From a virus (lineage: Duplodnaviria; Heunggongvirae; Uroviricota; Caudoviricetes): a stretch of 64,000 bases of DNA. The stretch is taken from positions 1 to 64,000 of the IMG/VR virus record IMGVR_UViG_3300008113_000007. The stretch is one strand, 5' to 3'. Every line of letters begins with the position of its first letter. Positions within the stretch are counted from its first letter, which is position 1. Shown here piece by piece: positions 1 through 64,000 of the stretch. Made by a program: the position numbers and the translations under genes. Under the pieces are notes generated by a model. The model made no database searches. It was not told the origin of the DNA and worked only from the letters and a program-made list of their open reading frames with translations.

Positions 1-43
1 GAAGGAGAAGAAGAACTTCCAGTCTAACATACTATACAAAAAA

Positions 44-69
44 CCCGTCGGAAAACGACGGGTTTTTTT
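44..69. terminator. rho-independent terminator (hairpin cccgtcg-gaaaa-cgacggg followed by a T-run), after the upstream partial gene that ends at 27
   Basis: GC-rich inverted repeat followed by TTTTTTT; A-run upstream makes it potentially bidirectional. Confidence 0.6.
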
Positions 70-73
70 ATTT

Positions 74-82
74 AATATATAA
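74..82 (+). promoter_or_regulatory. late-promoter-like AATATATAA box 4 nt upstream of the ATG at 87
   Basis: Same 9-mer with identical 4-nt spacing to the ATG also at 3292-3300 and 18640-18648; resembles the T4 late promoter TATAAATA. Confidence 0.4.
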
Positions 83-86
83 CGAT

Positions 87-1688
87 ATGAGGTACTTAAA
101 GACTTTCGAATCCGCCACGGAGTTCAACCCTGTCGACGTCATTTCTAAATATTGGGAAGTCGACTTTGATATGCTGAAGGACATGATGAGTTCACTTGCG
201 CTTACTTACGACACGCACGGTTTCGATATTTTTTTCTACCTTAGGCTAAACGATGAGGATTGTAATGTAATACAATACGACGAGAATAAGTTCAAGAAAG
301 GACCGTGGTGGGACAACCTGCTAGATATTATGGAAGGTGCTAGTAGAGGCCACAACAAGGTAGAGCCGAAGATCGAGTTCTGGATTGATATTCCGAACGA
401 CTACGACGGTTTTGTGCGTGATATGGACGATTTCATTTCCGACTCCGGCTTACCTTACCATAGTGCTGGTTTCATAGAGTTGAGTGATCACCTTTTCTTC
501 GCTTTGATGTATGAAGGTAAGACCGAGGCTTACTCATTGGACGAGTCTTCGGTTCCTGATCCTGTGGCGTTCGTCGTGGATAAGTGGAACGTTGACCCTC
601 ACGAGTTCAGGGACATAGCGGCCGCCACACTCGAGGGTTTCGACGAGTATGAGTTCGATCTAGAGTTCTCCATAATCTACCATTCCTCTCTTCTCGGAGG
701 TGATAGGCACCACCTCATAAAGTTCGAGGGTAGCAAGCTTGTTTGGAACACAAGTGGAATGTACTACGACCTGCCGATTTACCTGAATCTCATCAATGAC
801 GTGCCTGACAGGATAGAGTACTGCATATCGCTATCGCTGCCGATAGACAGGACGAAGGACAACGCAGACTTCGTGAAGCAGATATGTGCCGAGTTCAGCG
901 AAAGGCTCGGCCTGTGGGACAGCGAGTGGTCTCCGACCGAGATACTTGACGTGATGAGAGGTAACCAGTATTTGACGATGATAGGCTTCGCTCGCAAGGG
1001 TAAAAGTCAAAAGAAGAACCATCCGTACTCTTTCGAGGGTATGAGGTATCTTAAGACCTTCGAGTCTCACTCCTCGGACGACGTGCTAATCATAGTCGAC
1101 GTGCAGAAGTCTTTCAGTAAGTACTTCACCGACAAATATGTGAGTGAACTCAAGGACTACTGCCGTGGCTTCGGTCGCGTCTACCAGATATGGGACAACC
1201 ACGTTGAGGGTAAGAACGTAGACAAAGACTACCTATACGACGAAGATCCTGAGGATCCTATGAACGGAGACCTTTTCCACTTTCCGAACCAGGCGGACCT
1301 GATAGAGAAGAGGTACAACTACGACGTCGACGCGGACTTCTACAAGAAGATACTCGACAAGTCTGTCTACGGAGAAATAAAGTCAAAGGAGGACGACGGC
1401 TCTCTGGTTAGGGGTGACAGCTTTCCTACGAAGGAGGGAACTCTCATTATATTCATAGGCAACAACCACAAATGGTACCATATGCCGAAGAGCCTTTACG
1501 AGCTTTTCGAGGAGATAAGCCAGGCACAGTCGATGAACGAGAGTCTATCGGTTGACAAGGTCGTGCTTGTGGGTGGCGCGGATCGTGAGTGTCTCGACGA
1601 CGTCGAGACCGCGGCCAAAGTTATGGGCGTACGTCTTCAGAGGAATGACAAGTTCATATACTCTGCTACGCACTGTCCTATAAAATAA
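87..1688 (+). CDS. two-module protein: N-terminal module of unknown function plus C-terminal isochorismatase/nicotinamidase-like cysteine hydrolase module; carries a duplicated MRYLKTFES peptide (residue 1 and residue 319)
   Basis: Residues ~330-533 show 'VLIIVDVQKSF' (compare PncA/YcaC 'LLVVDVQNDF') and a later 'VVLVGGADRECL' with the conserved Cys. Exact 9-aa repeat MRYLKTFES at nt 87 and nt 1041, with synonymous nucleotide differences between the two copies. Confidence 0.5.
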   Translation: MRYLKTFESATEFNPVDVISKYWEVDFDMLKDMMSSLALTYDTHGFDIFFYLRLNDEDCNVIQYDENKFKKGPWWDNLLDIMEGASRGHNKVEPKIEFWIDIPNDYDGFVRDMDDFISDSGLPYHSAGFIELSDHLFFALMYEGKTEAYSLDESSVPDPVAFVVDKWNVDPHEFRDIAAATLEGFDEYEFDLEFSIIYHSSLLGGDRHHLIKFEGSKLVWNTSGMYYDLPIYLNLINDVPDRIEYCISLSLPIDRTKDNADFVKQICAEFSERLGLWDSEWSPTEILDVMRGNQYLTMIGFARKGKSQKKNHPYSFEGMRYLKTFESHSSDDVLIIVDVQKSFSKYFTDKYVSELKDYCRGFGRVYQIWDNHVEGKNVDKDYLYDEDPEDPMNGDLFHFPNQADLIEKRYNYDVDADFYKKILDKSVYGEIKSKEDDGSLVRGDSFPTKEGTLIIFIGNNHKWYHMPKSLYELFEEISQAQSMNESLSVDKVVLVGGADRECLDDVETAAKVMGVRLQRNDKFIYSATHCPIK

Positions 1689-1700
1689 AGTGATTTCGTT

Positions 1701-1904
1701 ATGCCGGCAAAGAGCAAGAACCAGTTCAAGTACATCTGGGCGATGCGCAGGAAGTACAAGTCTAAGAAGAAGGCTCCTAAGAGCATGAAGTGGGTATTCA
1801 ATGATGAGTGGACCGATGTCGAGTACAAGGATTTACCTAAGAAGGTCAAAGAGAGGTACGTACATAGCTACATAGATTTCCTGAACGAGCACTACAGGCG
1901 ATGA
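1701..1904 (+). CDS. small basic (Lys/Arg-rich) protein, hypothetical
   Basis: 67-aa ORF tightly packed after the upstream gene; composition suggests nucleic-acid binding. Confidence 0.35.
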   Translation: MPAKSKNQFKYIWAMRRKYKSKKKAPKSMKWVFNDEWTDVEYKDLPKKVKERYVHSYIDFLNEHYRR

Positions 1905-2279
1905 TTACAGAACGGCCACGTATACGTCGTAGTCCTTTAGTCTGAAGTTTATCTCCATCCATTCCTGGTACCTTTCGGGGTCGTCGTAGAACTTCACGTC
2001 GACCGTGAAGTTTATCTCTGCGATTTCCGATATGTAGGTGAATATCTGCTGTTCAATCTCACCCTCGACAAAGTCGGATGACACTTTGCTCTCGTGTAGG
2101 AGTTCCTCTAGGTTGCAACCCATGTCGGGAAATCCGAGAACGTCACCTTTGTTCGTGAAAAGAAGTACCTCGTATTTCTGTATTATCACCCTTATCACGT
2201 CGTCCTCTATTAGTTCCGTCGTGTTGTACCTCGGATGACCCGGGTAGCATATGTAGAAGTCTGTGAAGTTCAGAGCCAT
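1905..2279 (-). CDS. baseplate wedge protein, gp25/GPW-like (lysozyme-like fold)
   Basis: 'GDVLGFPDMGCNLEELLHE' aligns with the T4 gp25 core 'GSRPFDPEFGCDLSDQLFE'; size (124 aa) fits the GPW family. Confidence 0.5.
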   Translation of the reverse strand: MALNFTDFYICYPGHPRYNTTELIEDDVIRVIIQKYEVLLFTNKGDVLGFPDMGCNLEELLHESKVSSDFVEGEIEQQIFTYISEIAEINFTVDVKFYDDPERYQEWMEINFRLKDYDVYVAVL

Positions 2280-2305
2280 ATGCTATATATAAATATTGGC
2301 TACTC

Positions 2306-3268
2306 TTATTTGAGTATCTCCCTGAACTTTCCTATGGCGGACATTCCGAGTATTATCGGGTCTGCGTTGGTCTCCAACAATGGAATGTATTGTGCGATTA
2401 CGTGGTTGCACTCGAAAAGGCGTTCTACTCCTTTCCCGTTCTCTATGCACCAGTCTATGAAAGGCTTTCCTAGCGTGGCTAGCATCTCGGAAATCTTGTC
2501 CTGTCCGAAAGAGTTCATCAGGAAGTGGTAGATGTGGTCGTAGTCGTGTTCCCCGTAGACTATCTGGTAAAGCTCGTTCCTGTCCTTCAGCGAGACGTTT
2601 CCTGTGCTTGCCTCGTCGGATCCGGCGAGCAGGAAGTCGTCGACCTCTACGAGTATTTTTCGAAAGTCTGGAAACCAACGGTTTATGATTGGTACGAGTT
2701 GTTCCTTCGACATATCCTTACCTTCCACCGGAAGTATGACGTTCTGTATTCGTTTGTATATTTCCTGCTTCATGTACCTCTCTTCCTCTATGTTCTGACA
2801 GTCGAAGTCAATCATCTTTATCCTTGACTTCATTCCGCCCCTCACTTTGTCTATATGGTTGGTTGAGAGTATGAATCTGACGCCTTTGTTGTTGTACTTC
2901 TCTATGAATGCTTTCAGTGCGTCCTGGTACTGCGGCGATATTCTCTCGAACTCGTCGAGTAGCACGAACTTCTCGTCCGAGTTGGTCTCGAACATCGGCA
3001 CGGTCTTGCAGAACCTTGTCACCTCTTCCCTAAGGAAGTCTATTCCTGTCTCCTCTGAGCAGTTCACGTCGAGAAACGCAGTTTCTTTTGAGTACTCGCC
3101 TATGAGTATCCTGGCGAGGCTGGTTTTTCCCGTGCCGAAGTGGCCGTGGAATATGTAGTGCTGAGTTATACCGTTCTCGAATCTCTTACGTATTCTCGGT
3201 AGTAGAATGAGGTCTTCAATCCTTTTGGGTCTCCATTTTTCCCAGAGTAGTAGGTTTTTGCTTGACAT
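2306..3268 (-). CDS. clamp-loader AAA+ ATPase subunit (T4 gp44 / RFC small-subunit-like)
   Basis: N-terminal 'WEKWRPKRIEDLILLP' RFC box; Walker A 'GHFGTGKTSLARIL'; Walker B 'LLDEFERI'; sensor-1-like 'LSTNHIDKV'. Compare T4 gp44 'EQKYRPSTIDECILP...SPGTGKTTVAKAL'. Confidence 0.8.
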   Translation of the reverse strand: MSSKNLLLWEKWRPKRIEDLILLPRIRKRFENGITQHYIFHGHFGTGKTSLARILIGEYSKETAFLDVNCSEETGIDFLREEVTRFCKTVPMFETNSDEKFVLLDEFERISPQYQDALKAFIEKYNNKGVRFILSTNHIDKVRGGMKSRIKMIDFDCQNIEEERYMKQEIYKRIQNVILPVEGKDMSKEQLVPIINRWFPDFRKILVEVDDFLLAGSDEASTGNVSLKDRNELYQIVYGEHDYDHIYHFLMNSFGQDKISEMLATLGKPFIDWCIENGKGVERLFECNHVIAQYIPLLETNADPIILGMSAIGKFREILK

Positions 3269-3291
3269 TTTTTTAGGTGCAGAGTTTACTT

Positions 3292-3300
3292 AATATATAA
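3292..3300 (+). promoter_or_regulatory. late-promoter-like AATATATAA box 4 nt upstream of the ATG at 3305
   Basis: Identical motif and spacing as at 74-82. Confidence 0.4.
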
Positions 3301-3304
3301 TGCT

Positions 3305-4282
3305 ATGATAGGTGAAAAGTTTAACTACGAGGACGTCTTCTTCCGCGATCTCACGGTCTGTGTTCTCGACACTCTCGAGGAGCAGATAAAGTGGACCAAC
3401 AGGTTCACCTCGGGCGACTACTTCGTCAAGGTGCCGATTTACTACTCGATGACTGGCGACGAGAGGTTCCTATTAGACAGCTTCTCTGATGATATAGTTT
3501 CGGATTCGAGGTATGTTGAGCTGAACACGGACGTGATACCGCGTGGCCATCTGACTATGACCGGTTTCAATATCAAGTCTGACGAGTTTGCCAATCCGAA
3601 TGTTTGGCTTAGAATGGTCATCGAGAACGAGAGTGAGATAAGGAAGGTTCTCACGAAAGTGCGTGCGGTTCCTATATCCGTGACCTACGACCTCACTATA
3701 TTCCTGAGTAGCGAAGTTGACAGTTTCAAGTGTAGCCAGTGTATTCTTAACACACTTTGGATTTACAGGTTCATGTACTTCGAGTTCAACTTTATGAACA
3801 TCGACGCCGTTATGACTATGCCGGACAGCAACCAGGTCGAGATGTCGAGGGAGAAGAACCTCACCTCTGATAACAGCATAAAGCTCAAGGTCAGCTTCAC
3901 CGTTGACACGTACTACCCTGCTTTCAGGCCTGACCGTATGAGTGGAGACGGAACCATAAGAGACTACGGATCTGGTATGTACGACTCTGACCTGAACGAC
4001 TACGTCTTCGAGGGTGAGATAAGCGAGTTCTTCGAGAGCCAGATAAAGTTCAACTCTGGATCGACCAAAGGAATCGTCACGAACCGCACCTGGAAGAACG
4101 GTCCGTGGACCGACACGAGCGTCTTCGGCCAGACCGGAAGCTTCCTGGACACAGGAGGAGGCGTCGGTGGCTCGGATCCGTTGGGTACCAGCACCAATCC
4201 GGACAACAAAATCGTTACTCCTAAGAGGTCAAGGTGGTTCAACGAGATACTCAAGTCCAGAGAGATAAACCGTGGAAGTTAA
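3305..4282 (+). CDS. virion structural protein, possibly a baseplate tube protein (gp54/gp48-like); weak
   Basis: Late-promoter box upstream; beta-rich composition; Gly/Ser/Thr-rich C-terminus 'GSTKGIVTN...GGGVGGSDPLGTSTN' reminiscent of the gp54 C-terminus; lies near the gp25-like gene. No strong motif. Confidence 0.3.
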   Translation: MIGEKFNYEDVFFRDLTVCVLDTLEEQIKWTNRFTSGDYFVKVPIYYSMTGDERFLLDSFSDDIVSDSRYVELNTDVIPRGHLTMTGFNIKSDEFANPNVWLRMVIENESEIRKVLTKVRAVPISVTYDLTIFLSSEVDSFKCSQCILNTLWIYRFMYFEFNFMNIDAVMTMPDSNQVEMSREKNLTSDNSIKLKVSFTVDTYYPAFRPDRMSGDGTIRDYGSGMYDSDLNDYVFEGEISEFFESQIKFNSGSTKGIVTNRTWKNGPWTDTSVFGQTGSFLDTGGGVGGSDPLGTSTNPDNKIVTPKRSRWFNEILKSREINRGS

Positions 4283-4341
4283 TGGAAAAAAATGGCTTTT
4301 TCCAATGAATATATACTCTATAAAAATAAATTGCTTTAGAT

Positions 4342-5625
4342 ATGAAGAATCTTAAACTCGAACTCTTCAACTTCAAGAAAAACCTTTCGTTGGATCAAGA
4401 GGAGATTTCAGTGATAGTTGAGGGACATATGAATGCCTGCAACGAGACTTCGGAGAAGGTGGTTATCCTTTCTTTGAACGAGAGGCTCAAGCCTTACACT
4501 TACGACAAGTCTGTTAAGGGTCTGCTTGAGTCACTCAACGACGACATGAAGAGCAACGAGCTTCTATACGAGCTTAAGAACCTCTACAACGTCTTGAACA
4601 CTAAGAACGGCGGTGAGCTTTATAGACAGCCAATCAACGTTCTACTACAAACGATAAACCTTGAGGACGATCAAGACAGGATGTCTAAGGTTCTCAACGA
4701 GCTCGCGGTCTACGACTGGGTTCCTGAGATAAAACTTTTCGTCCACAACCTGACTAAGTCGCCTGAGCAGAGGACTAACCTCCTCAGCGGTGGTAAAGGA
4801 GAGTCTGTTTTCACAATAGTGGAGCAGGTGGAGGACGGTCACATCGCGCTTGTCAAGGACTCTTGGTTCATACTCACTGAGAACCTTATCGAGAAGACGC
4901 TACTCGAGAACCACATCAAGGATGAGGCGGATCTAAGATCGCTCAGAGTACTCGAGACTGCTATGAAGTACGCTAACATTGTTGATGACAGGATCAACTT
5001 CAGAATATCTGAGTACCTTACAATCGGTCTTTCTGTTGATAAAAAAGGTGGACTTTTCATAAACGACGACGAGATGAATGGCGAGACTACTCTCGAGAGC
5101 CTTTTCAACTCACCAATCGTTCCTATCGTGAACAAGAACTTCTATCCTATCCTGGTTGAGGTTTCTAAGAACCTTGATAAGTTCGTAGAGCTCGACGTGG
5201 TGAAGAGGGTGAACAACCTTATAAACCCGTACCTCGAGTGTTTCGCATTCAACTACAAGAACACGACATTCCTTTACAGGTGTGATGAGAGATACGGAAA
5301 CTCTTTCTACAAATACGAGTCAGCACTCGAGCTTGTGAACGAGGTCAGAAACGAACTCAACTACGACCTTACTTACTTCTACGAGAACAAACTCGGTAAA
5401 GAGCTTATCGTGAAGAGAAAACTCGAAGACAAAGAGAGAGAGGTAACTTTGAAACTTGAGGATGTGAACTTCAACATAGACAAACTCAAAGGTTCTATCA
5501 AAATGATTGGTGAGTCTGAGGTACTTACTACCGCACTCAACAACCTCGAGAAGAGAAAGACAGTTCTCGACGCAGAGCTTGCTGGCGTGAAGGAGCTTCA
5601 GTACAGAGAGAGAGTGAAACTATAA
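4342..5625 (+). CDS. hypothetical protein with C-terminal coiled coil
   Basis: 427-aa ORF with even coding periodicity; charged heptad-like C-terminal ~80 aa; no recognisable catalytic motif. Confidence 0.45.
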   Translation: MKNLKLELFNFKKNLSLDQEEISVIVEGHMNACNETSEKVVILSLNERLKPYTYDKSVKGLLESLNDDMKSNELLYELKNLYNVLNTKNGGELYRQPINVLLQTINLEDDQDRMSKVLNELAVYDWVPEIKLFVHNLTKSPEQRTNLLSGGKGESVFTIVEQVEDGHIALVKDSWFILTENLIEKTLLENHIKDEADLRSLRVLETAMKYANIVDDRINFRISEYLTIGLSVDKKGGLFINDDEMNGETTLESLFNSPIVPIVNKNFYPILVEVSKNLDKFVELDVVKRVNNLINPYLECFAFNYKNTTFLYRCDERYGNSFYKYESALELVNEVRNELNYDLTYFYENKLGKELIVKRKLEDKEREVTLKLEDVNFNIDKLKGSIKMIGESEVLTTALNNLEKRKTVLDAELAGVKELQYRERVKL

Positions 5626-5760
5626 TCACTACAAGACATAAATCGAAGAAATCTACCTCAGGGTAGATTTCTTCATTTATAAACTTTTGTAAATCAAAGG
5701 TATATAAAATCTCATAAAATCGCACAGGTGCATCGGCACCGAAAAAAATAGCGATTATTG

Positions 5761-6126
5761 ATGTACTTAAATAACAGAGAGCTTTATATCGAACTTGTTG
5801 TCAGCAAGGCACAGGGTAGACTAACCAGACCGGCACAGAAGATGCTGGAACTTCTTGCCAAGAAGACGATAAAAAAGATGAGGTACTGGTCCAACGACGA
5901 CAAGATGGACTGCTACCAGAGCGGGCTTCTCTACGTTTTCCAGAACTGGTACAACTTCAACGAGGAGAAGTCGGTCAACGCCTTCGCCTACTTCACCGAG
6001 ATATTCAAGCGCGGCATAGCCAAAGGTTACAACGACCTCTACAAAAAGAAAGGCGACAATGAACACCAAATCAGGCTCATCTCAATCGAAGGATCAAACG
6101 ACGGAATGGGACTCCACTCTCTTTGA
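5761..6126 (+). CDS. late sigma factor, T4 gp55-like (N-terminal/central part; reading frame appears to continue in +1 at ~6110-6126)
   Basis: 'YLNNRELYIELV' versus T4 gp55 'YVNNKELLQAII'; 'AFAYFTEIFKRGIAKGYNDLYKKKG' versus '[26 protein letters not shown]'. The first ATG is at 5761 (the track start at 5758 is a TTG). Confidence 0.7.
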   Translation: MYLNNRELYIELVVSKAQGRLTRPAQKMLELLAKKTIKKMRYWSNDDKMDCYQSGLLYVFQNWYNFNEEKSVNAFAYFTEIFKRGIAKGYNDLYKKKGDNEHQIRLISIEGSNDGMGLHSL

Positions 6127-6256
6127 CACTTACGACATAGTGGCAAGTCCTGGATTCGACGTCCGTAGTGCACTTTCCCGTTTCTGGAGACACGAGAGAC
6201 GTATCGAAAAAATCCGCGAGCTTTGGAACTTCGATGAGTCAAAGGACACCGTATAA
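6059..6256 (+). CDS. probable C-terminal continuation of the gp55-like gene in the +1 frame
   Basis: Frame-2 translation 'DSTLFDTYDIV...' resembles the gp55 C-terminal region 'DDDMVALVDETFIQDIY'; combined length ~165 aa, close to gp55 (185 aa). Confidence 0.45.
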   Translation: MNTKSGSSQSKDQTTEWDSTLFDTYDIVASPGFDVRSALSRFWRHERRIEKIRELWNFDESKDTV

Positions 6257-6258
6257 AA

Positions 6259-6284
6259 AAGACCCGTAAGGGTCTTTTTCTTTT
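6259..6284. terminator. bidirectional rho-independent terminator between the convergent gp55-like and GS genes (gaccc-gtaa-gggtc plus a T-run)
   Basis: Hairpin flanked by an A-run and a T-run. Confidence 0.6.
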
Positions 6285-7341
6285 AGTCTTCAATTAGAAC
6301 ATCGTCCGTGAGTATCGTCCTGACAATCCTCTCTACTACTAGGTAAGGATCTGCGTTCGATGCTGGCCTTCTATCCTCGATGTATCCTATCGCGTCAGCC
6401 TCGTTGATTGTCGACGGTATCCTAATCGACTTTGTCCTGTCCGCTATTCCCCAGCCGAAGTCCGTTATAGACGAAGTCTCGTTCGCACCGGTGAGCCTTG
6501 CCTCGTTGTTCTCGCCGTAGACTGCTATGTGCTCTGCGTGCCTTCTCGAAAGCTTCTCGCACATCTCTATTGCAATCTCCTTTTTGTTGACCTTGTCCTC
6601 TCTTATGGTCTTGGTCGAGAAGTTCACGTGCATTCCGGACCCGTTCCATCTCTCTCCCTCGAACGGCTTAGGATCGAGCTCTATCCTGTAGTCGTACTTC
6701 TCGCTCAGCCTGTGCAGTATGTATCTCGAAATCCACAGCTGGTCGGCTCCTTCCTCTGCCGTGACCGTTCCTACCTGGTACTCCCACTGGCCGAGTGCGA
6801 CCTCTGCGTTTATACCAGATACAGATATACCTGCCTTGATACATAGGTCGGCGTGCTCTTCTACGAATTCTCTACCTGAAACGTTGTTTCCGCCGACACC
6901 GCAGTAGTATTCGCCTTGCTCCCTAGGCTCGCCGTTCCATCCGAGTGGAAGTTCTGTCTTGTTGTCGAATATGAAGTACTCCTGCTCCCAACCGTACATT
7001 GTCTCGTCGTCGTTCTCACTGAGTATGTCTATCATCGCCGCCCTTGTGTTTGTCTCGTGTGGAGTTCCGTCCATGTTGTAGACTTCGCACAGCACGATTA
7101 TTCCGTCTTTCACGAACGGGTTGAGGAAGTAGTTCTTCGGAACCAACGCCAGCTCCGATTTGGAAGTCTCTGCCTGGTAGGTAGACGATCCGTCGAAGTT
7201 CCAGTTTGAAGCGGACTGCTTGCCCGATTTGAACTGTCTCAGTAGCTCTTCTGTGTCCCACGATGATTTTACAATCTTCGTCTTTGATCTTAGTTGCTGT
7301 GGTTTTGCACCATCAAGCCACACATACTCTAGTTTTTTCAT
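6283..7341 (-). CDS. glutamine synthetase, type II (eukaryote-like GSII) or a related gamma-glutamyl ligase
   Basis: GS signatures 'GEYYCGVGG' (GS 'G.YYC.VG'), ATP-binding 'KPFEGERWNGSGMHVNFSTK', 'VALGQWEYQVG', C-terminal 'SIRIP' arginine region; ~350 aa is typical of GSII. Confidence 0.85.
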   Translation of the reverse strand: MKKLEYVWLDGAKPQQLRSKTKIVKSSWDTEELLRQFKSGKQSASNWNFDGSSTYQAETSKSELALVPKNYFLNPFVKDGIIVLCEVYNMDGTPHETNTRAAMIDILSENDDETMYGWEQEYFIFDNKTELPLGWNGEPREQGEYYCGVGGNNVSGREFVEEHADLCIKAGISVSGINAEVALGQWEYQVGTVTAEEGADQLWISRYILHRLSEKYDYRIELDPKPFEGERWNGSGMHVNFSTKTIREDKVNKKEIAIEMCEKLSRRHAEHIAVYGENNEARLTGANETSSITDFGWGIADRTKSIRIPSTINEADAIGYIEDRRPASNADPYLVVERIVRTILTDDVLIED

Positions 7342-7512
7342 ATAAGTGCCTAATTTTTAGTTATCTATTAAAAAAAATAGGTCCTTTTTTACAAAACCGG
7401 TAAAAATATAGGGCCTATGTAACGGAATTAGTAAAAATATCTTATCGTGTCTTTTTGTGTTGCGTAAACTTTTCCTTTCTTTTGTCATAACAAAGGCATA
7501 ACAATAACGAAC

Positions 7513-7803
7513 ATGAACCGAGCCTACCTACAGGTCTGGTGTCTATCAGAGAGAGGACGTGATGTCTTGCCCGACGGCGGATCGCTGCACATCGACGTCC
7601 TTCAAAGAGACGCATACATAAAAGACATTTACTCAAAGAGACGCTCGGAAGTACCGAACGAGTACGAGTACCCCGTAGGCCTGGCCTTCGAGGTATTCCT
7701 GGACGATTCTTTGAACGACGAGCTCGTCGAGAACGGAAGCATACGCCTGAGCGAGGCCTCGTTGAGGAACCTATTCGGTATGGACGAAATAATGGTTAAG
7801 TAA
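7513..7803 (+). CDS. hypothetical protein
   Basis: ORF only. Confidence 0.35.
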   Translation: MNRAYLQVWCLSERGRDVLPDGGSLHIDVLQRDAYIKDIYSKRRSEVPNEYEYPVGLAFEVFLDDSLNDELVENGSIRLSEASLRNLFGMDEIMVK

Positions 7804-7804
7804 A

Positions 7805-8143
7805 ATGGTTGATTTATTCTACGCGGCACTGGTCGCTTTCGCGCTCAACGAGTTCTTTTTCGTTTTCAACAGGAAGCGTCTCGACACGAACTTCAAGAAC
7901 AAAGACGTCATGTCGGTCAAGAGGATAGATGTACTGCACTACATGCTGAAGGTGCTTTCCGTGTTTTGGCCGTTCATCGGTCTCATGTCCTCGATGTGGT
8001 CTATGTTTCTTGTGTTGATTTCTGTGTGGTTTCTGAAGTTTTTGCTTTACCACATCAGTGTTCGCACATACTCTGTCTGGACGATATTCTCTCCTTTTGT
8101 GAACATCGCTCTGTACCTTGTGATATTCTTCCTCAGACGTTGA
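7805..8143 (+). CDS. small hydrophobic/membrane protein, hypothetical
   Basis: Several predicted TM-like hydrophobic stretches. Confidence 0.4.
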   Translation: MVDLFYAALVAFALNEFFFVFNRKRLDTNFKNKDVMSVKRIDVLHYMLKVLSVFWPFIGLMSSMWSMFLVLISVWFLKFLLYHISVRTYSVWTIFSPFVNIALYLVIFFLRR

Positions 8144-8660
8144 ATCTCTTGAGGTTCTCCTCCGTGATTATTATGAACTCGAAGCCCTTCTTGTTGCACC
8201 ACTCGATCATCGTCTCCCACTTGCTCTTGTTCTTGTAGGCCATCTTCAGGTCGTACTCGAAGCCCTTCAGCTTCTTCGTTCCTTTCTCCGGTACCTGCAG
8301 TTTACCCTCTGTGAGTGCTATCACCATGTTGTACTCCTTCTGTGGCTTTACCTCGACGACGACCTCCCTGAGTACGCCGTCAGAGCTTCTCATCCTGTAG
8401 AAGAAGTCCGGGTAGTACCTGTGAGACTTGACCCTTGCGTCTCCGTTGTCGAAGTGTGTCATCTGGTAAGGTATCTCAAGGCATTCTGCCCCCCATTGTA
8501 TTATCTCGGGCTTGAGGTCGAGCCAGACCATTATCTTCTTCTCCCAGGAGCTCCTGAAGTAGACACCGCCTTGCGAGTTAAGTTTCAGAACCTTGTCTTT
8601 GTTCTTGGGTATGTAGTTTCCTGAGTTGTAGCTTGAGTTCGACGGTCTGGAGTTTATCAT
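8133..8660 (-). CDS. PD-(D/E)XK nuclease-fold protein (TnsA/endonuclease-like)
   Basis: '...YYPDFFYRM...GVLREVVVEVKPQKE' matches a PD...(D/E)xK arrangement; upstream 'SSWEKKIMVWLD...IPY' resembles TnsA/Vsr-type N-terminal modules. Confidence 0.45.
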   Translation of the reverse strand: MINSRPSNSSYNSGNYIPKNKDKVLKLNSQGGVYFRSSWEKKIMVWLDLKPEIIQWGAECLEIPYQMTHFDNGDARVKSHRYYPDFFYRMRSSDGVLREVVVEVKPQKEYNMVIALTEGKLQVPEKGTKKLKGFEYDLKMAYKNKSKWETMIEWCNKKGFEFIIITEENLKRFNV

Positions 8661-8679
8661 AGTCCGGCATTTTTGGTTT

Positions 8680-8688
8680 TATATATAA
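8680..8688 (+). promoter_or_regulatory. late-promoter-like TATATATAA box upstream of the 8703 gene
   Basis: Motif family recurs upstream of many genes. Confidence 0.35.
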
Positions 8689-8702
8689 AATAAAACTCTT
8701 CT

Positions 8703-9398
8703 ATGGGCCATCTAATCGAGCTCGTCAAGCTGAACCGCCTTGTATTCGGCGATTTGCCTTTGCAGTACAAAGAAAACACTATGGAGTTGCTCGAGCGGTA
8801 CAAAAGGACCGACGATGAGGTCAAGGCCATAAGGCTCGCAGAGATAAAGCCAGGACTTTTCTATTTCTTTCACTACCTCGACGATTCCAACTGGATAAAG
8901 TACTCTCCGGTCTTCGTGATAGACTTCAAGAAGTTCGGTAACATAATCGTGCTGAACTGCATCAACCTGAACTTTATACCTCTTCAGATAAGGCCGTCCA
9001 TATTCGACCCTTACATTCAGGAGAAGGACTTCGAGAACAAGAACTTCTTCCTGAAGACGAAGTTCGAGACGGTTTACAAAGAGCTCAGGAAGTACGGATT
9101 CCAGTGGTCGATAATGGAGTACAACGTCGCGCAGATACAGAAGGTGCACAGGATCTCGTTTGATCTTCTTCCGAAGTTTCTGATGTCGGGACACCCTAAG
9201 GCTAAGTACGATCCGGCGAAGCTCATCCAGATTTGGAAGAAGAAGATTGGTGAGCAGGACAAGCGCGACCAGGAGATGATGCAGGCCAACATACAGGAGT
9301 TCTACGACTTCGAGAACGAGATATCCGACAAGTACGAGGCACTGAAGGGACACATACAGCGCCTGCAGAGATCGACCAAAAAGTACGGCGGTGGATGA
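8703..9398 (+). CDS. hypothetical protein
   Basis: ORF with good coding periodicity; the antisense ORF 8712..9515 is judged spurious. Confidence 0.5.
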   Translation: MGHLIELVKLNRLVFGDLPLQYKENTMELLERYKRTDDEVKAIRLAEIKPGLFYFFHYLDDSNWIKYSPVFVIDFKKFGNIIVLNCINLNFIPLQIRPSIFDPYIQEKDFENKNFFLKTKFETVYKELRKYGFQWSIMEYNVAQIQKVHRISFDLLPKFLMSGHPKAKYDPAKLIQIWKKKIGEQDKRDQEMMQANIQEFYDFENEISDKYEALKGHIQRLQRSTKKYGGG

Positions 9399-9431
9399 TT
9401 TTTCCTTATCTTTGAATAAATAAAAACAAAG

Positions 9432-9878
9432 ATGAGATACACCACATATATTTCCGCAGCGGACAAGCTTTCCGCACTTGGCCAGAAGGAGTTGGCTAAG
9501 AAGTTTCTGACACACGCAAACGACATCGTGAACAAGAGGGTCTCAGAGTTCGACTTCGACATACTGGTGGGTCAGGTGAAGACCTTCAACGGTGCTAAGT
9601 TCGCAGAGACGCGCATTTTGAGGGAGAAGGAGGCCAACACGATAATGTTCATCTTCAAGTCTGGGACGAACACGCACCGCATAAACACAACTCTTAGACA
9701 CAACGGCGAAATCGTATGGCACGACGGAAACCACTTCAGCAACCGAAAGTCTGTGAGATCCTTCGAAAAGCTCATACAGATAATAGTCGAATATAGCATG
9801 GACGCTCAGAAGCTTTTGGCCGAGATGCAGATAAGTCCTTCCAGTCTGAAGGTCATACAGAGAACCTTCTATTTGTAG
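9432..9878 (+). CDS. hypothetical protein
   Basis: ORF followed by a terminator. Confidence 0.45.
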   Translation: MRYTTYISAADKLSALGQKELAKKFLTHANDIVNKRVSEFDFDILVGQVKTFNGAKFAETRILREKEANTIMFIFKSGTNTHRINTTLRHNGEIVWHDGNHFSNRKSVRSFEKLIQIIVEYSMDAQKLLAEMQISPSSLKVIQRTFYL

Positions 9879-9882
9879 TAAA

Positions 9883-9914
9883 GACGCGGCACACAATGCC
9901 GCGTTTCTTTTTTA
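9883..9914 (+). terminator. rho-independent terminator (gacgcggc...gccgcgt plus a T-run)
   Basis: GC hairpin then TTTCTTTTTT. Confidence 0.6.
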
Positions 9915-9929
9915 GGGGCAGCCGTTTTT

Positions 9930-9938
9930 TATATATAA
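9930..9938 (+). promoter_or_regulatory. late-promoter-like TATATATAA box upstream of the portal gene
   Basis: Motif lies 20 nt upstream of the ATG at 9959. Confidence 0.4.
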
Positions 9939-9958
9939 TTCAAATCACGGCGTAAAAG

Positions 9959-11701
9959 ATGGCCTCTTATAACTATTTCAATAACAACAATAACAACAAC
10001 CAGGCGTTCGGTATTCAGAACTCCGGTGAGAACAAAGGCTTCTTCAACCGTATACTGAGGAACCTGTCGAACCACGGTATGAACTATGACGACATGATCA
10101 TTCGCAATCAGGTCGGTGTTGGAATAAACGAGGATCCTTACGCATCTAAAGGAAATTCGATGTATGATTTCTTTAGTCAACGAGCAGTGGCGTCGGTTCT
10201 CGGCCGCAAGTCCGTTCCGTATCTTGATCGTTCGTATCCCGACAAGAGGAGAATACTGAGAGAGTACTCGATTAAGGACGAGATCAGGGACTTCGTGAGC
10301 CAGGTGGCCGACGAGTGTGTGGTTTACAACGATGACAGGGATTTCTGCTCTGCGCGCGCTCTTTCCACCGGATACAGCAAGGAGATACAGGACAAATACC
10401 TCGAGTACTTTGAAAGGATATACAACAAATACGGCTTCTCTGACAGTGTCACGGCTTTCAACCTGATAAAGGACTTCCTAATCGACGGGTACGTTGCTAT
10501 GGAGATAGTCTACGATGACAAGAAGAAGAACATAATCGCTTTCAACCGACTGAGACCTGAGACCATCGTCCCTGCATACGAGCCAAACGTGGGTCATCTA
10601 TGGATACAGTATCCTGAGGATCCTCAGCTCAGAAGGATTTTTCTCGACTCTCAGATAGTTTTCATATCTTACTCTACTCAGAACGACTTCTCAGAGACTT
10701 CCTACGTGGAAGGTCTCATCAAGCCATACAACCAGCTGAAGATACTCGAGCAGACGAAGATAATGTTCAACATCATCAACGCGACGCTCTACCAGGAGTT
10801 CAAGATTCCAATCAAGGGTCTTTCCAGGCAGAGGGCAGAGGAGCAGATTGGTCAGCTGATACACGACTACTCCGAGGAGGTCGAGTGGGACGACACTCTG
10901 GGAACGCTGACAATCAACGGTTCTAAGCACCTTCCGTTCAACAAGCAGATTTGGTTTCCTGAGGGCGACGCTGGATCGCCGTCGATGGAACTTAAGTCTC
11001 CGCAGGGTCACGACCTCAACGAGGACGGTATGCTTAAGTGGTTCCACCAGGCGCTCAAAAGGGCGTCTAAGATACCTCTGAACCGATTCGAGGGCGAGGC
11101 CGGCGGTGGTAACCTCATAACTGACGCGGCCGAGATGACGCGCGACGAGATAAAGTTCCACAACTTCATCGGAAGACTACGTGCCAACTTCAAAGAATTG
11201 ATAGTCAAGCCTTTGAAGCTACAGCTGCTTATAGAGTTTCCTGAACTTATAGATGACGATAAATTCCTAAACGAGGTAGACATCGAGTTCTACTCGAACC
11301 AGGTATTCGAGGAGTGGAAGAAACTTGGTAACCTTGAGAAGAAAGCCGGTATAGTCGGAACGCTACTTGGTGTTATGAACGGTGAGAAGCCTTACTTCCA
11401 CATCGAGTGGATTATGGACAACGTATTCAAGTTGTCTCCTGAAGAGAAGGCCGAGAACGCAAGATACTGGGCCAAGGATCCAACTGCGGCCGGTTCGGCG
11501 CCTGAAGGCGGTGGTGAGGCGGGTGCTCAAGGCGGCGGCGGCGGTGGCGAGATGGGTGCCCAAGGTGGTGGCGAAGCTCCTGCACAGGGAGGTGCTCAGG
11601 CTCCTCCTGCCGAGGGTGGTGGCGAGGCTCAGGCTCCTCCGGCACAGGGAGGTGCTCAGGCTCCTCCGGCACAAGGCGGTGGTGGCGAGTTCGAGTTCTA
11701 A
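9959..11701 (+). CDS. portal vertex protein (T4 gp20-like) with a poly-Asn N-terminal tract and a Gly/Ala/Gln/Pro-rich C-terminal low-complexity extension
   Basis: 'QVADECVVYNDDRDF' versus T4 'EIVSDAIVYEDDTEV'; 'PYNQLKILEQTKIMFNI' versus 'PANQLKLLEDAVVIYRI'; 'WFHQALKRASKIPLNRF' versus 'WFRQALYMALRVPLSRI'; C-terminal '...EFEF' like T4 '...EDF'. Confidence 0.9.
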   Translation: MASYNYFNNNNNNNQAFGIQNSGENKGFFNRILRNLSNHGMNYDDMIIRNQVGVGINEDPYASKGNSMYDFFSQRAVASVLGRKSVPYLDRSYPDKRRILREYSIKDEIRDFVSQVADECVVYNDDRDFCSARALSTGYSKEIQDKYLEYFERIYNKYGFSDSVTAFNLIKDFLIDGYVAMEIVYDDKKKNIIAFNRLRPETIVPAYEPNVGHLWIQYPEDPQLRRIFLDSQIVFISYSTQNDFSETSYVEGLIKPYNQLKILEQTKIMFNIINATLYQEFKIPIKGLSRQRAEEQIGQLIHDYSEEVEWDDTLGTLTINGSKHLPFNKQIWFPEGDAGSPSMELKSPQGHDLNEDGMLKWFHQALKRASKIPLNRFEGEAGGGNLITDAAEMTRDEIKFHNFIGRLRANFKELIVKPLKLQLLIEFPELIDDDKFLNEVDIEFYSNQVFEEWKKLGNLEKKAGIVGTLLGVMNGEKPYFHIEWIMDNVFKLSPEEKAENARYWAKDPTAAGSAPEGGGEAGAQGGGGGGEMGAQGGGEAPAQGGAQAPPAEGGGEAQAPPAQGGAQAPPAQGGGGEFEF

Positions 11702-11719
11702 GAAACCTCATCATACTGA

Positions 11720-11747
11720 AAAAGACCTCAATAGAGGTCTTTTTTTA
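11720..11747. terminator. bidirectional terminator (agacctc-aata-gaggtct plus a T-run) between the portal gene and a convergent minus-strand gene
   Basis: Perfect 7-bp hairpin flanked by A and T runs. Confidence 0.6.
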
Positions 11748-12194
11748 TGCGGCTTTGTCGCTTTTTGGGTGGTCGAAGTAAAGCGTCTTGTGACCTCGTT
11801 TGTTGTCGTAGTACCTGACCTTCACGTCCAGTCCTTCGTCGAGTATCGTCTTGATTGTTTGTCCAATTTGGCTAGGCAGGATCTCACCTGATATTTTCAC
11901 CTCGAGGATCTGCTCGTCCTTTATTATGAAGCTGATTGTGTCCGTCCTGAACGCTGCATTGTGTATGTACTGGATGGCGTCCGTGTTAGTGTATACGAGC
12001 AGGTTGGCATCTTCGATGTCGAACTGAACCTTCTTTCCCTGGTTTAGAAGCCCGGTGATCCTGACCTCTCTTTTGAACTCGGCCCACTGTTTGTACCTTC
12101 TTAGCATGCTCTCGAAGGATTCCAGGGTGATGCCTTCCTCGAGCTCTACATCGAAGGTGCTTACAACCATATCTCTTTCCTTCAGCTTTCCCAT
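11745..12194 (-). CDS. hypothetical protein, translationally coupled to the upstream RNase gene
   Basis: Start codon overlaps the stop of the 12194..14092 gene. Confidence 0.45.
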   Translation of the reverse strand: MGKLKERDMVVSTFDVELEEGITLESFESMLRRYKQWAEFKREVRITGLLNQGKKVQFDIEDANLLVYTNTDAIQYIHNAAFRTDTISFIIKDEQILEVKISGEILPSQIGQTIKTILDEGLDVKVRYYDNKRGHKTLYFDHPKSDKAA

Positions 12195-14092
12195 CAGTTG
12201 AACTTTATGAAGTCAATCTGTTTTTTCTCTAGGTCCACGGACTTGATGACGATCTTGATTGGATCGCCTAGCCTTATCTTTTCGCCGAACTCGTTCATCA
12301 CGGCGTAGCTGTCAGGATAGGCAGTCCATTTTCCGCCCATTTCCGAGATTCTTATCATTCCCTCGCACTTGCTCTCCGTGAGCTCTACGTAGATTCCTCT
12401 CTCGAGTACGCCTGATACGATTCCGTCGAACACCTGTCCGATTCTGTCCTGTAGGTACTCCGCCTGCTTGTACTTCACCGAGTCTCTCTGTGCCTTCGTC
12501 GCTACGACCTCCTGCTTGGAGATCCATTCGCACTGCTTGTCCAGCTCGCCGTGGTTTATCTCTTTGTTGTAGCCTTCTGCGTTGAGCGCCTTCGAGAGAA
12601 GTCTGTGTGCGAGTATGTCACTATACCTCCTTATTGGTGATGTGAAGTGTGAGTAGTGTTGGAACCCTAGTCCGTAGTGTCCGATGTCTTTGGTCGAGTA
12701 CTTCGCCTTCTGCTGAGCCCTTATGATTAGGGTGGTTATGATGTTCTCCTCTGGTGTTCCTTTGGAGTCTCTCATAAGCTGGTTTATGGCCAGCTTGGTC
12801 TTCTCTGCTGAGTTTCCGTAGTTTATCATATAGCCAAGCCCGGAGATGAAGGTCTTCACGTGCTCTAGCTTTTCCTCTGCTGGCTCTTCGTGTATCCTGT
12901 TCACGCACGGAAGGTGCCTAGACTTTATGAAGCGCGCGACCTCCCTGTTGGCGAGTAGCATGTACTCCTCGATGAGGTGGTTGGCGTCCTTCTGTTCCTT
13001 AAGGTAAACGCCAACCGGCTTCTTCCCGTCTCCGTCGAGTTTGAACTTGACCTCTACCCCGCCGATTTCCATCGAGCCTCCGTTCATCCTTCTCTTCCTC
13101 ATCTTCTTTGCCAGTCGGTCTAGCTCGAGTATGGCCTTCTCTGTGTCTAGCTCGGCGTTGCCTCTCTCGATTACCTCCTGTGCCATCTCGTATGAGAAGT
13201 CTTTGTCGACCCTTACCGCGGTTCTTCCGAACCAGCTGTCCTCTATCCTACCGTCGTTGTTCAACTCGACTATGACTGAGTAGCACAGCTTGTCACTTCC
13301 GGATTTCAGTGAGCATATTCCGTTTGATAGCTTGTGTGGTATCATCGGCACGCACCTGTCAACTAAGTAGACGGAGCTGGAGCGCTTGTACGCCTCTTTG
13401 TCTAGTTCGCTTCCCGGCCTTACGTAGTGTGATACGTCTGCTATGTTTATTGCGATTAGTCTTCTTCCGTTCTCGAAGTGTAGAGAGATTGTGTCGTCCG
13501 CGTCCTTCGAGTCGTGAGGGTCAATACCGATCGTGGTCCACGACCTTATGTCTCTCCTCTTCTTTATCTCCGACTCCGGTATGACCTCTGTTATGAGCTC
13601 CGCCTCGTTCAGTACTTCCTGCGGGAAGTCGATAGGTAGGTTGTATTCGTACATTATGGCGTTCATTTCCGTCTCGTTCTCGCCTTTCAATCCCAGTACT
13701 TTGGTTATCCTTCCTCTCGGAGATTTCTTTTCCTTTTCCCAGTCGATCATCTCGACGATGACTTTCTGGCCATCCTGTGCTTTGTGGTCTCCTTTGATGT
13801 AGAAGTCGACGACCATCTTCGGGCTGTCTGGGACAACGAAGGTGTGGTTCTTGCTAACCTGTGCAGTTCCTACGAAGGTCGTCTTGAACCTCTCTAGCAC
13901 GTCGACGACCTTCGCCTCCATTTTGCGTTCGCCTTTGAACAGAACTGCCCTGACCTTATCGAGGTGCAGGGCGTTGGCGGTCTTCTTCTTGTGCACGAAG
14001 AACTCTCTTTCGTCGATTTTGATTGTTGCGTTACCGGAACCGGTGAACTCTATCTGGGCCTCTATCGTGTCGCCCTCTGTGTATTTACTCAT
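12194..14092 (-). CDS. RNB-family 3'-5' exoribonuclease (RNase R / RNase II-like) with N-terminal OB/cold-shock domains and a C-terminal S1 domain
   Basis: RNB motif I 'IDPHDSKDADDTISL'; catalytic 'HYGLGFQHYSHFTSPIRRYSDILAHRLL'; C-terminal S1-like 'GQVFDGIVSGVLERGIYVEL'. Confidence 0.85.
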   Translation of the reverse strand: MSKYTEGDTIEAQIEFTGSGNATIKIDEREFFVHKKKTANALHLDKVRAVLFKGERKMEAKVVDVLERFKTTFVGTAQVSKNHTFVVPDSPKMVVDFYIKGDHKAQDGQKVIVEMIDWEKEKKSPRGRITKVLGLKGENETEMNAIMYEYNLPIDFPQEVLNEAELITEVIPESEIKKRRDIRSWTTIGIDPHDSKDADDTISLHFENGRRLIAINIADVSHYVRPGSELDKEAYKRSSSVYLVDRCVPMIPHKLSNGICSLKSGSDKLCYSVIVELNNDGRIEDSWFGRTAVRVDKDFSYEMAQEVIERGNAELDTEKAILELDRLAKKMRKRRMNGGSMEIGGVEVKFKLDGDGKKPVGVYLKEQKDANHLIEEYMLLANREVARFIKSRHLPCVNRIHEEPAEEKLEHVKTFISGLGYMINYGNSAEKTKLAINQLMRDSKGTPEENIITTLIIRAQQKAKYSTKDIGHYGLGFQHYSHFTSPIRRYSDILAHRLLSKALNAEGYNKEINHGELDKQCEWISKQEVVATKAQRDSVKYKQAEYLQDRIGQVFDGIVSGVLERGIYVELTESKCEGMIRISEMGGKWTAYPDSYAVMNEFGEKIRLGDPIKIVIKSVDLEKKQIDFIKFN

Positions 14093-14474
14093 TTTCTCTT
14101 TTCTTTTTGGAGATGTTGTCTACGCCGTACTTCTCCATTATTGTTTTCTTCATTTTACCGAGCACCATCTTGTTCTGTATCGGATAGTCGACGCCGAAGT
14201 TCTTTCTGAGCGTCTTTATTCTTTTGATCTCGGAGCACTTTCTGCAATAGTACTCTCCGAAGTTGTTACCGTATCTGAGGTAGTTCTTGTAAATGACTTG
14301 TTTCTCTATGCCGCATCCGTCGCACTGGCAGGTTATCTTGTAGTGTGATCCTTTGGGTAGTAGCTCGACCGGTATTACAATGGTCTCGCCCAGCGCGGTG
14401 TCGTAACCCAAGTCGTCGTAGTACTGGTAGTTGTGGTCTGTAATCTTTACGGGTATTTCCCTGGTTGTTATCAT
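14085..14474 (-). CDS. zinc-ribbon protein (CxC...CxxC), first gene of the RNase operon
   Basis: 'CQCDGCG ... CRKCSE' Cys pairs; overlaps the start of the RNase gene. Confidence 0.45.
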   Translation of the reverse strand: MITTREIPVKITDHNYQYYDDLGYDTALGETIVIPVELLPKGSHYKITCQCDGCGIEKQVIYKNYLRYGNNFGEYYCRKCSEIKRIKTLRKNFGVDYPIQNKMVLGKMKKTIMEKYGVDNISKKKRENE

Positions 14475-14608
14475 CGTAAAAAATCCTCTATTGTTCTATT
14501 CGTGGAAAGACATTTGTTTCATCTTTCTCTGTAAAAAAACCACCCATATACAAATGTAGCGAAAAGAAAGATATATATACACTAAACGCACAAAAAATAA
14601 CTAATTAC

Positions 14609-16786
14609 ATGAAACCAGTATTGATTGTAGAAAACTCTACTAACTCTCTTGTGAGGGAAAGTGGCGGGACTGGTAAGAAGGATTATGTATTGGGCGGTAC
14701 ATTCACCGAGTTCGACATTAAGAACAGAAACGAGAGAGTGTACACGGCCGACAGATTCCTTCCTGCGCTTACTGAGATGAACGAGAGGATGAACAACCTC
14801 GGAGTCGTCTACGGTGAGTTCGACCACCCGGATGTTTTCGATACTTCTCTTTCTAGGGCGTCTCACATAATCACGAAAGCTGATTATATCAAGGAGCAGA
14901 ACCTAGTGGCGGGTGAAATCAGGTTACTTAGTACTTATTGGGGTAAGGAAGCAAAGGCACTCGTCGACGACGGCTGCCCTCTTTTTGTTTCTTCTCGCGC
15001 CGCAGGTATTACTGAATCTGATGGTACAGTCTCATTGAAGAAGCTTTTCACTTACGACATCGTGGCGGACCCTGGGTTTGCTTCGGCTAAGATGAGTGTG
15101 AAGGTCCTTAATGAGTCACTTGGCTTTGATAACCCGAAATCTAACTTTAGGATATACGAGATGTCCGATGAGTCAAAAATCAACGATTTATTCAACATGA
15201 ACAAAAACGAGTACGTTACTAAACAGCAGTTGACTGACTACTCTCAGTATTTGGTCAAGGAGTTGGCTTCTACTAAGAAGGAGGTTAAGAGTGCCATCAC
15301 TAAGGGCAACATGAACCCTAAGAGGCTTGAGCAACTTCTCGAGTACTACGAGGAGCTCAACAAGACAAATTCACAAGTTGTGAAATACCTAGACTACCTG
15401 GCTGAGAAAGTTCAGATCATGGTAAACGAAAACAAGTCTTTGAAGGAGACTACTGACAAGCTTATCAAGCACAACGACTACCTCGCTGAGAACCTTGAGA
15501 AGGCTGTAAACTATTCTGAGTACCTTGCTGAGAACCTAGACAAGAACATCGCTTATTCTGAGTATGTTGCTGAGAACCTAGACAAGAACATCTCTTATTC
15601 TGAGTACCTTGCAGAGAACCTTGATAAGAACATCGCTTATTCTGAGTATATCGCAGAGAACCTCGACAAGAACATTTCCTACTCTGAGTACATTGCAGAG
15701 AACCTCGACAAGAACATCGCTTACAGCGAATACCTTGCTGAGAACCTAGACAAGAACATCGCTTATTCTGAGTACATTGCAGAGAACCTCGACAAGAACA
15801 TCGCTTATTCTGAGTACATCGCTGAGCACGTAGACAACTCTATTGCTTATTCTGAGTACCTCGCTGAGCACGTAGAGGGTAACATCGCTTATTCCGAGTA
15901 CCTCGCTGAGCACCTCGATGACAACATCGCTTACTCTGAGTACATCGCAGAGAACCTCGACAAATCAATCTCTTACGCAGGAATGATTACCGAGAAACTC
16001 AACGGCGGAAAAGTTTTCGAATCAGTTGAGGACAACTTCCCATCACTTACTGCTCACGGTTTTGAGGCGGTAGAGGATGACGATGATGATGCTGATGCTG
16101 ACTACGATAATATGAACAACGACGACGACGACGCAGATTGCGGCCCTGGTATCGCCGAGGTTTCACCTGAGAAGGTACACGCACACAACGCTGATGCAGA
16201 TATGGATCACGATGACGACGCAGATGCTGACGCTGACGCACACAACTGGAACCGCGAGGTATCAGGACACAACGAGTCTGAGTTGTCTTCACAAATAAAT
16301 ATGCTAATCGAAGAAGCTAAAAAACGTAAAGTTTCCGAGACATCTGACCTGAACTTCCTTAAGTTCTTGTCTAAATCACAGGTAGATAGTTTCTACGCGC
16401 TCACAAACGAAGAGCAAGAAGCAGTTAAACTTCACATAAACGAAAGAAGTTACTTCACACAGAAGGACGTGCTTACACTCATCTCTGAGGCGCTTTCTAC
16501 CAAAACTGAATCTCTTGAGGAAAGAGTGATCAGAATGATGCCTGAAAACACCAAGGCTATCTGGGCTCAACTTACCGAATCGGCTAAGAAGTCTATACTT
16601 TCACAAGCAAGACTTTACCCTGAGGAAATGTTGATGACCGAATCACAAGTAGAGCACTTCTGGGCTACCAGAGCACTCAAGAAAAACGAGTCTACTAAGA
16701 AGCTTGTATCTCACGACATCATCCAAGAGGATAGATTGTCTGACAACGAGATGAACGCTATCATGGAGAGGTTCAAAAACGTGTAA
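14609..16786 (+). CDS. prohead core protease (T4 gp21-like, residues ~1-210) fused to a scaffold-like C-terminal region with ~12 tandem 14-aa repeats and poly-acidic tracts
   Basis: 'PVLIVENS...GGTFTEFDIKNRNERVYTADRF' versus T4 gp21 'PQLLIESW...GIFMQAEVVNRNKRLYPKRIL'; 'GEFDHPDVFD' versus 'GELNHPPRAN'; 'VSSRAAGITESDG' versus 'VSSRGLGSLTDTNEG'. The repeats and the acidic C-terminus resemble the gp22 scaffold. Confidence 0.85.
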   Translation: MKPVLIVENSTNSLVRESGGTGKKDYVLGGTFTEFDIKNRNERVYTADRFLPALTEMNERMNNLGVVYGEFDHPDVFDTSLSRASHIITKADYIKEQNLVAGEIRLLSTYWGKEAKALVDDGCPLFVSSRAAGITESDGTVSLKKLFTYDIVADPGFASAKMSVKVLNESLGFDNPKSNFRIYEMSDESKINDLFNMNKNEYVTKQQLTDYSQYLVKELASTKKEVKSAITKGNMNPKRLEQLLEYYEELNKTNSQVVKYLDYLAEKVQIMVNENKSLKETTDKLIKHNDYLAENLEKAVNYSEYLAENLDKNIAYSEYVAENLDKNISYSEYLAENLDKNIAYSEYIAENLDKNISYSEYIAENLDKNIAYSEYLAENLDKNIAYSEYIAENLDKNIAYSEYIAEHVDNSIAYSEYLAEHVEGNIAYSEYLAEHLDDNIAYSEYIAENLDKSISYAGMITEKLNGGKVFESVEDNFPSLTAHGFEAVEDDDDDADADYDNMNNDDDDADCGPGIAEVSPEKVHAHNADADMDHDDDADADADAHNWNREVSGHNESELSSQINMLIEEAKKRKVSETSDLNFLKFLSKSQVDSFYALTNEEQEAVKLHINERSYFTQKDVLTLISEALSTKTESLEERVIRMMPENTKAIWAQLTESAKKSILSQARLYPEEMLMTESQVEHFWATRALKKNESTKKLVSHDIIQEDRLSDNEMNAIMERFKNV
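15476..15980 (+). repeat. in-frame tandem repeat, 42-nt unit x ~12, encoding N(I/S)(A/S)YSEY(L/I/V)AE(N/H)(L/V)DK
   Basis: Direct inspection of the translation; every unit carries an (L/I/V)-A-E tripeptide. Confidence 0.85.
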
Positions 16787-16873
16787 TCTGTAAAAAGTCC
16801 ACTAGTTCAAAAAATAGATAAAAGTAGACAAATATATAGATTACTATTCACAAAAAAAAATAAAAATTCAAAA

Positions 16874-18589
16874 ATGTCACACATTAGAATAGACAAGGCG
16901 AAAGCCACTAAAAAGTGGGCACCGGTTCTCGAGAACATGGGTGTCACAGGTGATAGAGTAGAATGGATGGCGGAGTACGCTGAGTTCCACTCAATCAACG
17001 AGAACGCGTATGTAAACGCTTCTAACGTAGGCGGTATGGGCGCTGTATTGAACCCGGTTGTTGGTGACCTCGCAGGTAACCCAAGAACAGGTAACGTACT
17101 TTCACCAGTTGCTGGTTCAGGTGACGTAGGTCAAAACCTTCTTCCAGTTGCGATGAAGATTGCAGCTCAGACTATCGGTCTTGACCTCGTAGCTGTTAAG
17201 CCGTCTCCAGGTCCGAAAATCGACCTTCTTTACATCGACTTCCAATACGACGATGTTAGGTCTACAGACGGAACTGACGAGAGACCACAGGTGTTCAAAA
17301 TCAAATTGAGCTCTGATGACATGATCAAAGTAAAAGACACTGTTACTAAATTTGTTGGTAACGCAGTTCTTACTACTGGCGGTCTTACAAGTGGTAGACT
17401 TTTCGTAGACAACATTCAAGGTAGCTCTGATCTTAAGACTACTGAGTCTGCTGCTGCTCTTGCTACTACTAAGTACAAAAAACTCGAGTTCCTCGGATAC
17501 TCAAGGGTAGACGGTTACCCAATGTTCAGAGCTTGGAGACAAGACAACACAGCTCACACTGCTACTGGTGTTGCTGCCGCATCTACTCGTGCTTTCTGGT
17601 CTTTCGATCAAACAAGAAACACGTTCAACCCAACACAGTCTATGGCTGATCAGATTTCGTACATCGGTACTGCGTCTGTAACACCACAAGAGATTCAGTT
17701 GATTTCTGCACTTGAAGACCACATCCCTGGTTTCTCTGCAAACTGGACAGCTAACATCTCTTCTGGAGACTACCCAATGAACAGGAAACAAGATGACGAT
17801 TCTTACGCTGGTGTTATCGGACCTAAGATCTCTTCTAAGACTATCCAAGTTGGTACTATCGAGGTATCTTCTGCACTCAGAAGAACTGAGATTGAGGACA
17901 TCAAAGCTAACACAGGTATGGACATCGTACAAAAGATGGAATCTATCCTCGTGAACGAGCTTTCCCAAACTATCTCTAAGCAAATCGTCGCTAAGATTTT
18001 CGAAATGGGTGACCTCAACAGAACATCTGCACCTGCATTCGGTGGAAGTGCAACTATCACTGGTCACACAATCTTCGACCTTGACACAGCATACGCTTCT
18101 GGTGGTTCCCTTGGTGGTGAGACTACTCACGCTGTACAAAGGAAGCTTATCACTAAGATAGCTCACGCTTCTAACTTCATCGCGACTGAGGGTCGTGTAG
18201 GTCCTGCTCAATACCTTATCACAAACGGAGGTCTTGCTGCTGCTCTACAAGACATCGCTGGTTACACAATCAACCCAGTGAAATCTAAACTCAACGGACA
18301 AGGTCAGCTTTATCCAGTTGGTTCAATAGGCGACATCGCTATCTACGTTGACCCATACATGAGATACAACGACAACAGAATCGTCCTTGGTAGGAAGAAC
18401 AACCCTGATCAACCAGGTATCATCTTCGTTCCTTACCTTATGGCACAATCTATCTCAGTTATTTCTGAGGCGACTTTCGCACCAAGAATGCTCTTGAGAT
18501 CTAGATATGCTGTTGCAGAAGTTGGTTGGTTCCCACAAAAACAATTCATGACTATCCAAGTAAGAGATGTAGCTCAATTGCTCAACTAA
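16874..18589 (+). CDS. major capsid protein (T4 gp23-like)
   Basis: 'KATKKWAPVLENMGV' versus T4 gp23 'KAELLNKWKPLLEGEGL'; 'LLPVAMKIAAQTIGLDLVAVKPSPGP' versus 'IGPAVMGMVRRAIPNLIAFDICGVQPMNSP'; 571 aa; lies downstream of the protease/scaffold gene as in T4. Confidence 0.9.
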   Translation: MSHIRIDKAKATKKWAPVLENMGVTGDRVEWMAEYAEFHSINENAYVNASNVGGMGAVLNPVVGDLAGNPRTGNVLSPVAGSGDVGQNLLPVAMKIAAQTIGLDLVAVKPSPGPKIDLLYIDFQYDDVRSTDGTDERPQVFKIKLSSDDMIKVKDTVTKFVGNAVLTTGGLTSGRLFVDNIQGSSDLKTTESAAALATTKYKKLEFLGYSRVDGYPMFRAWRQDNTAHTATGVAAASTRAFWSFDQTRNTFNPTQSMADQISYIGTASVTPQEIQLISALEDHIPGFSANWTANISSGDYPMNRKQDDDSYAGVIGPKISSKTIQVGTIEVSSALRRTEIEDIKANTGMDIVQKMESILVNELSQTISKQIVAKIFEMGDLNRTSAPAFGGSATITGHTIFDLDTAYASGGSLGGETTHAVQRKLITKIAHASNFIATEGRVGPAQYLITNGGLAAALQDIAGYTINPVKSKLNGQGQLYPVGSIGDIAIYVDPYMRYNDNRIVLGRKNNPDQPGIIFVPYLMAQSISVISEATFAPRMLLRSRYAVAEVGWFPQKQFMTIQVRDVAQLLN

Positions 18590-18607
18590 TACTAGAAATG
18601 AATACAG

Positions 18608-18639
18608 AAAAGCCACTCGAAGAGTGGCTTTTCTCTTTT
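18608..18639 (+). terminator. rho-independent terminator after the capsid gene (agccactc-gaa-gagtggct plus a T-run)
   Basis: 8-bp hairpin plus TTTCTCTTTT. Confidence 0.65.
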
Positions 18640-18648
18640 AATATATAA
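18640..18648 (+). promoter_or_regulatory. late-promoter-like AATATATAA box 4 nt upstream of the ATG at 18653
   Basis: Same motif and spacing as at 74-82 and 3292-3300. Confidence 0.4.
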
Positions 18649-18652
18649 ACTT

Positions 18653-19129
18653 ATGATTATAAAGAGATTTTCAAAGTATCTTGAGAACTTCGTTGATCCG
18701 GTAAAGGTCGACCTGAAGAAGTTCGACGGAAGCGTCAGGCACAAGATTTTCAACTCATCATCCGGTGAAGTGTTCAACGTCTGGATATCTAAAGACGTTG
18801 ATGCCTCGCTGAAGCTCACACGGCTCTACGTCGGTAAGCACGCGCTCGACCTCGGCGGTTACGCGCCCAGCACGAACGACGTTTGGCTCGGTAAAGAGGA
18901 ATATGTTGCTGTGGTCAAGACGAACAAAGACGACATAGTGCCTAAAGACGTACTTATCGATGTCGCATTCGAACTGAGAAGACTGGCGAATACTCACAAA
19001 GAGGACTTAGACGAAGTTGAAATGTCTAAGAGCTCATTCGTTTCAGTTCGCAACGGAGAGGTTTTGATAGACAGAAAAAACTCTGGTAGAGTGATATTCT
19101 CGCCGGGAAATGTTAGATTTGAATTATGA
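18653..19129 (+). CDS. hypothetical protein
   Basis: ORF; its stop overlaps the start of the peptidase gene (ATGA). Confidence 0.45.
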   Translation: MIIKRFSKYLENFVDPVKVDLKKFDGSVRHKIFNSSSGEVFNVWISKDVDASLKLTRLYVGKHALDLGGYAPSTNDVWLGKEEYVAVVKTNKDDIVPKDVLIDVAFELRRLANTHKEDLDEVEMSKSSFVSVRNGEVLIDRKNSGRVIFSPGNVRFEL

Positions 19130-20148
19130 GAAAAAGAATAGACGAAAAGGAGTTCGGTGGCGACTACACAGACGTGAGGTCGACCTTCCTTTCGCTTACG
19201 TCGAAGACATACCCGCACGGCCACGAGGAAGAGGTTCTCGAACTACTACCATCGCTGGACAGAGACGAGTTCGGAAACTACTACAAAGTAATCGGCGAAC
19301 GTCCAACAACGATGTTCACGTCGCACCTCGACACCGCAGATCACAGGCAGAACAAGACCGAAAGATACTCTTCAATCGAGAACGGCGAAGAGCAAATCAC
19401 AACCGATGGTAACACAATACTCGGCGCAGACGACAAAGCCGGCGTCACGGTAATGCTCTACATGATGGAAAAGAAAGTCCCGGGTCTTTACTACTTCTTC
19501 ATCGGTGAGGAAAGAGGAGGCATAGGATCCAAGAGGCTCGCAAACGATTACGACTCTGTCGAGTTAGTAAAAGACGTGGTAAGATGTGTTTCTTTCGACA
19601 GGAGAGGCACAGGATCCGTAATAACCAAGCAGCTCGGAAGACAGTGCTGCTCTGATACCTTTGCCAACGCGCTCGCCGAGCAATACAACGGCCTGGGTAT
19701 GCAGATGGCACCTGACCCGACCGGAATCTTCACCGACTCTGCGATGCTGATGGGTCTGATACCGGAGTGTACCAACATCTCCGTTGGGTATATGAACGAG
19801 CACACTGGCAAAGAGGTGCAGAACATCACACACCTCGAGAAACTTTGTGTGGCCAGCTGCAAGGTCGACTGGGAATCACTGCCGACCGAGAGAAGTCTCG
19901 AAGACGCCAAAAAGTCTGAAAACGACTATCCCAGTGAGTACAAAGGCATAGTCAAGGACGCCAAGAAACTGGATTCATTCGGTGGTGTAGCAGAAGAGCA
20001 ATATGGTTGGGCACTTTACTTCGACATAGAGGGCCTCAAGCCTTCGGCCGCGGCGTCCGAGCTTAACGGCATCTCTCAACTAATCGATAAGCACGAGTTG
20101 GACAGCCAGTGCTATACCGACAACGGATATCTAATAATAGCACTATGA
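19126..20148 (+). CDS. MH-clan zinc metallopeptidase (M20/M28/M42-like)
   Basis: Metal-ligand motifs in canonical order: 'SHLDTAD' (HxD), 'GADDKAGV' (bridging Asp), 'IGEERGGIGS' (catalytic and metal-binding Glu-Glu). Confidence 0.6.
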   Translation: MRKRIDEKEFGGDYTDVRSTFLSLTSKTYPHGHEEEVLELLPSLDRDEFGNYYKVIGERPTTMFTSHLDTADHRQNKTERYSSIENGEEQITTDGNTILGADDKAGVTVMLYMMEKKVPGLYYFFIGEERGGIGSKRLANDYDSVELVKDVVRCVSFDRRGTGSVITKQLGRQCCSDTFANALAEQYNGLGMQMAPDPTGIFTDSAMLMGLIPECTNISVGYMNEHTGKEVQNITHLEKLCVASCKVDWESLPTERSLEDAKKSENDYPSEYKGIVKDAKKLDSFGGVAEEQYGWALYFDIEGLKPSAAASELNGISQLIDKHELDSQCYTDNGYLIIAL

Positions 20149-20402
20149 GACTGAACAGATACAGAAAATTCGTCGAGTCCAACGGATCCGAATTGAGACG
20201 GTTGATAGACGAAATACACGGACACGAGATGAAGGTCGTCGAGCACGACGACATGATCGAGGTAACTTTCCACCTTGGTAACAGCTTCGAAATATCTAAT
20301 CTTCAGGATCTCTTCGAGCAGGTCGCAAAGGTCGAGAAGAGGTTTCCGGACATAACATGGAAGGACGACGGAGCAGATTTCGTTTTCGAGTTCTACTTTT
20401 AA
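20145..20402 (+). CDS. hypothetical protein; probable true start is MRLNRYRKFVES (CTS-like N-terminus) within track ORF 20109..20402
   Basis: In-frame ATG at 20145 gives an N-terminus matching the recurring MR(L/Y)xK..FxE motif. Confidence 0.4.
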   Translation: MRLNRYRKFVESNGSELRRLIDEIHGHEMKVVEHDDMIEVTFHLGNSFEISNLQDLFEQVAKVEKRFPDITWKDDGADFVFEFYF

Positions 20403-20418
20403 TTGTTATATTTGTGGA

Positions 20419-20856
20419 ATGGTCACAGAGACGACATTCCAGAACATGATCAGGTTCGCCTTCCACTTCAACCGCCATATGGGTAACAAAGTCGAGGATA
20501 TGGATGCTACGTACATACTCGAGAAGTGGAACGCCTACTTCGGCGACTCCGTTCCGCCGGTTCCGACTACGGATTTCCTCGAACAATATGTTGCCTCGCT
20601 TTGGTGCCAGAGGTGGTCCAACTTCGAACGCGTCGCCGGACACATCCAGCTTATACAGAGAATGAACACGAAATTGACGCCGCAGAGGATCCTCGAGGTT
20701 TTCGAGGGCACTCAGTGGGACGATAACAGAAATTCCGTCTACGAGAACCTACATCCCAATGTACGCCAGGTCATGGACGGGTGGTTGTCCGCACACAATA
20801 AGGAGATGAAGCAGGTGCTCCGAGAAATTCGCCTGGACGCGTTAACTTCCAAATAA
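20419..20856 (+). CDS. hypothetical protein
   Basis: ORF only. Confidence 0.4.
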   Translation: MVTETTFQNMIRFAFHFNRHMGNKVEDMDATYILEKWNAYFGDSVPPVPTTDFLEQYVASLWCQRWSNFERVAGHIQLIQRMNTKLTPQRILEVFEGTQWDDNRNSVYENLHPNVRQVMDGWLSAHNKEMKQVLREIRLDALTSK

Positions 20857-20874
20857 AAGCCCTATATTCGCTAT

Positions 20875-21069
20875 ATGAAACCGTTACAGAGAGTGATAAG
20901 CACATTCGACGTCGACGCCGCGCTTTACGAGGCCAGACAGCGATGCCATTGGTACATAGACGGCTACTTCCTGCACGGTCTAACCCCTGAGCTTTTCTCC
21001 TCTCTTTCCACGGAAAGGATCTGTGAGATTTACAACGTAGAAATCGATTACTTTAAAATAAGAAAATGA
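20875..21069 (+). CDS. small hypothetical protein
   Basis: ORF only. Confidence 0.3.
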   Translation: MKPLQRVISTFDVDAALYEARQRCHWYIDGYFLHGLTPELFSSLSTERICEIYNVEIDYFKIRK

Positions 21070-21263
21070 AAAAAATAGCAAGCATCGCACTGCACTTGAT
21101 AGGCTTCGTGGCCTGGGTGTCACTTACGTCTTTTCTTTTGGACCATTTCATAAGCCGTCCAACAAATCCAATCATACAGACAGGAATATTTATTTTTATA
21201 ATGCTGTACACAATGGGATTTATTCACTATATTTACACTCGTATAACCAATAAAAACAAATAA
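21066..21263 (+). CDS. small membrane protein (two hydrophobic helices), possibly an NfeD-like partner of the SPFH protein
   Basis: Hydrophobic 65-aa ORF immediately upstream of the SPFH gene with overlapping start/stop. Confidence 0.35.
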   Translation: MKKIASIALHLIGFVAWVSLTSFLLDHFISRPTNPIIQTGIFIFIMLYTMGFIHYIYTRITNKNK

Positions 21264-22208
21264 ATGATAACTACAATTCTGGTCATAGTGGCCTTGGCCT
21301 TTGCTGCCTACAAAATCATCACTGGTATCCAGACGATACAGGGTGCAGGTTACAACAACAAAACACAGGAGGCGGAAGGTCGAAAGTCCGTCACGATCGG
21401 TATTGTAGGTGGGGTAGGTATTATTATCTTCGCCTTCATACAGCCTTTCTCGATTGAGAGGGTAGACGCGGGACACGTCGGGATCAAGGTGAACCTTACA
21501 GGGGACAACAGGGGCGTCTCGAAGTACCAGTATAAGACAGGATGGGTCGTTTACAACACCTGGACGGAGAACCTGTACGAGTTCCCGACGTTCCAGCAGC
21601 ACATCGAGTTCGACCAGCAGCAGGTCATCACAAAAGGTGGCTTCCCGGCTGACATCAAGCCTTCTTTCAACTACTCGTTGAAGCCTACCGCGGTCGGCGA
21701 CATGTTCGTGAACCTTCGACTCCCTATCAAGGACGTAGAGCAGGGTTGGCTTAAGAACGCGATTGTCGGTGCAGTGAACGACGTCGCTAACACCTGGGAG
21801 GTCGACTCCATCTTCGGTCACCGCCAGGCATTCGAGACTGCCATCGTGAACGAGTGCAACATACGTCTTTCTAAATGGTTCGCCGTTTCTCAGATGAGAT
21901 CTAACATCGTCCCGCCTGAGGCATTACAGGAGGCAATCGTTGCCAAAACGAGATCTGTTCAGCAGGCAGAGGCGTCGAAGCAGCAGGCTTTGGCTGCACA
22001 GGCAGACGGACAGCGCAAGATTGCCGTTGCGAAGGCTGACTCCGCAGAGACCGTAATCAACGCGTCGGCGAAGGCGAAGGCGATGGAGCTTACGCAGCAA
22101 AAGCTTACTCCTCTTTACGTAGAGTACAAGAAGGTTGAGAAATGGGACGGCCACAACTCAAGCACCGTACTTGGCAACGGCAGCAACACGTTGGTAAACG
22201 TAAAATAA
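21264..22208 (+). CDS. SPFH/Band-7 (stomatin/prohibitin/HflK-like) membrane protein
   Basis: N-terminal TM helix followed by a Band-7-type core ('GHVGIKVNLTGD...') and an Ala/Gln-rich coiled-coil C-terminus 'QQAEASKQQALAAQADGQRKIAVAKADSAE'. Confidence 0.7.
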   Translation: MITTILVIVALAFAAYKIITGIQTIQGAGYNNKTQEAEGRKSVTIGIVGGVGIIIFAFIQPFSIERVDAGHVGIKVNLTGDNRGVSKYQYKTGWVVYNTWTENLYEFPTFQQHIEFDQQQVITKGGFPADIKPSFNYSLKPTAVGDMFVNLRLPIKDVEQGWLKNAIVGAVNDVANTWEVDSIFGHRQAFETAIVNECNIRLSKWFAVSQMRSNIVPPEALQEAIVAKTRSVQQAEASKQQALAAQADGQRKIAVAKADSAETVINASAKAKAMELTQQKLTPLYVEYKKVEKWDGHNSSTVLGNGSNTLVNVK

Positions 22209-22216
22209 CACATATT

Positions 22217-22253
22217 CAATCGGGCGGGTTGCCCTGCCCGATTGAACTTTTTT
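22217..22253 (+). terminator. rho-independent terminator (caatcgggc...gcccgattg plus a T-run)
   Basis: 9-bp inverted repeat followed by TTTTTTCG. Confidence 0.6.
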
Positions 22254-22269
22254 CGTTCTTTGATTATAA

Positions 22270-22278
22270 TATATAACA
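22270..22278 (+). promoter_or_regulatory. AATATATAA box immediately upstream of the tmRNA-like gene
   Basis: Same motif as upstream of the structural genes; about 10 nt before the GGGG 5' end. Confidence 0.35.
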
Positions 22279-22288
22279 AACACACAAC

Positions 22289-22660
22289 GGGGATGTCATG
22301 GATTCGCCTAGCGGAATACAGGTAGTTGTGCAGGTATCGGGTTGTCGAATGTCCGATTAACAAATTAGACGGCGAACTGTCGTAAATGGCAAAACAAATG
22401 AAGTAGGAACCCGTGAAGACTTAGTAGCGGCCCTCGCAAAGATCGGCTCTAAAGAGCTCGAGTTGGCGTAGAAATATACCGACGAACAAAAATTCTCCAA
22501 GCTGTCCCGCGCAGTCCACAAATGCGGAACCAGATTGTTAGAGTGATGGGTCAGTTCAACTAACTATTTTGTGAGCTTCGAAAAACTCTCTAAGCCTGTG
22601 AACGAGCACCTATTGGTAGCCGATTAGTACATCGGGGTCAGTGCCCGATCATCTCCACTA
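22289..22660 (+). ncRNA. ssrA: tmRNA (ssrA)-like gene, one-piece
   Basis: 5' 'GGGGAUGUCAUGGAUUCGCC' versus the E. coli tmRNA 5' 'GGGGCUGAUUCUGGAUUCGAC'. 3' T-arm-like 'UCGGG-GUCAGUG-CCCGA' followed by 'UCAUCUCC', which pairs with the 5' 'GGGGAUG' to give a 7-bp acceptor stem with one G-U pair. ~372 nt with no protein ORF; own terminator downstream. The 3' end reads ACUA rather than ACCA. Confidence 0.55.
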
Positions 22661-22696
22661 AAAAAAACAAGCCCTCGTAAGAGGGCTTTGTTGTTT
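22661..22696 (+). terminator. rho-independent terminator after the tmRNA-like gene (aagccctc-gtaa-gagggctt plus a T-run)
   Basis: Perfect 8-bp hairpin plus TGTTGTTT. Confidence 0.65.
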
Positions 22697-22715
22697 AATC
22701 CTTATCTTCGCCACT

Positions 22716-23003
22716 ATGAAGCACGGCAACAAGCACTGGGAAAGAGAGAAGCGATACAGGGCGCTCCGAATGGAGTACCTCGGTCGCGACGTGTCCGAGT
22801 CGCGCGAGGCCTGGCTCGAGTCCTACCTGGACCGAAACTTCTACGACTGGAACGTCTACTACAACTCCGCGCCTAAGCACTTCCGCAAGATGCTCAACCG
22901 CGGCCGACGCGCGCACAACAAACAAATACTCTTCAACATCCTAAAAGGAATAGACGCCGAGTTCGACGACAACTACAAGGACGCGGCTTGGCACTACTGG
23001 TGA
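22716..23003 (+). CDS. hypothetical protein (Trp/Tyr-rich)
   Basis: ORF only. Confidence 0.4.
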   Translation: MKHGNKHWEREKRYRALRMEYLGRDVSESREAWLESYLDRNFYDWNVYYNSAPKHFRKMLNRGRRAHNKQILFNILKGIDAEFDDNYKDAAWHYW

Positions 23004-23006
23004 TTT

Positions 23007-23495
23007 ATGATAAACAGCTTCAGCGGAAGATACAGCTTCCTTTCCAACTTCTACCCGTGCAAGATTTTGCACCAGGGCATAACGTACCCCTCGGTCGAGC
23101 ACTTCTACGTCGCGATGAAGTGCAACGGCCCGCAGCAGATGAACGGCGTGCAGTACACCCCTATTGACTTCCGTGAGATGCTCGCGCGAATACCGGAGCC
23201 CGGTGTCGTCAAGAAAATAGGCAACAAGATAGTTCTCAGAAAGGACTGGGACGACAAGAAGCTGGAGTTCATGAACTGGGCGGTTCGTGAGAAGTTTTCG
23301 GACAACAAGCTGGCTGAGTTACTTCTCATGACCGGCGACGAGCCACTCGTCGAGGGGAACAACTGGCGAGACACGTTCTGGGGAGTGTGCGACGGCAAGG
23401 GCCAGAACCACCTAGGTAAGATACTGATGCAGGTCAGGGACGAGCTTCGCGGAACGCAGAGGACCGGCCTGGAGGCTGTGCTAGGTCTTAGGTAA
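23007..23495 (+). CDS. NADAR (YbiA-like, DUF1768) family protein
   Basis: 'FLSNFYPCKI...YPSVEHFYVAMK...WGVCDGKGQNHLGKILMQVRDEL' matches NADAR signature blocks. Confidence 0.75.
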   Translation: MINSFSGRYSFLSNFYPCKILHQGITYPSVEHFYVAMKCNGPQQMNGVQYTPIDFREMLARIPEPGVVKKIGNKIVLRKDWDDKKLEFMNWAVREKFSDNKLAELLLMTGDEPLVEGNNWRDTFWGVCDGKGQNHLGKILMQVRDELRGTQRTGLEAVLGLR

Positions 23496-23549
23496 ACTTC
23501 ACGGTCACTAACCCATATAACAAAGACAAAAACTAATAAAATCAAATAA

Positions 23550-24482
23550 ATGAGCGTTATCAGTTATTTCGGTGGCAAGGCCGCCTTCCAATCATTCATA
23601 ACCCCAAATATTCCATTTGAGGAGTGCACAACCTACCTAGAGCCGTTCTCCGGGTCGTTCGCGATCTACCTCGATTCCAAGATGGAGTTCAACACCGTGG
23701 TCTTCAACGACCGTAACAGGCACCAGGCGAACCTGATGAAGTGTTGCTCGGAGCCAGAGAAGTTTCTTCCTGTTTTGAAGGCTCTTCTCGCACCAGGTAA
23801 CAGGCTGCACTGCACCGCGACGTCTGTGGACGACAAATGGGACTTCTATAAGGCAATCTATAGGGAGTACGTACAAAACGACTTCCTGGACGATATGAAC
23901 TTCGAGATTGGTGATATGGACAAGGCCGCGATGTACGCGTTCCTGATTACATCGTCTTTCTCTAGCGTCTACCCTCGCGGCGGTGGCTTCACAGGCTATA
24001 AGAAGAAGAAGGACAAGCTGAACCTCAGCATACTCATCAACAAGCTCGAGAAGAACAAATACACCGAGCGTCTGAAGAAAATCACAGAGTTCCACAACAT
24101 GGACTTCGAGGAGGTCATCCGCAAGTACGACTCTGAGGACACATACATCTACCTTGACCCGCCATACGCTCGTTTCAACGAGGTGAAGCAGGACGACGAC
24201 GGCAGGAGGCTTTTCTGGTACGGATGCGACGACGAGAACGCGTTCGGGGTTGCGTCTCACAGGAGGCTTCTCGAGCTTCTGAAGACTACTAAGTCGAGAT
24301 GGTCGTTGTCCTACTACTACTTCCCTTTGCTCGAGGAGATTCTTCCGAAGGACAAGTACATCTGGACGTCTAAGGAGTTCCACAGACCTTCTGCGGTCAT
24401 CAAGACTGAGGGCGTCGAGAAGGAGAAGGGCATCGAGCTGCTGATTATGAACTACGATCCTGAAACAGGAAAAAGAGTTTAG
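23550..24482 (+). CDS. dam: DNA N6-adenine methyltransferase (Dam/D12 class)
   Basis: N-terminal SAM-binding motif 'SYFGGKA' (Dam motif X/I region) and catalytic 'YLDPPYA' (DPPY). Confidence 0.8.
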   Translation: MSVISYFGGKAAFQSFITPNIPFEECTTYLEPFSGSFAIYLDSKMEFNTVVFNDRNRHQANLMKCCSEPEKFLPVLKALLAPGNRLHCTATSVDDKWDFYKAIYREYVQNDFLDDMNFEIGDMDKAAMYAFLITSSFSSVYPRGGGFTGYKKKKDKLNLSILINKLEKNKYTERLKKITEFHNMDFEEVIRKYDSEDTYIYLDPPYARFNEVKQDDDGRRLFWYGCDDENAFGVASHRRLLELLKTTKSRWSLSYYYFPLLEEILPKDKYIWTSKEFHRPSAVIKTEGVEKEKGIELLIMNYDPETGKRV

Positions 24483-24484
24483 TT

Positions 24485-24769
24485 ATGTTCGAGGGTAGGT
24501 TCGAGGAGTTGCACGAGTTGGGTTTCGAGGTACAGTTGCATTGGAACGACTGGTTCGGAATCTACGACATGAGAGTTCACGAAAAGGTTCTCAGCTGCAA
24601 CTACGAGGACATAGGAATACCCTACACGAAGATGGTCGAGGAGTGCCTCGAGATGTTCGACGACTGGTACGAGCAGTCGACCAATCTGCCCGACGACGTT
24701 TCGTGGGAGTTCATCGGCGACATAACAAAGCGTGTCCGCCGGAATATGGGCATAGACAAAATCTTGTGA
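24485..24769 (+). CDS. hypothetical protein
   Basis: ORF followed by a strong terminator. Confidence 0.4.
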   Translation: MFEGRFEELHELGFEVQLHWNDWFGIYDMRVHEKVLSCNYEDIGIPYTKMVEECLEMFDDWYEQSTNLPDDVSWEFIGDITKRVRRNMGIDKIL

Positions 24770-24800
24770 AAAGGCCGCGAATTTCGCGGCCTTTTTTTGT
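24770..24800 (+). terminator. rho-independent terminator (ggccgcgaa-t-ttcgcggcc plus a T-run)
   Basis: 9-bp GC-rich hairpin plus TTTTTTTG. Confidence 0.7.
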
Positions 24801-24824
24801 TTATATTTGTAGAAAATTGTTTTT

Positions 24825-25562
24825 ATGATTTTCGCATTTTTCTTATTGTTTGTATTGATCCTGATACTTCTTTACAAACTTATTTATGCCGTTGGTGAAA
24901 TTCACTTCTCAGGTAATGGTAAGAAGACTGAGAAGATTGCCAAGATACTCGATTTGGTCGAGCGCGACTGGCTTTCCAGCAAGAACGTCTACATAAACAA
25001 GAATATGAAGCTCGATCCTTTCTACTGGTATATGAAGGCCAGGAAGGAGTCATTTTTCTTCGACAGTGAGTACGGCTTCGGAGACGAGTATTCCTATACG
25101 TTCGAGAACGACTACGTGCTGCGTTTCTATGTCGGTGACGACAGGTCCAGGATCGTCCTTCGTGACCGAACGGGTAGTAAGATTTCCGAGATTGACGTGA
25201 AGAAGACAAACGCCGCGTGTTCGGAGTTGCTCGATAAGATAAAGAGCATAAGGTATGTATGCCAGGACCTCAAGGATAGCATCGGTAGGGCTCAGAGAAA
25301 GTACAATGAATACCAGTATGATCAGGAGTACAACAGAAACCAACGTGCGTATTCAGGTTTTACGCAGTCTGGCTCGCAGCCTAAGAATGACGAGTATTCG
25401 GGATTGGATCTGAATAAGGCGGACAAGTTGAGGAAGTTGGACGAGAAGATAAAGCTTCGTCAGGAGCAGATAAACAAGATGCCGAAAGGCAGCGATCGCG
25501 ATGGTTTGGTCAACGAGTTGGACAACTACAAGCGCGCTCGCGAGAGGATGCTGAAGGTTTAA
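24825..25562 (+). CDS. membrane-anchored hypothetical protein (N-terminal TM helix, C-terminal coiled coil)
   Basis: Hydrophobic N-terminal 20 aa; charged heptad-like C-terminus. Confidence 0.45.
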   Translation: MIFAFFLLFVLILILLYKLIYAVGEIHFSGNGKKTEKIAKILDLVERDWLSSKNVYINKNMKLDPFYWYMKARKESFFFDSEYGFGDEYSYTFENDYVLRFYVGDDRSRIVLRDRTGSKISEIDVKKTNAACSELLDKIKSIRYVCQDLKDSIGRAQRKYNEYQYDQEYNRNQRAYSGFTQSGSQPKNDEYSGLDLNKADKLRKLDEKIKLRQEQINKMPKGSDRDGLVNELDNYKRARERMLKV

Positions 25563-25579
25563 TCACGGTATATAAACAA

Positions 25580-25608
25580 AAAGAGAGTCATTTAGACTCT
25601 CTTCTTTA
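25580..25608. terminator. bidirectional terminator between convergent genes (agagagtc-attta-gactctct)
   Basis: 8-bp hairpin flanked by A and T runs. Confidence 0.55.
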
Positions 25609-25620
25609 TATTATATTATA

Positions 25621-26166
25621 TTATCCCCTGAAAGGAGCATTTTGCGCAACTACCCTGAAAAAACTATAAGCATTTTCTATTAACTCCATTATACGGGTAT
25701 ATTTTTCTACAATACCTTTATTGGTATTCCAGAAAGCATCGGCGATTGGGTTTCCTTGACTGTCATTACCTAGCACTTCGAACTCTTCAGCCATATCCGC
25801 GAATTTTTCCTTTATATCCTGTGGACTTGCGTCAAGTTCTTTCTTAAGATGATATGAGAGCTTATCATAGTACTTATTGATTGTGGAAATATTCCTGCCT
25901 TTGTCATCTCTTGTGTTCTCGACAATCTTGTCTTGCTCTATTGTGTCAAGCTTGTCCTCCACCTCTGGTAGTGTGACCTGCGTCACCTTCCTGGTAATCG
26001 GATCGAACTCGTTCCTGTCGTTCTGTGGGAAGTTCTGCCTGTCGGAGTTAGGCTGGAAGCTTCTCCTTACCTTTCCTAGCTTATCCTTCTCGACGTCGGC
26101 GCTGAAGTCCTTGAAGTTGGCGACCTTTCTGTTCGCGTTGAATACTGGTTGGTTGTCCCTGTTCAT
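25621..26166 (-). CDS. hypothetical protein, distal gene of the minus-strand 'internal protein' operon
   Basis: ORF only. Confidence 0.4.
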   Translation of the reverse strand: MNRDNQPVFNANRKVANFKDFSADVEKDKLGKVRRSFQPNSDRQNFPQNDRNEFDPITRKVTQVTLPEVEDKLDTIEQDKIVENTRDDKGRNISTINKYYDKLSYHLKKELDASPQDIKEKFADMAEEFEVLGNDSQGNPIADAFWNTNKGIVEKYTRIMELIENAYSFFRVVAQNAPFRG

Positions 26167-26170
26167 ATCT

Positions 26171-26425
26171 CTATTGTATTTTGTTTTTCTTCCATCCGAA
26201 GATTCTTCTCTCCAGAAGCGCGAAGGTGAAGTTGAACTCCTTCATTATCTGCTCGGCCATCGCGTCTATGTCCGCAGCGGTCTCCCCTGTGTCGTGCCCG
26301 TCCTCCGCGAGGAGCCTCTCAATCTCAGCACGGCATCTCTCGAATGTGATTGGCTCCAGTCCTGGCTGCTCGAGCGACTCGACTATCTTGCTGAACTTTG
26401 GCATTCCTTTGTCGTTTCCTTGCAT
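26171..26425 (-). CDS. small acidic hypothetical protein
   Basis: ORF only. Confidence 0.35.
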   Translation of the reverse strand: MQGNDKGMPKFSKIVESLEQPGLEPITFERCRAEIERLLAEDGHDTGETAADIDAMAEQIMKEFNFTFALLERRIFGWKKNKIQ

Positions 26426-26429
26426 AATC

Positions 26430-27122
26430 TTATTCTTTTGTTGATATGGTAACGATTACGACGTCCTGGTCGTCCTCGTCGTGCCTGAAGCTAACGTTGG
26501 CTTTCGACATGTCTATCCCCTTTGTGAAGGCCGCCCATTTCCTATTCGTGAATACGCCTAGGTTGCCGCCGCACCTTATGGAGAAGCTGTCATTGACTTT
26601 TTCCACTTCGCGCGGCTCCCAGAGCATGTGCCTGGCGAAGTCCGTGCTGGTCTTGTAGAATTTGCCCCTGAGTGCGGTGAAGAGTTCCTTGAGAGCGATC
26701 TCTTTGTCCGAGGAATTCGTCTCGTCCACGACGTGCAGTATGGTGAACTTTATTTGGCTGTCATACCACGTCATGCTCAGTGCCGAGCCGTCTTCGCTGA
26801 GCCTGCTGCACAGGTTTCCGACCTCTGCAATGAGCTCGAAAATCCTCTGGTCGCTGGTGTAGGCACGATCGAACGTTCCTTCTTTGAAATTGAAGACGTC
26901 CACTTCCGCGTTTAGTTCGTCGACGTATTTGTTCTTCACCCAGATGACTATGGAACGGACCATCTTTTTGTACAGGTGCGACGATGTGTCTGTCACCGGC
27001 TGCGGTTCAGAGATACGCACCTCGAAGCCGAGGTCCTTTATCGGTAGCAGCATCTCCTCTACCGCGCTATCGTCCCACTCGGCGGCCTCCTTTATGTACT
27101 CGTAGAATTTCTGTAGTCTCAT
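26430..27122 (-). CDS. hypothetical protein with a CTS-like N-terminus (MRLQKFYEYIKE)
   Basis: N-terminus matches the recurring MR(L/Y)xK(x)(F/Y)xE motif. Confidence 0.45.
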   Translation of the reverse strand: MRLQKFYEYIKEAAEWDDSAVEEMLLPIKDLGFEVRISEPQPVTDTSSHLYKKMVRSIVIWVKNKYVDELNAEVDVFNFKEGTFDRAYTSDQRIFELIAEVGNLCSRLSEDGSALSMTWYDSQIKFTILHVVDETNSSDKEIALKELFTALRGKFYKTSTDFARHMLWEPREVEKVNDSFSIRCGGNLGVFTNRKWAAFTKGIDMSKANVSFRHDEDDQDVVIVTISTKE

Positions 27123-27132
27123 ATTGTATATA

Positions 27133-27615
27133 TCACTTCACCTTGAAGGTCTTTTCTATCTTGTCCGCCACCGGGTTGAACAGCAGCAGGTTTCTCGTTC
27201 CTCCCTCGTAGACCCAGACGCCGTCGTAGTTGCCCTCGATCCAGGACATCAGCTGCTCGTCCGCCTCTATCGGCGACCAGCTGTCGCTGTGGTGGTATAG
27301 TTGGTCGGCGGTGCTCACCAGGAACTCCGGCTCGTCGGACGAGTAGTACGGATCCTCGAGAGGCCCGAACTCGTCTATTATTTTCTGGCAGTCCTCGATC
27401 TTGTTTGTGTCGAGAAGCCTCAGGTCCTTCTTCAGGTCGACCTTGTAGACGTGGTTTCCGTACATCTTCGCCTCGTTCGGGCTTGTCGAGAAGAACGTCC
27501 CGTTGGCCAGGTCTCCCCTTTTTCCGAACTCGTGCTCGTCGGGCGTGCCGTGGTATACGACCGCCGCGCCGTGCTCGTTGTACGTGAACTCGTCGAATAC
27601 CTTTACGTACCTCAT
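27133..27615 (-). CDS. putative ADP-ribosyltransferase of the H-Y-E (diphtheria-toxin/PARP-like) type, with a CTS-like N-terminus (MRYVKVFDEF)
   Basis: 'VVYHGTPDEH...GTFFSTSPNEAKMYG' parallels diphtheria toxin 'SYHGTKPGYV...GFYSTDNKYDAAGY' (His, then Y-rich STS-like segment); downstream acidic candidates 'VWVYEGG'/'IEADEQ'. Alternative: Tpt1/KptA-like 2'-phosphotransferase. Confidence 0.35.
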   Translation of the reverse strand: MRYVKVFDEFTYNEHGAAVVYHGTPDEHEFGKRGDLANGTFFSTSPNEAKMYGNHVYKVDLKKDLRLLDTNKIEDCQKIIDEFGPLEDPYYSSDEPEFLVSTADQLYHHSDSWSPIEADEQLMSWIEGNYDGVWVYEGGTRNLLLFNPVADKIEKTFKVK

Positions 27616-28319
27616 CTCACGCCGGTCTTCAGTTTTTTGTCGAGCATCTTGGCGAGGTTAGAGCCGATGAAGTAGTGTATGTTCTTCAGGTCCTCGGTCT
27701 CGTGCGTCTCTATCTCGTCCATGAACCTGAACTGGAACTTGTAGTGGTCTACGTCCTCGTCCGACTCGCGGTCGACCTTGTAGATCGAGAGCTCTACGTT
27801 GTAGTTGTTGTTTATGTTTATCTTGAAGTCGAACGTCGTGTCAGCGCACGGCGTGGTCTTGAACTTCGGCTCGTACTCCACGTCGAATATCGAGTAGTCC
27901 TCGATCTTGGCCCTCTTCATGTAGTAGTTGAGGAACATCGCCGGTGCCTCGATGAAGTCTGAGAGGATGATTAGGTCCTCGCCGAAGTTGTTTGTCTCGA
28001 TTACGTTCTCTATCTTCTCCTTGAGGTCGATGATGTTGTCGAACTCGACCTTGTGGTACACGCAGTTTATGTCGTAGAGGTAGATGAATTCCCTCTCTAC
28101 TATCTCTCTCTTCTCGAGGTCTGTCTTGAACAGGAACTTCGTGTGTATGATGTTCGAGTCATCTGTGCTTAGCCCGTGTATGGATATCACGAGTTTCAGG
28201 AAGTCGGCGTCCTCCTTCTTCGGCCTTTCGTAGATTGTCTCTACCGTCTTCACCACGCCATCCTCCTCCTGGAAGACCTCTTTGAAAATGTCCTCTATCT
28301 CGGCAATCTTGATCTTCAT
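27612..28319 (-). CDS. hypothetical acidic protein within the operon (overlapping start/stop with neighbours)
   Basis: ORF with 4-nt overlaps on both sides. Confidence 0.45.
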   Translation of the reverse strand: MKIKIAEIEDIFKEVFQEEDGVVKTVETIYERPKKEDADFLKLVISIHGLSTDDSNIIHTKFLFKTDLEKREIVEREFIYLYDINCVYHKVEFDNIIDLKEKIENVIETNNFGEDLIILSDFIEAPAMFLNYYMKRAKIEDYSIFDVEYEPKFKTTPCADTTFDFKININNNYNVELSIYKVDRESDEDVDHYKFQFRFMDEIETHETEDLKNIHYFIGSNLAKMLDKKLKTGVR

Positions 28320-29098
28320 ATGGAGTTGTCTTTTTTCTCGAACTGTCTGTCGTAGGCCAACCTCTTCATCTTCATCACTTTGTCAGTGTATCCGTTTCTT
28401 CTGAGAAGCTTGAAAACGAGGTTTCCTATCGAGAACTCGCCGCTCTCACTCTCGAGACCGGACTTACGGAAGTCTTTGATTCTCTTCCAGACCCCGTCTA
28501 GTTTTTTTACGAACTCTTCGTATTTATCCTCGTTTAGTTCTTCTTCAAGTTCGTCTATCTGAGACATAACGGTCTCCGCTTTCGACCTGATAAGTTTCTC
28601 ATCTGGTACGAAGTCCTTTCTTTCTGGCTTTCTGATCCATTTGTCTTTCATCAGTGAGTAGACTCCACCCATTCTGCCACCTTTTATGGCATCGTTCATA
28701 TCGTCCTCGTCCTGTATCATCACCTCGACTTCGTATCCTGCGATTTTGATGTCGTGCTTGAGGTTCCATATCTTCTTGCTTAGGTCACATACCTTCTCGG
28801 CTAGCTCGAAATCGTCGTCTATATCTTTGTAGTGTATTATTACGTGTAAATCGTAGTCCGAATATCTCTCTGACCAGTTGTAGTTACAGAGTGATCCACA
28901 GAGAACCACGTCAACCACGTCGGCCTTCAGGTCGGACTCCGCATAGAAGTCCTGTCCTATCATAAGCAGGTTTCTTCTGACCTCATCATCGAGGTCACCG
29001 TTTTCCCAAAGCTTTTGGTTAAGCTCGTCCTTCATATGAAATGAGCTTATGGCCTCGAAGTCGGCCTGCACGAATTCGTAGTATTTGTCCAGTCTCAT
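28316..29098 (-). CDS. nucleotidyltransferase-fold protein (Pol-beta superfamily) with a CTS-like N-terminus (MRLDKYYEFVQ)
   Basis: NTase signature 'LCGSLCNYNWSERYSDYDLHV' (hG[GS]...DhD); first gene behind a minus-strand TATATATA box near 29105. Confidence 0.5.
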   Translation of the reverse strand: MRLDKYYEFVQADFEAISSFHMKDELNQKLWENGDLDDEVRRNLLMIGQDFYAESDLKADVVDVVLCGSLCNYNWSERYSDYDLHVIIHYKDIDDDFELAEKVCDLSKKIWNLKHDIKIAGYEVEVMIQDEDDMNDAIKGGRMGGVYSLMKDKWIRKPERKDFVPDEKLIRSKAETVMSQIDELEEELNEDKYEEFVKKLDGVWKRIKDFRKSGLESESGEFSIGNLVFKLLRRNGYTDKVMKMKRLAYDRQFEKKDNSI

Positions 29099-29102
29099 AG
29101 AC

Positions 29103-29113
29103 TATATATAAAA
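29103..29113 (-). promoter_or_regulatory. late-promoter-like box (minus strand reads TTTTTATATATAG) upstream of the internal-protein operon
   Basis: Motif family; positioned 5-15 nt upstream of the start at 29098. Confidence 0.35.
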
Positions 29114-29124
29114 ACAGGAAACCG

Positions 29125-29337
29125 TTATATCACTATCTCAACTATATCGAAAAGGTAGTCCAGTCCGTTTACAAAGAAGTACGGGTACAACTCTTTCTCA
29201 GTCGTCTCTGTATTGAATGTGACGAGTAACTGACCAGCCATACTTATTATTTCACCCACGCCCAAATATTCGAGCTTCAGTTCGAGTCTATGTGTTAGTT
29301 GATCGAAAGTGGGTACGTTACTAAAACCTCCTACCAT
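29125..29337 (-). CDS. small hypothetical protein (possible fiber chaperone), uncertain
   Basis: Short ORF at the promoter-proximal end of the fiber locus. Confidence 0.25.
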   Translation of the reverse strand: MVGGFSNVPTFDQLTHRLELKLEYLGVGEIISMAGQLLVTFNTETTEKELYPYFFVNGLDYLFDIVEIVI

Positions 29338-30220
29338 AATACCATCTGTAAAAATTTTCCAACCTGATTTGTTCCGAGGGGTTCAACCAGTAGTCGAACG
29401 TCATCGCACTGGCTATCTGTGATCCACCGTTTGTTGCGGATGAGTTGTTACCGAAATAGTAGGTGTTACCGAAAAAGGTTCCAGTCGACGCACCGAAAGT
29501 TGTGGTGATTGGTGCCATATTTAGTTTTCCGTTCAGGTACATCTCAACTTCGGATCCTGGACCGTTCGGTTGGTAAAGTCTGAACTTCACGGTGAGTACG
29601 TGCCAATGGTACAGCCCCTCTACAAGTTTGTCGTATGTCTCGTATACAGCACTGGTCGTCGTTGGATTTCCGATGAAGGATACCCTGACCCTGTTTCCAC
29701 CCTCCGTGGTTATCTGTATATCGCCAGTAGTTGCAGAGAATGTGGAGTCGACGTTGTAGAAAAGAAGACGTGTGTTTGATGTACTGGATATCCTGAACAC
29801 CATCATTACTGTTAACTCTGTCTTTCCTGAACCCATCAGTGTCTGTGTCGTAGATACGGAGTCGGCACCGGAGTTGAAGTCGATGTAGGCACGGTTGTTG
29901 TAGACACCCCCGTTTCCTCTGTATGGTGGTTGGTAGGCTGGTGAAGATCCGATGACATATGTCGTCTTTCCTGGTGATAGTTGAGTAAGCCCTGCGATTG
30001 TTCCTCCTACGGTCCTCGTCGTGTTGTAGTCCGCTATGAAGAAAGACGACGGTTGTTTATTTCCTTGTAGTAGTGTAGGGTCCTGCACCTTTGTGTGCAT
30101 TCCGGGTTCACTAACGAGTCCTTTTTTCAGACCACTCTCCATTCGGGAGAATCCGAATCCTGATTTATACCCCTGTAACCATCCCTGACTTAGACCACCG
30201 TTTATTCCGTTCCTACTCAT
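29321..30220 (-). CDS. fiber/adhesin-associated protein with a concanavalin-A/LamG-like jelly-roll signature
   Basis: 'LYHWHVLTVKF...EMYLNGKL' resembles the LamG/ConA-like lectin core; Gly/Thr/Ser/Asn-rich composition. Confidence 0.45.
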   Translation of the reverse strand: MSRNGINGGLSQGWLQGYKSGFGFSRMESGLKKGLVSEPGMHTKVQDPTLLQGNKQPSSFFIADYNTTRTVGGTIAGLTQLSPGKTTYVIGSSPAYQPPYRGNGGVYNNRAYIDFNSGADSVSTTQTLMGSGKTELTVMMVFRISSTSNTRLLFYNVDSTFSATTGDIQITTEGGNRVRVSFIGNPTTTSAVYETYDKLVEGLYHWHVLTVKFRLYQPNGPGSEVEMYLNGKLNMAPITTTFGASTGTFFGNTYYFGNNSSATNGGSQIASAMTFDYWLNPSEQIRLENFYRWYYGRRF

Positions 30221-31157
30221 ACGTTTCTCCTATGGTTTTTATGTTTATCTGTGCAGCAGGTGCCACCGAGAACACGCCGTTTAAGCTCCATCCTGCAGGA
30301 AGGTTGAAGTAGTAGGATATACCCTCTGGATCCGCAGTACGGACGAATAGACCCTGTATAAACGCGTCGTAGAATAGATCCTGTGCGGATATAGCCGTGT
30401 TGTTGCCGGAGTTCGCCAGTACCGAAATTGTGTATATTAGGTAGTTCGTGGTTCCGTCGTTGAGACTTATTGCTAGTGTTCTTGCGGTTGAGTCTGTACT
30501 CGTTGCCTCTATACCGTAGATTCTCCTGTCGTGTGCCGCACTGGTGACGAGATCACGTCTGGTCGTACCTCCTGCGGTTGAGAACGTCGCTGTCTGTTGG
30601 AAATGTGTAGACGTGAATCTGTGTGTCACCCCGTCGTATTTCTCTCCAAAGGTGGTGAACGTCATCGCGTTACCTGCTGAGAGTGTGTTGGTGTACGTGA
30701 ACTTCATAGACCATGTTTTTGGTAGGTTGAAGTACCAAACACCCATATTATCCGCCATTGCGTAGGTCAGAAGACCTGAGAAGTCGGAACTGGTGAAAAT
30801 GTCGTTCGATCCGACCGAGATACTGTTTCCAGCATTCGCACTTATATCGTCTTTACCCATCTGATAATCGGTTGTTCCGTCACTGAGCCACAGTGTGCAT
30901 GCGTTGTGGTTCACTGCTGATGTGTTGGTGATAATCATTCCATAGATTCTTCTGTCGTGTGTGTTGTCTGCCGGTACGATTGTGTATGCGGTGTTTGCCA
31001 CACTCGACGATGTGAGCGACATACAATAGAGGTATGGTGTGTTTGTGAGTGTCAGTTGGTTCGCCATTTCGTCTAATAGTTTTCTCCAAACACGAAGGTG
31101 TAAAGCCTCTCCGCAGGTATGGTGTGCGTTGTGAGGTAAGACATCCTGATTGACCAA
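30213..31157 (-). CDS. structural protein made of two tandem copies of the ~140-aa 'DRR(I/V)YG...LNDGTT' domain
   Basis: Two internal copies ('HDRRIYGMIITNTSA...LWLSDGTTDYQM' and 'HDRRIYGIEATSTDS...ISLNDGTTNYLI') homologous to the 144-aa proteins downstream. Confidence 0.5.
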   Translation of the reverse strand: MVNQDVLPHNAHHTCGEALHLRVWRKLLDEMANQLTLTNTPYLYCMSLTSSSVANTAYTIVPADNTHDRRIYGMIITNTSAVNHNACTLWLSDGTTDYQMGKDDISANAGNSISVGSNDIFTSSDFSGLLTYAMADNMGVWYFNLPKTWSMKFTYTNTLSAGNAMTFTTFGEKYDGVTHRFTSTHFQQTATFSTAGGTTRRDLVTSAAHDRRIYGIEATSTDSTARTLAISLNDGTTNYLIYTISVLANSGNNTAISAQDLFYDAFIQGLFVRTADPEGISYYFNLPAGWSLNGVFSVAPAAQINIKTIGETYE

Positions 31158-31507
31158 CCCTTCGGTAGGTTGAAGTAGGTCACACCGTTCGCGTCTCTGG
31201 TCTTAGCAAGAACGGACTCAGCCAACGTACTTGAGAACACATCAGTCAACGGAGTACCCACGGCGTTTCCTGAGTTCGCAACGACGTTCACGTTGCAGAC
31301 CTGTATGTCTGTCGTGCCGTCGTTTAGGAATATCCTCACCGGGTTAGCGTTGTTGTCGTTGCTAACTATCGAAAGGCCGTATACCCTCCTGTCCACCGAA
31401 GACGTCGCTGTAAGTATGTCGAAAATGGTTCCGCCCGTTCTGGTCGCTTGTGATGAGACCGTGCACTGCATGAACGATCCTGATGTGAAAGTCAGTGCTC
31501 CTGCCAT
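31073..31507 (-). CDS. small beta-rich structural protein, member of the five-copy paralog family
   Basis: 'VDRRVYGLSIVSNDNNANPVRIFLNDGTTDIQV'. Confidence 0.5.
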   Translation of the reverse strand: MAGALTFTSGSFMQCTVSSQATRTGGTIFDILTATSSVDRRVYGLSIVSNDNNANPVRIFLNDGTTDIQVCNVNVVANSGNAVGTPLTDVFSSTLAESVLAKTRDANGVTYFNLPKGWSIRMSYLTTHTIPAERLYTFVFGENY

Positions 31508-31510
31508 ATT

Positions 31511-31945
31511 TTATGCGTAGGTTTCTCCGAAGACGAGTACATACAATGCTGATGTGGAAAGTGCGGTGTTATACTGGTATTGTATAGACCATGTCTTAGG
31601 TAGGTTGAAGTACGGAACTCCGTTGGCGTCCCTCTGTTTTTGTAGCACAGCTGCGCCGACGACCGAGCCCATTATGTCCACTGCAGCAACTGAAGTTGTG
31701 TTACCCGAACTCAACGGTACACTTACTACGAATGCCTGGTAGTGAACGGTTCCGTCGTTCAGCCATATTGTTACGGTCTGTGCCGACGCAGCTGATGTGT
31801 TGACGATTGATATTCCGTATACCCTACGGTCGTATGTCGCGTCTGCGGTAAGTATTGTGTATCTCGTGTTGGTCGTCGAGTTCGCTGCGGATGCGGTCAA
31901 TCCTTGTAGAAACGGCGCACTTGTAAACGTTAGGTTGCTTGCCAT
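31511..31945 (-). CDS. small beta-rich structural protein, paralog of 31073..31507
   Basis: 'YDRRVYGISIVNTSAASAQTVTIWLNDGTVHYQAF'; same length (144 aa). Confidence 0.5.
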   Translation of the reverse strand: MASNLTFTSAPFLQGLTASAANSTTNTRYTILTADATYDRRVYGISIVNTSAASAQTVTIWLNDGTVHYQAFVVSVPLSSGNTTSVAAVDIMGSVVGAAVLQKQRDANGVPYFNLPKTWSIQYQYNTALSTSALYVLVFGETYA

Positions 31946-31988
31946 CTTCGTTTTTTCTTTTATATATTACGAAAGTGGCCTTCTTCCT

Positions 31989-34900
31989 CTAAGTGTTGTT
32001 CGACATATATAGAAGTACCGTCTGTGTTATGAGGTTAGCTTCTACGAAGTTCGAGTTGTTTCCTGAGAACGTTCCGGTGAGTTCCATCGAGCCCTGTACG
32101 TGTAGTGTAGTTGCTGGTGATGCGGTTCCGATACCTACGTTTCCTGTCGAGTGTACTATGAAAGGTGTCGCGTCTGGATTGGCACTGTCTTCTACGACGA
32201 GTGCGTTTCCTGTTCCTGTCTGCGTTATCCTTACGAGATCTGTAGAGGACGCGCTTGAGACTACAAGGCCTGTCAGTGTGAGTGCACTTTGCCAGTTCGC
32301 GCTACCTATGTTGTCCTGTGAGACCAGGACTTTGTTCGTTCCTTCTGTTCCGTCTATTAGCCTGACGCTGTACTTCGTCTGGAATGAAGTGGTCTGCACG
32401 TTGAATATGCCGCCTATGTAGGTACCGATACCGAACAAGTCGTCCGACGAGTTCGCTACTATTCCCGCAACCGTTCCGCCGCCTGCGTCGGAAAACGCGT
32501 TGGTCACTATTCCGTAAGTGTCACCGTCCGAAGACGCAAACGCCTGTATCGCGGACGTAGCCCCGAGTGCGTACAATCCAGCGAGCGGCCCGTATGTCTC
32601 AATTCCGTAACTCGTCGATACAGAGTATATCCTGGCAGAGAGGCCGTCGTTTGTAGTTCCGGTCTTTAATCTTCCGTCGGCCGTTATGATGAAAGGCGTC
32701 GTATCTGGATTCGATGAGTCTTCCACGACGAGCGAGCTTCCTGTTCCGGTCTGAGTTATCCTGAGCAAGTCTTGCGAAGAAGAGCCTGATGCTATAATCA
32801 GTGGTACGGTCGTTGTGTTCGCTGTTGCTCGAAGTGTGTTTCCGTCGAAAGTGAGGTTTGCCTCGCCGTTGAGTCCGGTCGTCGTTCCGGTGGATGTTAC
32901 TACCCGGTTGTCACCAAAGTTCGTCACTGTGGTACCACCTCCTGAACTGGCTTGCCATGTCGCAACCCCGTTCGCGTCCGAAGTTAGAACATATCCTGCC
33001 TGCTGTGTTCCGTCGACTATCCTTACTGCACCACTCGTCGTTGAGAAGACATGAAGTCCGGTCGAAGGCGATGCCGTTCCCACACCGACGTTTCCTGCCG
33101 CAGTTATTATGAAAGGCGTTACATCAGGGTTCGCACTATCCTCAACAACAAGCGCGTTGCCCGTTCCTGTCTGCGTTATCCTAACTACGTCGCCAGTACT
33201 TGATGCCGAAGCTATTATTGATGTAACATATATGTTGCTGCTCCAGTTAGTGTCCCCACTCGCGTTGACAGATGTGAGAATTTTGTTTGTGTCCTGCGAT
33301 CCGTCTTGTAGTCTTAGAGCATACGCATTCTCTCCGAATCCGTCGGCGTAGAAGCTTCCTGCGATGTATGTGTTTCCGTTACTAGGCGTGTCTGACGGGT
33401 AGGCACTGGCTTTAATTCCGAAGTATGTGCCTACTGAGTCTCCGTACGCCAATGCCTCTACACCTGCAGCTTGTGAGCCTGGTGTGTTTGTCCTTCCGTA
33501 CAGACCGACTTTGGTTGCCGAGTCTCCGAAGATTCCACCATTAGTGGCGAGAACGTACGCTTTGTAACCAAATGCAGATGGTGTTGATAAACCTATACCA
33601 ACATTTCCGGCGTTGTCTATCACGAACGGAGAAGAGTCTGGATTTGTTGCATCCTCGACGACGAAGGCGTTTCCGGTACCGGTCTGTGTTATCCTGAGTA
33701 AGTCCTGTGTCGACGAACCTGATGCAAGTATCAATGGTACAGTCGTGGTGTTTGCTGTCAAACGTAGCGTGTTTCCGTCGAATGTTAAGTTACTTTCTAC
33801 CGTTGCGTTTGGTGCTGAGCCGTTCAAAGTTATGACACCATTGTCGGTTGTCCCTGTAAGGCTTAGTAATCCCGATGTTCCGGACGAACCTGATGTTCCT
33901 GAACTTCCACTACTTCCCCTGGTACCTGAGGAACCGGAAGAACCTGATGTGCCCGAAGATCCGGAGTTACCAGACGAACCGGAAGATCCTGTGCTACCTG
34001 AAGTTCCTGATGACCCAGAAGAACCAGTGTTGCCAGATGATCCTGAAGATCCGGTTGAACCACTTGATCCAGAAGTTCCGGAAGACCCTGAGCTTCCACT
34101 ACTACCGGTAGAGCCCGACGAGCCACTTGTTCCCGAGCTACCAGATGAACCACTTTGTCCGGATACATTGAAACTGACAAAGCACAAATCATTGTTTGTG
34201 AAGTTGGCGTCTGCTATAACGTTACTTATAGTTATTGTCCACCATCCGGTGTTATCGGTCGTTGCACTAAATTCATATGTGTGAAACCAAGTTAAGTCAC
34301 TTTGCTTAGTTATCTTTATGAAGCCTCTTCTACTTGCAGATCCGTAGTTTGCAAGTGAACTGAAGAAGTTTTGTAAGTCGTTATTACCATTTCTATCAAA
34401 TCTATCTATGTAAAGTGCAGTGGCACTACCCATAGTTAGGTTGTTTAGTCTGAAGAAACCTGATCCCGGATCCGACGCGGTTATTGTTGTACTGTAAGTA
34501 TACTCAAAACTCGCAGAGTCTATACCGTTCACACCTGATGTTCCTGTAGAACCACTACTTCCTGTGGATCCAGAAGTTCCGGAAGAACCTCTCGTTCCAG
34601 AAGAACCTGATGATCCAGAAGTTCCTGAAGACCCTGAACTTCCTGTAGAACCGCTCGAACCTGAACTTCCGGTTGAGCCCGATGTGCCACTTGAACCACT
34701 GCTTCCTGTAGAACCGCTTGAACCGGTGCTACCTGATGTTCCTGATGTTCCAGAAGACCCAGAAGACCCTGAACTTCCAGTTGAACCAGATGACCCAGAA
34801 GACCCTGATGTTCCCGAAGACCCCGAACTTCCGGTTGAACCGCTTGAACCGGAACTTCCGGTTGAACCCGATGTACCACTCGAACCACTACTTCCTGTAG

Positions 34901-37900
34901 AACCGCTTGAACCTGTGCTACCCGATGTTCCTGATGACCCAGATGACCCAGAACTTCCCGTTGAACCGGAACTACCCGATGTTCCGGAAGAACCTCTCGT
35001 TCCCGAAGACCCCGATGAACCAGAGCTACCGGACGAACCTGTAGATCCTGCACTACCCGATGTTCCTGAAGATCCACTACTTCCTGTAGAGCCACTTGAC
35101 CCAGACGAACCTGATGTTCCGCTACTGCCGGACGAACCAGTAGATCCACTTGAACCAGACGAACCTGATGTTCCGCTACTGCCGGATGTACCAGTGGATC
35201 CACTTGAACCAGAAGACCCCGATGTTCCACTACTACCGGATGTACCAGTAGAACCACTGCTCCCTGAAGATCCAGAAGACCCCGATGATCCTCTTGTACC
35301 AGAAGATCCAGAAGACCCTGATGTTCCACTTGAACCAGACGAACCCGATGAACCAGAAGTTCCAGAACTTCCGGATGAACCGGAAGACCCTGATGTTCCG
35401 GAAGAACCGCTCGAGCCCGAAGAACCATTTCCACCGGAAGCACCATCTAAGTTCGTTGTCCAGGATGAAAATGTGCCTGCACCATTTATTTCTGTTACAC
35501 TCAGTACCAAATTACCGGTTGAATCTGAGTAAGAAATCACATCACCGTGAAAGTGATTTGCGTTGGTGTTGGCAACAATCAAATGTTGTGCTATCGAATA
35601 CTCCAATCCAATACTTGTCGTCAGAGAATAGGTGTTTCCTATTATGAGACTGGATAAATTGATAGTATCTGTCGAACTCCCTATGTATTGTGCTGATATT
35701 CCAGATGTACCCGAAGAACCAGATGTTCCGGCACTACCTGAAGAACCAGCAGAGCCACTTGAACCGCGAGTTCCTGATGATCCACTTGAACCCGAAGTTC
35801 CAGACGATCCTGTTGAACCTGAAGTTCCTGCTGAACCTGAAGAACCAGACGATCCTGTAGAACCAGATGTTCCTGCTGAACCTGATGACCCAGACGAACC
35901 TCTTGTTCCGGATGAACCTGAACTTCCTGACGTTCCCGAAGACCCGGAAGAACCAGAAGTTCCTGATGAACCTGATGACCCAGACGAACCAGAAGTTCCT
36001 GCTGAGCCTGAAGAACCAGACGACCCGGTTGAACCAGAAGAACCAGATGTTCCTGTTGACCCTGTTGACCCAGACGACCCTGTTGATCCAGACGATCCAG
36101 AAGTTCCTGCTGAGCCTGTTGACCCAGACGACCCGGTTGAACCAGAAGAACCAGATGTTCCTGTTGACCCTGTTGACCCAGACGACCCTGTTGAACCTGA
36201 TGACCCAGATGTTCCTGATGAACCTGAAGAACCAGACGACCCGGTTGAACCTGATGACCCAGACGACCCTGTTGAACCAGAAGAACCTGAAGTTCCTGAT
36301 GACCCTGTTGAACCTGATGACCCAGACGACCCTGTTGAACCAGAAGAACCAGATGTTCCTGATGACCCTGTTGAACCAGAAGAACCTGAAGTTCCTGATG
36401 ACCCTGTTGAACCAGAAGAACCTGAAGTTCCTGATGACCCAGATGACCCAGACGACCCAGATGACCCAGATGTTCCTGTTGAACCTGATGACCCAGACGA
36501 CCCTGAAGAACCGGACGTTCCGGACGAACCCGCAGACCCGGAAGTTCCAGTTGAACCGGAAGAACCAGATGTACCTGAAGACCCTGAAGAACCAGAAGTT
36601 CCGGATGAACCGGAAGACCCAGATGTTCCTGACGATCCTGTTGATCCTGAAGTTCCAGATGAACCGGACGATCCAGATGTTCCTGACGATCCGGAAGAAC
36701 CAGAAGTTCCTGTAGACCCGGAAGATCCTGTTGAACCTGATGACCCGGAAGACCCGGTTGAACCTGAAGAACCAGAAGTTCCTGCTGACCCAGAAGAACC
36801 AGACGACCCAGAAGTTCCTGACGACCCCGATAAGCTTAAATCACTTCTATATGCAATATAACCGCTACCATCTCTAACTAATATATCCGTCTCGGTTGTA
36901 CCGGATGGTATATTTGGTGCAAATAATGAATTTGCTGCCACCTCAAACATCACAGAACCACCGTCTAAGTTAATTGGTTGTATTCCCAACCCACTTTTGA
37001 ATTGAAAAACGGTATTTGATGTTTCTGAACCTATTACAAATTTATTGGAAGTTGAACTACCATCTGTACCAAACACCGTCGTATATTCTCCGGTTTTTGC
37101 TAAAGTAAATACTATATTTTTGGTATTTGAACCAGATGTGAAATGATATGCCGTTTGTGATGGGCTATTGCTAGCGTCAAAGTTTTCATTTACTGAAAAT
37201 CCATTATCACCTTGAGGAAAAAATTGTTGAGTCCCTATAGAAAAACTATCATTGGCAATTACACTACCATATAGATTTTGCGTTCCTGAAGATGTTCCAA
37301 AATTGGAAGAACCAATCATTGTTAACAAACTACCATCAAATGTTAGATTACCTTCAGCAACCGCGGCGTTTGTAGTTCCATCCGATGTCAATAATCTGTT
37401 ATCAGACGGATTTGAAATTGTGTCAAATCCTGTTCCACTAGTTCCTGAAGAACCTGCTGACCCAGACGATCCGGACGAACCAGAACTTCCTTCGGTCCCT
37501 GATGTTCCGGATGAGCCTGAACTACCAGAAGAGCCAGAGCTTCCTTCGGTTCCTGATGTCCCTGATGAACCTGAGCTACCGGCGGAGCCTGAAGTACCAG
37601 AAGAACCGGATGAACCTGTAGAACCGGAAGTTCCTGATGAACCTGTGCTACCAGAAGATCCTGATGTTCCTGCAGAACCAGAACTTCCTTCGGTCCCTGA
37701 TGTTCCTGCAGAACCAGAGCTTCCTGACGTACCCGATGAGCCAGAAGATCCTGATGTTCCTGATGAACCGTCGCCCCCTGTTGTACCGTCAAGATTTATT
37801 GTGAAATCCGGTCCGTTTGGACTACCGTAGACGTACTTCACTATCACGTACATATCACCGGTCGCGGGATTGTAACTCTGTATTATTCCTTCCAAATAGT

Positions 37901-38528
37901 TGTAGGCGTCCTCCGCCGCCACTATTGACTGCCCGACTGTGTACGCAAGGCCAGTGTCGAGTGACTCAAATAGTATTACGTCGTCAATGTTTGGAACCGA
38001 CATCGTGTGGACGGTTTCGGTCTTATATTTCTCCGATGTGCCGGACGTGCCTGAAGAACCGGATGTACCTGAAGATCCTGACGAACCACTCGAACCTCCT
38101 GTACCTGAAGATCCTGACGAACCACTCGAACCGCTTGAACCTCTTGTACCTGACGATCCGGAAGAACCAGAGCTTCCAGACGAACCTGATGTTCCGGAAG
38201 AACCGCCTTCCCCTGAAGAACCAGATGAACCAGTGGTTCCTGAAGAACCTGATGTTCCTATGCCTGATGTTCCTGAAGAGCCGATGCCTGATGTTCCTGA
38301 GGATCCAGCGACGCCTGTTCCTGATGTGCCTGAGCTGCCGGGAAGACCGGATGTGCCTGTTTGTCCTGAAGTTCCGGAAGAGCCTGGAACGTTACCGAGG
38401 CCTCCTGCGCTGCCTATGTTTAATACGTTTCCGAAACCGTCGTAATAGACGCCATTTATTATCTGTACTAGTCGGCCAAAGCCGTCGGTTGCCAGGTTTC
38501 GTATCTGGTATTTGGGGTTCCTCGACAA
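31989..38528 (-). CDS. giant fiber protein (2179 aa): N-terminal anchor motif, four long collagen-like (G-S/T-S/T)n segments alternating with globular knobs, and four C-terminal ~170-aa fiber-repeat modules
   Basis: Continuous minus-strand ORF with TTG start at 38528 and a late-like box at ~38551-38560; hundreds of Gly-X-Y triplets with X,Y = Ser/Thr/Ala; repeated 'TANTTTVPLI(I/L)ASGSSTQDLLRITQTGTGNA(F/L)VVED..NPD..PF(V/I)I...GNVGIG' modules. Confidence 0.8.
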   Translation of the reverse strand: MSRNPKYQIRNLATDGFGRLVQIINGVYYDGFGNVLNIGSAGGLGNVPGSSGTSGQTGTSGLPGSSGTSGTGVAGSSGTSGIGSSGTSGIGTSGSSGTTGSSGSSGEGGSSGTSGSSGSSGSSGSSGTRGSSGSSGSSGSSGTGGSSGSSGSSGTSGSSGTSGTSEKYKTETVHTMSVPNIDDVILFESLDTGLAYTVGQSIVAAEDAYNYLEGIIQSYNPATGDMYVIVKYVYGSPNGPDFTINLDGTTGGDGSSGTSGSSGSSGTSGSSGSAGTSGTEGSSGSAGTSGSSGSTGSSGTSGSTGSSGSSGTSGSAGSSGSSGTSGTEGSSGSSGSSGSSGTSGTEGSSGSSGSSGSAGSSGTSGTGFDTISNPSDNRLLTSDGTTNAAVAEGNLTFDGSLLTMIGSSNFGTSSGTQNLYGSVIANDSFSIGTQQFFPQGDNGFSVNENFDASNSPSQTAYHFTSGSNTKNIVFTLAKTGEYTTVFGTDGSSTSNKFVIGSETSNTVFQFKSGLGIQPINLDGGSVMFEVAANSLFAPNIPSGTTETDILVRDGSGYIAYRSDLSLSGSSGTSGSSGSSGSAGTSGSSGSTGSSGSSGSTGSSGSTGTSGSSGSSGTSGSSGSSGTSGSTGSSGTSGSSGSSGTSGSSGSSGTSGSSGSTGTSGSAGSSGTSGSSGSSGSSGSTGTSGSSGSSGSSGSSGTSGSSGSTGSSGTSGSSGSTGSSGTSGSSGSTGSSGSSGSTGSSGTSGSSGSTGSSGSSGSTGSSGSSGSSGTSGSSGSTGSSGSTGSTGTSGSSGSTGSSGSTGSAGTSGSSGSTGSSGSTGSTGTSGSSGSTGSSGSSGSAGTSGSSGSSGSSGTSGSSGSSGTSGSSGSSGTRGSSGSSGSAGTSGSTGSSGSSGSAGTSGSTGSSGTSGSSGSSGTRGSSGSAGSSGSAGTSGSSGTSGISAQYIGSSTDTINLSSLIIGNTYSLTTSIGLEYSIAQHLIVANTNANHFHGDVISYSDSTGNLVLSVTEINGAGTFSSWTTNLDGASGGNGSSGSSGSSGTSGSSGSSGSSGTSGSSGSSGSSGTSGSSGSSGTRGSSGSSGSSGSSGSTGTSGSSGTSGSSGSSGSTGTSGSSGTSGSSGSSGSTGSSGSSGTSGSSGSSGSTGSSGSSGTSGSAGSTGSSGSSGSSGSSGTRGSSGTSGSSGSTGSSGSSGSSGTSGSTGSSGSTGSSGSSGTSGSTGSSGSSGSTGSSGSSGTSGSSGSSGSTGSSGSSGSSGTSGTSGSTGSSGSTGSSGSSGTSGSTGSSGSSGSTGSSGSSGTSGSSGSSGTRGSSGTSGSTGSSGSTGTSGVNGIDSASFEYTYSTTITASDPGSGFFRLNNLTMGSATALYIDRFDRNGNNDLQNFFSSLANYGSASRRGFIKITKQSDLTWFHTYEFSATTDNTGWWTITISNVIADANFTNNDLCFVSFNVSGQSGSSGSSGTSGSSGSTGSSGSSGSSGTSGSSGSTGSSGSSGNTGSSGSSGTSGSTGSSGSSGNSGSSGTSGSSGSSGTRGSSGSSGTSGSSGTSGLLSLTGTTDNGVITLNGSAPNATVESNLTFDGNTLRLTANTTTVPLILASGSSTQDLLRITQTGTGNAFVVEDATNPDSSPFVIDNAGNVGIGLSTPSAFGYKAYVLATNGGIFGDSATKVGLYGRTNTPGSQAAGVEALAYGDSVGTYFGIKASAYPSDTPSNGNTYIAGSFYADGFGENAYALRLQDGSQDTNKILTSVNASGDTNWSSNIYVTSIIASASSTGDVVRITQTGTGNALVVEDSANPDVTPFIITAAGNVGVGTASPSTGLHVFSTTSGAVRIVDGTQQAGYVLTSDANGVATWQASSGGGTTVTNFGDNRVVTSTGTTTGLNGEANLTFDGNTLRATANTTTVPLIIASGSSSQDLLRITQTGTGSSLVVEDSSNPDTTPFIITADGRLKTGTTNDGLSARIYSVSTSYGIETYGPLAGLYALGATSAIQAFASSDGDTYGIVTNAFSDAGGGTVAGIVANSSDDLFGIGTYIGGIFNVQTTSFQTKYSVRLIDGTEGTNKVLVSQDNIGSANWQSALTLTGLVVSSASSTDLVRITQTGTGNALVVEDSANPDATPFIVHSTGNVGIGTASPATTLHVQGSMELTGTFSGNNSNFVEANLITQTVLLYMSNNT

Positions 38529-38550
38529 AAGATATACTCTTTTTTGAGGT

Positions 38551-38560
38551 TATATATTAA
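38551..38560 (-). promoter_or_regulatory. late-promoter-like box (minus strand reads TTAATATATA) upstream of the giant fiber gene
   Basis: Motif family; ~23 nt upstream of the start. Confidence 0.35.
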
Positions 38561-38585
38561 ATCCTGGATACTGCCAATGGATTAA

Positions 38586-39563
38586 CTAAAAGGATGTTAT
38601 TATAACGAGACCGTCTCCGCCTCTTCCACCTGCCCCCGATATCGTCGTAGTACCTGTTGTTTGATTGGCACCGCCACCACCGCCACCACCGCATCCGATG
38701 GCACCGTCTCCACCTTTCCCCGCTATTACGGTTCCTGATGCTCCAACTACTCCGCCGGTGGCCGCGCCTCCTGTGAAGACCAGTGGATTTCTGTTCGTGT
38801 AAGACTTGCCCGGCATCCGGAGAATGAATCCGTCGGGTGCGTTGCTTCCGGTGAAACTTCCCGCCGGGGCGTTGCCTGCTATGCCCGAGAGCGTCGGCAC
38901 AATGCCGCTTCCGGTTATCGAACCGCCGCTCGAAACTCCGGTACCCGCCGAGGTCCCGCCGCCTCCGGCGCCACCGCTGACTATCTTAGTAACGGACACG
39001 GAATCGCCTGCGGTCACGTTCGTGTTTCCGGAGCCGCCTGCCTGGCCCGCCACAGCGGAGATTTGTCCGAGGTTTACGAACGCGCCGGTTCCTGTCCAGA
39101 TTGTCTCACCGGATCCGACGTTACCATCCCCGGTTGTTCCTCCACCGCCCCCAGTGGCGGCGACGTTACCGCTCTGCATCACTATGTATGATGTCGAAGT
39201 TGTCGCGCCCAATGAAACGTAGCTGATCTCGCCACTTCCTCCGTTACCACCGTTTGCCTGTATCGATTGTGCTGACCCGCCAACACCGCCAGTTCCTACC
39301 TGCACATAAAGTACATCCGGTAGAAGGTCTGCCTGAAAGAAGCCGACCGAGACGGCACCGGAGCCACCTCCACCACCACCTGCTGTGGTGTTAGATGTAG
39401 ACCTCCTGCCACCTCCGCCACCGCCACCGGAGCCTATAACCACCATGTAGACGAACTTGCAGTTGTTCGGCTTTTTCCATATCTGCCAATTGACTACGTC
39501 TGCCGAGCCAAAGAAAACCTGGTTGTTCATCGAGTCGTCGGGAAGGTTGTTTATGTCAATCAT
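38586..39563 (-). CDS. Gly-rich fiber/spike-like protein, paralog 1 of 3
   Basis: Conserved N-terminus 'MIDINNLP...NWQIWKKPNNC', poly-Gly tracts, C-terminal 'GGRGGDGLVIITSF' (RTX-like GGxGxDxUx nonapeptide). Confidence 0.55.
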   Translation of the reverse strand: MIDINNLPDDSMNNQVFFGSADVVNWQIWKKPNNCKFVYMVVIGSGGGGGGGRRSTSNTTAGGGGGGSGAVSVGFFQADLLPDVLYVQVGTGGVGGSAQSIQANGGNGGSGEISYVSLGATTSTSYIVMQSGNVAATGGGGGTTGDGNVGSGETIWTGTGAFVNLGQISAVAGQAGGSGNTNVTAGDSVSVTKIVSGGAGGGGTSAGTGVSSGGSITGSGIVPTLSGIAGNAPAGSFTGSNAPDGFILRMPGKSYTNRNPLVFTGGAATGGVVGASGTVIAGKGGDGAIGCGGGGGGGANQTTGTTTISGAGGRGGDGLVIITSF

Positions 39564-39564
39564 A

Positions 39565-40509
39565 TCAAGTGCATGTTATTATTATCAGTCCGTCGCCACC
39601 CTTGCCACCAGGACCGCTACCGTTTGTTATTCCGGCGCCGCCACCACCGCCACCACCTCCGTAGATCGCGTTGCCTCCCGCGCCGCCTGAGCCGCCGTCA
39701 GAGGATCCGCCTCCGGAACCGCCCGCGAGGAAGAAATTCTCTACGGAGTAAGTCGTGGCGGCTGATGGATAGCAGGTCAAGAACGTGCTGCCCGCGCCGC
39801 CTGCCACAGTGCTTCCGGCAGAGCCGCCTGCAGGTCCGCCAACAATTGTCGGTACGCTGCCGGTTCCTGTTATGTTCGCACCTTTTATCGATGTTGCACC
39901 GTTTGTTCCCGCTCCGGCGCCGCCGCCTGTCAATATTCCCGATATTGTTATGTCAGTTGGAGCACCCGGTGCCGTTCCCGTGCCGCCTGCCTGGCCTGCC
40001 ACAGGAACTATCAGTCCGAATATCAGTATGTTTGTCGACGCCTCGACCCATATTGTTCCTGCCGCGCCTCCCGTCGATGGGTTCGTGGCACCCGCTATGC
40101 CACCTCTTGCGGCAACGCTTCCGCTTTGTATCAATATGTTTGCGGGTGTTGTGTTCGGTTGTATCGACACGTACGATATCGAGCCTGTCGCGCCGTTCGT
40201 GACCGATGTCCCTCCTGATCCTCCTGCGCCACCTGGCCCTACCTGAAGGTAAAGTGTGTCCGGTAGATAGGTCGCCGGAAAGAGTGCGTTCGTATACGCC
40301 GCTGATCCCCCGCCACCTCCGCCTCTCCTGGCAGTTCCAGTTCCTGCACCCTGGCCGCCGCCTCCACCGCCACCGCCACCGAGGCAGAATATGTGTACGA
40401 ACCTGCAGTTGTGTGGCTTGTTCCACACCTGCCAGTCAGAGGTCGAACCTCCTGAGGTGAATACCTGCCTGTTCGTGACGTTAGTTGGTAAATGGTTGTC
40501 GTATATCAT
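39565..40509 (-). CDS. Gly-rich fiber/spike-like protein, paralog 2 of 3
   Basis: 'MIYDNHLP...DWQVWNKPHNC', poly-Gly, C-terminal 'GGKGGDGLIIITCT'. Confidence 0.55.
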   Translation of the reverse strand: MIYDNHLPTNVTNRQVFTSGGSTSDWQVWNKPHNCRFVHIFCLGGGGGGGGGQGAGTGTARRGGGGGGSAAYTNALFPATYLPDTLYLQVGPGGAGGSGGTSVTNGATGSISYVSIQPNTTPANILIQSGSVAARGGIAGATNPSTGGAAGTIWVEASTNILIFGLIVPVAGQAGGTGTAPGAPTDITISGILTGGGAGAGTNGATSIKGANITGTGSVPTIVGGPAGGSAGSTVAGGAGSTFLTCYPSAATTYSVENFFLAGGSGGGSSDGGSGGAGGNAIYGGGGGGGGAGITNGSGPGGKGGDGLIIITCT

Positions 40510-40513
40510 GTCT

Positions 40514-41461
40514 CTAATGCCAGGTTATTATGACGAGCCCGTCGCCTCCTTTTCCGCCACCGCCAGCACCGCCGACGGAGTTACTCCCGTTACCTCCTCC
40601 GCCTCCGCCACAACCGTATCCGCCGTTTCCACCTCTTCCGCCCTGATTGGCGTTCGCCGCTCCACCGCCAGAACCTCCCGTGAAAAAGAGCGGTTTGTCC
40701 GGGTTTAGTAGCCAGACTACACCGTTTTGACCGTCACTTCCGACCGCACTGGAAGAGCCCGCCCTAGCACCGGCGGTGACGCTCGGTGCTGGTCCGTACG
40801 CAGCGACCGAACCGCCGTCGAAAAGCGTGGCCGTCGTGTTCTTTCCGCCTCCGCCCGCACCTGGTGATAGTATCAGAGTTGGTGTTATTGATGTACCTGC
40901 GGCACCTGCGTTACCGGCGCCACCAATCGCTCCCGCCGCACCGCTGACCATTGCCATCTGTGAGATTGTTGATGTGGCAAGAGTGAAAACAGTTCCGGCC
41001 GATCCTCCAGCACCTGACGCGGCACCGCCACCGGGTGCGGCGTTTCCACTTGCAAGTATAAGATCGGATATGAATGTCGAACCCGGTGTTGAACTTACAT
41101 AGGAAAGAGAACCGGCAGAGCCTGCCGCAGTAGAAAGCCCAGATGGTGCTCCGGCACCACCGTATCCTACCTGTATGTAGAGTGTGTCTGGAAGGTACAT
41201 CGCCGGGAACACAGCGTATGCGTAGGCAGAGCTACCGCCTCCTCCTCCACCTGCCACGTTGGCACCGCCTCCTCCGTTTAGCTGTGTCGGTCCTGAGCCA
41301 CCTCCGCCACCTCCACCGATTGCCATTATGGCGACGATACTTGCACTTTGTGGTTTTTGCCAGGTCTGCCATGCAGTACCACTGGCGTAGAATGCCTGAG
41401 TGAATTTCTCAGTCGGAAGGTTCTGTAGATCAATCATTGTTTCGCAGCCATTCTGGTACAA
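40514..41461 (-). CDS. Gly-rich fiber/spike-like protein, paralog 3 of 3
   Basis: 'MIDLQNLP...WQTWQKPQS', poly-Gly, C-terminal 'GGKGGDGLVIITWH'. Confidence 0.55.
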   Translation of the reverse strand: MYQNGCETMIDLQNLPTEKFTQAFYASGTAWQTWQKPQSASIVAIMAIGGGGGGGSGPTQLNGGGGANVAGGGGGGSSAYAYAVFPAMYLPDTLYIQVGYGGAGAPSGLSTAAGSAGSLSYVSSTPGSTFISDLILASGNAAPGGGAASGAGGSAGTVFTLATSTISQMAMVSGAAGAIGGAGNAGAAGTSITPTLILSPGAGGGGKNTTATLFDGGSVAAYGPAPSVTAGARAGSSSAVGSDGQNGVVWLLNPDKPLFFTGGSGGGAANANQGGRGGNGGYGCGGGGGGNGSNSVGGAGGGGKGGDGLVIITWH

Positions 41462-41654
41462 GTGCCTCCGATGCGTCTACCAGAATTGAGTTCGATACGT
41501 CAGTTTCTGAGATATCGATTGTGTCTCCGTTCGAATTGGCAAACCTCGTAAGCTCCTCATTTATATACTCTTTGTAAAATAGAGTTTCGACTTCCGCTGA
41601 CGTAAATGACCATAGTTCGTACCTAAGATAGTATTGCCTTATGTCATTTATCAT
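41430..41654 (-). CDS. small hypothetical protein
   Basis: ORF overlapping the end of the upstream paralog. Confidence 0.3.
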   Translation of the reverse strand: MINDIRQYYLRYELWSFTSAEVETLFYKEYINEELTRFANSNGDTIDISETDVSNSILVDASEALVPEWLRNND

Positions 41655-41660
41655 ACGTCC

Positions 41661-42077
41661 TTAGTATTTTCCTCCTATGACACTCACTGCATATCCAGCG
41701 GATGCGGTCACACCCAAAGTGACGAATAAGCGGTAACTCGGTGGTAGAGCAAAGTTAAGCGGTAACTCGGTCGTACTGAGCGCACTGGTCTCGGAGACTG
41801 TTGTCGCCGCCAGCGATACCTCGTCAAAAAGCACGTTGTTTGCGGCCGTGCCAGTACTCGAGCCGTTGTTTATCCATAGCCTCGCCACGGTGGCCTGATT
41901 TGTGCCGAGTGGCCTGAATCTGATCCTCTGAACGTATCCGCCGTTCGTAGAGTCTGCAACAAATACAGAATAGGTGATACCCGTCGTCAGGTCCTTTGTC
42001 GTGTTGGCGGCGGAAGCCGAAGCACCCGACCACTGAATGTCTCCTATTCTCGAAAAGATTGGTTGGTTGTTTGGCAT
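41661..42077 (-). CDS. small beta-rich structural protein, fifth member of the 'W(L/I)N(D/N)G' paralog family
   Basis: 'YVQRIRFRPLGTNQATVARLWINNGSSTG' aligns with 'DRRVYGISIVNTSAASAQTVTIWLNDGT'. Confidence 0.45.
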   Translation of the reverse strand: MPNNQPIFSRIGDIQWSGASASAANTTKDLTTGITYSVFVADSTNGGYVQRIRFRPLGTNQATVARLWINNGSSTGTAANNVLFDEVSLAATTVSETSALSTTELPLNFALPPSYRLFVTLGVTASAGYAVSVIGGKY

Positions 42078-42113
42078 TGTTGACGTTTTATTTTATATAT
42101 CTTTTACTTCTCT

Positions 42114-45100
42114 TTATGTCAGGTAATTGAAGTTGGTCATTACGTAAGTCATTCCGTAGTTGAAAAGAGCAGGCGATGTCGAGTCGCTGTAGTTCACGTA
42201 CCCCGAAGTGTCTCTGGTTAGTATCTGAGTGTTTGTTGTCGAGTAAGTTGGCGTGTTGCTTATCCTCAGCGAAGTTACGCTTATGTCGCTCTTCCAGTTT
42301 GCCTTCCCGTCTGATGAAACGGATGTCAGTAGCTTGTCCACACCTTCCGTACCATCGACGAGTCTAATTGAGTAGTTAGTTCCGTTCGCCGAGCCAGCAA
42401 CAAAGTATGCACCGATATATGTTCCACTACCAGTATCGTTCTCAATCGCGAAACCTTGTACACCAATCTGTGTTCCTGTATCCGATTGTGCTATACCGTA
42501 TACACCTATATCTCCTTGTCCTTTAACTCCAGCGTTGGCACCGGTACCCACACCTACGATTCCGGTCCCGTTGGTTGAGTAACCGTATATCGCCGGGTTT
42601 GTCGAGTCTTGTACGTATAGACGACCTGCAGCGGGATTTGCACCTATACCCACGCTTCCAATCGAGTTGATTACGAACATTGTTCCGTCTGGATTTGCAC
42701 TATCTTCGACTACGAAGGCGTTTCCGGTTCCGGTCTGCGTTATTCTTACCAGGTCCTGCGTAGAGGATCCGGAAGCTATGATGAGGGGTACGGTAGTTGT
42801 GTTCGCGTTCAATTTCAACGTGTTCTGGAAAATCTCCATCACATTGCTCGGCGTTGTGCCGCTTGGTGCTATGTATCCAAACTCTATTTTGTTGTCGTTT
42901 GTTGAAGTGCCGACGCTTTGTGAGACCAGCCAGCTACCCATTCCGACTTCATCTTTTATGAACGTTGATCCGTTGTACTGTATGTTTGACGTCCATGCGT
43001 GGTTGTTGTTCTTCCACGAGAAGAAGCTAGTGTCTGTGTCGCCGGAGTTTATGCTGGATATGAGTAGCCTAGCCGCTCTACTGGAATTCAATGCGACGTA
43101 AAGGTCACCGTAAATATTTGTTGTGTATGGTAAGGTTATGCTCGATCCTGTGTCAATAATCGAAGAAGTTCCGATTGTCGTGGTCGATGTGAACTTTACA
43201 AGTTTGTTAGTTTCACCGGTTATAGATAGTGAGGTTCCAGAAGTTCCTGAACTACCACTTGATCCAGAGGTCCCGGATGAACCACTTTCACCAGAGGAAC
43301 CGCTGGAACCAGAAGAACCTGAGCTACCAGACGTACCGGAAGATCCAGAGCCGGCACCTCCTGTTTGGTCTACCCATTGCGTGTTGTAGTCGGTTGCATC
43401 TATTTTTGCTAATACTTGACCACTTGTTCCGCCGGCAGGTACTCCAAATCCAGATGTTCCTGAAGAACCTGTGCTTCCTGAAGATCCAGATGTACCGGCT
43501 GAACCAGAGGATCCCGTCGAACCTGAACTACCGGAACTTCCGGCTGAACCGCTAGTACCTGAACTACCGGATGAACCTGATGTTCCAGACGAGCCAGTCT
43601 CACCGGAACTACCGGATGAACCAGCACTACCACTGCTACCACTAAAACCTGAGGATCCTGAAGTTCCGGATGAACCTGAGAATCCAGAGGATCCGGTCTC
43701 GCCGGAACTACCGGATGATCCTGTAGAGCCAGAAGTTCCGGATGAACCAGTTGAACCTGAGGATCCTGATGTTCCTGACGATCCGGTCTCACCAGAGCTT
43801 CCTGAACTACCGGACGATCCGGTGGACCCTGAACTACCTGAAGATCCTGAGCTGCCTGACGTACCAGACGAGCCAGACTCACCAGAGCTTCCAGAACTAC
43901 CGGACGATCCGGTCTCACCAGAGCTTCCGGAACTACCGGACGATCCGGTAGAACCCGAAGTTCCAGATGATCCGGTTTCACCTGAACTACCTGACGAGCC
44001 GGTGGATCCTGAACTACCTGAAGATCCTGAGCTGCCTGACGTACCAGACGAGCCTGTCGATCCAGAGGTTCCCGAGGAACCGGAGAGACCTGTTTCGCCG
44101 GAGCTTCCAGAGGATCCAGTGGACCCCGAGGTTCCCGAAGAACCTGAGCTACCTGACGTACCAGACGAGCCTGTTTCGCCGGAGCTTCCGGAACTACCCG
44201 AAGAACCTGTCGATCCAGAAGTTCCTGTTGAGCCAGAACTACCAGAAGATCCGGTCGAACCAGAACTACCGGAAGAACCTGACGTACCGGAAGAACCGCT
44301 TTCACCAGAGCTTCCAGAGCTACCGGAAGAACCTGTACTACCGGAAGAACCTGTACTACCGGAAGAACCTGTACTACCGGAAGAACCACTTGTACCAGAT
44401 GAACCATTTTCACCAGAACTACCTGAAGATCCTGACGTACCGGAAGAGCCGCTTTCGCCCGATGAACCGCTCGAACCTGTAGAGCCTGAACTACCAGATG
44501 TTCCTGCCGAACCGGAAGAGCCGGTCGAGCCTGAACTACCAGAGGAACCAGAAGTTCCTGAGGATCCATCTTGGCCCGAGCTTCCCGAAGTTCCTGTAGA
44601 GCCTGAGCTTCCGGATGAACCGGTGCTTCCGGATGAGCCTGTGCTACCACTCGTACCGGACGAACCATTCTCTCCGCTGCTACCGGATGAACCTGTGCTA
44701 CCGGATGAACCGGAAGTTCCTGTTGAACCTGAACTTCCTGAAGATCCAGTCGAGCCAGATGAACCCGAGCTTCCGCTTGTACCAGAAGAACCATTCTCTC
44801 CACTACTACCTGATGAACCCGAGCTTCCGGTGCTACCTGATGAACCCGAGCTTCCGGTGCTACCTGAAGACCCTGTGCTACCGGATGAGCCTGTGCTACC
44901 GCTAGTGCCAGACGAACCATTCTCTCCGCTGCTACCAGATGAACCTGTGCTTCCGGATGAACCAGAAGTTCCTGTTGAACCTGAACTTCCTGAAGAGCCA
45001 GTCGAGCCAGAAGAGCCAGAGGATCCACTGGTACCCGAAGAGCCGTCCTGCCCGCTGCTTCCTGAGGAGCCTGTGCTACCGGCCGTACCTGAGCTTCCTG

Positions 45101-47015
45101 TTAAGCCAGAGCTACCAGAGCTTCCAGAAGATCCAGTGCTACCAGATGAACCGGTGCTTCCTGATGTGCCCGAAGAGCCGTCCTGCCCGCTGCTACCAGA
45201 AGAGCCTGTGCTTCCGCTTGTGCCCGAGCTACCTGTGATACCCGAGCTACCGGAACTACCAGTAGAGCCGCTAGTTCCAGTAGAACCAGAAGAGCCGGAG
45301 GATCCTCTCGTTCCCGAAGATCCACTAGAACCGCTAGAACCATTTGTTCCGTTCTTCGCAAACGAGAGGACTACGGTGTCTGCCAAATCTAAGTTGAAGC
45401 TTCCTGTAGTCAACAATATGTTTACGTCCAACCTGACAAATCCTATTTCGTCAGTGGCGTTGGTTATCACGAAGTTCGCGAAGTTCGTTCCGCCGTTTGC
45501 CGCACTCTTTATCATTAAAGTTCCACTGTCCCAAGAGTTGAGCAGCACCTCGTTGTCGACAGAGTTCGCGTCAATGTCGTTTATGAGTACCTCGTAGACT
45601 GTGAGTACCGTCGAACTCCTTCTGAACTTTATGTTTCCGGTGCCAGGATCGACGTTTGTTCCTGATATTATGTAGTTGTAGAGAAGACCGCTTGCCTCTC
45701 CCTGTGCACCAGACGTGCCGGAAGTGCCGGAACTACCAGTGGATCCCGAAGAACCAGAGGAACCTCTCGTACCGGAAGAGCCTGACGAGCCGGAACTTCC
45801 TGATGTTCCGGTCGAACCTGAAGAGCCGGATGAACCTGTTGAACCCGATGAACCTGTTGAACCCGAAGATCCTGTCGATCCTGAGCTACCTGTTGAACCA
45901 GAGCTGCCCGAGGTTCCTGACGAACCGTTTTGGCCGCTTGATCCGGATGAGCCAGTAGAACCTGAGGATCCAGAACTGCCGGACGTTCCGGAAGAGCCAG
46001 TCGAACCCGAGCTACCGGTCGAACCCGAGCTACCGGTCGAACCGGAAGTTCCTGAAGAACCATCCTGACCACTCGACCCTGAGCTGCCGCTCGAACCCGT
46101 GCTACCTGAAGTTCCGCTGCTACCTGAAGAACCACTGGAACCCGAAATTCCACTGGAACCTGATGTGCCCGAAGTTCCTGATAGATTTGCCGCCAATGTA
46201 GTAACTATGTTCGAAAGCGTGGAGTCTCTCATCTCTATCGAGAACGCCGTGTTGAATCCGGTTGTCCTGACGTAGACGGATACTCTGATCCTTGAAGAAA
46301 CCGATGAAAGGACGTACGAAGGAACGTATTTCGTGTAGATGTAGTTCGATTGGACGTTCGTTATGTTCGTCGCGGACGATGAGTTTCCAGATGCTATCGT
46401 GCCGATTAACGTAGTACCATCGGATGCGACCTCGTCTATTATTATCCAGTAGCCCAAAGTGCCCGTGCCCGAAGTCCTTTGTGCGAACAAATTGTTCACC
46501 CAAAGACCCGGAATTATGGTTGTTGTGAGTAAGTCCACTGCCGGTGTCACAAAGCTGGCTATCAGCACGTTGTCGTCTGTCGGTGATAAGTTGCTTATCG
46601 TTATCTTTGACTGGGTCGACGTGTTCGGTGTCAACGAAAGATTGTCGTTTATCGGTGTAAGCGGAAGTGACTGAGTGTTGTTTTCGCCGTCGTAGTAATA
46701 AACCAAACCACCCGAGATACCGTTTATACCGTCGATGCCAGAAGTCCCTGATGATCCTGAAGAGCCAGATGTGCCCGAGGAGCCGCTAGTTCCTGAAGTT
46801 CCTGATGAACCTGAAGAGCCGGAACTTCCGGTAGAGCCCGAAGAGCCTGTAGTCCCTGAAGTGCCGGAAGAGCCGCTAGTTCCGGAAGACCCTGCCGGTC
46901 CAATTTCGCTTAGGCCGATTGTCATCCAGGCATAGCCGTCCCATTTCCAGGACTCGCCTGTTGAGAGTGTGTATACTTGGCCTATCGACGGCGACGTTGG
47001 AAAGCTAATCGGCAT
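42114..47015 (-). CDS. giant fiber protein (1633 aa) with collagen-like (G-S/T-S/T)n segments, globular inserts, and one C-terminal fiber-repeat module
   Basis: Continuous ORF; long 'GSSGTSGSTGSSG...' tracts; C-terminal 'NANTTTVPLIIASGSSTQDLVRITQTGTGNAFVVEDSANPDGTMFVINSIGSVGIG' homologous to the modules in the 2179-aa protein. Confidence 0.8.
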   Translation of the reverse strand: MPISFPTSPSIGQVYTLSTGESWKWDGYAWMTIGLSEIGPAGSSGTSGSSGTSGTTGSSGSTGSSGSSGSSGTSGTSGSSGTSGSSGSSGTSGIDGINGISGGLVYYYDGENNTQSLPLTPINDNLSLTPNTSTQSKITISNLSPTDDNVLIASFVTPAVDLLTTTIIPGLWVNNLFAQRTSGTGTLGYWIIIDEVASDGTTLIGTIASGNSSSATNITNVQSNYIYTKYVPSYVLSSVSSRIRVSVYVRTTGFNTAFSIEMRDSTLSNIVTTLAANLSGTSGTSGSSGISGSSGSSGSSGTSGSTGSSGSSGSSGQDGSSGTSGSTGSSGSTGSSGSTGSSGTSGSSGSSGSTGSSGSSGQNGSSGTSGSSGSTGSSGSTGSSGSTGSSGSTGSSGSSGSTGTSGSSGSSGSSGTRGSSGSSGSTGSSGTSGTSGAQGEASGLLYNYIISGTNVDPGTGNIKFRRSSTVLTVYEVLINDIDANSVDNEVLLNSWDSGTLMIKSAANGGTNFANFVITNATDEIGFVRLDVNILLTTGSFNLDLADTVVLSFAKNGTNGSSGSSGSSGTRGSSGSSGSTGTSGSTGSSGSSGITGSSGTSGSTGSSGSSGQDGSSGTSGSTGSSGSTGSSGSSGSSGLTGSSGTAGSTGSSGSSGQDGSSGTSGSSGSSGSTGSSGSSGSTGTSGSSGSTGSSGSSGENGSSGTSGSTGSSGSTGSSGSTGSSGSSGSTGSSGSSGSSGENGSSGTSGSSGSSGSTGSSGSSGSTGTSGSSGSTGSSGSSGENGSSGTSGSTGSSGSTGSSGSSGSTGTSGSSGQDGSSGTSGSSGSSGSTGSSGSAGTSGSSGSTGSSGSSGESGSSGTSGSSGSSGENGSSGTSGSSGSTGSSGSTGSSGSTGSSGSSGSSGESGSSGTSGSSGSSGSTGSSGSSGSTGTSGSTGSSGSSGSSGETGSSGTSGSSGSSGTSGSTGSSGSSGETGLSGSSGTSGSTGSSGTSGSSGSSGSSGSTGSSGSSGETGSSGTSGSTGSSGSSGSSGETGSSGSSGSSGESGSSGTSGSSGSSGSSGSTGSSGSSGSSGETGSSGTSGSSGSTGSSGTSGSTGSSGSSGETGSSGFSGSSGTSGSSGFSGSSGSAGSSGSSGETGSSGTSGSSGSSGTSGSAGSSGSSGSTGSSGSAGTSGSSGSTGSSGTSGFGVPAGGTSGQVLAKIDATDYNTQWVDQTGGAGSGSSGTSGSSGSSGSSGSSGESGSSGTSGSSGSSGTSGTSLSITGETNKLVKFTSTTTIGTSSIIDTGSSITLPYTTNIYGDLYVALNSSRAARLLISSINSGDTDTSFFSWKNNNHAWTSNIQYNGSTFIKDEVGMGSWLVSQSVGTSTNDNKIEFGYIAPSGTTPSNVMEIFQNTLKLNANTTTVPLIIASGSSTQDLVRITQTGTGNAFVVEDSANPDGTMFVINSIGSVGIGANPAAGRLYVQDSTNPAIYGYSTNGTGIVGVGTGANAGVKGQGDIGVYGIAQSDTGTQIGVQGFAIENDTGSGTYIGAYFVAGSANGTNYSIRLVDGTEGVDKLLTSVSSDGKANWKSDISVTSLRISNTPTYSTTNTQILTRDTSGYVNYSDSTSPALFNYGMTYVMTNFNYLT

Positions 47016-47018
47016 CTT

Positions 47019-48233
47019 TTATCTGTAGTATTTTATGTTCACACCTGTCCTGAACTTGGCGGTGTTGCTTGTCGCCTTTATGCAGACCCACCATTCCTCA
47101 GAGGTCTGGTCGATCCTGTATCCTAGTGAGAACGCGCTGTCATCCATGTTCGCCTTCTCTTGCGAAAGAGCGCCCGCCTTGCCCATGAAGCTGCCGATCA
47201 CGAAGCCCTCCTGTGCGACGGTGAGTGTGCCCGTTCCGAAAGAATACTCTATTGGCGAGTTCGCTATCTGCGTCCAGTTCGAAGTGTCGGACAGTGTCGG
47301 TGCTTTCTGCAAGGTCACCAGGTAGTTGTCGTTTGACGTCTGCAGAACGTCTATCGCAGATAGCATCGCCGAGACGCCGAGCTGCCTCTGGCTGGTCGAC
47401 AGCCTGATGCCAAGTACCGCGTAGTCGACGCCTCCGGTCAACAAAGTCCTCTCCGTGAAGTCGGTAATCGAGACCGTCCTGTAGAGTGAGTTTATGGAAC
47501 CCTCCATCGAGACGCCAGAGCATATCATGCCGAACGTGCCGCTTCCTGTGCCGTTCTGCCTAATCTCGTATCTTATAGGCTTGTTCGGGTTGTCCATGTA
47601 CACCGTCGAAAGGTTGTTCATGCCGGTGTGCTCGTAGAATAGTCTCGGTGTCCCATCGATGACCATGTAGAACCTTAGTCTGCCGACGCCTAGCCACTGG
47701 AAGTCCACGAACATCAGCTGTGTCTTCGTCCAGTCTATCTGCGAAACGTCGTAGTCGGTGTCTAACCAGGTGGAAGATGTTGCCGTCAGCACGTTGGTTC
47801 CGCCCTTCCATATCTGGAAGCTTATCGAATTGTTTGTTCCGTTCGACTCGAGGAAGAATCCGTCGAAGCCGTTACCGTAGTTGCTGGCGGTGCCCGATGT
47901 GTAGTAGCCGACCCTCTTGATTACGTTCGACTGCGTCGCGAAGTTGGTGAAGGACGCCTCTACCAGCTGGCTTTTTCCGGACTGGTAAGGCGCGGCCTTA
48001 ATGGATTGCCTCACCACGTAGTCGCTGTTGGTAGAGGTCGACATCGTCACGCAAGCATCCGCCCACGAGGCCGTTCCGTTTCCGCCGTTCTTCTCGTCTA
48101 TGAAAAGTGGTAGTTTGTCGTACAAATGCTTCAGGTCCAGCAACGTCGTCGTCTGCGATACCCTTAGCCTGCTGAAGGCGTCGAGGTTCGCTGAGTCGCT
48201 GTACTTTATTTCGTTGCTGTAGACGTAAGACAT
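47019..48233 (-). CDS. virion structural protein (beta-rich), function unknown
   Basis: 404-aa ORF in the fiber operon; Ser/Thr/Gly/Asn-rich. Confidence 0.45.
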   Translation of the reverse strand: MSYVYSNEIKYSDSANLDAFSRLRVSQTTTLLDLKHLYDKLPLFIDEKNGGNGTASWADACVTMSTSTNSDYVVRQSIKAAPYQSGKSQLVEASFTNFATQSNVIKRVGYYTSGTASNYGNGFDGFFLESNGTNNSISFQIWKGGTNVLTATSSTWLDTDYDVSQIDWTKTQLMFVDFQWLGVGRLRFYMVIDGTPRLFYEHTGMNNLSTVYMDNPNKPIRYEIRQNGTGSGTFGMICSGVSMEGSINSLYRTVSITDFTERTLLTGGVDYAVLGIRLSTSQRQLGVSAMLSAIDVLQTSNDNYLVTLQKAPTLSDTSNWTQIANSPIEYSFGTGTLTVAQEGFVIGSFMGKAGALSQEKANMDDSAFSLGYRIDQTSEEWWVCIKATSNTAKFRTGVNIKYYR

Positions 48234-48236
48234 ATT

Positions 48237-49028
48237 CTATATTGTTTTCCAGGATGAGTTTCTGTACATGAACGTCAGCGACATCCTGTCCATCTTCATC
48301 AGCACGCTCTGCTCGCCGTTTATGAGTTGTGACGCCGTACCCTGCACCTTTATACCCCTACCGTATTTATTTATACCGCCTACTTCGTCCGCTATGGTTA
48401 TGAACTTTCCGTCGTTTTCCGGAGAGGTTCCGTAAGGTAGTGTCACCGTACATTGGCCGCCCATGTATACTACGCCCAGGTAGTCGTAAAGGAACGACGC
48501 CGAGTACGCAGGGCCCGTTATCTCGCCGGTGCTGTTCTTCATCGAGGTCAGCTGGGTAGGCTGCATCCAGTTGTAGCTCGATCCGTCGTAGACCCAGACG
48601 TACTCCTTTCCTGTGTCGCTGTCTATCCACCTCGAGCCGAGAACCGTCGGGTCCACTACCGGCCTGCCTGGCTGGAAGTAGAAAGGCGCGTACTGGCCTT
48701 CAACGAACAGATCCCAGCTGGCAGTCGCCACGTCGGGCGAAAGATAAGGCGGCGATCCGACAATCGGTCCGACGCACACGTACGCGCTTCCGTTGTACTG
48801 AACGACGTCTTTGTCGAAGTACAGCATCATGTCGTCCCAGTCGCCCATCCAGTTGAACGATGAGCCTGCCGGGCCGGTCGGCCCTTGTGGACCAATAGAA
48901 GCGGTACCCGCGCCGAGGTCGAGTAGGTTTCCGAACCCGTCGTAGTAGGTGTCCGGGCTTCCGTGGATTACCTGGACTATACGTCCGTAGGAACCTGAGA
49001 CGGTGACGCCGGTCAAATCATAACTCAT
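48237..49028 (-). CDS. fiber-like protein sharing the N-terminal anchor motif with the 2179-aa protein; contains a short collagen-like 'GPQGPTGPAG' stretch
   Basis: 'GRIVQVIHGSPDTYYDGFGNLLDLGAG' versus the giant N-terminus 'GRLVQIINGVYYDGFGNVLNIGSAG'. Confidence 0.5.
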   Translation of the reverse strand: MSYDLTGVTVSGSYGRIVQVIHGSPDTYYDGFGNLLDLGAGTASIGPQGPTGPAGSSFNWMGDWDDMMLYFDKDVVQYNGSAYVCVGPIVGSPPYLSPDVATASWDLFVEGQYAPFYFQPGRPVVDPTVLGSRWIDSDTGKEYVWVYDGSSYNWMQPTQLTSMKNSTGEITGPAYSASFLYDYLGVVYMGGQCTVTLPYGTSPENDGKFITIADEVGGINKYGRGIKVQGTASQLINGEQSVLMKMDRMSLTFMYRNSSWKTI

Positions 49029-49069
49029 TCCTTATATATTAACTATCATGAGTCTAGCCCTGCATTTAT

Positions 49070-49081
49070 TAATATATAAAC
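49070..49081 (+). promoter_or_regulatory. TAATATATAAAC late-promoter-like box upstream of the 49098 gene; a mirror-orientation box at ~49031-49044 serves the minus-strand fiber operon
   Basis: Divergent arrangement of the motif family. Confidence 0.35.
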
Positions 49082-49097
49082 GAAAAAATAGGGCCAT

Positions 49098-49487
49098 ATG
49101 CCAATAGTTCACTCGAACCTTCTCAACGCGGATCTGAACTGGACCGACCAGGAGTACGCGGCTAAGAAGAAGTACCTAAAGTGGGAAGAGGTCACACTGA
49201 ATTGGGAGGACGTAGAACTCACGTGGGACGAAGTATTCATAGTGCTGGAGCTTGTCCGCAGAGGAGGAGGAGGCGGCTCCTACCGCGACGAGTACGAGAA
49301 AGGCAATCCATGGAGGAAGATGGCCAAAGACCTCGGCGAGGAGAACACGAAAAAGGTCATAAAGCTTTACTGCAGGGTTCGCGGCGTCGAGTACGAGGAC
49401 ATAAAGGAGCCGATGGAAGACGTGAAGGTCACAGTCGGCGAGTTCACCAGGTTCATCAACGAGGTCAGGGTAAAAGTTGGCATTTAA
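49098..49487 (+). CDS. hypothetical protein
   Basis: ORF only. Confidence 0.4.
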   Translation: MPIVHSNLLNADLNWTDQEYAAKKKYLKWEEVTLNWEDVELTWDEVFIVLELVRRGGGGGSYRDEYEKGNPWRKMAKDLGEENTKKVIKLYCRVRGVEYEDIKEPMEDVKVTVGEFTRFINEVRVKVGI

Positions 49488-49504
49488 AATTGAATATATA
49501 AGTC

Positions 49505-50287
49505 ATGGAAAACGATAAAGATGTATTTAGATTCGAGGATTTCGTCGATGTTGACAAGCTACAGAAGATGAAGTCAAACCTGTTGAGAGAAGGCATTCTC
49601 AGCGAGGACGAAAGAGATGACTTCGAGGACGAAGAGATTGACCCGTCTTTGAATCCGTATAACGTAGGTCGCGGAGACAGCGTCGACTACGATGCCGTCG
49701 CGGATGCTATGAGGCAGTCTTACGGCGACGCCGTTATGAACAACATCGAGGACTTCGAGAAGTCCAAGTCGTACACCGGAACCACAGACACCGCCGAGTA
49801 CGTCGACCAGTTCTCGACATACATGAACTTCTTCGGATCCGGGGAGACCGAGGATGACTACGAGGACGAGGAGCACTTCGACTTCCACAACGAGAGCAAC
49901 GAAGTCGAAGACTATTACAAGCTCTACAAGGACAAGGCTGAGGAGTTCACCTGCGACATCGCCATCGAAGGAGTTAAGCAAGAGGACACCGAGGTCAGGC
50001 TCATAGTCGAGAGCGATGAGTGGACGCTTATGTTCACAGGAGAGGTGAGGAAAGGCCAGTGCGTCATACCTATGAAGAAACTCAGCATACTGAACGAGGG
50101 AGCTACGGGTACCATCCGACTCGAGGTGAACGCTGACGGAACTCTTTTCACGCCGTGGGAAGACACTTTCATCGTGAAGGCTTCGAAGAAGGTCACTGTA
50201 CAGGTGAACGAGAGCAAGTCATCCAAAAACAAGAAACCCGCCACCAAAAAGGCGCCGGGTGTCAGTGTGAAGGTGAGAAGATCATAG
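49505..50287 (+). CDS. highly acidic hypothetical protein
   Basis: Asp/Glu-rich 260-aa ORF. Confidence 0.45.
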   Translation: MENDKDVFRFEDFVDVDKLQKMKSNLLREGILSEDERDDFEDEEIDPSLNPYNVGRGDSVDYDAVADAMRQSYGDAVMNNIEDFEKSKSYTGTTDTAEYVDQFSTYMNFFGSGETEDDYEDEEHFDFHNESNEVEDYYKLYKDKAEEFTCDIAIEGVKQEDTEVRLIVESDEWTLMFTGEVRKGQCVIPMKKLSILNEGATGTIRLEVNADGTLFTPWEDTFIVKASKKVTVQVNESKSSKNKKPATKKAPGVSVKVRRS

Positions 50288-52399
50288 GAAACTTACCCAA
50301 CCTTTCTCTACTATCTTAGAAATAACGTCGTTCGCGCGAATTGACTTCGTGCATTCGAACTGCCTGTCGGTTCCTTGGTGGTCCGGGCACCAGTTCCAAT
50401 CTCCAGGGTTGAACCTGTGCCTGTTGTAGCATCCGTTGCAAACGTCACCGTTGAAGATCCTTATGACGTCGTCGCCCTCGAACTCCGACTGCGGCGTGCT
50501 GAAGCCCGATATGAGTACGGTCCTTATTCCCAGTGTCCATGCAAGCCAGCTCAGACCCGATCCCAGTCCTATGAACATCTGGCACGAAAGTATCTCCGAC
50601 TTCAAGGTCTCGAAGTCACCCGGTGGCAGGACACTTGCGCCAGTAGGGTAGCTGTTGCCCATATACCCATCGCCTTCGTTAGACAGTACTATCACCTCGT
50701 ATCCTATCGATGTTAGGAAGTTTGTGACCTCCTGCCACCCGGTCGGGTTGTTCCAGTATTTTGGCTGCGCTGTAGAGTGCACTCCAATTCCTACCCTTTT
50801 CCTTTTCGCGAAGTCGACCGGCTTCAGCTTGGCACGCGTCTGTACGTAGTCCAGACCGAGAATGTCCGCCGCGGTCTGCGAGAGTGGCAGCTTTTTGAAC
50901 TCTCTCGGGTGGTATTGTGGGTGGTGAGAATCTCCTTCGAAGTACCAGCCTATATTGAACATAGCGTATATCCCGTGAACCACGGTACCCGGTGGTACGA
51001 ACTGTATCTCGGGATAGGATTCGACGAACTGCTCGTTCATGAAGGTTGAGCATACGACTTCGCAATTCCACTTCTTTCGAAAATTGTCTACCTGTGGGAA
51101 CCAGGCCATAGTGTCGCCCAGAGACTTAGAGTCTAAGCTGATTAGTACTCTTTTACCCGTAGGGTTGAATTCTTCCTCGAAAACTCGACCGTCGGATTCG
51201 CGGACGAACCTTATGTGCCAGTCTGCCGCGAACTTGAGAGTCGCCTTGGCCCAGCAGTCGTTGCCCACAATCGAGCTATAGTGCACGATACCGGTGCTTC
51301 TGTCTGTGAACGTGACGTGGAAGGTGTCGCCCGGTGCGTCGTGTATGTGCGCGTAAGGCCCGTCAACGAAGTTCACCGTGAAAGATGGGTCGATTTTCCT
51401 TATTTCCGAGTTTCTTTGAACGCCGTAGTAGAGGTTGCTCACGCCAAGCTCCGAGTGTGCGGTCAGTATCGCCTTAGCCGCCTGCTCTACGTCGTCCTCG
51501 AAGTAGGTGGCCACCCCGTCGTACTCGTTCTCGTATGTATCCAGGTTGCGTATCGCCAGAGGCAATCCGAAGCTTCTCGCCTCCTTCAGTGAAAGCGGGT
51601 TCAGCTCGAACAAAGAAGGAAATACGAAAACGTCTGCGGCCTTGTAGAACTCATCGACGTCGCTCCTCTCGCCGTGCCAGGTGCAGTTGTCGGGAAGGTT
51701 TTCCATTATCGGCCTCCAGTAGTCACTGAAGTTGTCTGCTTGGTTTCCAACGAAGTGGAACTCGACGTTCGGGTTGTAGTTCTTCATGAACTTGGCCACC
51801 TCGACGATGAACGACTGGTTCTTTCCCGGAGTGAAAAGACCTACGTGTAGGACGTGTATCGTTCCGTACTGGTCGTCGAAGCCGAGCCGGTTCTTGGCAG
51901 CGCCTTTGTCGTAGGTTATAGTCTCGACCGGGTATTCCCAGACGCTGCACATCTCGTTGCCGAACTCTGCAGCGAACCTGCGGTGGCTCCAGTTTGAAAC
52001 CAGCACGTACCTGTCTGGAATGTAACGTATCTTCGCCGGGTTCGTGTATGAAGAGTGCGTCGTTACGACAATGTCGTACGTCCTGTCGTCGTACCATACA
52101 GCGTTCAGTATGTCCAAGGGTACGAAAGTCTCCGGTATCTCCTGGAAGTGTATTATGTCCGGCTCGACGGAATCGATAAGCCTGAGGAACTCGTACTTTT
52201 CCTCGCCCAGCGTGACCAGTCGGTCACCGATCAAATTCTGTATCCTGTTTCTTTGCACGACGAGGACACCGCCGGTGATGTTGTCCCATTCCACGCACCA
52301 CACCTCGTACTCGCCCATCATCGACTCTATCTGCCTCACCGTGTACTGTGGCAGGCCGCCAGTCGAAAGGTGCGGCACGACGATTATTAACTTTTTCAT
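50282..52399 (-). CDS. bifunctional glycosyltransferase: N-terminal GT4 (GT-B) domain plus C-terminal GT9 heptosyltransferase-like domain. The probable true start is MKKLIIVV (approx. nt 52398); track ORF 50282..52609 has a ~70-aa upstream extension
   Basis: GT4 EX7E-type motif 'FPSLFELNPLSLKEARSFGLPL'; GT9-like N-terminal 'SLGDTMAW' and 'KYWNNPTGWQEVTNFLTSIGYEVIVLS' (compare RfaF/RfaC); Cys-rich 'CNGCYNRHRFNPGDWNWCPDH' reminiscent of adhesin heptosyltransferases. The upstream 70 aa are low-complexity and precede an in-frame ATG with a TATATATA box. Confidence 0.65.
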   Translation of the reverse strand: MKKLIIVVPHLSTGGLPQYTVRQIESMMGEYEVWCVEWDNITGGVLVVQRNRIQNLIGDRLVTLGEEKYEFLRLIDSVEPDIIHFQEIPETFVPLDILNAVWYDDRTYDIVVTTHSSYTNPAKIRYIPDRYVLVSNWSHRRFAAEFGNEMCSVWEYPVETITYDKGAAKNRLGFDDQYGTIHVLHVGLFTPGKNQSFIVEVAKFMKNYNPNVEFHFVGNQADNFSDYWRPIMENLPDNCTWHGERSDVDEFYKAADVFVFPSLFELNPLSLKEARSFGLPLAIRNLDTYENEYDGVATYFEDDVEQAAKAILTAHSELGVSNLYYGVQRNSEIRKIDPSFTVNFVDGPYAHIHDAPGDTFHVTFTDRSTGIVHYSSIVGNDCWAKATLKFAADWHIRFVRESDGRVFEEEFNPTGKRVLISLDSKSLGDTMAWFPQVDNFRKKWNCEVVCSTFMNEQFVESYPEIQFVPPGTVVHGIYAMFNIGWYFEGDSHHPQYHPREFKKLPLSQTAADILGLDYVQTRAKLKPVDFAKRKRVGIGVHSTAQPKYWNNPTGWQEVTNFLTSIGYEVIVLSNEGDGYMGNSYPTGASVLPPGDFETLKSEILSCQMFIGLGSGLSWLAWTLGIRTVLISGFSTPQSEFEGDDVIRIFNGDVCNGCYNRHRFNPGDWNWCPDHQGTDRQFECTKSIRANDVISKIVEKGWVSFL

Positions 52400-52426
52400 A
52401 ACGATTATACTAAACCAAATGCCACT

Positions 52427-52440
52427 GGTTTTTATATATA
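52427..52440. promoter_or_regulatory. divergent TTTTATATATAATG box between the GT gene (minus) and the 52470 gene (plus)
   Basis: Palindromic TATATATA core can serve both strands. Confidence 0.35.
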
Positions 52441-52469
52441 ATGACGATTGATAAAAAACGAGAATCAAC

Positions 52470-53798
52470 ATGGCGAAACTAATAACACTTAACGACAACG
52501 AGGGATCCGAATTCCTGAACTCACTGCTCAGGGATGAGCTCATAGTAATAGAGGACGTGCAGGGTAGCAAGATCTGGATCAACTGGGACGGGAAAGACTT
52601 CGTCATCAAACCGAAGTCGATAAGCAGCGAGCCTATAAACCTGGTCGACCTGGCGATGCAGAACTTCTACAACGCCGCGTTCGACTATATGAGGTCTCTC
52701 GACAACAGGGTCAAGTCCCTGCTGAACAAAAAGTGGTGGTTTTGCTTCGAGTACTTCCCCGACAGCCAGCCGGCCAACATCGAGTACGACCGTATGCCGA
52801 AGAACGGCCTGGTGCTTACTTCGATATACAAGGGTGGCAAGTACGAGTTCAACGTAGAGGAGCTCGACGAGTACAGCAGGCTGCTCGATGTCGAGATGAT
52901 ACCCGTGATATTCCAGGGTAAGCTGACTGAACGCATGATAGAGGCGATAAAGTACTTCCTGAACACAAGCGAGGACGACCTCGAATACGTCTTCGGCGAG
53001 AAGAACTTCTCGTTCTTCTTCTACAAGATACTCAACCCGACGATAGACTCGTCTTTCCTTATGGACGACTCTTTCCAGGCCAACCTCGAGAAGCTCATAT
53101 TCAGGCTAGGCGACGGCGACAAGTCGTTCGAGCTTCTTAACCCGCTCTACAAAAGAGTGAGCGACGGCAACTCCACAGACTTCGTGGAGATATACACACT
53201 CATACTTATAAACTTTATGAACTTCTGCCAGTCAGTCGTTGTCGAGGATATAAAGCTTCGCGGTAAAACGCGTGAAGAGGCTTACATCTACCTCATATCA
53301 AAGCTTTACAACCTTTATCTATCTGAGGTCAAGGAAGATTTGCTGGATTTCGAGTTCACAATCCCTGAGTTTTTCGACAAGGACAAGTTCAAGATAAACT
53401 CTGAGCTGATAGAAAACAAGACTACGAGATCGTACATCGCCGAGAGCGACAAGCTGGAGTACATATTCAAGGTCATACTCGGATCGTTCAACAAGCGTAA
53501 GAAGAAGCCAATCGGCATATTCACTGACAGCACAGTCAACCTTTTCAACCTTTTCGTTTCACGTATATCCGACCACGTCGAGACTTACCTCAACAGGACT
53601 AACGAGGTCGAGCTCACGCGTGCCGGCCTTCTCGACTTCGGCGACTTCTTCGACATCAAGTACGACACCGACGCCGAGGGCGAGGTCTATCCGGACGTAT
53701 ACTCAGAGATTGAGAAGGGTGCGGACGAGAAGTCGAAGAAGAAAGGCATGAAGGGAAAGGTTCCTACGACAACTGACCAAGAAAAACCAGCGATATAG
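52470..53798 (+). CDS. hypothetical protein (442 aa)
   Basis: ORF; weak, unconvincing resemblance of 'EDVQGSKIWI' to the RNA-ligase motif-I region, but the lysine is not conserved. Confidence 0.45.
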   Translation: MAKLITLNDNEGSEFLNSLLRDELIVIEDVQGSKIWINWDGKDFVIKPKSISSEPINLVDLAMQNFYNAAFDYMRSLDNRVKSLLNKKWWFCFEYFPDSQPANIEYDRMPKNGLVLTSIYKGGKYEFNVEELDEYSRLLDVEMIPVIFQGKLTERMIEAIKYFLNTSEDDLEYVFGEKNFSFFFYKILNPTIDSSFLMDDSFQANLEKLIFRLGDGDKSFELLNPLYKRVSDGNSTDFVEIYTLILINFMNFCQSVVVEDIKLRGKTREEAYIYLISKLYNLYLSEVKEDLLDFEFTIPEFFDKDKFKINSELIENKTTRSYIAESDKLEYIFKVILGSFNKRKKKPIGIFTDSTVNLFNLFVSRISDHVETYLNRTNEVELTRAGLLDFGDFFDIKYDTDAEGEVYPDVYSEIEKGADEKSKKKGMKGKVPTTTDQEKPAI

Positions 53799-53800
53799 AT

Positions 53801-53995
53801 ATGAACGACTACGAGAGATACGACTTCTGGCACAGAGAGATGGAATCTGTCGTGCCGGAGAAGAAAAGAACAATGAAGCAGCTGATTGATTCGAACCGAA
53901 GGTTCGACGATAAGGTCGCAGCAGAAGAACGAAGGTCCGAGGACATAGACGGATACGCCGTATCCATTATAAACAATGTATTATATTACAACTGA
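53801..53995 (+). CDS. small hypothetical protein
   Basis: ORF only. Confidence 0.3.
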   Translation: MNDYERYDFWHREMESVVPEKKRTMKQLIDSNRRFDDKVAAEERRSEDIDGYAVSIINNVLYYN

Positions 53996-54058
53996 TTTTA
54001 TTGCCCGATACGTTCGGGCATTTTCGGCAACAAACGAGAGCAAACGAGTATAAAAGTT

Positions 54059-54247
54059 ATGGAGAGAACAGACATAAATATGACTGGGGTTGAAGTTCAG
54101 GCGGAGACAAGGCCGCTGCGCGCCTCGTGGACCAGGGAGACGTTCGGGGACCTCAAGATAGACTTCAAGAGCTACTCGATACAGAGCGTTTTCAGGGCAT
54201 CAAACAGAGTCAAAATTATAAAGGAGCTGTATGGTATCGGAGACTAG
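54059..54247 (+). CDS. small hypothetical protein
   Basis: ORF only. Confidence 0.25.
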   Translation: MERTDINMTGVEVQAETRPLRASWTRETFGDLKIDFKSYSIQSVFRASNRVKIIKELYGIGD

Positions 54248-55466
54248 CATAAGGAAGAAGCTCGAGAAGAAGAAGAGCAGCCTTCAGTTCCTGCCGTCTA
54301 AGATGGTCGCGGCTTCCGTAAGTAAGAGATTTGAGTACAAAGGTAAGACGCTCAAGACTTCTTATGCGGTGGACATCATACACAATATGATCCTGAAATA
54401 CTACTTCAGGAAGGAAAACAGCTTCAACCTACACTCTTCCATTCTCAAAGAGAAGTACGGTCACCTTTACAATCACTACATGGACTATCTCGTCGAAACC
54501 GGTGTCATCGAGATGACAAAAAACTACCTCTCGGGCCGGAACGCCAGGATTTACAGAATAAAGCCTGACGTACTGAAGTCCGATATAAAGAGGTACGTCA
54601 ACACCGACGCAACGCTGATAAAGAAGTACAGGAACAAAGTCTCTCAGGTCGAGGAGGCCGGCATACACGACTCACTCATCGATCCGGACATAAAGGCCCG
54701 TTTGGTTGACGATCTTTTCTACGTAGAGGTCGACCACGCCAAGTCAATCTTCTTTCTCGACCACCTCAAAGACAAAGGTGGCGAGATTTACAACAGGAAC
54801 GTCTACTCGGTCGAGTGCATCGGCGGAAAGCACATTTTCTATCACTTCGACGACTACGGCAGGATGCACACGAACTTTACCATCCTAAAGTCTTTCATCA
54901 GGAAGAATTGTCTTATGATAGATGGTGAGGCCACGCACGAAATAGACATAAAGAATAGTCAGCCTCTATTTCTGACAAAGATAATAGAGGAATCTGGCAG
55001 CAAATGGGTTAGGTCCGACGAGTTCGAGTTGTTCAAATACCTTACGCAGAAAGGTATGTACTACCAATACTTCATGGACTGCACCGGTGTGAAGGACAAG
55101 AAGACGATAAAGGAATGGACCTACAAAGTTCTTTTCGGCAGGAACGCCTCGAATAGCAAGGCGGACCGTGCATTTTTGTCGATATTCCCGACCATACACA
55201 ACTTCATAAAGCTGTATAAAAAGGACGCCGGTGACTACAGGATTCTTTCACACAGGCTGCAAAGGGCAGAGTCGAGACTTATCTTCAACAAACTCGTCAG
55301 AAGGATAATGGATAACTTACCAGACGTTCGTATGGTCACCGTTCACGACAGCATAATAGTCCAACAGCGACACCGCACCGAGGTTCAGGCCATATTCGAC
55401 GATGTCATGTCCGAGGAGTTCGGATTTCCAAAAACGTATGAGGAAGAATTAATATATACGGTATGA
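54231..55466 (+). CDS. hypothetical protein (411 aa)
   Basis: ORF only. Confidence 0.45.
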   Translation: MVSETSIRKKLEKKKSSLQFLPSKMVAASVSKRFEYKGKTLKTSYAVDIIHNMILKYYFRKENSFNLHSSILKEKYGHLYNHYMDYLVETGVIEMTKNYLSGRNARIYRIKPDVLKSDIKRYVNTDATLIKKYRNKVSQVEEAGIHDSLIDPDIKARLVDDLFYVEVDHAKSIFFLDHLKDKGGEIYNRNVYSVECIGGKHIFYHFDDYGRMHTNFTILKSFIRKNCLMIDGEATHEIDIKNSQPLFLTKIIEESGSKWVRSDEFELFKYLTQKGMYYQYFMDCTGVKDKKTIKEWTYKVLFGRNASNSKADRAFLSIFPTIHNFIKLYKKDAGDYRILSHRLQRAESRLIFNKLVRRIMDNLPDVRMVTVHDSIIVQQRHRTEVQAIFDDVMSEEFGFPKTYEEELIYTV

Positions 55467-56002
55467 GTGGACTAGAACAGCCTAACGCATCGTACCTTAT
55501 AGTATCGGCGGACAATATGGACGCGCTGACGTCGATACTATGGTCTAAGGAGTACAACATACTGCCGATACAAGGCTACTACGAGGGCAGTTTTGAAGAC
55601 TCCGTGCTTGCATACAAATCAGTCGACAACGACGAGCTGAGGAGAGACGCGATAAAGATACTCGACCTACACGGCCAGGAGTCTGCGATAATAAAGTATC
55701 TCGGTGAGTCCGAGCCGAGGAAGATCTTCTACAACGGAGAGGAGAGGCCGATGGGTGTGGTCATGTACAACACCGACGCCAAAAACAAGTCTTATCTCCA
55801 CAACGGTGTCTCGTTCTCGTTCGTAGAGAAGACTATGTACTGGTTTCCTAAGTCGAAGTCGGATCTTGCACAGGGCATGGTAGTCGAGTTTCTGAATAAC
55901 AACAAGTGGCTAGAGAAAAGAATACACGACCTTGACGAGGAGTGGGACAAAATGCTGTCTTTGTTGGTTAAGTACGAAAAGCTCCGAGTGGAGCGAGTCT
56001 AA
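55463..56002 (+). CDS. hypothetical protein
   Basis: ORF only. Confidence 0.4.
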   Translation: MSGLEQPNASYLIVSADNMDALTSILWSKEYNILPIQGYYEGSFEDSVLAYKSVDNDELRRDAIKILDLHGQESAIIKYLGESEPRKIFYNGEERPMGVVMYNTDAKNKSYLHNGVSFSFVEKTMYWFPKSKSDLAQGMVVEFLNNNKWLEKRIHDLDEEWDKMLSLLVKYEKLRVERV

Positions 56003-56625
56003 ATCTTCCTGTAGACGACGATGTCGTCGACCTCAATCTCCTCTAAGCCCGAAATCTTCGACAATGTTTCTTTGAGGCCTTTACCGCAGTTTCTCGATTC
56101 GATTATTACGGCACCTGGCCTAATCTCACCAACTACTTTTTCGTAGAATGCGGTCAGCTTCTCTTCGGTCTTGAACGGCGAGTATGTGTAGACCAGGTCG
56201 TATTTAGAGTATTCGTGGTCCATTATGTCGCCTATCAACAACTCGAGGTTCCCATCCCAGTAGTGCATCAGTTTCTCAATAAGAAAGTCCGAATACCTGG
56301 CGTGCTTCTCAATCCCGGAGAATTTGAATTTTTTGCCAGCAATATCTTCGGACTGTAGGTACAGATCGAACATTGTCGATGCCAAACCTATTCCGCAGTC
56401 GAAGATCCAGTTGCTTTCGCCGAGTAGCCCTCTTTCGTCAAGCCTTCTCAGTAAGAATATGTTCTGCTCCAGCTCTGAGGGTATGTAGTGCCACTCGTCG
56501 TGGTTTATGAATTCTCCTCGCGTTCCGTCGAAGTCTGTGAAAAGGCCCTGTGCGTCTGCTAGGTACTCCATCAGTTTCGGATGTGGGTCTACGAATTCGG
56601 TAGCGTACTCTCTGTTTTCTTCCAT
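55999..56625 (-). CDS. class I SAM-dependent methyltransferase
   Basis: Motif I 'IFDCGIGLAS' (hhDhGxGxG-type). Confidence 0.55.
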   Translation of the reverse strand: MEENREYATEFVDPHPKLMEYLADAQGLFTDFDGTRGEFINHDEWHYIPSELEQNIFLLRRLDERGLLGESNWIFDCGIGLASTMFDLYLQSEDIAGKKFKFSGIEKHARYSDFLIEKLMHYWDGNLELLIGDIMDHEYSKYDLVYTYSPFKTEEKLTAFYEKVVGEIRPGAVIIESRNCGKGLKETLSKISGLEEIEVDDIVVYRKI

Positions 56626-56627
56626 GG

Positions 56628-57410
56628 TCAGAAGTTGTCGTATTTGTTCTTCATTCCAATCTTAGGAAGTGTGCCTACTATGTGTCTTTGTAGTTCATCC
56701 TTGTTCAGCGCTCCGAGTTTCTGTAGTAGTTGTAGGTTTCTCTGGTACCACTTCGTTTCCGGTGCCTCTCTCTCGTGGAATAGGTGGTAGCATTTGCCCG
56801 GCATTTCGTGCCAGGAAAGGAAGTTTTTCACCTTTACCGCCATGAAGTCGTCCTCGCCTCCCCAACCGACGAAGTCCTCGTTGTAGCCGCCGATTCTCAG
56901 AAAGGCATCCTTTCTGAATATTGTCATTCCTCCGCAGATGTTTATTTTCTGGTTGTCTGTCTCTCCTCTTCCCGGCCTTTGTATCTTTACCATTTCTTCC
57001 AGTTTCCCGAGAGACTCAGTCACGTTTAGGTCGACGACTGAGCTATAAGGACTTACGCACTCGTAGTTGGTCATAAGCCTCAGGCCTTCGATGAAGTTGA
57101 ACGGATCCATTATGAGATCGCAGTCCGTCAGAACTACGACGTCCGCCTTGGCGTGTTTTACCCCGACGTTGAAGCCCCACGATCTGTTGAACGGCATCTC
57201 TGTCTTAGTGAAGATGTGCTTCACCGGAAGGTTGAAGTGTCCTATCTTTGAGTGCTTGTCCTGTTCGACGAGTATTATCTCCGATTCCGAGAAAGATGTT
57301 GCCCACTCAAGAACTCTCTTGAGGTTCTGTAGCCTGACGAGGTCTTTGTGTCTGTAGAGTATGACGAAGGAAAACGAGAGGTTCTCTTTTATCTCATGAG
57401 TCTGAATCAT
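56628..57410 (-). CDS. GT2-family (GT-A fold) glycosyltransferase, beta-1,4-galactosyltransferase-like
   Basis: DXD 'LTDCDLI'; C-terminal 'GGYNEDFVGWGGEDDD' hallmark of GalT-like (Glyco_transf_7C-type) enzymes. Confidence 0.7.
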   Translation of the reverse strand: MIQTHEIKENLSFSFVILYRHKDLVRLQNLKRVLEWATSFSESEIILVEQDKHSKIGHFNLPVKHIFTKTEMPFNRSWGFNVGVKHAKADVVVLTDCDLIMDPFNFIEGLRLMTNYECVSPYSSVVDLNVTESLGKLEEMVKIQRPGRGETDNQKINICGGMTIFRKDAFLRIGGYNEDFVGWGGEDDFMAVKVKNFLSWHEMPGKCYHLFHEREAPETKWYQRNLQLLQKLGALNKDELQRHIVGTLPKIGMKNKYDNF

Positions 57411-57479
57411 TCTTTTTCTTTGTTTTTTGTTTTATAAACTAAAATGATAACTTTGTTTTCATCCTGAACTACAATCGTT

Positions 57480-58025
57480 ATGATAGATCTAAAGAAGTTC
57501 AACTACTTCTCGGGTGAGGAGAGTGCCGTCGGTAAGGCGGTTCACCAGATATGCCAGATGCACGAGCTCGCTGGGAATATGTCGATACTGTTTCATTCGC
57601 GTACCGGCGGTGAAATCGGGCTTCACCACTCCATGCAGCCAGCCCACTCCTACCGAACGGATGCCGATCTACTGGCCATGCTCGAAGACAAAGGCTTAAT
57701 GTTCAGGGCCGACATAGTGGTCATCGACGCGTGGAAGATGAAGTCGGACCGTCTTGACAGAGTAGTCTCTCGAATGAAGGAGTTAGGACATCTCTTCATC
57801 ATAATGTCGCAGTCCTACCACGTCGTCGCGAACAACGACGAGGTTGCAGAGTACACTGCGCAGTCGAATATAGTAGAGGGAAAGCAGAGGAACGTCGTCG
57901 GCTTTTCAGTGCCGTTGAGAGAGACACGTATAAAGAGCAAGACCGAGAACTGGTCGGCGACCACCGACGAGCTAAAGTCCGCCTTCGTCAGAGACAAGAG
58001 GATTGACGATCTTTTAGGCGAATAA
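57480..58025 (+). CDS. hypothetical protein
   Basis: ORF followed by a bidirectional terminator. Confidence 0.4.
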   Translation: MIDLKKFNYFSGEESAVGKAVHQICQMHELAGNMSILFHSRTGGEIGLHHSMQPAHSYRTDADLLAMLEDKGLMFRADIVVIDAWKMKSDRLDRVVSRMKELGHLFIIMSQSYHVVANNDEVAEYTAQSNIVEGKQRNVVGFSVPLRETRIKSKTENWSATTDELKSAFVRDKRIDDLLGE

Positions 58026-58028
58026 AAA

Positions 58029-58053
58029 AAGAGGCAAATCGCCTCTTTTTTTA
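58029..58053. terminator. bidirectional terminator (agaggc-aaat-cgcctct plus a T-run, A-run upstream)
   Basis: Hairpin between convergent genes. Confidence 0.6.
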
Positions 58054-58710
58054 TTTCAGTTGAATCATATATGGTTCATCGAGCCATCCGTCGATTTGAT
58101 CTTTCTGTATCAGGTTGAGATGGGAAATTCTGTCTGCGTCGAATTTTGAAAACTCGAAGAACGGGTTGGTCATCTCGATGGCATCTCTCTTCATTGGTCT
58201 CATAACACCACAACCGAAGTCGGTATCGACGACACACATCATCATTTCTGTGTTTTGGCAAACATTTTTGTAAACGGCTTTCCATACGGTTCCAGTCCAT
58301 TCGTTCCTTGCTACAGTGTGGTGGTCTGCCTGTGCTGCGCGTGTGTGGTACTCTGTTGGTGGGTTGCAGTCGTGTAGTACGATTGTGCCGTTTTCCGAAA
58401 GATGTCTCATTGAGTTTATTATATCTTTCTCGACCTGTTCACACGTGTGCAGCCCGTCGATGAAAATTATGTCCCATTTGTAGTCCGCTTGTAGATCCAA
58501 CTCATTGCTCTCGAGAAGTTCGAAGAACTTGTCGGATTCGAATTTGTAAGTTGCCATATTCCACGGGTTCTCATAACCTGGATCTACAGAATGCTTAGTT
58601 GAACACTTTATGTGATCAAAACAATAAGTTGGATGAAACAGTCCTATCTCGAGGTATTTGCTGTAACCGTATTTCTCAACCGCCTTGTTAATAATGTCCT
58701 TTCTCTCCAT
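58051..58710 (-). CDS. class I SAM-dependent methyltransferase (Methyltransf_24 / CmcI-like O-methyltransferase)
   Basis: 'YLEIGLFHPT' motif I; 'WDIIFIDGLH' typical of the DxxFIDadH block of this family. Confidence 0.55.
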   Translation of the reverse strand: MERKDIINKAVEKYGYSKYLEIGLFHPTYCFDHIKCSTKHSVDPGYENPWNMATYKFESDKFFELLESNELDLQADYKWDIIFIDGLHTCEQVEKDIINSMRHLSENGTIVLHDCNPPTEYHTRAAQADHHTVARNEWTGTVWKAVYKNVCQNTEMMMCVVDTDFGCGVMRPMKRDAIEMTNPFFEFSKFDADRISHLNLIQKDQIDGWLDEPYMIQLK

Positions 58711-58756
58711 AAATTTTTTTTTATTTTTTATAGATAGAAAAAAACATTTGGTTCTA

Positions 58757-58942
58757 TTAGCCTAATATGATTCCTGGCGATTTGTACTCTTTCTGTGATA
58801 CAATCTCGAGCATTTGTGTCGTGCTTAGTTCTTTCGCGTTCCAACCCTTTTTCTTGGAGTACTCATTGATGAACCTCTCTCTCATCAGTATCATCTCGTC
58901 TTGAGTGATAGGCTCGTTCTTGATCATTTTGTTCTTGTCCAT
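58757..58942 (-). CDS. small hypothetical protein
   Basis: ORF only. Confidence 0.3.
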   Translation of the reverse strand: MDKNKMIKNEPITQDEMILMRERFINEYSKKKGWNAKELSTTQMLEIVSQKEYKSPGIILG

Positions 58943-58975
58943 GACGTAATTTTTATTTTATATATTATTTTGCAA

Positions 58976-59509
58976 TTACATCCTGTGTTCGTAAATATCA
59001 AAAACCTTTCTGAAGTCCTCCGAGCAGAGTAGCGGTACTATCTCGTTTATCTGTGCGTCCTCTAAATCCCACCACTTTAGTCTCAGTAAGGCATCTATCG
59101 TCTCATCGTCGAACCGCTTCTTTATGACTCTCGCCGGGTTTCCACCTACGATTGTGTATGGTTCTACGTCTTTCACGACGTGTGCTCCGTTGGCTAGTAC
59201 AGCGCCGTCGCCAACCGTTACTCCCGACATAATCGTGACGTCGTTACCTATCCAGACGTCGTTTCCGATCACGACGTCGCCCTTTGTGGCAGGATGGCCC
59301 TTCCCATCGAATTTGTTGAAAGTGTCAGTAAATATGTGTCCGAATGGATAAGTGGTTCCCCAGTGTGTGTTGTGGTTCCCACCAAGCATTATAGTTATGT
59401 TGTTGGCGATCGAGCAAAACGATCCTATTTCGAGCTTGACACCTTCCTGCCAGAACAGCGCCCTTATGTTTTCCACACCGTACGTGTGCCTTCCTATTCT
59501 GTAAGCCAT
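58976..59509 (-). CDS. hexapeptide-repeat (LbH) acetyltransferase, xenobiotic acetyltransferase (XAT/Vat/CatB-like) family
   Basis: Hexapeptide repeats '[34 protein letters not shown]', '[14 protein letters not shown]', C-terminal 'WWDL'. Confidence 0.75.
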
Positions 59510-59558
59510 AATATTTTATTTTAAAAATTTTATAACTATATTTGATTAAAATTGATTT

Positions 59559-60026
59559 ATGTTTTCACTTTTTACGCTAATAATTTCGATATTGAGCTTC
59601 GTCGGGCTGGTATACTTCGTGTACAAGTTCGTCAAGTCATCACAGAGTCGGACATCTATCGAGTACAGGCTAGGTATCGGCCACCTCTGCTACTCGTGCA
59701 AGGCCGTCACAAGTAAGGCCGACTTCGACTGGGACATCAAGGCGAAGATGGACAAGCACTGCCTCTGCAAGATCTGCAAGAGGAACGAGGACATAGACAC
59801 ACTCACCGGCAAGTACTGGACGATGCTAGTGAACCGCTTAAAGTTCATACTCATAAAGCACTACCTGGGGTTCAGCATAGTACACTTCTCGATAATGGTC
59901 GCGCTCTGTGCGATTGGTATTACCATGAGCATAGGGTTTCTTTCGACGATCGTGAACGTGGCCAACTGCGGCTACTCTTATGTTAACTACAGGAGACTGT
60001 TATTATTGACTGAAAAGAATGGATGA
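59559..60026 (+). CDS. membrane protein with Cys-rich loop, hypothetical
   Basis: Two hydrophobic helices flanking 'CYSCKAV...CLCKICKRNE'. Confidence 0.4.
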   Translation: MFSLFTLIISILSFVGLVYFVYKFVKSSQSRTSIEYRLGIGHLCYSCKAVTSKADFDWDIKAKMDKHCLCKICKRNEDIDTLTGKYWTMLVNRLKFILIKHYLGFSIVHFSIMVALCAIGITMSIGFLSTIVNVANCGYSYVNYRRLLLLTEKNG

Positions 60027-60372
60027 TTTTTTCGACAGCTTCAAGAGGCCGGAGAAGAAGCACGACCACAAGGTAAGAGTGGTGCACTTCAAGAAGGAGC
60101 CATACGACATCTACATCGGCAGGCTTCCTGGTGGTCAGCACAACAAATGGGCCTACCCTAAGGAGCTGAGGAACAGCTTTCCTGAAGGAACGCCGAGAAA
60201 GGAGATAATAGCGGCCTACGAGGAGTACCTGCTGTCGAACGAGGAGCTTATGGCCTCGCTATGCGAGCTGAAGGACAAGGTTCTCGGTTGCTGGTGCAAG
60301 AACGAGGGAGGCGGCGGAAAGTCCTGCCACGGAGACATACTTGTAAAATGGGTAAAGAAGAAATGCAACTGA
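60019..60372 (+). CDS. DUF4326-family protein
   Basis: 'VVHFKKEPYDIYIGR' N-terminus and 'CHGDILVKW' C-terminal block characteristic of DUF4326. Confidence 0.55.
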   Translation: MDDFFDSFKRPEKKHDHKVRVVHFKKEPYDIYIGRLPGGQHNKWAYPKELRNSFPEGTPRKEIIAAYEEYLLSNEELMASLCELKDKVLGCWCKNEGGGGKSCHGDILVKWVKKKCN

Positions 60373-60394
60373 CTTATACCGAACTCGTTGCTTT

Positions 60395-61123
60395 TTATTT
60401 ATTGAAGCTTTTGAATTTTCTTAGATGATTGAAAGACTCGTTCGCATCTCCTTCTCCCGGTATCTTGTCATAGAAATCTTTGCTGGCCTTGAAGTAGAAA
60501 CCGTTATTTTCGAATTCGTTTCTGTTCATCGGTATTTCTTTTCCGTCTATCTTCCCGTCTTTGAAGTCGGGATAAGTCGTCCATAGAGAAATAAGCCCTT
60601 TTCCGTTCACTTCTCCTATCTTGGATCCTACGATAGTAATGAAGTTGGTCTTTTCGGCTTCCTCTTCCTTGACCGCGATCGTTTCCGGAACCATCTGGCC
60701 TCTTACCGGCCTATCGTATGTATATGACTTCTTGTCGCTATCCTTCAGATTTCCGTCAAACCCTATTGTCACGCATCCTACGTGAGCGCCTGCGTCTACT
60801 CCGGTCCACGCGGTCCTGAAAGGAGGATTTTCGCCAACTTTTGGCTCGTATTTAGAAATAGCATACTCTATTCCTTTTCTCCAGCTGTCTGTGTAGTAGG
60901 ATCCAGGCGCGTCTCCTATTTCGGTGCTAGGTCCCATATGCGATTTGATGTGGTCAATAGTCTGCTGCGAAATATAGACCAACCATTTTTCGGAAGAAAT
61001 CAACTTTTCTTCTGTGACGTTTTTGTCGGAAATGTATTGGTTTTCTCCGACTATCTTTTTGACCTGTTCTATTTCGCTCGATTCGATGCTTTCGAACAAT
61101 CTAAATCTTTTGATCTTCTTCAT
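60395..61123 (-). CDS. hypothetical protein; the probable start 'MKKIKRFRLFESIE' (CTS-like) is internal to track ORF 60395..61237
   Basis: In-frame ATG at ~61123 yields 'KRFRLFES', similar to 'MRYLKTFES'; the upstream 38 aa overlap a promoter region. Confidence 0.4.
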   Translation of the reverse strand: MKKIKRFRLFESIESSEIEQVKKIVGENQYISDKNVTEEKLISSEKWLVYISQQTIDHIKSHMGPSTEIGDAPGSYYTDSWRKGIEYAISKYEPKVGENPPFRTAWTGVDAGAHVGCVTIGFDGNLKDSDKKSYTYDRPVRGQMVPETIAVKEEEAEKTNFITIVGSKIGEVNGKGLISLWTTYPDFKDGKIDGKEIPMNRNEFENNGFYFKASKDFYDKIPGEGDANESFNHLRKFKSFNK

Positions 61124-61197
61124 ATCATGATAGTTTTTTTGATAGGGTGTCGATGTGTTCTTTGAACATACTTTTAACAATAATAGATCTTTTATTT

Positions 61198-61212
61198 TCT
61201 TGTATATATAAA
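61198..61212. promoter_or_regulatory. divergent TATATATAAATG box between the 60395 (minus) and Fpg/Nei (plus) genes
   Basis: Motif family. Confidence 0.3.
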
Positions 61213-61236
61213 TGTATATTACCAATATTTGAGACA

Positions 61237-62022
61237 ATGCCTGAGTTAGCGGAACTAAAAATAATGGCCGACTTCGTCAATGCGAAGTCAAAAGGAAGAA
61301 CCTACAACGCGGCGTACGACGTCGCTAAGGGAAACATACCGTCCAAATCGGGCGTTCCAGATGGCGACTTCAACGTGAAGGCAGAATCCTTCGGTAAAGA
61401 GCTGGTTATCAGTCTATATCATGATGTTGCACAAACAGACGTGCACGTGTTCATGGGTATGTCTGGCAACTGGAAGTTCGTTCCGACCGAGAGCTGGAAC
61501 GACACCAGGTTCGTCCGTCTTCGTCTCGACACTACCGACGGACACTCATTGCTGCTCTATGGATCGTATATGGGTCCTAAGTACAAGATTGGACCTTTTG
61601 CGACCAAGCGCGGTCCCGATCCGACCAAGTACTTCGACAGGTTCAAAGAGAACGTTCTGGCCAATCTTGCCAAGAAGGCATTCGACAGACCGATATGTGA
61701 GGCGTTGCTCGAGCAGAAGTACTTCAACGGCATCGGAAACTACCTCAGATCGACCATCCTTTACTACCTCGGTGAGAATCCTTTCGAGAAGGCAAGGGAC
61801 GTCATACAGAGACGCCCTGACATACTCGAAATGTGCCGCGACGTTCCTCTTCAGGCCTACAGGTACAACGGCGGCCAGCTCAGGGACTGGCACAACCCGA
61901 ACGGCGGTGACGCGAAGGACTTCACCGACTGGGTCTTCTACCAGAAGGGCCTAGGTGTCAGGGACAACACAGGTAGGACATTCTGGTTCGATGAAAGGTG
62001 GATCGAACACTGCCCGTACTGA
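61237..62022 (+). CDS. Fpg/Nei-family DNA glycosylase (endonuclease VIII-like, H2TH). True start MPELAEL at 61237; track ORF 61147..62022 is extended upstream
   Basis: N-terminal 'MPELAEL' (catalytic Pro2-Glu3 as in Fpg 'MPELPEV'); H2TH motif 'QKYFNGIGNYLRSTILYYLGENP'; no C-terminal zinc finger recognised (NEIL-like). Confidence 0.65.
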   Translation: MPELAELKIMADFVNAKSKGRTYNAAYDVAKGNIPSKSGVPDGDFNVKAESFGKELVISLYHDVAQTDVHVFMGMSGNWKFVPTESWNDTRFVRLRLDTTDGHSLLLYGSYMGPKYKIGPFATKRGPDPTKYFDRFKENVLANLAKKAFDRPICEALLEQKYFNGIGNYLRSTILYYLGENPFEKARDVIQRRPDILEMCRDVPLQAYRYNGGQLRDWHNPNGGDAKDFTDWVFYQKGLGVRDNTGRTFWFDERWIEHCPY

Positions 62023-62054
62023 AAACTTAGTAGTGAGATCCTTTTATAATAGTC

Positions 62055-62609
62055 ATGCCAAACACACTTATAAGGCTTGACAGCAACAACTGGACGCGTT
62101 TCTACGCTGATTTCACAACGAGGCTAGAGTCCTCTGGATATCAATCCATTCTTCTTACGCACAAGGAGTTTTTGACCAGCCTCTATTTGTGCAGCTCGAA
62201 GTTTACGTTCCGTTTCACGCTTACCGCGGACATCGTAGAGGACTCGAAAAGGCTTGATCTCGTTCGTGAGCTCGTCGAGAAGGAGCCTAACACTATCGTC
62301 TTCGTCGATGGTATCACGGTACACCACCTCATACCAGACTACCCATTGGTGCATTACTTGGGTCTCATCAAAAGGATAAAGTGCGACGTCTTTGTCGATG
62401 ATGAAACCAATTTCGAACCGACCACCAAAGGATACTGCATCAACTACGACAAGCACATAAGGCACTACGAGGCAAGGTACGCCACGCTCCTGCCACGCTC
62501 CCCTTTGCGCAGCGAGCACAACGTGGAGGATCCAGATTTTGGTGTTATGAGTCTGGATGAGTGGTGCAAGGCATATGTAAGGAACAAGAAAATAAACGAG
62601 ATAATATGA
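62055..62609 (+). CDS. hypothetical protein
   Basis: ORF only. Confidence 0.4.
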   Translation: MPNTLIRLDSNNWTRFYADFTTRLESSGYQSILLTHKEFLTSLYLCSSKFTFRFTLTADIVEDSKRLDLVRELVEKEPNTIVFVDGITVHHLIPDYPLVHYLGLIKRIKCDVFVDDETNFEPTTKGYCINYDKHIRHYEARYATLLPRSPLRSEHNVEDPDFGVMSLDEWCKAYVRNKKINEII

Positions 62610-62890
62610 GCAAACTTAATGAGGGCCTCGACCCTAACAACCCAGCACACAAAGTCATCATCGACATCAACAACAGGAACGAGAAACTTTACGGTCCTTA
62701 CAATGAGAAGCACAAGTTGTTTCAGGCTTTCGTACCGAAGCCCAAACCTTACACAATACCATCCGAACACGTGGAGTGGGTAAGTAAGATGGTCGAGTTC
62801 GGTATTTACGAGATGGAGAAAGGTGGTAGAAAGGCACCCGACACTGTATACGAGGTACTGAACGGATTAAAAGAAGCGGCGTGGGTATGA
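62561..62890 (+). CDS. hypothetical protein
   Basis: ORF overlapping its neighbours at both ends. Confidence 0.35.
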   Translation: MVQGICKEQENKRDNMSKLNEGLDPNNPAHKVIIDINNRNEKLYGPYNEKHKLFQAFVPKPKPYTIPSEHVEWVSKMVEFGIYEMEKGGRKAPDTVYEVLNGLKEAAWV

Positions 62891-63717
62891 ACAAGGCGGA
62901 CGAATACTACCTCATAAATCTTCATAAGATACTTGAGGAAGGGTCCTGGGACGAGAACCCACGACCACGATGGAAGGACGGAAAGCCGGCACACACTAAG
63001 TTCATAACCGGCGTCTTCGAGGAGTACGACCTCGAGGCAGGAGAGTTTCCGCTTACGACGCTCAGGAACACCGCGATAAAAATCGGTATAAAGGAGATAC
63101 TCTGGATCTACCAGAGGCAGTCGAACTCGTTGGCCGAGGCCAGAGAGATGGGCATAAACTGGTGGGACGAGTGGGACATCGGCGACGGAACCATCGGTCA
63201 GAGGTACGGCGCCACCATAAGGAGGTACGGACTTATGAACAAGCTGCTCGACGGTCTGATCAAGGATCCTTTCGGACGCAGGCACATCATAGACATGTAC
63301 CAGTACGCGGACCTTGAGGAGACGTCTGGGCTTCACCCGTGTGCGTTTATGACGAAGTACTCCGTACGCAGGAAGAACGGCGATCTTTACCTCGACATGA
63401 CACTGGACCAGAGGTCGAACGACTACGTTATGGCCGGTTACATAAACAAGATACAGTACGTCGCGCTTCAGATGATGGTCGCGTCGCACTGTGGGTTCAA
63501 GGTCGGTAAGTTCTGCCATATGGTCCAGAACCTGCACGTCTACGACCGCCACTTCGACGCGGTGAAGGAGATAATAGACAGAGAGCCGCTGGAGCAGAGC
63601 CCACGCATTGCTTTGGAAACAAGTAAGAGCTTCTGGGATATAAACATCGACGACTTCAAAATCTACGACACCAACGGAATTCAAAAGCTTTCTGAAAAGC
63701 TTGAGATTGCAGTATAA
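62881..63717 (+). CDS. deoxynucleotide (dCMP/dUMP) hydroxymethylase of the thymidylate-synthase superfamily (T4 gp42-like)
   Basis: Catalytic Cys in 'LHPCAFMTKY' (T4 gp42 'DFMCTNTVQY'); 'DQRSNDYVMAGYIN' versus gp42 'MRSNDVVFGFRND' (thymidylate synthase instead has DMGLGVPFN); 'NLHVYDRHF' versus gp42 'SLHVYSRHF'. Confidence 0.7.
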   Translation: MGMNKADEYYLINLHKILEEGSWDENPRPRWKDGKPAHTKFITGVFEEYDLEAGEFPLTTLRNTAIKIGIKEILWIYQRQSNSLAEAREMGINWWDEWDIGDGTIGQRYGATIRRYGLMNKLLDGLIKDPFGRRHIIDMYQYADLEETSGLHPCAFMTKYSVRRKNGDLYLDMTLDQRSNDYVMAGYINKIQYVALQMMVASHCGFKVGKFCHMVQNLHVYDRHFDAVKEIIDREPLEQSPRIALETSKSFWDINIDDFKIYDTNGIQKLSEKLEIAV

Positions 63718-63735
63718 AAAAACAAATATAGCAAA

Positions 63736-64000
63736 ATGGATAACGAATACATCTACGGATCTGGCGATCCTTCATCACTCTACGACTTCGTCAGGGAACA
63801 ACTACAGGACGTGGACACTGCCGAGCTCAGCGACGACGTTAGCGACGACGTTCTAATCGACATCACGCCGGAGAAGGTCTATTTCTGGTCCAGGCTGTAC
63901 CTGACAGCAGAGGATCCTAGTCTGAACATCGGTGACACGATCTGGATCGAGTACACGCCGAGTGGCGAGAGGATCGAGACGAAGTTCATCACCTACGGAA
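63736..64000 (+). CDS. partial hypothetical protein (5' part; runs off the window end)
   Basis: ATG at ~63736, open to the window end. Confidence 0.3.
   Translation, partial: MDNEYIYGSGDPSSLYDFVREQLQDVDTAELSDDVSDDVLIDITPEKVYFWSRLYLTAEDPSLNIGDTIWIEYTPSGERIETKFITYG

Follow-up and report, generated by a model that had tools for sequence, protein, structure and literature searches.

Head module and protease-scaffold fusion

The 64,000-nt stretch of DNA analysed here (hereafter the window; positions 1 to 64,000 of IMG/VR record IMGVR_UViG_3300008113_000007) comes from a megaphage with a T4-like head, kin of the 635-735 kb "Mahaphage" genomes. The phage is described as a giant Bacteroidota phage. 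Its head module is T4-like, with a gp20-type portal protein (9959..11701, + strand; Pfam Portal_T4, E = 2.5e-57), a gp21-type protease and a gp23-type major capsid protein (16874..18589, + strand; Pfam Gp23, E = 2.6e-28) all encoded in the window.

The protease is part of a 725-aa prohead protease-scaffold fusion (14609..16786, + strand) in which a gp21-type serine protease domain (approximately residues 1-170) precedes three further parts: repeats, an acidic stretch and a C-terminal domain. By itself the Pfam S77 match of this protein is weak (E = 0.0023); tblastn against annotated T4-type prohead proteases (E 1e-13 to 1e-19) and the alignment of its catalytic His and Ser with H85 and S140 of T4 gp21 bear out the gp21 homologue that the initial annotation had placed here. 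The LR745206 orthologue is 73% identical. Residues 289-456 (15473..15976, + strand) form twelve tandem 14-residue repeats, YSEY[IL]AENLDKNIA, seen in the repeat layout and by TRF (period 42, 10.8 copies, 15512-15963) and kept in four other megaphages. Every repeat holds the pattern of the T4 capsid targeting sequence (CTS), Ar-x-x-Ar-[ILV]-x-E, where Ar is an aromatic residue, plus a gp21-type [IL]AE site; the pattern occurs 11-12 times in the fusion protein, and 12 of its 21 matches in the window fall in these repeats. The major capsid protein carries a propeptide segment, WMAEYAEFHSINEN (16964..17005, + strand), with aromatics at i and i+3 and then an I-x-E site. Four related megaphages keep this segment as WMSEYAE[FMY]H.[IM].EN, and the distant LR756500 has it in a looser form, WMSKYAHYHELYEN.

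Tag sites in the window

A peptide of about 10 residues (the tag) recurs at N-termini, with basic residues, two aromatics 3 or 4 positions apart and then Glu. Seven sites had been noted in the initial annotation and each was found where it had been placed, but the set is larger: at least 8 sites on seven window proteins, and about 15% of the proteins in a related genome. The scores below are from a PSSM trained solely on another genome, LR745206.

MRYLKTFES (87..113, + strand; PSSM 12.7), a type A tag with aromatics at i and i+4 followed by E-S, opens ORF 87-1688 (533 aa, two modules). It lies 5 nt downstream of a AATATATA promoter-like motif and is kept in homologues P0121-P0128; an internal copy of MRYLKTFES stands at residue 319 of the same ORF (1041..1067, + strand; PSSM 18.9). 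Directly 3′ of the major capsid gene, ORF 18653-19129 starts with MIIKRFSKYLEN (18653..18688, + strand; PSSM 12.0), a site added here that also has the AATATATA motif 5 nt upstream. The 85-aa ORF 20145-20402, whose ATG overlaps the stop codon of the upstream ORF 19126-20148 (ATGA), begins with MRLNRYRKFVES (20145..20180, + strand; PSSM 10.7).

Four further sites are on the − strand. MRLQKFYEYIKE (27087..27122; PSSM 14.3), the start of ORF 26430-27122, has the exact T4 pattern and is its sole N-terminal match within the window; the LR745206 orthologue begins MKHLTQFFDYIKE. MRYVKVFDEF (27586..27615), on ORF 27133-27615, matches at the core positions and scores below threshold because three of its residues are absent from the training set. 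MRLDKYYEFVQ (29066..29098; PSSM 13.8) opens ORF 28316-29098, which has a Pol-beta-type nucleotidyltransferase (NTase) fold. MKKIKRFRLFES (61088..61123; PSSM 16.9), with the window's top N-terminal score, opens ORF 60395-61123, for which family searches gave no match.

A weak candidate tag, MIDLKKFNYFSGEES of ORF 57480-58025 (57480..57524, + strand), scores 8.5, slightly over the loose threshold of 7.65. Another ORF (27612..28319, − strand), in an operon with three tagged genes, is a candidate only and has a negative PSSM score. The short IAE site in its N-terminus, MKIKIAE-IEDIFKE, recalls T4 Alt (MELITE), cleaved at ITE-6 (PMC5694885); LR756502 and LR745206 keep this N-terminus as MNIKISEIEQAFKE and M..VRISEIEQVFKE.

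Carrier proteins

Several carriers had been taken for enzymes (ART-like, NTase, hydrolase); all three assignments are weak. ORF 27133-27615 has an ART-PolyVal match (E = 7.5e-5) that falls short of the Pfam cut-off, the NTase fold of ORF 28316-29098 is suggested by Foldseek (E = 3e-4; fold matches are CD-NTases and ANT enzymes) plus an invariant GS...DxD motif, and the "hydrolase", ORF 87-1688, matched isochorismatase-like folds only at probability 0.93 and TM ~0.45, with invariant D, K and C residues. Carriers are mostly of unknown function, many of them in tandem ORFan arrays; those with annotation are accessory enzymes (RNA ligase, CCA-adding-type NTase, NUDIX, 2H/Acb1-like, M15 peptidase, exonuclease). 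Searched against core replication, transcription and tail families, carriers gave no clear match and only weak ones to DNA_pol_B_exo1 (8.5e-5) and Toprim_2 (3e-4), and none of the window genes that matched housekeeping or structural Pfam families has a tag. Carriers are also acidic, with a net charge of -0.059 per residue vs -0.013 in other proteins.

Recurrence above chance

The scan of predicted N-termini that had been proposed with the initial annotation, run on the 73 N-termini of the window, returned six with PSSM >10 (61123, 27122, 29098, 87, 18653 and 20145). About 0.13 matches are predicted among these 73 from the internal-Met control rate in LR745206 (5/2,848), and a single one of the 308 internal-Met windows in window proteins passes, namely the internal copy in ORF 87-1688. 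Compared mutually, the window carriers have no similarity outside the peptide, and the claim that the recurrence is beyond coincidence stands. Within LR745206, 140 of 935 N-termini (15%) score >12 vs 1 of 2,848 internal-Met controls; carriers there range overall from 140 to 157 of 935 (15-17% of the proteome), and BLAST clustering of the 157 without their tags gave 141 clusters. The T4-derived pattern begins within the first 9 residues in 25 LR745206 proteins vs 1.4 expected. In a shuffling comparison of N-termini, 1.05 matches were obtained vs 26 observed. Recurrence of the tag is thus confirmed as real and well above chance.

Relation to the T4 capsid targeting sequence

Resemblance to the T4 CTS, as first suggested in the initial annotation, passed all in-silico tests run. 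Among 44 T4 genes the megaphage-trained PSSM ranked IPI (14.4), IPIII (14.3) and IPII (13.4) at the top, the next best scoring 3.1, and the 10-residue T4 CTS by itself scores 14.06. For T4 IPIII, targeting needs residues 4 and 7 (Y and F) and processing needs residues 8 and 10 (I and E) (PMC9026906). The two systems share an N-terminal peptide of about 10 residues on otherwise unrelated, fast-evolving proteins, its layout (an early basic residue, two aromatics three positions apart, then I/V and Glu) and the kind of head module, with gp20, gp21 and gp23 homologues.

There are two tag flavours, however, and the exact T4 pattern occurs in the minority one (type B) only. The dominant type A, MK[YH]L[KR]x[FY][NE]E[SF], spaces its aromatics by four positions and in most cases has no canonical I/LxE site. 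The (L/I)xE cleavage site attributed to the tags ends two of the 8 window sites (IKE at 27122, LFE at 61123), but the others have aromatic or other residues at P3/P2. A PSSM built from the scaffold repeat enriched N-termini just 2-4 fold, so the likeness between tag and scaffold is valid for the type B subset only. T4 differs in scale, with a handful of carriers against at least 8 tag sites per 73 window genes and about 15% of LR745206 proteins, and in charge, its internal proteins being basic whereas megaphage carriers are acidic. Moreover, megaphage tags occur at internal module borders too, and in the megaphage the protease and a scaffold-like domain of 12 CTS-like repeats form a single fusion, while gp21 and gp22 of T4 are separate.

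AlphaFold2 (AF2) gave pLDDT <50 for tag residues 1-9 of the C-module of ORF 87-1688, and placed residues 1-10 of the NTase (ORF 28316-29098) without secondary structure at a mean pLDDT of 60. In both models the tags are predicted as low-confidence N-terminal extensions outside the folded domains.

Probable capsid targeting and a less likely non-capsid destination

The reading that best fits these data, and one that we consider probable, is that these are propeptides of the T4 type, which target proteins to the capsid (prohead core); we infer that tagged proteins are packaged into the head and cleaved by the protease. Late in infection, the tag would dock its carrier on the assembling scaffolding core, which is probably made of the protease-scaffold fusion, whose 12 repeats (YSEYIAE...) share aromatic-x-x-aromatic-I-x-E with the T4 CTS and type B tags. 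The capsid shell would close round this core and the gp21-type protease would cut after Glu, turning the repeats into short peptides, removing the capsid propeptide and freeing the cargo; where a tag sits between modules (ORF 87-1688 is an example), two cargo proteins would come from one polyprotein. The cargo would remain in the head and be delivered into the host cell along with the DNA, and a role in counter-defence or takeover is plausible. If this is true, megaphages may inject a large ready-made protein set together with their DNA. The earlier notion of packaged effectors is upheld in part: the CTS likeness, the T4-like head genes, the position of the tags outside folds, selection on the peptide and the lineage-specific tags speak for it, but the set size, tag flavours, cleavage sites, enzyme assignments and carrier charge had to be revised. 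Also counted in favour of capsid targeting are the enrichment on unrelated proteins, the retention of tags at fusion borders and the accessory-enzyme functions of annotated carriers.

In their upstream DNA, 43% of carriers vs 14% of other genes have an [AT]ATATATA motif (p = 8e-15), which is also found 5′ of structural genes. This suggests late-type expression of the carriers, which we counted for the capsid-targeting reading.

Against that reading, 15-17% of a proteome is far above the handful in T4 and may exceed the capacity of one capsid, carriers are acidic, type A lacks the canonical I/LxE and the late-type motif is found on just 43% of carriers. The very number of carriers (140-157 of 935), together with their charge, the absence of I/LxE from most tags and the limited reach of the motif, would favour a tag that addresses or processes proteins for a non-capsid destination, such as an effector-silencing propeptide, another phage assembly or compartment signal or a phage chaperone handle. 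We regard this as rather unlikely, given that the tag model specifically recognises T4 internal proteins and that the same pattern is found 12 times in the prohead protease-scaffold and again in the capsid-protein propeptide. Nucleus-like import, for its part, would mark replication and transcription families, from which carriers gave only the weak DNA_pol_B_exo1 and Toprim_2 matches.

Constraint on the peptide

One proposal for the hypervariable internal-protein loci in T-even phages is cassette shuffling at a conserved 5′ module. Applied here, recombination at a promoter plus first codons would leave the shared start as a relic with an idle peptide, and both the tandem ORFan arrays in which many carriers lie and the AATATATA motif immediately upstream in 43% would suit it. 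DNA identity, however, is not kept: 6 of the 27 bases are different between the two MRYLKTFES copies in ORF 87-1688, every change being synonymous with 0 amino-acid changes, and codons differ among the window tags. Furthermore, the peptide is retained in genomes as far apart in GC as 29% and 48%, 91 tagged genes have no close upstream motif, and tags are kept inside two independent gene fusions, where they no longer start a gene. In ORF 87-1688 the internal tag stands where the N-module meets the C-module, whose fold is isochorismatase-like. It is precisely at this tag that C-module homologues begin in LR745206 and LR756502, and all full-length fusions P0121-P0124 retain it. An idle relic is thus improbable, and the tags are, by these comparisons, under selection at the peptide level.

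It is more improbable still that the conserved first codons serve translation initiation through a constraint on RNA or nascent chain. In favour of it, no Shine-Dalgarno sequences were seen, a AATATATA motif ending 4-5 nt 5′ of many ATGs suggests that mRNAs may be leaderless, and the tags favour codons that, in the low-GC relative, are AT-rich. Against it, the variation is synonymous and leaves amino acids unchanged, the conservation of aromatics and Glu exceeds composition (the shuffled N-termini above), 54 genes have the same close motif but no tag, large structural-type proteins included, and no promoter-like motif precedes the internal copy in ORF 87-1688.

Comparable systems and lineage-specific tags

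The proposed capsid targeting by a short propeptide can be set beside other ways of loading a shell. Encapsulin cargo-loading peptides are short, terminal and detachable and address diverse enzymes into an HK97-fold shell; most of them are at the C-terminus, and they attach to the shell protein itself and stay uncleaved. The megaphage tag would work like them in principle, being likewise short, terminal and separable from the folded cargo, but shares no sequence similarity with them, and encapsulins have neither scaffold nor protease. SPN3US has ~50 head proteins and >40 MDa of ejection proteins, with internal head proteins processed by a gp21-related protease, and the propeptides in phiKZ and SPN3US are proposed to direct their proteins into the prohead (PMC5694885, PMC7411985). 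A gp21-related protease is common to these phages and the megaphage, in which the tag would have a like role; the propeptides of phiKZ/SPN3US, however, are mostly 80-130 residues long with no common decapeptide, whereas the megaphage tag is short and found on >100 proteins. Phage P1 loads its Dar anti-restriction (counter-defence) proteins into the head via N-terminal sequences and injects them with the DNA, and the CTS has been mentioned in this context (PMC9024508); P1 differs in its hierarchical packaging of few proteins, with no common decapeptide and no T4-type head.

The NTase at 29098 allows the tag to be followed across lineages. M[KR][LV]x[KR][FY][FYL]EFVQ or a close variant is present in nearly all of the 120 metagenomic homologues listed, and within the family the tag reads KFYEFVQ in megaphages, LKLNEF (twice) in LR756504 and MNLKTLVET in Maribacter phage Molly_1. 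On this evidence, orthologous cargo bears a lineage-specific tag, a different one per phage lineage. Molly_1's own tag is found on at least five other Molly proteins (6 observed vs 0.1 expected).

A short N-terminal tag recurs on unrelated proteins

The seven similar peptides listed in the initial annotation were all found where it had placed them: at 87 and, internally in the same ORF, at 1041 (both MRYLKTFES), at 20145, and on the minus strand at 27122, 27615 (MRYVKVFDEF), 29098 (MRLDKYYEFVQ) and 61123; MRLQKFYEYIKE is also among the tag peptides of the window. An extra tag, MIIKRFSKYLEN, starts at 18653, directly 3′ of the capsid gene, along with a weak candidate at 57480. Every window tag starts at Met1, bar the internal copy, which lies at the fusion border of the two-module ORF 87-1688. 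The tagged proteins (hereafter, carriers) of the window show no mutual similarity past the first dozen residues. Paralogy among carriers was ruled out by all-against-all BLAST, in the window as well as in the tag-stripped set of LR745206, a related uncultured megaphage.

The window holds ~73 genes at 46-54% GC, and no Shine-Dalgarno sequences were seen in them. In the phage collection, only LR745206 and LR756502 (635 kb, 642 kb; uncultured) are related to it at the nucleotide level, and relatives at the protein level include LR756504 and LR756501/3 (735 kb). To our knowledge, no member of this megaphage clade is in culture. The genome group of these relatives was named "Mahaphage" and its predicted hosts are Bacteroidetes (PMC7162821).

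The complete LR745206 genome (29% GC, 935 predicted genes) served as an independent test genome. A simple regular expression over the first 13 residues returned 26 of its N-termini, against 1.05 when N-terminal residues were shuffled and 1 in 2,875 internal-Met windows. An iterated scoring matrix returned 157 N-termini at a loose threshold, with ~3 expected among 935 (9/2,848 internal-Met pseudo-N-termini), and at score > 12 it retained 140 of the 935 true N-termini vs a single one of 2,848 pseudo-N-termini. After tag removal, those 157 proteins fall into 141 BLAST clusters, 129 of them singletons. Two flavours of the tag can be told apart in this genome: type A, with aromatics at i,i+4 (MK[YH][LI][KR]x[FY][NE]E[SF]; MKYLKKYK[IL]FES), and type B, with the exact T4 pattern and aromatics at i,i+3 (MIKK[YW]NQFI[NK]E; MRLKKYLEFIKES).

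No window sequence took part in training this matrix, which scored the window sites 61123 at 16.9, 27122 at 14.3, 29098 at 13.8, 87 at 12.7, 18653 at 12.0, 20145 at 10.7 and 57480 at 8.5. The second copy in ORF 87-1688 (18.9) is the sole internal position passing the matrix across window proteins. The core of the tag at 27615 matches, its score being penalised for three residues absent from the training set. Few matches were returned in the distant LR756501, LR756504 and LR756500, though tag-like N-termini are visible there by eye; the matrix is lineage-specific. Two genes of the tagged operon also fail it: window 26171-26425 (-), which starts MQGNDKGMPKFSKIVES, with KFSKIVES after an internal Met, and window 27612-28319 (-), which starts MKIKIAE-IEDIFKE with an Alt-like IAE site.

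Likeness to the T4 capsid targeting sequence

The capsid targeting sequence (CTS) of T4 internal proteins is a classical concept. It reads MKTYQEFIAE (PMC8442874), and IPIII mutagenesis assigned targeting mainly to residues 4 and 7 (Y4, F7) and processing to residues 8 and 10 (I8, E10) (PMC9026906). The resemblance of the tags to this peptide, proposed from the window alone, is supported both by the megaphage matrix and by the pattern derived from T4 mutagenesis. On 44 annotated T4 genes (22-kb stretch) the three top-scoring proteins were IPI (14.4), IPIII (14.3) and IPII (13.4), followed by a next-best score of 3.1; the ten CTS residues by themselves score 14.06. The T4 50-kb head/tail region, taken as a negative control with all ATG-started ORFs scanned, gave one spurious match.

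The pattern Ar-x-x-Ar-[ILV]-x-E (Ar, aromatic residue) was fixed beforehand from the T4 mutagenesis. It begins in the first nine residues of 25 LR745206 proteins vs 1.4 expected, and occurs 11 times in the protease-scaffold protein of that genome. Over the whole of LR745206 there are 89 matches vs a shuffled expectation of 41, and the N-terminal and protease-scaffold classes make up most of the excess. The window has 21 matches (~3.2 expected in total), 12 of them in its protease-scaffold and one being the tag at 27122, the only window tag with the exact T4 pattern; 29098, 20145, 18653 and 61123 are near matches, and sites 87, 1041 and 27615 have the i,i+4 spacing. A Glu is present at positions 8-12 of every window tag. 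Among these sites, 27122 (IKE) and 61123 (LFE) alone have the canonical I/LxE, the rest reading TFE, FVE, FDE, YYE and YLE; I/LxE is the motif preferred by gp21, and some xxE sites are cut more weakly (PMC12991175).

An annotated cytidylyltransferase of Synechococcus phage MA01 (L004 480-1352) begins MKGFSNFLIEA, CTS-like in look, a hint that T4-like cyanophages too may commonly carry tags of this kind.

A T4-like head module with a protease-scaffold fusion

Judging by its sequence matches, the head module of the window is T4-like. It comprises a gp15-like protein (3305-4282), a gp20 portal (9959-11701, Portal_T4 Pfam E = 2.5e-57), a gp21-type protease (peptidase S77, ORF 14609-16786) and a gp23 capsid protein (16874-18589, Pfam Gp23 E = 2.6e-28). 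The gp21 homologue claimed at 14609 is confirmed by tblastn matches to annotated prohead core proteases of cyanophages, a Pelagibacter phage, RaK2 and others (E = 1e-13 to 1e-19), and its GEFDHP and FVSSRAAG segments align with H85 and S140, the catalytic residues of T4 gp21 (PMC12991175). Its Pfam protease-family match is weak (17.9 bits, below the 27-bit cut-off). The head-gene region also holds two opposite-strand genes, for homologues of glutamine synthetase (6283-7341 (-)) and RNase II/R (12194-14092 (-), RNB domain E = 2e-99).

ORF 14609-16786 is a four-part protein: a protease domain is followed by twelve tandem repeats, then by an acidic tract and the C-terminal domain. The 14-residue repeats, YSEY[IL]AENLDKNIA, span residues 289-456 (window 15473-15976 (+), DNA period 42), and each contains the T4 CTS pattern, shared with type-B tags, together with an [IL]AE site of the I/LxE kind preferred by gp21. 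They are kept in LR745206, LR756501 and LR756504 and degenerate in the more distant LR756500. In the window no gp22-like gene intervenes between protease and capsid genes, and the fusion apparently replaces such a separate scaffold gene; T4 gp22 itself starts MLKEQLIAEA. A related segment, WMAEYAEFHSINE-N, is found in the capsid-protein propeptide, kept in four related megaphages and looser in the distant LR756500.

A matrix built from the 7-residue scaffold repeat gave only 2-4 fold N-terminal enrichment because near-identical repeats make it too narrow, and the pattern fixed from T4 mutagenesis was used in its place. The likeness between tag and scaffold is therefore limited to type-B tags, for which the comparison is suggestive.

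LR745206 additionally encodes a 157-aa paralogue of the capsid-protein N-terminus, propeptide included (291407-291880, L010), and an 83-aa protein of scaffold-type repeats (460435-460686, L014). Such products could act as decoys or as additional components of the core.

The tag behaves as a detachable module under selection

The two MRYLKTFES copies of ORF 87-1688 are one and the same peptide; 6 of the 27 bases encoding it differ between them, all synonymously, as expected from selection at the peptide level. The AlphaFold2 model of its C-module has a mean pLDDT of 86.7, with tag residues 1-9 unstructured (< 50); that of the nucleotidyltransferase 28316-29098 has a mean of 84, and its residues 1-10 are without secondary structure (mean pLDDT 60).

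Among the 59 homologues found for ORF 87-1688, the N-module stands alone in P0125-128, and the C-module follows several different N-modules, nearly all such proteins being tagged at the N-terminus. The internal tag is strictly kept in the full-length fusions P0121-124 (66-89% identical), and P0135, a second, independent fusion, carries an internal tag of its own where its modules join. In both LR745206 and LR756502 the match to the C-module starts exactly at the tag, and gene prediction made it a tagged gene in its own right in LR745206.

Metagenomic homologues of the nucleotidyltransferase family number 1,240, and nearly all of the 120 among the matches listed carry M[KR][LV]x[KR][FY][FYL]EFVQ or a close variant. 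Outside the clade, the conserved domain begins ...ELNPKLW and the N-terminal extension varies by lineage: the LR756504 orthologue (L003 5923-6708) starts with a tandem duplicated tag, MKSK-VLKLNEF-VLKLNEF, cyanophage MA01 has MKKLLSELK..., and the cultured Maribacter phage Molly_1 has MNLKTLVET...

Molly_1, a flavobacterial myovirus, offers a cultured analogue (L022; loci 13131-22383 and 44147-45445). Its recurring N-terminal peptide, [K]x-L-[VI]-E-[ST], is found on 6 of 77 proteins, mutually unrelated, vs 0.1 expected, a statistic that is indicative only as the pattern was defined after inspection. A protease-scaffold fusion with LTES, ITES and INES segments is encoded as well. The published description of the Maribacter phage includes no mass spectrometry of virions.

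A late-type upstream motif

An [AT]ATATATA motif (AATATATA) lies ≤ 30 nt upstream of 43% of LR745206 carriers vs 14% of other genes (p = 8e-15), and host-type TAnnTTTG promoters are depleted among these carriers. It resembles the T4 late promoter, TATAAATA, and carriers are biased towards late-type promoters. Tag and motif are separable, since 54 genes have the motif close upstream without a tag and 91 have a tag without the motif. In the window, the motif (e.g. 69-81, 3287-3299, 18635-18647, 29103-29112(-), 49033-49040(-)) stands 5′ of genes for the gp15-like protein, the portal and large tail-fibre-like ORFs and of the tagged genes 87, 18653 and 29098; 29098 is followed on its own strand by the tagged genes 27615 and 27122.

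Overall, 17 of 73 window genes have [AT]ATATATA within 35 nt upstream. The gap to the ATG is 4-5 nt in eight of them and 15-26 nt in the rest (e.g. the portal and a 2179-aa ORF), and in LR745206 the motif lies 3-7 nt upstream in 103 genes. It looks like a T4-late-type promoter so near the start codon that transcripts would be leaderless.

What the tags may do

The best-supported reading is that the tags are T4-type prohead-core targeting propeptides. The protease-scaffold's repeat array would probably be their docking site, and cleavage after the Glu would probably remove them, leaving carriers to be retained in the head and presumably injected. Counting against it are the sheer carrier number, acidic carriers and the non-canonical P3 of most tags. 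The number is not physically absurd, since the 240-kb head of SPN3US holds > 40 MDa of ejection proteins (PMC7411985). A different addressing or activation role is less well supported, the tag being so close to a T4 sequence of validated function. A relic of gene shuffling is also less well supported, the tag being kept within fusion proteins. A DNA-level or translation signal is likewise less well supported and was rejected on synonymous variation between tag copies, the shuffling controls and the independent occurrence of tag and motif.

Taking the targeting reading to its full extent, we entertain, with more doubt than confidence, that in the Mahaphage clade > 100 proteins (~15% of coding capacity) are capsid-loaded via a T4-like address peptide docking on protease-fused repeats. 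Infection would then open by injection of a pre-made, diverse proteome (counter-defence, RNA repair and nucleotide-modifying enzymes, many ORFans), not of DNA alone, and tag and scaffold repeat would together form a single recognition module, ancient and held in common with T4.

If the tags act like their T4 counterpart, one decapeptide predicts the packaged, injected protein set of a whole uncultured clade among the largest known phages. It would put an initial functional label ("delivered with the DNA") on > 100 ORFans per genome, would suggest a reason for the many small accessory genes of such genomes, and would make the CTS principle ancient and scalable across the T4 superfamily. The CTS-like array in the protease-scaffold suggests a mode of CTS recognition. 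The tags could also carry T4-style protein-packaging technology over to other phages and give an easy sequence-based criterion in the search for candidate anti-defence proteins. Our literature search found no paper linking "capsid targeting sequence" to huge phages, none with the tag strings in a phage context and none reporting the motif. New here are the scale, the second tag flavour, the tags at internal module borders and the CTS-like repeat array fused to a protease.

Tagged proteins and their untagged neighbours

About 90% of LR745206 carriers have no Pfam match. Those matched include a CCA-adding-type NTase head domain, T4 RNA ligase 1, NUDIX, 2H/Acb1-like, RNase T-like and DHH, together with M15 peptidase, NFACT-R, Toprim_2, MazE-like and DUF6576. 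By Pfam, no polymerase holoenzyme, RNA polymerase or tail protein is among them, and replication-type matches are weak only (DNA_pol_B_exo1, 8.5e-5; Toprim_2, 3e-4). Likewise, no window gene with a housekeeping or structural assignment is tagged, the untagged set covering clamp loader, portal, RNase R, glutamine synthetase, capsid protein, Dam methylase, NADAR, glycosyltransferases, Fpg and ThyA.

The ART, NTase and hydrolase labels given to window carriers in the initial annotation find weak support only. ORF 27133-27615 matches ART-PolyVal at E = 7.5e-5, under the cut-off. ORF 28316-29098 matches CD-NTase and ANT folds at Foldseek E = 3e-4 and has an invariant G68 S69 ... D81 x D83 motif. 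The C-module of ORF 87-1688 has a weak isochorismatase/nicotinamidase-like match (probability 0.93, TM ~0.45) with invariant D20, K90 and C184, and nothing at E < 0.001 in Foldseek. The other window carriers gave no family match, Pfam and PHROGs returning almost nothing.

A NADAR-domain protein (23007-23495 (+), E = 2e-25) is encoded ~4 kb from the tagged ART-like gene 27133-27615 (-), and the two may form an ADP-ribosylation writer/eraser pair. Further along, two sets of three tandem paralogues, one with a glycine-rich domain and one with an MA..LTFTS start (38586-41437 (-), 30213-31945 (-), 31989-38528 (-), 42114-47015 (-)), adjoin two giant ORFs (2179 aa, 1633 aa), and the region is probably a tail-fibre or receptor-binding one.

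Follow-up and report, generated by a model that had tools for sequence, protein, structure and literature searches.

A predicted type II glutamine synthetase at a conserved position in the structural module of a huge phage of the Mahaphage clade

Introduction

A gene of nitrogen metabolism located between a late sigma factor gene and a head-completion gene of a phage raises the questions of which enzyme it encodes, how it came to this position and what it might do during infection. Such a gene is found in the stretch of 64,000 nucleotides analysed in this study (positions 1 to 64,000 of the IMG/VR record IMGVR_UViG_3300008113_000007, Caudoviricetes), referred to as the window. A first-pass annotation made from the sequence alone had described it as a complete gene for a "eukaryote-type" (type II) glutamine synthetase (GS) and had proposed three roles for the gene product, namely rewiring of the host nitrogen metabolism, ligation of glutamate to an amine, and a contribution to DNA hypermodification.

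Reports on GS genes of huge and jumbo phages had already appeared in 2025 and 2026. For HPGC, 248 GS genes in 247 huge phages are given (bioRxiv 10.1101/2025.02.27.640493), 9 of 25 "moraphage" genomes harbor a GS gene (PMC12619734), and further listings are found in PMC13037316 and PMC13172472. The catalogued genes are, like the one in the window, auxiliary nitrogen genes of aquatic phages with predicted Bacteroidota hosts, and a role in nitrogen supply has been proposed for them (bioRxiv 10.1101/2025.02.27.640493; PMC12619734). The type of GS, its active site, the genomic position described here and the history of insertion were not found in the accessible parts of these sources. The closest relative of the window (L001) originates from the sample series of one moraphage.

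Results

Assignment to the type II glutamine synthetases

The ORF is complete, as the first-pass annotation had stated (Table 1), and its product is, as judged from profile matches and a structure model, a type II glutamine synthetase (GSII). By far the best NCBIfam model was GlnII (NF041605) with 350.6 bits, followed by GSI with 72.7 bits. Since the GlnII score is below the equivalog cutoff of 500, the phage protein is placed on a divergent GSII branch outside the curated bacterial equivalog. Residues 104 to 336 matched the Pfam domain Gln-synt_C (PF00120; 72.2 bits, gathering score 24). Gln-synt_N (PF03951) reached 32.5 bits compared to a gathering score of 33.4, with profile positions 5 to 81 out of 82 aligned; precomputed PF03951 matches exist in most of the relatives, and the beta-grasp strands are visible in the AlphaFold (AF2) model with pLDDT >90. 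The three GS motifs named in the first-pass annotation were all recovered (GEYYCGVG, LGQWEYQVG and KPFEGERWNGSGMHVNFS), although the third follows the pattern KPxxGxxWNGSGxHxNxS and is thus one residue off the spacing given there (KPxxGxxNGSGxHxNxS).

Table 1. Features at the GS locus and the distant thymidylate synthase gene (positions in the window)
Feature	Position	Strand	Remarks
gp55-like late sigma factor gene	5758..6126	+	PHROG 234 "late sigma transcription factor", E 3e-7
Hairpin of a bidirectional intrinsic terminator, AAAAAGACCC-GTAA-GGGTCTTTTT	6256..6279	both	Shared by GS and the gp55-like gene, which converge on it
Type II glutamine synthetase (GSII) CDS, predicted	6283..7341 (including stop codon)	-	352 aa, ATG to stop
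Promoter-like box, TAATAGATAA	7361..7378	-	Preceded by a T8 run; ends 20 nt ahead of the GS start codon
Two small ORFs (96 and 112 aa)	7513..8143	+	Divergent from GS; kept in relatives
gp4-like head-completion gene (TnsA-like N domain)	8133..8660	-	PF08722, 56.4 bits; PHROG 218 "head closure", E 7e-32
ThyA-type thymidylate synthase ORF	62881-63717		NF002495, PDB match

The subunit length is inside the GSII size class (approximately 330–380 aa), and GSII chains of the PDB matched the protein with 269 to 293 bits (approximately 290 bits for the yeast, plant and human enzymes). The AF2 monomer model (pLDDT 90.8) could be superposed on the GlnII of S. coelicolor (4bax), maize GS1a (2d3a) and human GS (2qc8) with TM values of 0.86–0.88 and an rmsd of 2.3–2.6 Å, and the best 50 matches of a structure search with this model were all GSII. 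GSII enzymes are decamers of two pentameric rings with the active sites located between subunits, and a decameric assembly is presumed for the phage GS as well. With bacterial GlnII (NF041605, e.g. 4bax) the protein shares the fold, a length of approximately 340–350 aa and the catalytic residues at 42–50% identity (tblastn; up to 52% over a trimmed alignment), but unlike these enzymes it is phage-encoded, scores below the equivalog cutoff and contains a helical insertion of about ten residues (residues 30–39, seen in the alignment and in the AF2 model) just before the D50 loop. Eukaryotic GSII (yeast Gln1, 3fky; human GLUL, 2qc8/8dnu; maize, 2d3a) were the top PDB matches (275–293 bits, 45–48% identity) and share the catalytic, glutamate and ammonium residues; in contrast to them, the phage GS has no N-terminal extension.

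Of the designation "eukaryote-type", the assignment to GSII holds, while the term itself is a historical label only, bacterial GlnII and eukaryotic GSII being equally distant from the phage protein (42–52% identity). The closest cellular GlnII among 185,579 species genomes shared 50% identity with the phage GS in tblastn and 52% when the trimmed alignment was used. For the deep placement of the phage clade relative to bacterial and eukaryotic GSII, neighbor-joining bootstrap values were only 9–34%, and a specifically eukaryotic origin is unsupported by the sequence comparison. No near-identical DNA match to the window was found among 50,697 phage records. An apparent gap at 55–60% identity among the 120 matches listed is an effect of the listing and was not considered as evidence. 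L008, a contig of a Flavobacteriaceae MAG, was weighed as a host clue. GSII copies in giant-virus MAGs were 41–47% identical to the window GS. According to PMC3379637 (2012) and PMC9270025 (citing Ha et al. 2021), giant viruses (Mimiviridae-like) also encode a GSII; they belong to another virus realm and infect protists. In published trees, giant-virus GS group with eukaryotes and large-phage GS with prokaryotes (PMC13172472).

Active site and selection

The active-site residues were compared to the human enzyme, the numbering of which was checked against PDB 8dnu. All six metal ligands are present (E119, E121, E180, E187, H238 and E322; human E134, E136, E196, E203, H253 and E338). Kept as well are the glutamate and flap contacts R282, R302 and E288 (human R299, R319 and E305), the ammonium contacts D50, S53 and Y146 (D63, S66 and Y162) and the ATP/phosphate contacts N240, S242, R247, R307, Y320 and R324 (N255, S257, R262, R324, Y336 and R340). 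D50 is the residue that in GS enzymes extends into the active site of the adjacent subunit. Among the contacts compared, the sole differences from the human enzyme concern two peripheral ATP contacts, W130 and K333, which are replaced by M and D, respectively. Thus, the Glu/His metal ligands and the Asp50' equivalent (D50), which the first-pass annotation had singled out for a check, are in place together with the flap residue E288.

Across the 120 relatives listed, the active-site residues are invariant or nearly so. That the entire catalytic site is so strictly conserved shows, at the level of sequence, that catalysis itself is under selection, for whichever metabolic purpose. The dN/dS values of 0.037 to 0.151 (seven pairs with unsaturated dS) indicate that the gene is maintained by purifying selection. 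From the residues and the AF2 model we infer that the phage GS is catalytically competent.

A conserved gene order in the structural module

The GS gene lies, as initially annotated, between the gp55-like gene and small phage genes (Table 1). A T4-type portal gene is located beyond the gp4-like gene, and the wider flanks comprise gp44, gp3-like, gp55-like, gp4-like, T4-type portal and gp23 genes. Metabolic genes are not usually located in a structural/late module like this one. The order gp4-like gene, two small ORFs, GS and gp55-like gene is shared with at least 30 independent phage contigs from different samples (L001–L003, L085–L106, L108 and L125, plus distant members on contigs of 135–233 kb) and with the published huge-phage genomes LR745206.1 (634 kb) and LR756502.1 (642 kb). 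In the relatives, the gp55-like gene is 85–100% identical and always adjoins GS, and the pair of small ORFs, for which no Pfam family match was obtained, is found at the matching position with 29–62% identity. No recurring metabolic partner gene was found beside GS in the relatives; genes for a GATase and RpiB are located near GS in L003 alone, so that a recurring partnership was dismissed. Among approximately 50 window ORFs scanned, neither a glutamine-consuming amidotransferase nor any other nitrogen gene was detected.

The window is assigned to the Mahaphage clade of huge phages because of its capsid protein, which is 72% identical to the capsid proteins of the 634- and 642-kb Mahaphages. 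The hosts of Mahaphages are predicted to be Bacteroidetes/Bacteroidota (PMC7162821). Both genomes (Al-Shayeb et al. 2020, PMC7162821) have the identical slot with flanks that are 70–87% identical to those of the window, whereas their GS shares no more than 47% identity with the window GS in tblastn (51–52% in the trimmed alignment) and falls into another sub-lineage, the nearest members of which are L110, L111 and L113 (72–74%). Replacement of the GS in place was considered for these two genomes and tree incongruence was sought, but flank and GS trees were without topological conflict and differ in the amount of divergence alone. The two records are unannotated, and the main text of PMC7162821 does not mention glutamine.

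The slot is empty in the deeper relatives LR756504 and LR756501. In LR756504, the gp4-like and gp55-like genes are direct neighbors and the intervening GS is missing, while LR756501, a 735-kb phage, encodes a different GS of another lineage at another locus. Since the slot is empty in these genomes and the GS of LR756501 is of other descent and position, GS genes seem to have been captured at least twice in the Mahaphage clade. In our reading, the GS of the window is an accessory metabolic gene that has become fixed in a Mahaphage sub-lineage and is passed on vertically.

Putative expression signals

Downstream of GS, the hairpin common to the two convergent genes is followed by T-runs on each strand and has folding energies of -13.8 (+) and -15.4 (-) kcal/mol (z -4.4 and -4.0). 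On the 5' side of GS no terminator-like structure was detected (z -1.2), so that of the reported bracketing by terminators only the downstream one stands. The box upstream of the start codon, TAATAGATAA, differs by a single mismatch from TAATATATAA, a sequence found 18 times in the window compared to 1.8 expected copies (18 reached in none of 100 shuffles) and mostly just upstream of structural genes. A block TTTTTTAATA[A/G]ATA upstream of GS is conserved in the relatives. The box is therefore a putative phage promoter. A T4-type late promoter (NATAAATA) was considered for the upstream block and dropped (AATARATA, 7 matches versus 2.6 expected); the TAATATATAA box was preferred because it is far more enriched. 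A scan for sigma-70 promoters around GS gave no match. Neither a glutamine riboswitch nor another RNA family was identified with Rfam (whole window at gathering scores, positions 6050 to 7850 at E values up to 5), the weak sRNA matches near GS being caused by the terminator hairpin alone, and no tRNA was found in the window.

Discussion

The most likely role of the phage GS, and in our estimate a clearly probable one, is ordinary ATP-dependent glutamine synthesis serving the nitrogen demand of the phage. The rewired nitrogen supply suggested by the first-pass annotation is the best-supported reading and agrees with the proposal in the literature. The gene would be transcribed from the phage-type box, with the transcript ending at the terminator that also serves the late sigma factor gene. 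The enzyme would then form glutamine from glutamate, ammonium and ATP and provide the phage with its own glutamine supply during infection. Purines, pyrimidines, NAD and amino sugars receive amide nitrogen from glutamine, which is also an amino acid in its own right. A GSII would presumably be outside the regulation of the host's own GS and might in this way be of help where a very large genome has to be replicated and packaged in water poor in nitrogen. Enzymatic activity and a physiological benefit are both presumed here. The connection to nucleotide synthesis we only infer, because no amidotransferase gene was detected in the window ORFs scanned and no partner gene recurs beside GS in the relatives.

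Other functions of the protein have to be weighed against glutamine supply. An active GS could be selected for a different purpose, e.g. ammonium detoxification while host macromolecules are turned over on a massive scale or moonlighting on host nitrogen regulators, which appears rather unlikely. The location in the structural/late module and a box like those before structural genes suggest late expression of GS, and late timing fits a supply of nucleotide precursors less obviously. Some bacterial GSI enzymes bind transcription factors, which sets a precedent for regulator binding, but to our knowledge this is not known for GSII, and evidence of any partner is missing. The conserved catalytic site indicates that catalysis is what is selected, though it does not distinguish between metabolic purposes. 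Members of the GS superfamily have also been recruited as gamma-glutamyl-amine ligases; PuuA and GlnA3 share the fold and the ATP-dependent acyl-phosphate chemistry. A PuuA-, GlnA2- or GlnA3-like ligase acting on another amine (a polyamine, ethanolamine or other metabolite), the second role suggested initially, would be in line with this precedent, with a score below the GlnII equivalog cutoff and with the clade-specific helical insertion, which lies beside the D50 loop, a part of the ammonium pocket of the neighboring subunit. However, D50, S53, Y146 and the flap residue E288 are kept and invariant among the 120 relatives listed, the model for gamma-glutamylputrescine synthetase (NF045547) scored 51 bits (cutoff 650) compared to 350.6 for GlnII, and the close structural neighbors are all bona fide glutamine synthetases. 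Moreover, PuuA and GlnA3 are GSI-type and, as far as we know, the same is true of the characterized amine ligases in general, none being a GSII. With the ammonium pocket intact, an amine ligase is disfavored and considered improbable.

Participation of the GS in DNA base hypermodification is very improbable. It had been derived from a presumed gp42-like hydroxymethylase gene at 62881 and has lost its basis because this gene is ThyA-type. The ORF obtained 323.2 bits with the thymidylate synthase model NF002495 (cutoff 327), and its best PDB matches were ThyA structures (1b02, 1bko) with that of B. subtilis at the top. It retains the uracil-specifying Asn ("agyiNkiqy", aligned to "GNPFNVFQY" of B. 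subtilis ThyA) at the position where gp42 has Asp, so that a T4 gp42-type dCMP hydroxymethylase was rejected. A dUMP hydroxymethylase activity of this thymidylate synthase homolog is possible as far as the sequence tells, and in some relatives the gene adjoins the capsid gene and is some 10 kb away from GS; within the window, however, 55 kb separate the two genes. No hypermodification enzyme family was detected by Pfam or PHROGs in about 50 of the approximately 60 larger window ORFs, nor was a hypermodification gene found with GS in the relatives examined, and we know of no thymidine or cytidine hypermodification pathway that uses a GS. An origin of the GS from host DNA in a chimeric assembly, or as a recent and decaying passenger, has a negligible probability and is refuted by synteny and selection. 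The slightly raised GC content of the kilobase from 6 to 7 kb (0.499, neighbors 0.425–0.457) would fit foreign DNA, but the slot is shared by at least 30 independent contigs and two curated complete genomes, dN/dS is 0.04–0.15, cellular copies are at most 52% identical, the active site is intact and the gene carries a promoter-like box of the phage and has its terminator in common with the gp55-like gene. The synteny check proposed in the first-pass annotation thus excluded host contamination.

A more comprehensive scenario combines at least two independent GSII captures with a copy that became fixed in the gp55/gp4 slot, was possibly swapped there for a second GSII lineage and is driven by a late promoter, the other capture being located elsewhere in the 735-kb phage. 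This combination is put forward tentatively and is on the whole doubtful. If it is true, not just nucleotide metabolism but also glutamine synthesis would be a host function that limits the rate at which very large virions are built in Bacteroidota, and the phage GS would bypass the GS of the host without being regulated.

The presence of GS in huge phages is published already, and the window adds detail rather than a discovery. Added are a complete active site and the assignment to type II, a fixed slot in which the gene is under strong purifying selection throughout a large clade of uncultured phages, expression signals of phage type and evidence that Mahaphages captured GS at least twice independently. 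With these details, the window GS is therefore a well-defined candidate for a first biochemical test of a phage GS. Such an enzyme would let the virus control the entry of ammonium into biosynthesis, which matters for how nitrogen moves through lakes and oceans and for how phages with genomes of 200–700 kb meet the cost of replication.

Glutamine synthetase gene and its product

The product of the glutamine synthetase (GS) ORF is, as judged from sequence and model comparison, a type II glutamine synthetase (GSII or GlnII). The ORF and the motifs named in the first-pass annotation are seen in the sequence (GEYYCGVG, LGQWEYQVG and KPFEGERWNGSGMHVNFS), the third with a spacing that had been quoted wrongly by one residue. 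The Pfam model Gln-synt_C matched with 72.2 bits (cutoff 24) and Gln-synt_N slightly under its cutoff (32.5 vs. 33.4 bits). Among the NCBIfam models, GlnII scored highest by a wide margin with 350.6 bits, not reaching the equivalog cutoff of 500, followed by GSI (72.7), GSIII (55.2) and gamma-glutamylputrescine synthetase (51 bits). GSII enzymes of yeast, insects, plants, mammals and Streptomyces in the PDB were matched with 269-293 bits, GSI enzymes with <46. A confident AlphaFold2 model (pLDDT 90.8, pTM 0.92), for which 44 family sequences were aligned, superposes on 4bax (S. coelicolor GlnII), 2d3a (maize GS1a) and 2qc8 (human GS) with TM scores of 0.86-0.88, and the top matches of a structure search were all GSII (50/50). 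Pfam, NCBIfam and PDB matches and the superposition thus agree with the phage-encoded GSII proposed earlier.

The active site was compared in an alignment with human GS (a sequence identical to PDB 8dnu at 373/373 residues; overall identity of the phage protein to human GS 45%) and the 120 closest database relatives. The metal ligands (E119, E121, E180, E187, H238, E322), the glutamate-binding arginines R282 and R302 with the flap glutamate E288, the ammonium pocket (S53, Y146 and D50, the retained Asp50 prime equivalent) and the ATP and phosphate contacts (N240, S242, R247, R307, Y320, R324) are present and invariant or almost so across these relatives. Of the contacts compared with the human enzyme, just two peripheral ones on the adenine side are altered (W130 to M, K333 to D). 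Residues 30-39 form a clade-specific insertion of about 10 residues, which alignment and AlphaFold2 place as a confidently predicted helix directly before the D50 loop. Since every residue class is present and no catalytic Glu or His is missing, the assignment to GSII stands.

Phage lineage and genomic context

The capsid protein of the window shares 72% identity with its counterparts in LR756502.1 (642 kb) and LR745206.1 (634 kb). Identity falls to 51% for LR756504.1 (636 kb) and LR756501/3 (735 kb) and to about 28% for the Prevotella Lak phages and the Tenacibaculum jumbo phages. The LR genomes are the largest in the "Mahaphage" clade described by Al-Shayeb et al. 2020, with predicted Bacteroidetes hosts; glutamine is not mentioned in the main text of that study (PMC7162821).

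GS relatives number in the thousands in a large protein database, and the best 120 span 92% to 58% identity. The contexts examined comprised three contigs (69, 316 and 328 kb), 24 IMG/VR contigs and three of the most distant members (contigs of 135-233 kb). All are phage contigs with the order gp4-like, two small ORFs, GS, gp55-like (121-122 aa), a conserved 427-aa protein and gp44-like; the closest relative was additionally found on a 241-kb contig. The dN/dS values of GS are 0.037-0.151 for pairs with unsaturated synonymous sites. Among 185,579 bacterial and archaeal species, represented by one genome each, the best cellular match reached an identity of 50% (tblastn) or 52% (trimmed alignment), the top matches belonging to Marinimicrobia, Bdellovibrionota and Acidimicrobiia. 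The conserved phage context, the dN/dS values and the distance of all cellular matches together exclude a contaminant or a decaying passenger gene, and host contamination in particular is contradicted by the synteny across independent phage contigs.

Coordinates of features in the window (GS, glutamine synthetase)
Feature	Position	Strand	Remark
gp44-type clamp loader	2306-3268		neighbour of GS
gp3-like protein			weak match; neighbour of GS
gp55-like late sigma factor	5758-6126		neighbour of GS
65-aa ORF	6059-6256	+	+1 frame
Bidirectional hairpin AAAAAGACCC-GTAA-GGGTCTTTTT	6256-6279		between convergent gp55-like and GS genes; T-runs on both strands
GS	6283-7341	-	ATG start at 7341 end; 352 aa
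Promoter-like box T8-AATAGATAAC	7361-7378		ends 20 nt upstream of GS start; one mismatch to TAATATATAA
TAATATATAA, example sites	73-82, 3291-3300, 8679-8688, 9929-9938, 18639-18648, 31960-31969, 38550-38559, 49032-49041, 49070-49079, 58958-58967
gp4-like head-completion protein	8133-8660		neighbour of GS
T4-type portal	9959-11701		near GS
RNase R homologue	12194-14092	-	RNB and S1 domains
gp23-type capsid protein	16874-18589		near GS
SPFH/Band-7 protein, Dam-type N6-adenine DNA methyltransferase, weak Nei/Fpg-like DNA glycosylase	21264-22208, 23550-24482, 61147-62022	+
NADAR-domain protein and ADP-ribosyltransferase-like match	23007-23495 (+), 27133-27615 (-)
Gly_rich_2 region and giant ORFs	38586-41461; 31989-38528, 42114-47015	-
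Sugar/small-molecule modifying cluster	50282-52609, 56628-57410, 58051-58710, 58976-59509	-
ThyA-type thymidylate synthase	62881-63717	+	NF002495, 323.2 bits (cutoff 327)

In LR745206.1 (L166, 6001-7077) and LR756502.1 (L167, 6001-7056), GS occupies the identical slot between the gp4-like and gp55-like genes, and its flanks match those of the window with 70-87% identity. The two GS proteins share just 47% identity with that of the window by tblastn (51-52% over the trimmed alignment); their nearest relatives lie on three other viral contigs (72-74%), followed by Marinimicrobia (about 55%). The flanks of the relative L003 are similarly diverged, yet its GS is 71% identical to that of the window. 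The divergence in the two genomes may reflect in-place replacement by another GSII or accelerated evolution, neither of which is favoured, since small trees of flanks and GS are without clear topological conflict. The slot lacks GS in LR756504 (L172, 31762-32793), where 163 nt separate the gp4-like from the gp55-like gene and a search of the 636-kb genome gave no GS match, and in LR756501 (L171, 16460-18129), where the gap is 850 nt. The GS of LR756501.1 (L165, 149783-150769) lies in a different context, with about 73 kb between it and the capsid gene, and is closest to a Marinimicrobia GlnII (59%). Given the empty slots in deeper Mahaphages and this different, distant GS, the simplest reading would be that GSII entered the slot in a common ancestor of the window's sub-lineage and was captured separately in the 735-kb phage.

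In a neighbour-joining tree (288 sequences, 329 columns, 100 bootstraps), the GS group of at least 58% identity, all metagenome or phage-contig sequences, forms one bipartition with a support of 63, rising to 86 when the 270-kb viral contig L109 is added. All deeper nodes, including the one that would place this clade nearer to bacterial GlnII or to eukaryote/giant-virus GSII, have supports of just 9-34. The first-pass label "eukaryote-type" therefore serves here as a historical name only.

Terminator, promoter-like box and further genes

The GS gene had been described as bracketed by terminators. Just one strong hairpin was found, on the 3' side (dG -13.8 and -15.4 kcal/mol, z about -4), while the 5' side does not fold into a significant structure (z -1.2). 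Relatives keep a block TTTTTTAATA[A/G]ATA about 20-28 nt ahead of the GS start codon. With up to one mismatch, TAATATATAA occurs 18 times in the window compared to 1.8 expected (0/100 shuffles reach 18), almost always intergenic and directly upstream of genes (portal, gp3-like, gp4-like and giant structural ORFs). As a gp55-like sigma factor gene adjoins GS, the box is plausibly a candidate late-type phage promoter for this factor. No sigma-70-like promoter was found in a scan around GS, no glutamine riboswitch or other RNA family by Rfam and no tRNA in a tRNA search. The gp55-like protein is unusually short with 122 aa (T4 gp55 has about 185 aa). A 65-aa ORF overlapping the 3' end of its gene reaches the terminator and is kept at the protein level (82% in L001, 67% in L091 and 43% in L086, all relatives); it may represent a separate small gene, or may extend the C-terminus of the late sigma factor through a frameshift.

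Several other genes of the window were annotated. The RNase R homologue (TIGR02063, 596.6 bits; cutoff 597.85) adjoins the portal gene in relatives (52-98% identity). A NADAR-domain protein (90 bits) and a weak match to ADP-ribosyltransferases of polyvalent proteins, under the Pfam cutoff, may serve ADP-ribosylation-related host takeover or anti-defence. The sugar cluster encodes a GT1+GT9 fusion glycosyltransferase (775 aa), a GT2 glycosyltransferase, a Methyltransf_24 protein and a Vat/CatB-like hexapeptide acetyltransferase (164 bits, under family cutoffs). In a locally GC-rich stretch (0.55-0.59 vs. a window value of about 0.48), three Gly_rich_2 paralogues stand in tandem; the giant ORFs on either side (2179 and 1633 aa) presumably encode tail or fibre proteins. 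An SPFH/Band-7 protein, a Dam-type methyltransferase and a weak DNA glycosylase match were also found. In distant relatives, the ThyA-type homologue immediately adjoins the capsid gene. Other host-like genes occur near the GS region of relatives. L003 alone carries RpiB as the gene next downstream of GS and a protein with a class-I glutamine amidotransferase domain (9127-9564 and 16045-16578). ClpS and a HAD_SAK_1 phosphatase lie close to the terminase gene in several relatives (L001, 16974-17059; L004, 12314-12589; L168, 20737-21018). None of these genes recurs beside GS.

Known viral glutamine synthetases

Viral GSII was described for Mimivirus-like sequences in 2012 (PMC3379637), and expression of giant-virus GS is reported in PMC9270025. 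A 2025 preprint lists 248 GS genes from 247 huge phages (215 from freshwater or marine habitats) and proposes a role in nitrogen supply (10.1101/2025.02.27.640493), with which the nitrogen-metabolism role suggested in the first-pass annotation agrees, the purpose being one that we infer. Further reports describe GS in 9 of 25 freshwater jumbo "moraphages" with predicted Bacteroidota hosts (PMC12619734), one of which shares a sample series with the closest relative L001; a 2026 glnA tree grouping large-phage copies with prokaryotes (PMC13172472); and glnA among jumbo-phage auxiliary genes (PMC13037316). Within the available portions of this literature, no biochemistry, GS type, active-site state or fixed slot is reported for phage GS. 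Given these reports, the window adds a well-characterised example of an already known huge-phage gene and is not the first.

Function of the phage glutamine synthetase

The intact ammonium pocket and the low score of the PuuA-type model (51 bits) count against a gamma-glutamyl-amine ligase related to PuuA, which had been considered. Participation in DNA hypermodification had been proposed on account of a gp42-like hydroxymethylase at 62881. This gene is instead of the ThyA type by its NF002495 score, by its best PDB matches (B. subtilis ThyA, 1b02 and 1bko) and by the retained base-reading Asn, where gp42 has Asp, which removes the stated basis of the proposal; no hypermodification gene family was found among the window ORFs scanned. 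GS may instead have another metabolic purpose or moonlight. No amidotransferase gene was found among the ORFs scanned in the 64-kb window, no metabolic gene recurs beside GS in relatives, and GS is located in the structural/late module, all of which cautions against over-interpretation of its purpose.

The evidence from sequence and structural model supports an active, canonical glutamine synthetase kept by selection within the phage genome. Such an enzyme would supply glutamine, from which purine, pyrimidine, NAD and amino-sugar synthesis draw amide nitrogen, and hundreds of kb of genome would constitute a large nitrogen sink. Because GSII is without the adenylylation control of GSI and Bacteroidota rely mainly on GSIII and GSI, the phage GSII would offer a compact enzyme that escapes regulation by the host. 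A more tentative and rather doubtful extension is that Mahaphages recurrently capture GSII and place it under late-promoter control, which would imply that glutamine supply limits the replication of huge phages.

Follow-up and report, generated by a model that had tools for sequence, protein, structure and literature searches.

The gene and its surroundings

The window, a 64,000-nucleotide stretch of the genome of an uncultivated tailed phage (IMG/VR record IMGVR_UViG_3300008113_000007), contains a head module in which a single long open reading frame lies between genes of T4 type for the portal and the major capsid protein. The module and the elements adjoining it are arranged as follows.

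9959..11701, + strand: T4 gp20-type portal gene, the start of the head module (Pfam Portal_T4, 2.5e-57)
11745..14474, - strand: variable insert of three genes, namely orf149, a 632-aa RNase R/RNB-like protein and orf129 (DUF7487), the latter two identified with Pfam
14571..14579, + strand: ATATATATA element, a possible promoter, ~30 nt 5′ of the start codon of the fused gene
14609..16786, + strand: ORF fusing a protease to a putative scaffold, a single ATG-to-stop frame of 725 aa
16874..18589, + strand: T4 gp23-type major capsid gene, presumed partner and substrate of the fused protein (Pfam Gp23, 2.6e-28)

The portal protein of the window is homologous to the one encoded immediately 5′ of that gene in two curated genomes (L003 and L005), and the gap between portal and fused gene in relatives is 0.3-0.4, ~1.1 or ~3.1 kb. 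The three-gene insert, whose RNase R/RNB-like protein matches RNB (Pfam, 2.1e-99), CSD2 and S1, lies outside the fusion and marks the upstream boundary of the fused gene. The capsid gene follows directly 3′ of the fused gene, an arrangement shared by 80 of the 85 related loci that were compared, and no separate gp22-like gene was found between the portal and capsid genes of these 85 loci. Equivalents of gp67 and gp68 are likewise absent from the head module of the window. The capsid protein's N-terminal region contains, at aa 42-45, a conserved (I/M/L)-x-E-N; its alignment to the maturation site of T4 gp23 is unreliable, and a role in capsid maturation is a suggestion only. ATATATA cores occur at 14571/14573 and, upstream of the capsid gene, at 16832, and there are 15 occurrences of the related motif T[AT]ATATATAA where 0.39 would be expected, most of them just 5′ of genes.

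The original prediction placed a protease and scaffold-like repeats in one ORF with no stop codon or frameshift between them, and this holds: the frame is uninterrupted from 14609 to 16786, and it is continuous in 75 of the 76 complete, independent IMG/VR assemblies. The same fused architecture is present in five curated complete genomes (L001-L005) and in 120 close relatives with lengths of 676-727 aa, and the fusion occurs in "Mahaphage" genomes of 462-735 kb. The notion that sequencing error merged two genes, or that assembly collapsed or expanded the repeat, draws on the one exceptional contig (L089), whose frame shifts at an A-run close to codon 227, and on the possibility that short-read assemblies miscount repeats. 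Against it stand the intact frames of the other 75 assemblies and of the five curated genomes, and indels that always comprise whole units within one block with the neighbouring units kept. At the DNA level the identity between units is just ~76-82%, which makes the array assemblable, and we give an artefact of this kind virtually no credence.

Domains of the fused protein

A protease domain (aa 1-184) is followed by a helical region (aa 205-467), an acidic disordered stretch (aa 468-555) and a helical C-terminal domain (aa 556-725), within which the following features can be placed.

14609..15160, + strand: serine protease domain of gp21/assemblin fold, aa 1-184, recognized from the gp21 fold and catalytic triad
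14624..14632, + strand: candidate N-terminal self-activation site I6-V7-E8 (IVE, then N), aligning near L-I-E9 of T4 gp21
14825-14827, 14990-14992 and 15056-15058, + strand: catalytic residues His73, Ser128 and Asp150, respectively
15152..15160, + strand: candidate release site I182-Y183-E184 at the end of the protease domain, aligning with I-T-E of T4 gp21 and of 121Q gp601
15197..15199, + strand: Met197, the fusion junction and possible internal start of a scaffold-only product, aligning on the start codon of 121Q gp602
15221..15463, + strand: helical pre-repeat segment, aa 205-285, from AF2 helices, collinear with the N-terminal part of 121Q gp602
15464..16009, + strand: array of 13 units of 14 aa, aa 286-467, each with (L/I/V)-(A/T)-E, from repeat parsing and Tandem Repeats Finder
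15506..15799, + strand: central homogeneous block of seven ...AENLDKN units, the sole block that varies in copy number
16010..16273, + strand: acidic, predicted-disordered linker, aa 468-555, Asp/Ala/His-rich, from charge and AF2
16274..16786, + strand: conserved all-helical C-terminal domain of constant size, aa 556-725, the proposed capsid- or portal-binding end

Judged by sequence, the window protein is a divergent member of the Peptidase S77/T4 gp21 family. It is matched by phrog_207 at 2.5e-31 and a few of its relatives have precomputed PF03420 hits; the window protein itself falls below the curated threshold for PF03420, scoring 17.9 bits where the cut-off is 27 (E 0.0023). The domain has the gp21 three-dimensional fold, and H73, S128 and D150 correspond in the alignment to T4 H85, T4 S140 and the Asp of T4 VDAV; all three are unchanged in 56 relatives with identities as low as 28%. 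The composition of this triad, His-Ser-Asp, is that of gp21-type proteases (PMC5694885). Together the fold, the alignment of the triad and the position in the head module support the gp21-like protease that had been proposed. Among homologous proteases Glu at P1 is shared and P3 differs, with gp245 of SPN3US cutting A-x-E (PMC10052503). The candidate self-activation site reads IVEN or IIEN in all 120 close relatives (120/120), and the candidate release site reads IYE in 95/120 and IYD in 24/120.

The region downstream of the protease is dominated by the repeat array, in which the unit IAYSEY(I/L)AENLDKN recurs in perfect register. Tandem Repeats Finder gives a period of 42 nt with 10.8 copies over nt 15512-15963, 82% matches and 0 indels, in agreement with the predicted 42-nt/14-aa repeat; the expected number and extent (~12 units, nt ~15476-15980) came close and are refined here to 13 units at nt 15464-16009, every one of which carries the predicted tripeptide in the form (L/I/V)-(A/T)-E, with Val at P3 in one of them. 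Two further degenerate slots in the same 14-aa register lie upstream at aa 258-285, and the whole of aa 258-467 contains 14 [LI]xE sites versus 5.5 +/- 1.9 in composition-preserving shuffles. Because differences between units fall mostly at third codon positions (376, versus 215 at first and 79 at second positions), the unit peptide is conserved rather than recently duplicated. In a set of 842 in-register units taken from 122 distant relatives, L/I/V occupies P3 in 88%, Ala P2 in 59% and Glu P1 in 76%, and (L/I/V)-A-E is the best-conserved portion of the unit.

Several observations are consistent with the coiled coil that the 14-residue period had suggested. The AF2 model used, built on a diverse alignment (mean pLDDT 69.5), is helical overall across aa 205-465, with helices at 205-232 and 237-364; the power spectrum of hydrophobicity has its maximum at 3.5 residues (7.3), with a flat value (0.01) at 3.6. 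The heptad assignment places I/A at a, S/L at d, I/L at g and Tyr at c and f, and the repeat Glu (P1) occupies the solvent-exposed position b. A profile search of the PDB matched designed antiparallel coiled coils and chemoreceptor hairpins. A first AF2 run on a shallow alignment (mean pLDDT 52.6) was dropped, and we do not accept an intramolecular hairpin from the break at aa 365-371, where confidence is low. Sub-threshold Pfam matches of the repeats to PSCyt2/DUF1549 and YpmT, and a single-sequence PDB hit to ribosomal protein uS7 (E 0.038), were judged to be artefacts of repetition or composition.

The rod has a net charge of -27, and the linker that follows it has a net charge of -27 as well, with 30 D+E versus 3 K+R. 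The Asp-rich tracts described at the outset are found in it at aa ~490-546; its pLDDT is <40 in the AF2 model, and in relatives it is E-rich and differs in length (39-149 aa). The fold of the C-terminal domain matched nothing known; sub-threshold Pfam hits of this domain to CagD and Pro-kuma_activ were attributed to chance, and BFVD matches to it reflect whole-protein relatives.

Relatives and comparable assembly systems

The fused form is widespread. The family comprises 245 cluster representatives at E<1e-30, and most of the best 150 are full-length fusions; cultured jumbo phages of Tenacibaculum have the fused form too. The rarity implied by the original prediction needs revising, fusion being the norm across a very large family. 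A nucleotide search of phage records returned no near-identical genome. Among the Tenacibaculum phages, which infect Bacteroidota and are in culture, ORF-300 of PTm1 (564 aa) and its counterpart in pT24 (527 aa) share the architecture and synteny of the window gene, with a 36% identical protease (E 7e-24), a charged linker and a homologous C-terminal domain. Their annotation, 'prohead core scaffolding protein and protease', is the generic name of T4 gp21, and our literature search found no paper discussing the fusion. PTm1 also has a tandem repeat with L/I-x-E in every unit, but it consists of seven 16-aa units that contain Trp and Pro and are not heptad-periodic, in a genome of 225 kb.

The E. 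coli jumbo phage 121Q (Rak2-like) represents the separate, T4-style arrangement with which the fusion had been contrasted: its protease (gp601) and scaffold (gp602) are two adjacent genes in the same frame, parted by a stop codon and 66 nt. One tblastn alignment spans both genes collinearly, within the same portal/capsid synteny, and Met197 falls exactly on the start codon of gp602 (L006 nt 4622). Over the scaffold the similarity is weak and biased by coiled coil and composition (E 1e-4 in a single comparison); periodic ...(I/V)LAEE... motifs are shared, whereas the regular 14-aa array and a homologous C-terminal domain are missing from 121Q. Every member of the close clade has Met197, even one of 35% identity, and this residue is kept in 26 of 56 members of the wide family, with Asp or Glu instead in 19 of the 56.

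T4 itself offers the same protease fold and catalytic triad, an I/L-x-E self-cleavage site, known in T4 and a candidate here, at the same N-terminal place, and the gene order portal, protease, scaffold, capsid. Its gp22 is likewise an acidic helical scaffold rich in L/I-x-E, including sites of LAEN/IAE type. The differences are that T4 keeps genes 21 and 22 separate where one polypeptide is found here, that gp22 has 269 aa versus 528 aa for the scaffold part of the fusion, twice as long, and that gp22 lacks the strict 14-aa tandem array and the 170-aa end domain.

Herpesviruses join an N-terminal protease to a C-terminal scaffold in one ORF, as in UL26 of HSV-1 and UL80a of HCMV. Their protein runs from protease through linker and scaffold to a capsid-binding C-terminal end, and self-release and scaffold cleavage precede DNA packaging. 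The herpesvirus protease has a Ser-His-His triad and cleaves between Ala and Ser. Unlike the protein described here, the herpesvirus scaffold is not known to contain a rod of tandem repeats that each bear a site, and nested expression of UL26.5 is proven there but conjectural here. To our knowledge, the proteases of phages P2 and lambda belong to unrelated families and have no repeat array. In P2 gpO the scaffold is part of the protease (PMC6893505), and P2 gpO and lambda C/Nu3 supply protease and internal scaffold from one gene, with the scaffold removed by self-cleavage (PMC6893505, PMC10945586). The use of a single gene for both functions is the likeness to the window; the small T=7 capsids of P2 and lambda are the difference. 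The delta domains of HK97, D3 and T5 are also coiled-coil scaffolds removed by the prohead protease, but they are fused to the capsid protein, measure ~100-160 aa and are not repetitive. A correlation of delta-domain coiled-coil length with the size of the capsid has been reported (PMC12749128).

Close relatives differ in repeat number, as the original prediction anticipated, with 10 to 13 units. The change is confined to the central NLDKN block (4-7 copies), and the flanking units (NLEKA; HVDNS, HVEGN, HLDDN, NLDKS, KLNGG) are fixed in position in the listed relatives; the same pattern of fixed flanks and variable NLDKN block holds in the IMG/VR loci with parsable units. Evidence that repeat number serves as a ruler of capsid size is mixed. 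Rod length increases with genome size among five complete genomes, a comparison from which 80 IMG/VR contigs were left out as fragments of <=276 kb. Lak phages (~550 kb) have the protease, an acidic tract and the C-terminal domain with no rod, and the spacer of PTm1 (225 kb) is, by a rough estimate, about as long as that of the 462-kb phage. Each central unit corresponds to ~2 nm of helix. It is a speculative and rather doubtful idea that the 14-residue unit is a modular element of scaffold length, with gain and loss of NLDKN units tuning procapsid radius and hence genome capacity. Were it so, a rod of any length would stay fully degradable because each module has its own cleavage site, and slippage or recombination would provide a route to the evolution of capsid size in the largest phages.

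Proposed function and its alternatives

We think it likely that the protein is a self-digesting, bifunctional head-assembly factor encoded by a huge, uncultivated member of the Mahaphage clade, in which a gp21-type protease is fused to the counterpart of a gp22-type scaffold. The scaffold part, the C-terminal 528 aa, sits downstream of the protease and immediately upstream of the capsid gene, and it is acidic (D+E 0.21 versus K+R 0.10). Its density of [LI]xE sites, 6.7 per 100 aa, resembles that of T4 gp22 (5.9) and of the 121Q scaffold (6.5), with capsid proteins at 0.5-1.5, and sites of LAEN/IAEK/IAEQ type occur in T4 gp22 itself. A BLASTP comparison with T4 gp22 revealed no sequence similarity (E 0.5). 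T4 gp21 breaks gp22 down to small peptides (PMC9958956). By analogy we infer a scaffold role for the rod, cleavage at the candidate sites and an order of cleavage, in a mechanism modelled on T4, herpes UL26 and P2 gpO. The rod (aa 205-467) would bundle with other copies into an internal core on the portal, the constant C-terminal domain would touch the capsid shell or the portal, and the acidic linker would occupy space and exclude DNA. Closure of the shell would lead to self-activation of the protease by a cut at IVE8, before N, and to its self-release by a cut at IYE184, before M. The protease would then cut after the Glu of every (L/I/V)-A-E in the array, so that the rod would be reduced to ~13 acidic 14-residue peptides, ~7 of them near-identical, which would be small enough to escape from the prohead ahead of DNA packaging. 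Variation at P3 among gp21 homologues, the Val at P3 in one unit and IYD at the release site of 24/120 close relatives speak against this scheme.

Stoichiometry bears on this model, since T4 has ~55-100 copies of gp21 versus ~580 of gp22 (PMC9958956, PMC5694885). The fusion implies a 1:1 ratio of protease to scaffold, far from that of T4. One refinement, which is not a true rival, is that little full-length protein would be made alongside an abundant scaffold-only product from Met197, restoring a T4-like stoichiometry. Models for such nested products are herpes UL26/UL26.5, where nested expression is proven, and lambda C/Nu3. We regard this as a tentative and rather unlikely option. Met197 coincides with the 121Q scaffold start codon and is invariant in the close clade, and an internal start is annotated in T4 gene 21 itself; against this, Met197 gives way to Asp or Glu in 19/56 distant relatives, and no ATATATA-type promoter-like element occurs within the fusion ORF. 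Shine-Dalgarno-like cores precede just 6 of 63 phage genes, and because the phage does not use Shine-Dalgarno, a ribosome-binding signal before Met197 cannot be scored. A different answer to the imbalance, given that T4 needs about ten times as much scaffold as protease, is that the rod and C-terminal domain merely tether a few proteases in the prohead and a separate protein builds the core. The C-terminal tail of the HK97 protease serves as such a tether. Lak phages retain the protease, acidic tract and C-terminal domain with no rod, and so the rod is dispensable to the fusion, with the protease and the C-terminal domain as the portions conserved universally. A further scaffold may be encoded at another place in these 0.5-0.7 Mb genomes, among whose genes hundreds are unannotated. 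The junction, however, lies exactly at the start of the annotated gp22-like scaffold gene of 121Q, the portal-capsid module of 85 loci holds no other candidate, site density and acidity are like those of gp22, and a rod of ~260 residues is long for a simple tether; we therefore consider delivery or anchoring unlikely as its sole role.

It is also conceivable, and in our judgement improbable, that the rod persists undegraded as an internal or ejected protein, or has another role such as ion binding or that of a decoy, and that LAE is purely structural. L/I at heptad position g with Ala at a would suit an antiparallel coiled coil built on small residues, the PDB profile matches are antiparallel coiled-coil designs, AF2 draws a helical hairpin, and giant phages package many internal proteins (PMC5694885, PMC10052503). 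The exposed Glu at position b is nevertheless kept in 76% of the 842 units, beyond structural need, and the unrelated 16-aa repeat of PTm1 also keeps one LxE per unit. The charges of rod and linker (-27 plus -27) would moreover hinder DNA packaging if the protein were retained.

Protease-scaffold fusion is known from herpesviruses. As a principle it is also already known from phage P2 (PMC6893505), and the arrangement has not previously been described for the largest phages. The Mahaphage clade has the largest known phage genomes, 634-735 kb (PMC7162821), and the protein identified here is likely to be its scaffold. Should the ideas of cleavage and of a ruler fail, there would still stand a sound annotation for a protein family that is widespread and had no name before. 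The modular rod, with natural variation in unit number and a candidate site in each unit, may offer an engineerable test of scaffold length and protease specificity, and experiments are feasible because a cultured relative, PTm1, has the same architecture. A scaffold fused to an assemblin-fold protease would be a further architectural parallel between these phages and herpesviruses.

Architecture of the fused gene

The head module of the window holds the following features:

9959-11701: T4 gp20-type portal gene (Pfam, 2.5e-57)
between portal and fusion ORF, - strand: three genes, including one for an RNase R-like protein
14609-16786, + strand: fusion gene, a single ORF of 725 aa
15464-16009, + strand: array within the fusion ORF (aa 286-467), 13 units of exactly 14 aa in protein-level register
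16874-18589: gp23-type major capsid gene (Pfam, 2.6e-28), 3′ of the fusion ORF

Predicted fold and aligned motifs identify the N-terminal domain as a protease of the gp21/assemblin type. The fusion protein matches phrog_207 'head maturation protease' (2.5e-31), and its Pfam Peptidase_S77 score falls below threshold (17.9 vs 27 bits). An AF2 model from a diverse alignment places aa 30-160 at pLDDT >90, and T4 gp21 chains are its sole significant PDB matches (Foldseek, E 2e-6, TM 0.70). In the alignment the T4 motifs NHP, SSRG and VDAV are matched by His73, Ser128/129 and Asp150, which are invariant across 56 relatives with identity down to 28%; His-Ser-Asp is the triad of the gp21-type protease family (PMC5694885).

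That the part following the protease corresponds to a scaffold gene is supported by alignment with E. coli jumbo phage 121Q, where the protease gp601 (207 aa) adjoins a gp22-like scaffold, gp602 (371 aa), in the same frame with 66 nt between them. One tblastn alignment of fusion aa 14-370 spans both genes, with a gap where 121Q has its stop codon and the spacer between the genes, and Met197 falling exactly on the gp602 start codon (nt 4622 of the 121Q locus, L006). Direct sequence similarity of the fusion protein to T4 gp22 is absent. The T4 gp22 sequence includes LAEN, IAEK and IAEQ, and [LI]xE motifs per 100 aa number 6.7 in the array, 5.9 in T4 gp22 and 6.5 in the 121Q scaffold, against 0.5 and 1.5 in two capsid proteins. 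No second gp22-like gene was found in the head module of the window. The architecture originally proposed, a prohead protease fused to a scaffold-like part, is supported.

The unit consensus is I-A-Y-S-E-Y-(I/L)-A-E-N-L-D-K-N, and two further degenerate slots precede the array in the same register. At the nucleotide level, Tandem Repeats Finder detects a repeat of period 42 nt at 15512-15963 (10.8 copies, 82% matches, zero indels). Differences between units fall mainly at third codon positions (376, compared with 215 at first and 79 at second), which argues that selection has kept the 14-aa peptide and that the array is not a fresh duplication. Within aa 258-467 there are 14 [LI]xE motifs versus 5.5 +/- 1.9 in shuffles. 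The acidic tract at aa 468-555 has 30 D+E and 3 K+R. These ORF, repeat, motif and acidic-tract counts agree with what had been described for the ORF and its repeats, the coordinates being slightly refined.

AF2 predicts aa 205-465, the rod, to be helical, and the hydrophobic power spectrum of this region rises to a sharp peak of 7.3 at 3.5 residues, with a flat 0.01 at 3.6. A family profile search of the PDB matched designed antiparallel coiled coils and chemoreceptor hairpins. The heptad assignment puts I/A at a, S/L at d and I/L at g, with conserved Tyr at outward c and f; a core of small residues plus an additional face rich in Tyr would lend itself to rods packing side by side. The linker beyond the array (window 16076-16246, aa ~490-546) is rich in Asp/Ala/His, DDDDADADYDN...DHDDDADADADAH, and its counterpart in relatives is Glu-rich and 39-149 aa long, a hypervariable low-complexity segment flanked by conserved parts. 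For the C-terminal 170 aa AF2 predicts a helical domain (pLDDT ~80). Its length is constant (170-173 aa) across the window and five huge-phage genomes, and no recognisable fold or family was found for it.

Candidate cleavage sites and stoichiometry

T4 gp21 cleaves after the Glu of L/I-x-E. It breaks gp22 into small peptides and self-activates by losing nine N-terminal residues (PMC9958956). In the fusion protein I6-V7-E8 aligns next to T4 L-I-E9, and each of the 120 close relatives, the best full-length homologues, has either IVEN or IIEN there. Where the protease domain ends, I182-Y183-E184 lines up with ITE of both T4 gp21 and 121Q gp601; 24 of the 120 have IYD instead. In the 842 in-register units that 122 distant relatives contribute, L/I/V stands at P3 in 88%, Ala at P2 in 59% and Glu at P1 in 76%, and the P1 Glu occupies an exposed heptad position. 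P3 differs among homologous proteases, SPN3US gp245 cutting at A-x-E (PMC10052503). The conservation of these candidate sites and the exposed Glu fit a cleavage role without proving it. Cutting in every unit would turn the rod into 14-residue peptides, ~13 in number and seven of them nearly the same; we consider such cleavage in each unit, together with a scaffold role, plausible and on the whole probable. The capsid protein N-terminus (window 16874-17010, aa 1-45) has KW-P-(L/I)-(L/I/V)-E in common with T4 gp23, and a conserved (I/M/L)-x-E-N at aa 42-45 is a candidate maturation site with Asn at P1′ like the scaffold repeats.

T4 has ~55-100 proteases per ~580 scaffolds. Joining protease and scaffold in one polypeptide fixes their ratio at 1:1 if the scaffold is not also made by itself. 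Nested expression from Met197 beside the full-length protein would yield a scaffold-only product. Met197 lies at the exact protease/scaffold junction and is invariant in the close clade; Asp or Glu replaces it in 19 of 56 distant members, and the ORF contains no promoter-like ATATATA core. We regard nested expression as a possibility, though an unlikely one.

Relatives and genomic setting

A word-indexed search returned 4447 relatives, of which the best 120 are all full-length (676-727 aa), and an exhaustive search of 50%-identity representatives gave 245 at E<1e-30. Of the 150 top-ranking representatives, 122 are at least 500 aa long and carry the protease motifs, and in 94 of those 122 self-similarity is strongest at a lag of 14, 28 or 42. 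The ORF is uninterrupted (688-740 aa) in 75 of 76 complete IMG/VR loci. The one broken ORF (L089, IMGVR_UViG_3300037067_002482, 3501-5593) shifts frame at an A-run near codon 227, and its scaffold part is read on from there in a different frame; this is probably a homopolymer error, although it could be a natural split of the gene.

The homologue in Prevotella phage Lak-B2 (MK250021.1, locus L009, ~4911-6560) comprises the protease, ~200 acidic residues and a recognisable C-terminal domain, and the 14-aa repeat rod is absent from it. Six in-frame stop codons are read through there, presumably the recoded TAG of Lak phages. BFVD holds long relatives from cultured Tenacibaculum jumbo phages. PTm1 ORF-300 (564 aa, L091 41854-43548; 225-kb genome) lies between the portal and capsid genes and is likewise fused; its protease, 36% identical to that of the window, is followed by seven 16-aa repeats (IEKW...LSEG), each carrying L/I-x-E, then a charged linker and the homologous C-terminal domain. 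PTm1 is a possible experimental model. The occurrence of the fusion across IMG/VR, huge-phage, Lak and Tenacibaculum relatives indicates that it is old and widespread, and its middle part is the evolvable piece.

Across 85 related loci the capsid gene lies 3′ of the fusion ORF wherever that flank is present, and the portal-to-fusion distance is 0.3-0.4, ~1.1 or ~3.1 kb, set by a variable insert. Some relatives have the insert (~3.1 kb gap), while others retain orf129 alone (~1.1 kb) or almost nothing of it (0.3-0.4 kb), which marks the portal/protease-scaffold gap as an insertion hot spot. The RNase R/RNase II-like exoribonuclease within the head module (12194-14092, - strand, 632 aa) matches Pfam RNB (2.1e-99), CSD2 and S1. 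Two genes 3′ of the capsid gene, a 340-aa protein (19126-20148, + strand) matches phrog_4191 'peptidase' (7.9e-71) and may be a second head-module peptidase; a gene of this type is kept at that place in 37 of the 85 loci.

The closest database genomes are uncultured huge phages: LR745206 (635 kb), LR756502 (642 kb), LR756504 (636 kb), LR756501/3 (735 kb) and LR756500 (462 kb). All but the last correspond to the 634-, 642-, 636- and 735-kb genomes that have been assigned, with the Lak phages, to the 'Mahaphage' clade with predicted Bacteroidetes hosts (Al-Shayeb et al. 2020, PMC7162821). A Shine-Dalgarno-like core precedes only 6 of 63 predicted genes in the window and leaders are A-rich; this is in keeping with a host among the Bacteroidota, which is also what is predicted for the 634-735 kb relatives. 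T[AT]ATATATAA, a motif similar to the T4 late promoter TATAAATA, occurs 15 times in the window versus 0.39 expected by shuffling, mostly 5-25 nt 5′ of start codons (sites include 73-82, 3291-3300, 8679-8688, 9929-9938, 18639-18648, 22267-22276, 31960-31969, 38550-38559, 49032-49041, 49070-49079, 52432-52441 and 58958-58967), and probably serves as a promoter for the phage. Weaker matches, ATATATA cores, lie ~30-40 nt 5′ of the protease-scaffold (14571) and capsid (16832) genes. Two giant ORFs (31989-38003 and 42114-47015, both - strand; 2004 and 1633 aa) have D+E of ~5% and K+R of ~2%, are bordered by families of paralogous ORFs of ~140 and ~310 aa, and probably encode fibre or surface proteins.

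Array length and capsid size

The number of repeats does vary, as had been proposed, from 10 to 13 units in the 110 close relatives with parsable units. Among the listed relatives NLEKA, which opens the array, and the five closing units (HVDNS, HVEGN, HLDDN, NLDKS, KLNGG) are fixed, and the central NLDKN block alone varies, from 4 to 7 units, the window's 7 being the highest seen.

Rod length, from the equivalent of aa 203 to the array end
462 kb genome: 214 aa
636 kb genome: 242 aa
635 kb genome: 251 aa
642 kb genome: 251 aa
735 kb genome: 281 aa
window: 265 aa

Rod length follows genome size in a monotonic trend, drawn from three effective size classes of related phages, and in HK97, D3 and T5 coiled-coil scaffold length is reported to correlate with capsid size (PMC12749128). 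A general ruler is opposed by Lak phages, which at ~550 kb have no rod, and by PTm1 (225 kb), whose total spacer is, on a rough reading of the sequence, about equal to that of the 462-kb phage. A ruler role for repeat number is a reasonable idea, though speculative and in our estimate improbable.

Protease-scaffold fusion is already known as a principle. The herpesvirus UL26-type precursor resembles the phage fusion in function and has the protease fold in common with it, and P2 gpO, for which 'the SP is part of ... the protease' (PMC6893505), is a functional likeness. By descent the fusion is the T4 gp21+gp22 pair joined in a single gene. The GenBank label 'prohead core scaffolding protein and protease' is a generic gp21 name, and a literature search found no paper that describes, for huge phages, either the fusion or the array of repeats. 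These results name the likely scaffold of the largest phages, strengthen the parallel between phages and herpesviruses, and offer a modular, naturally variable system for studying the control of capsid size.
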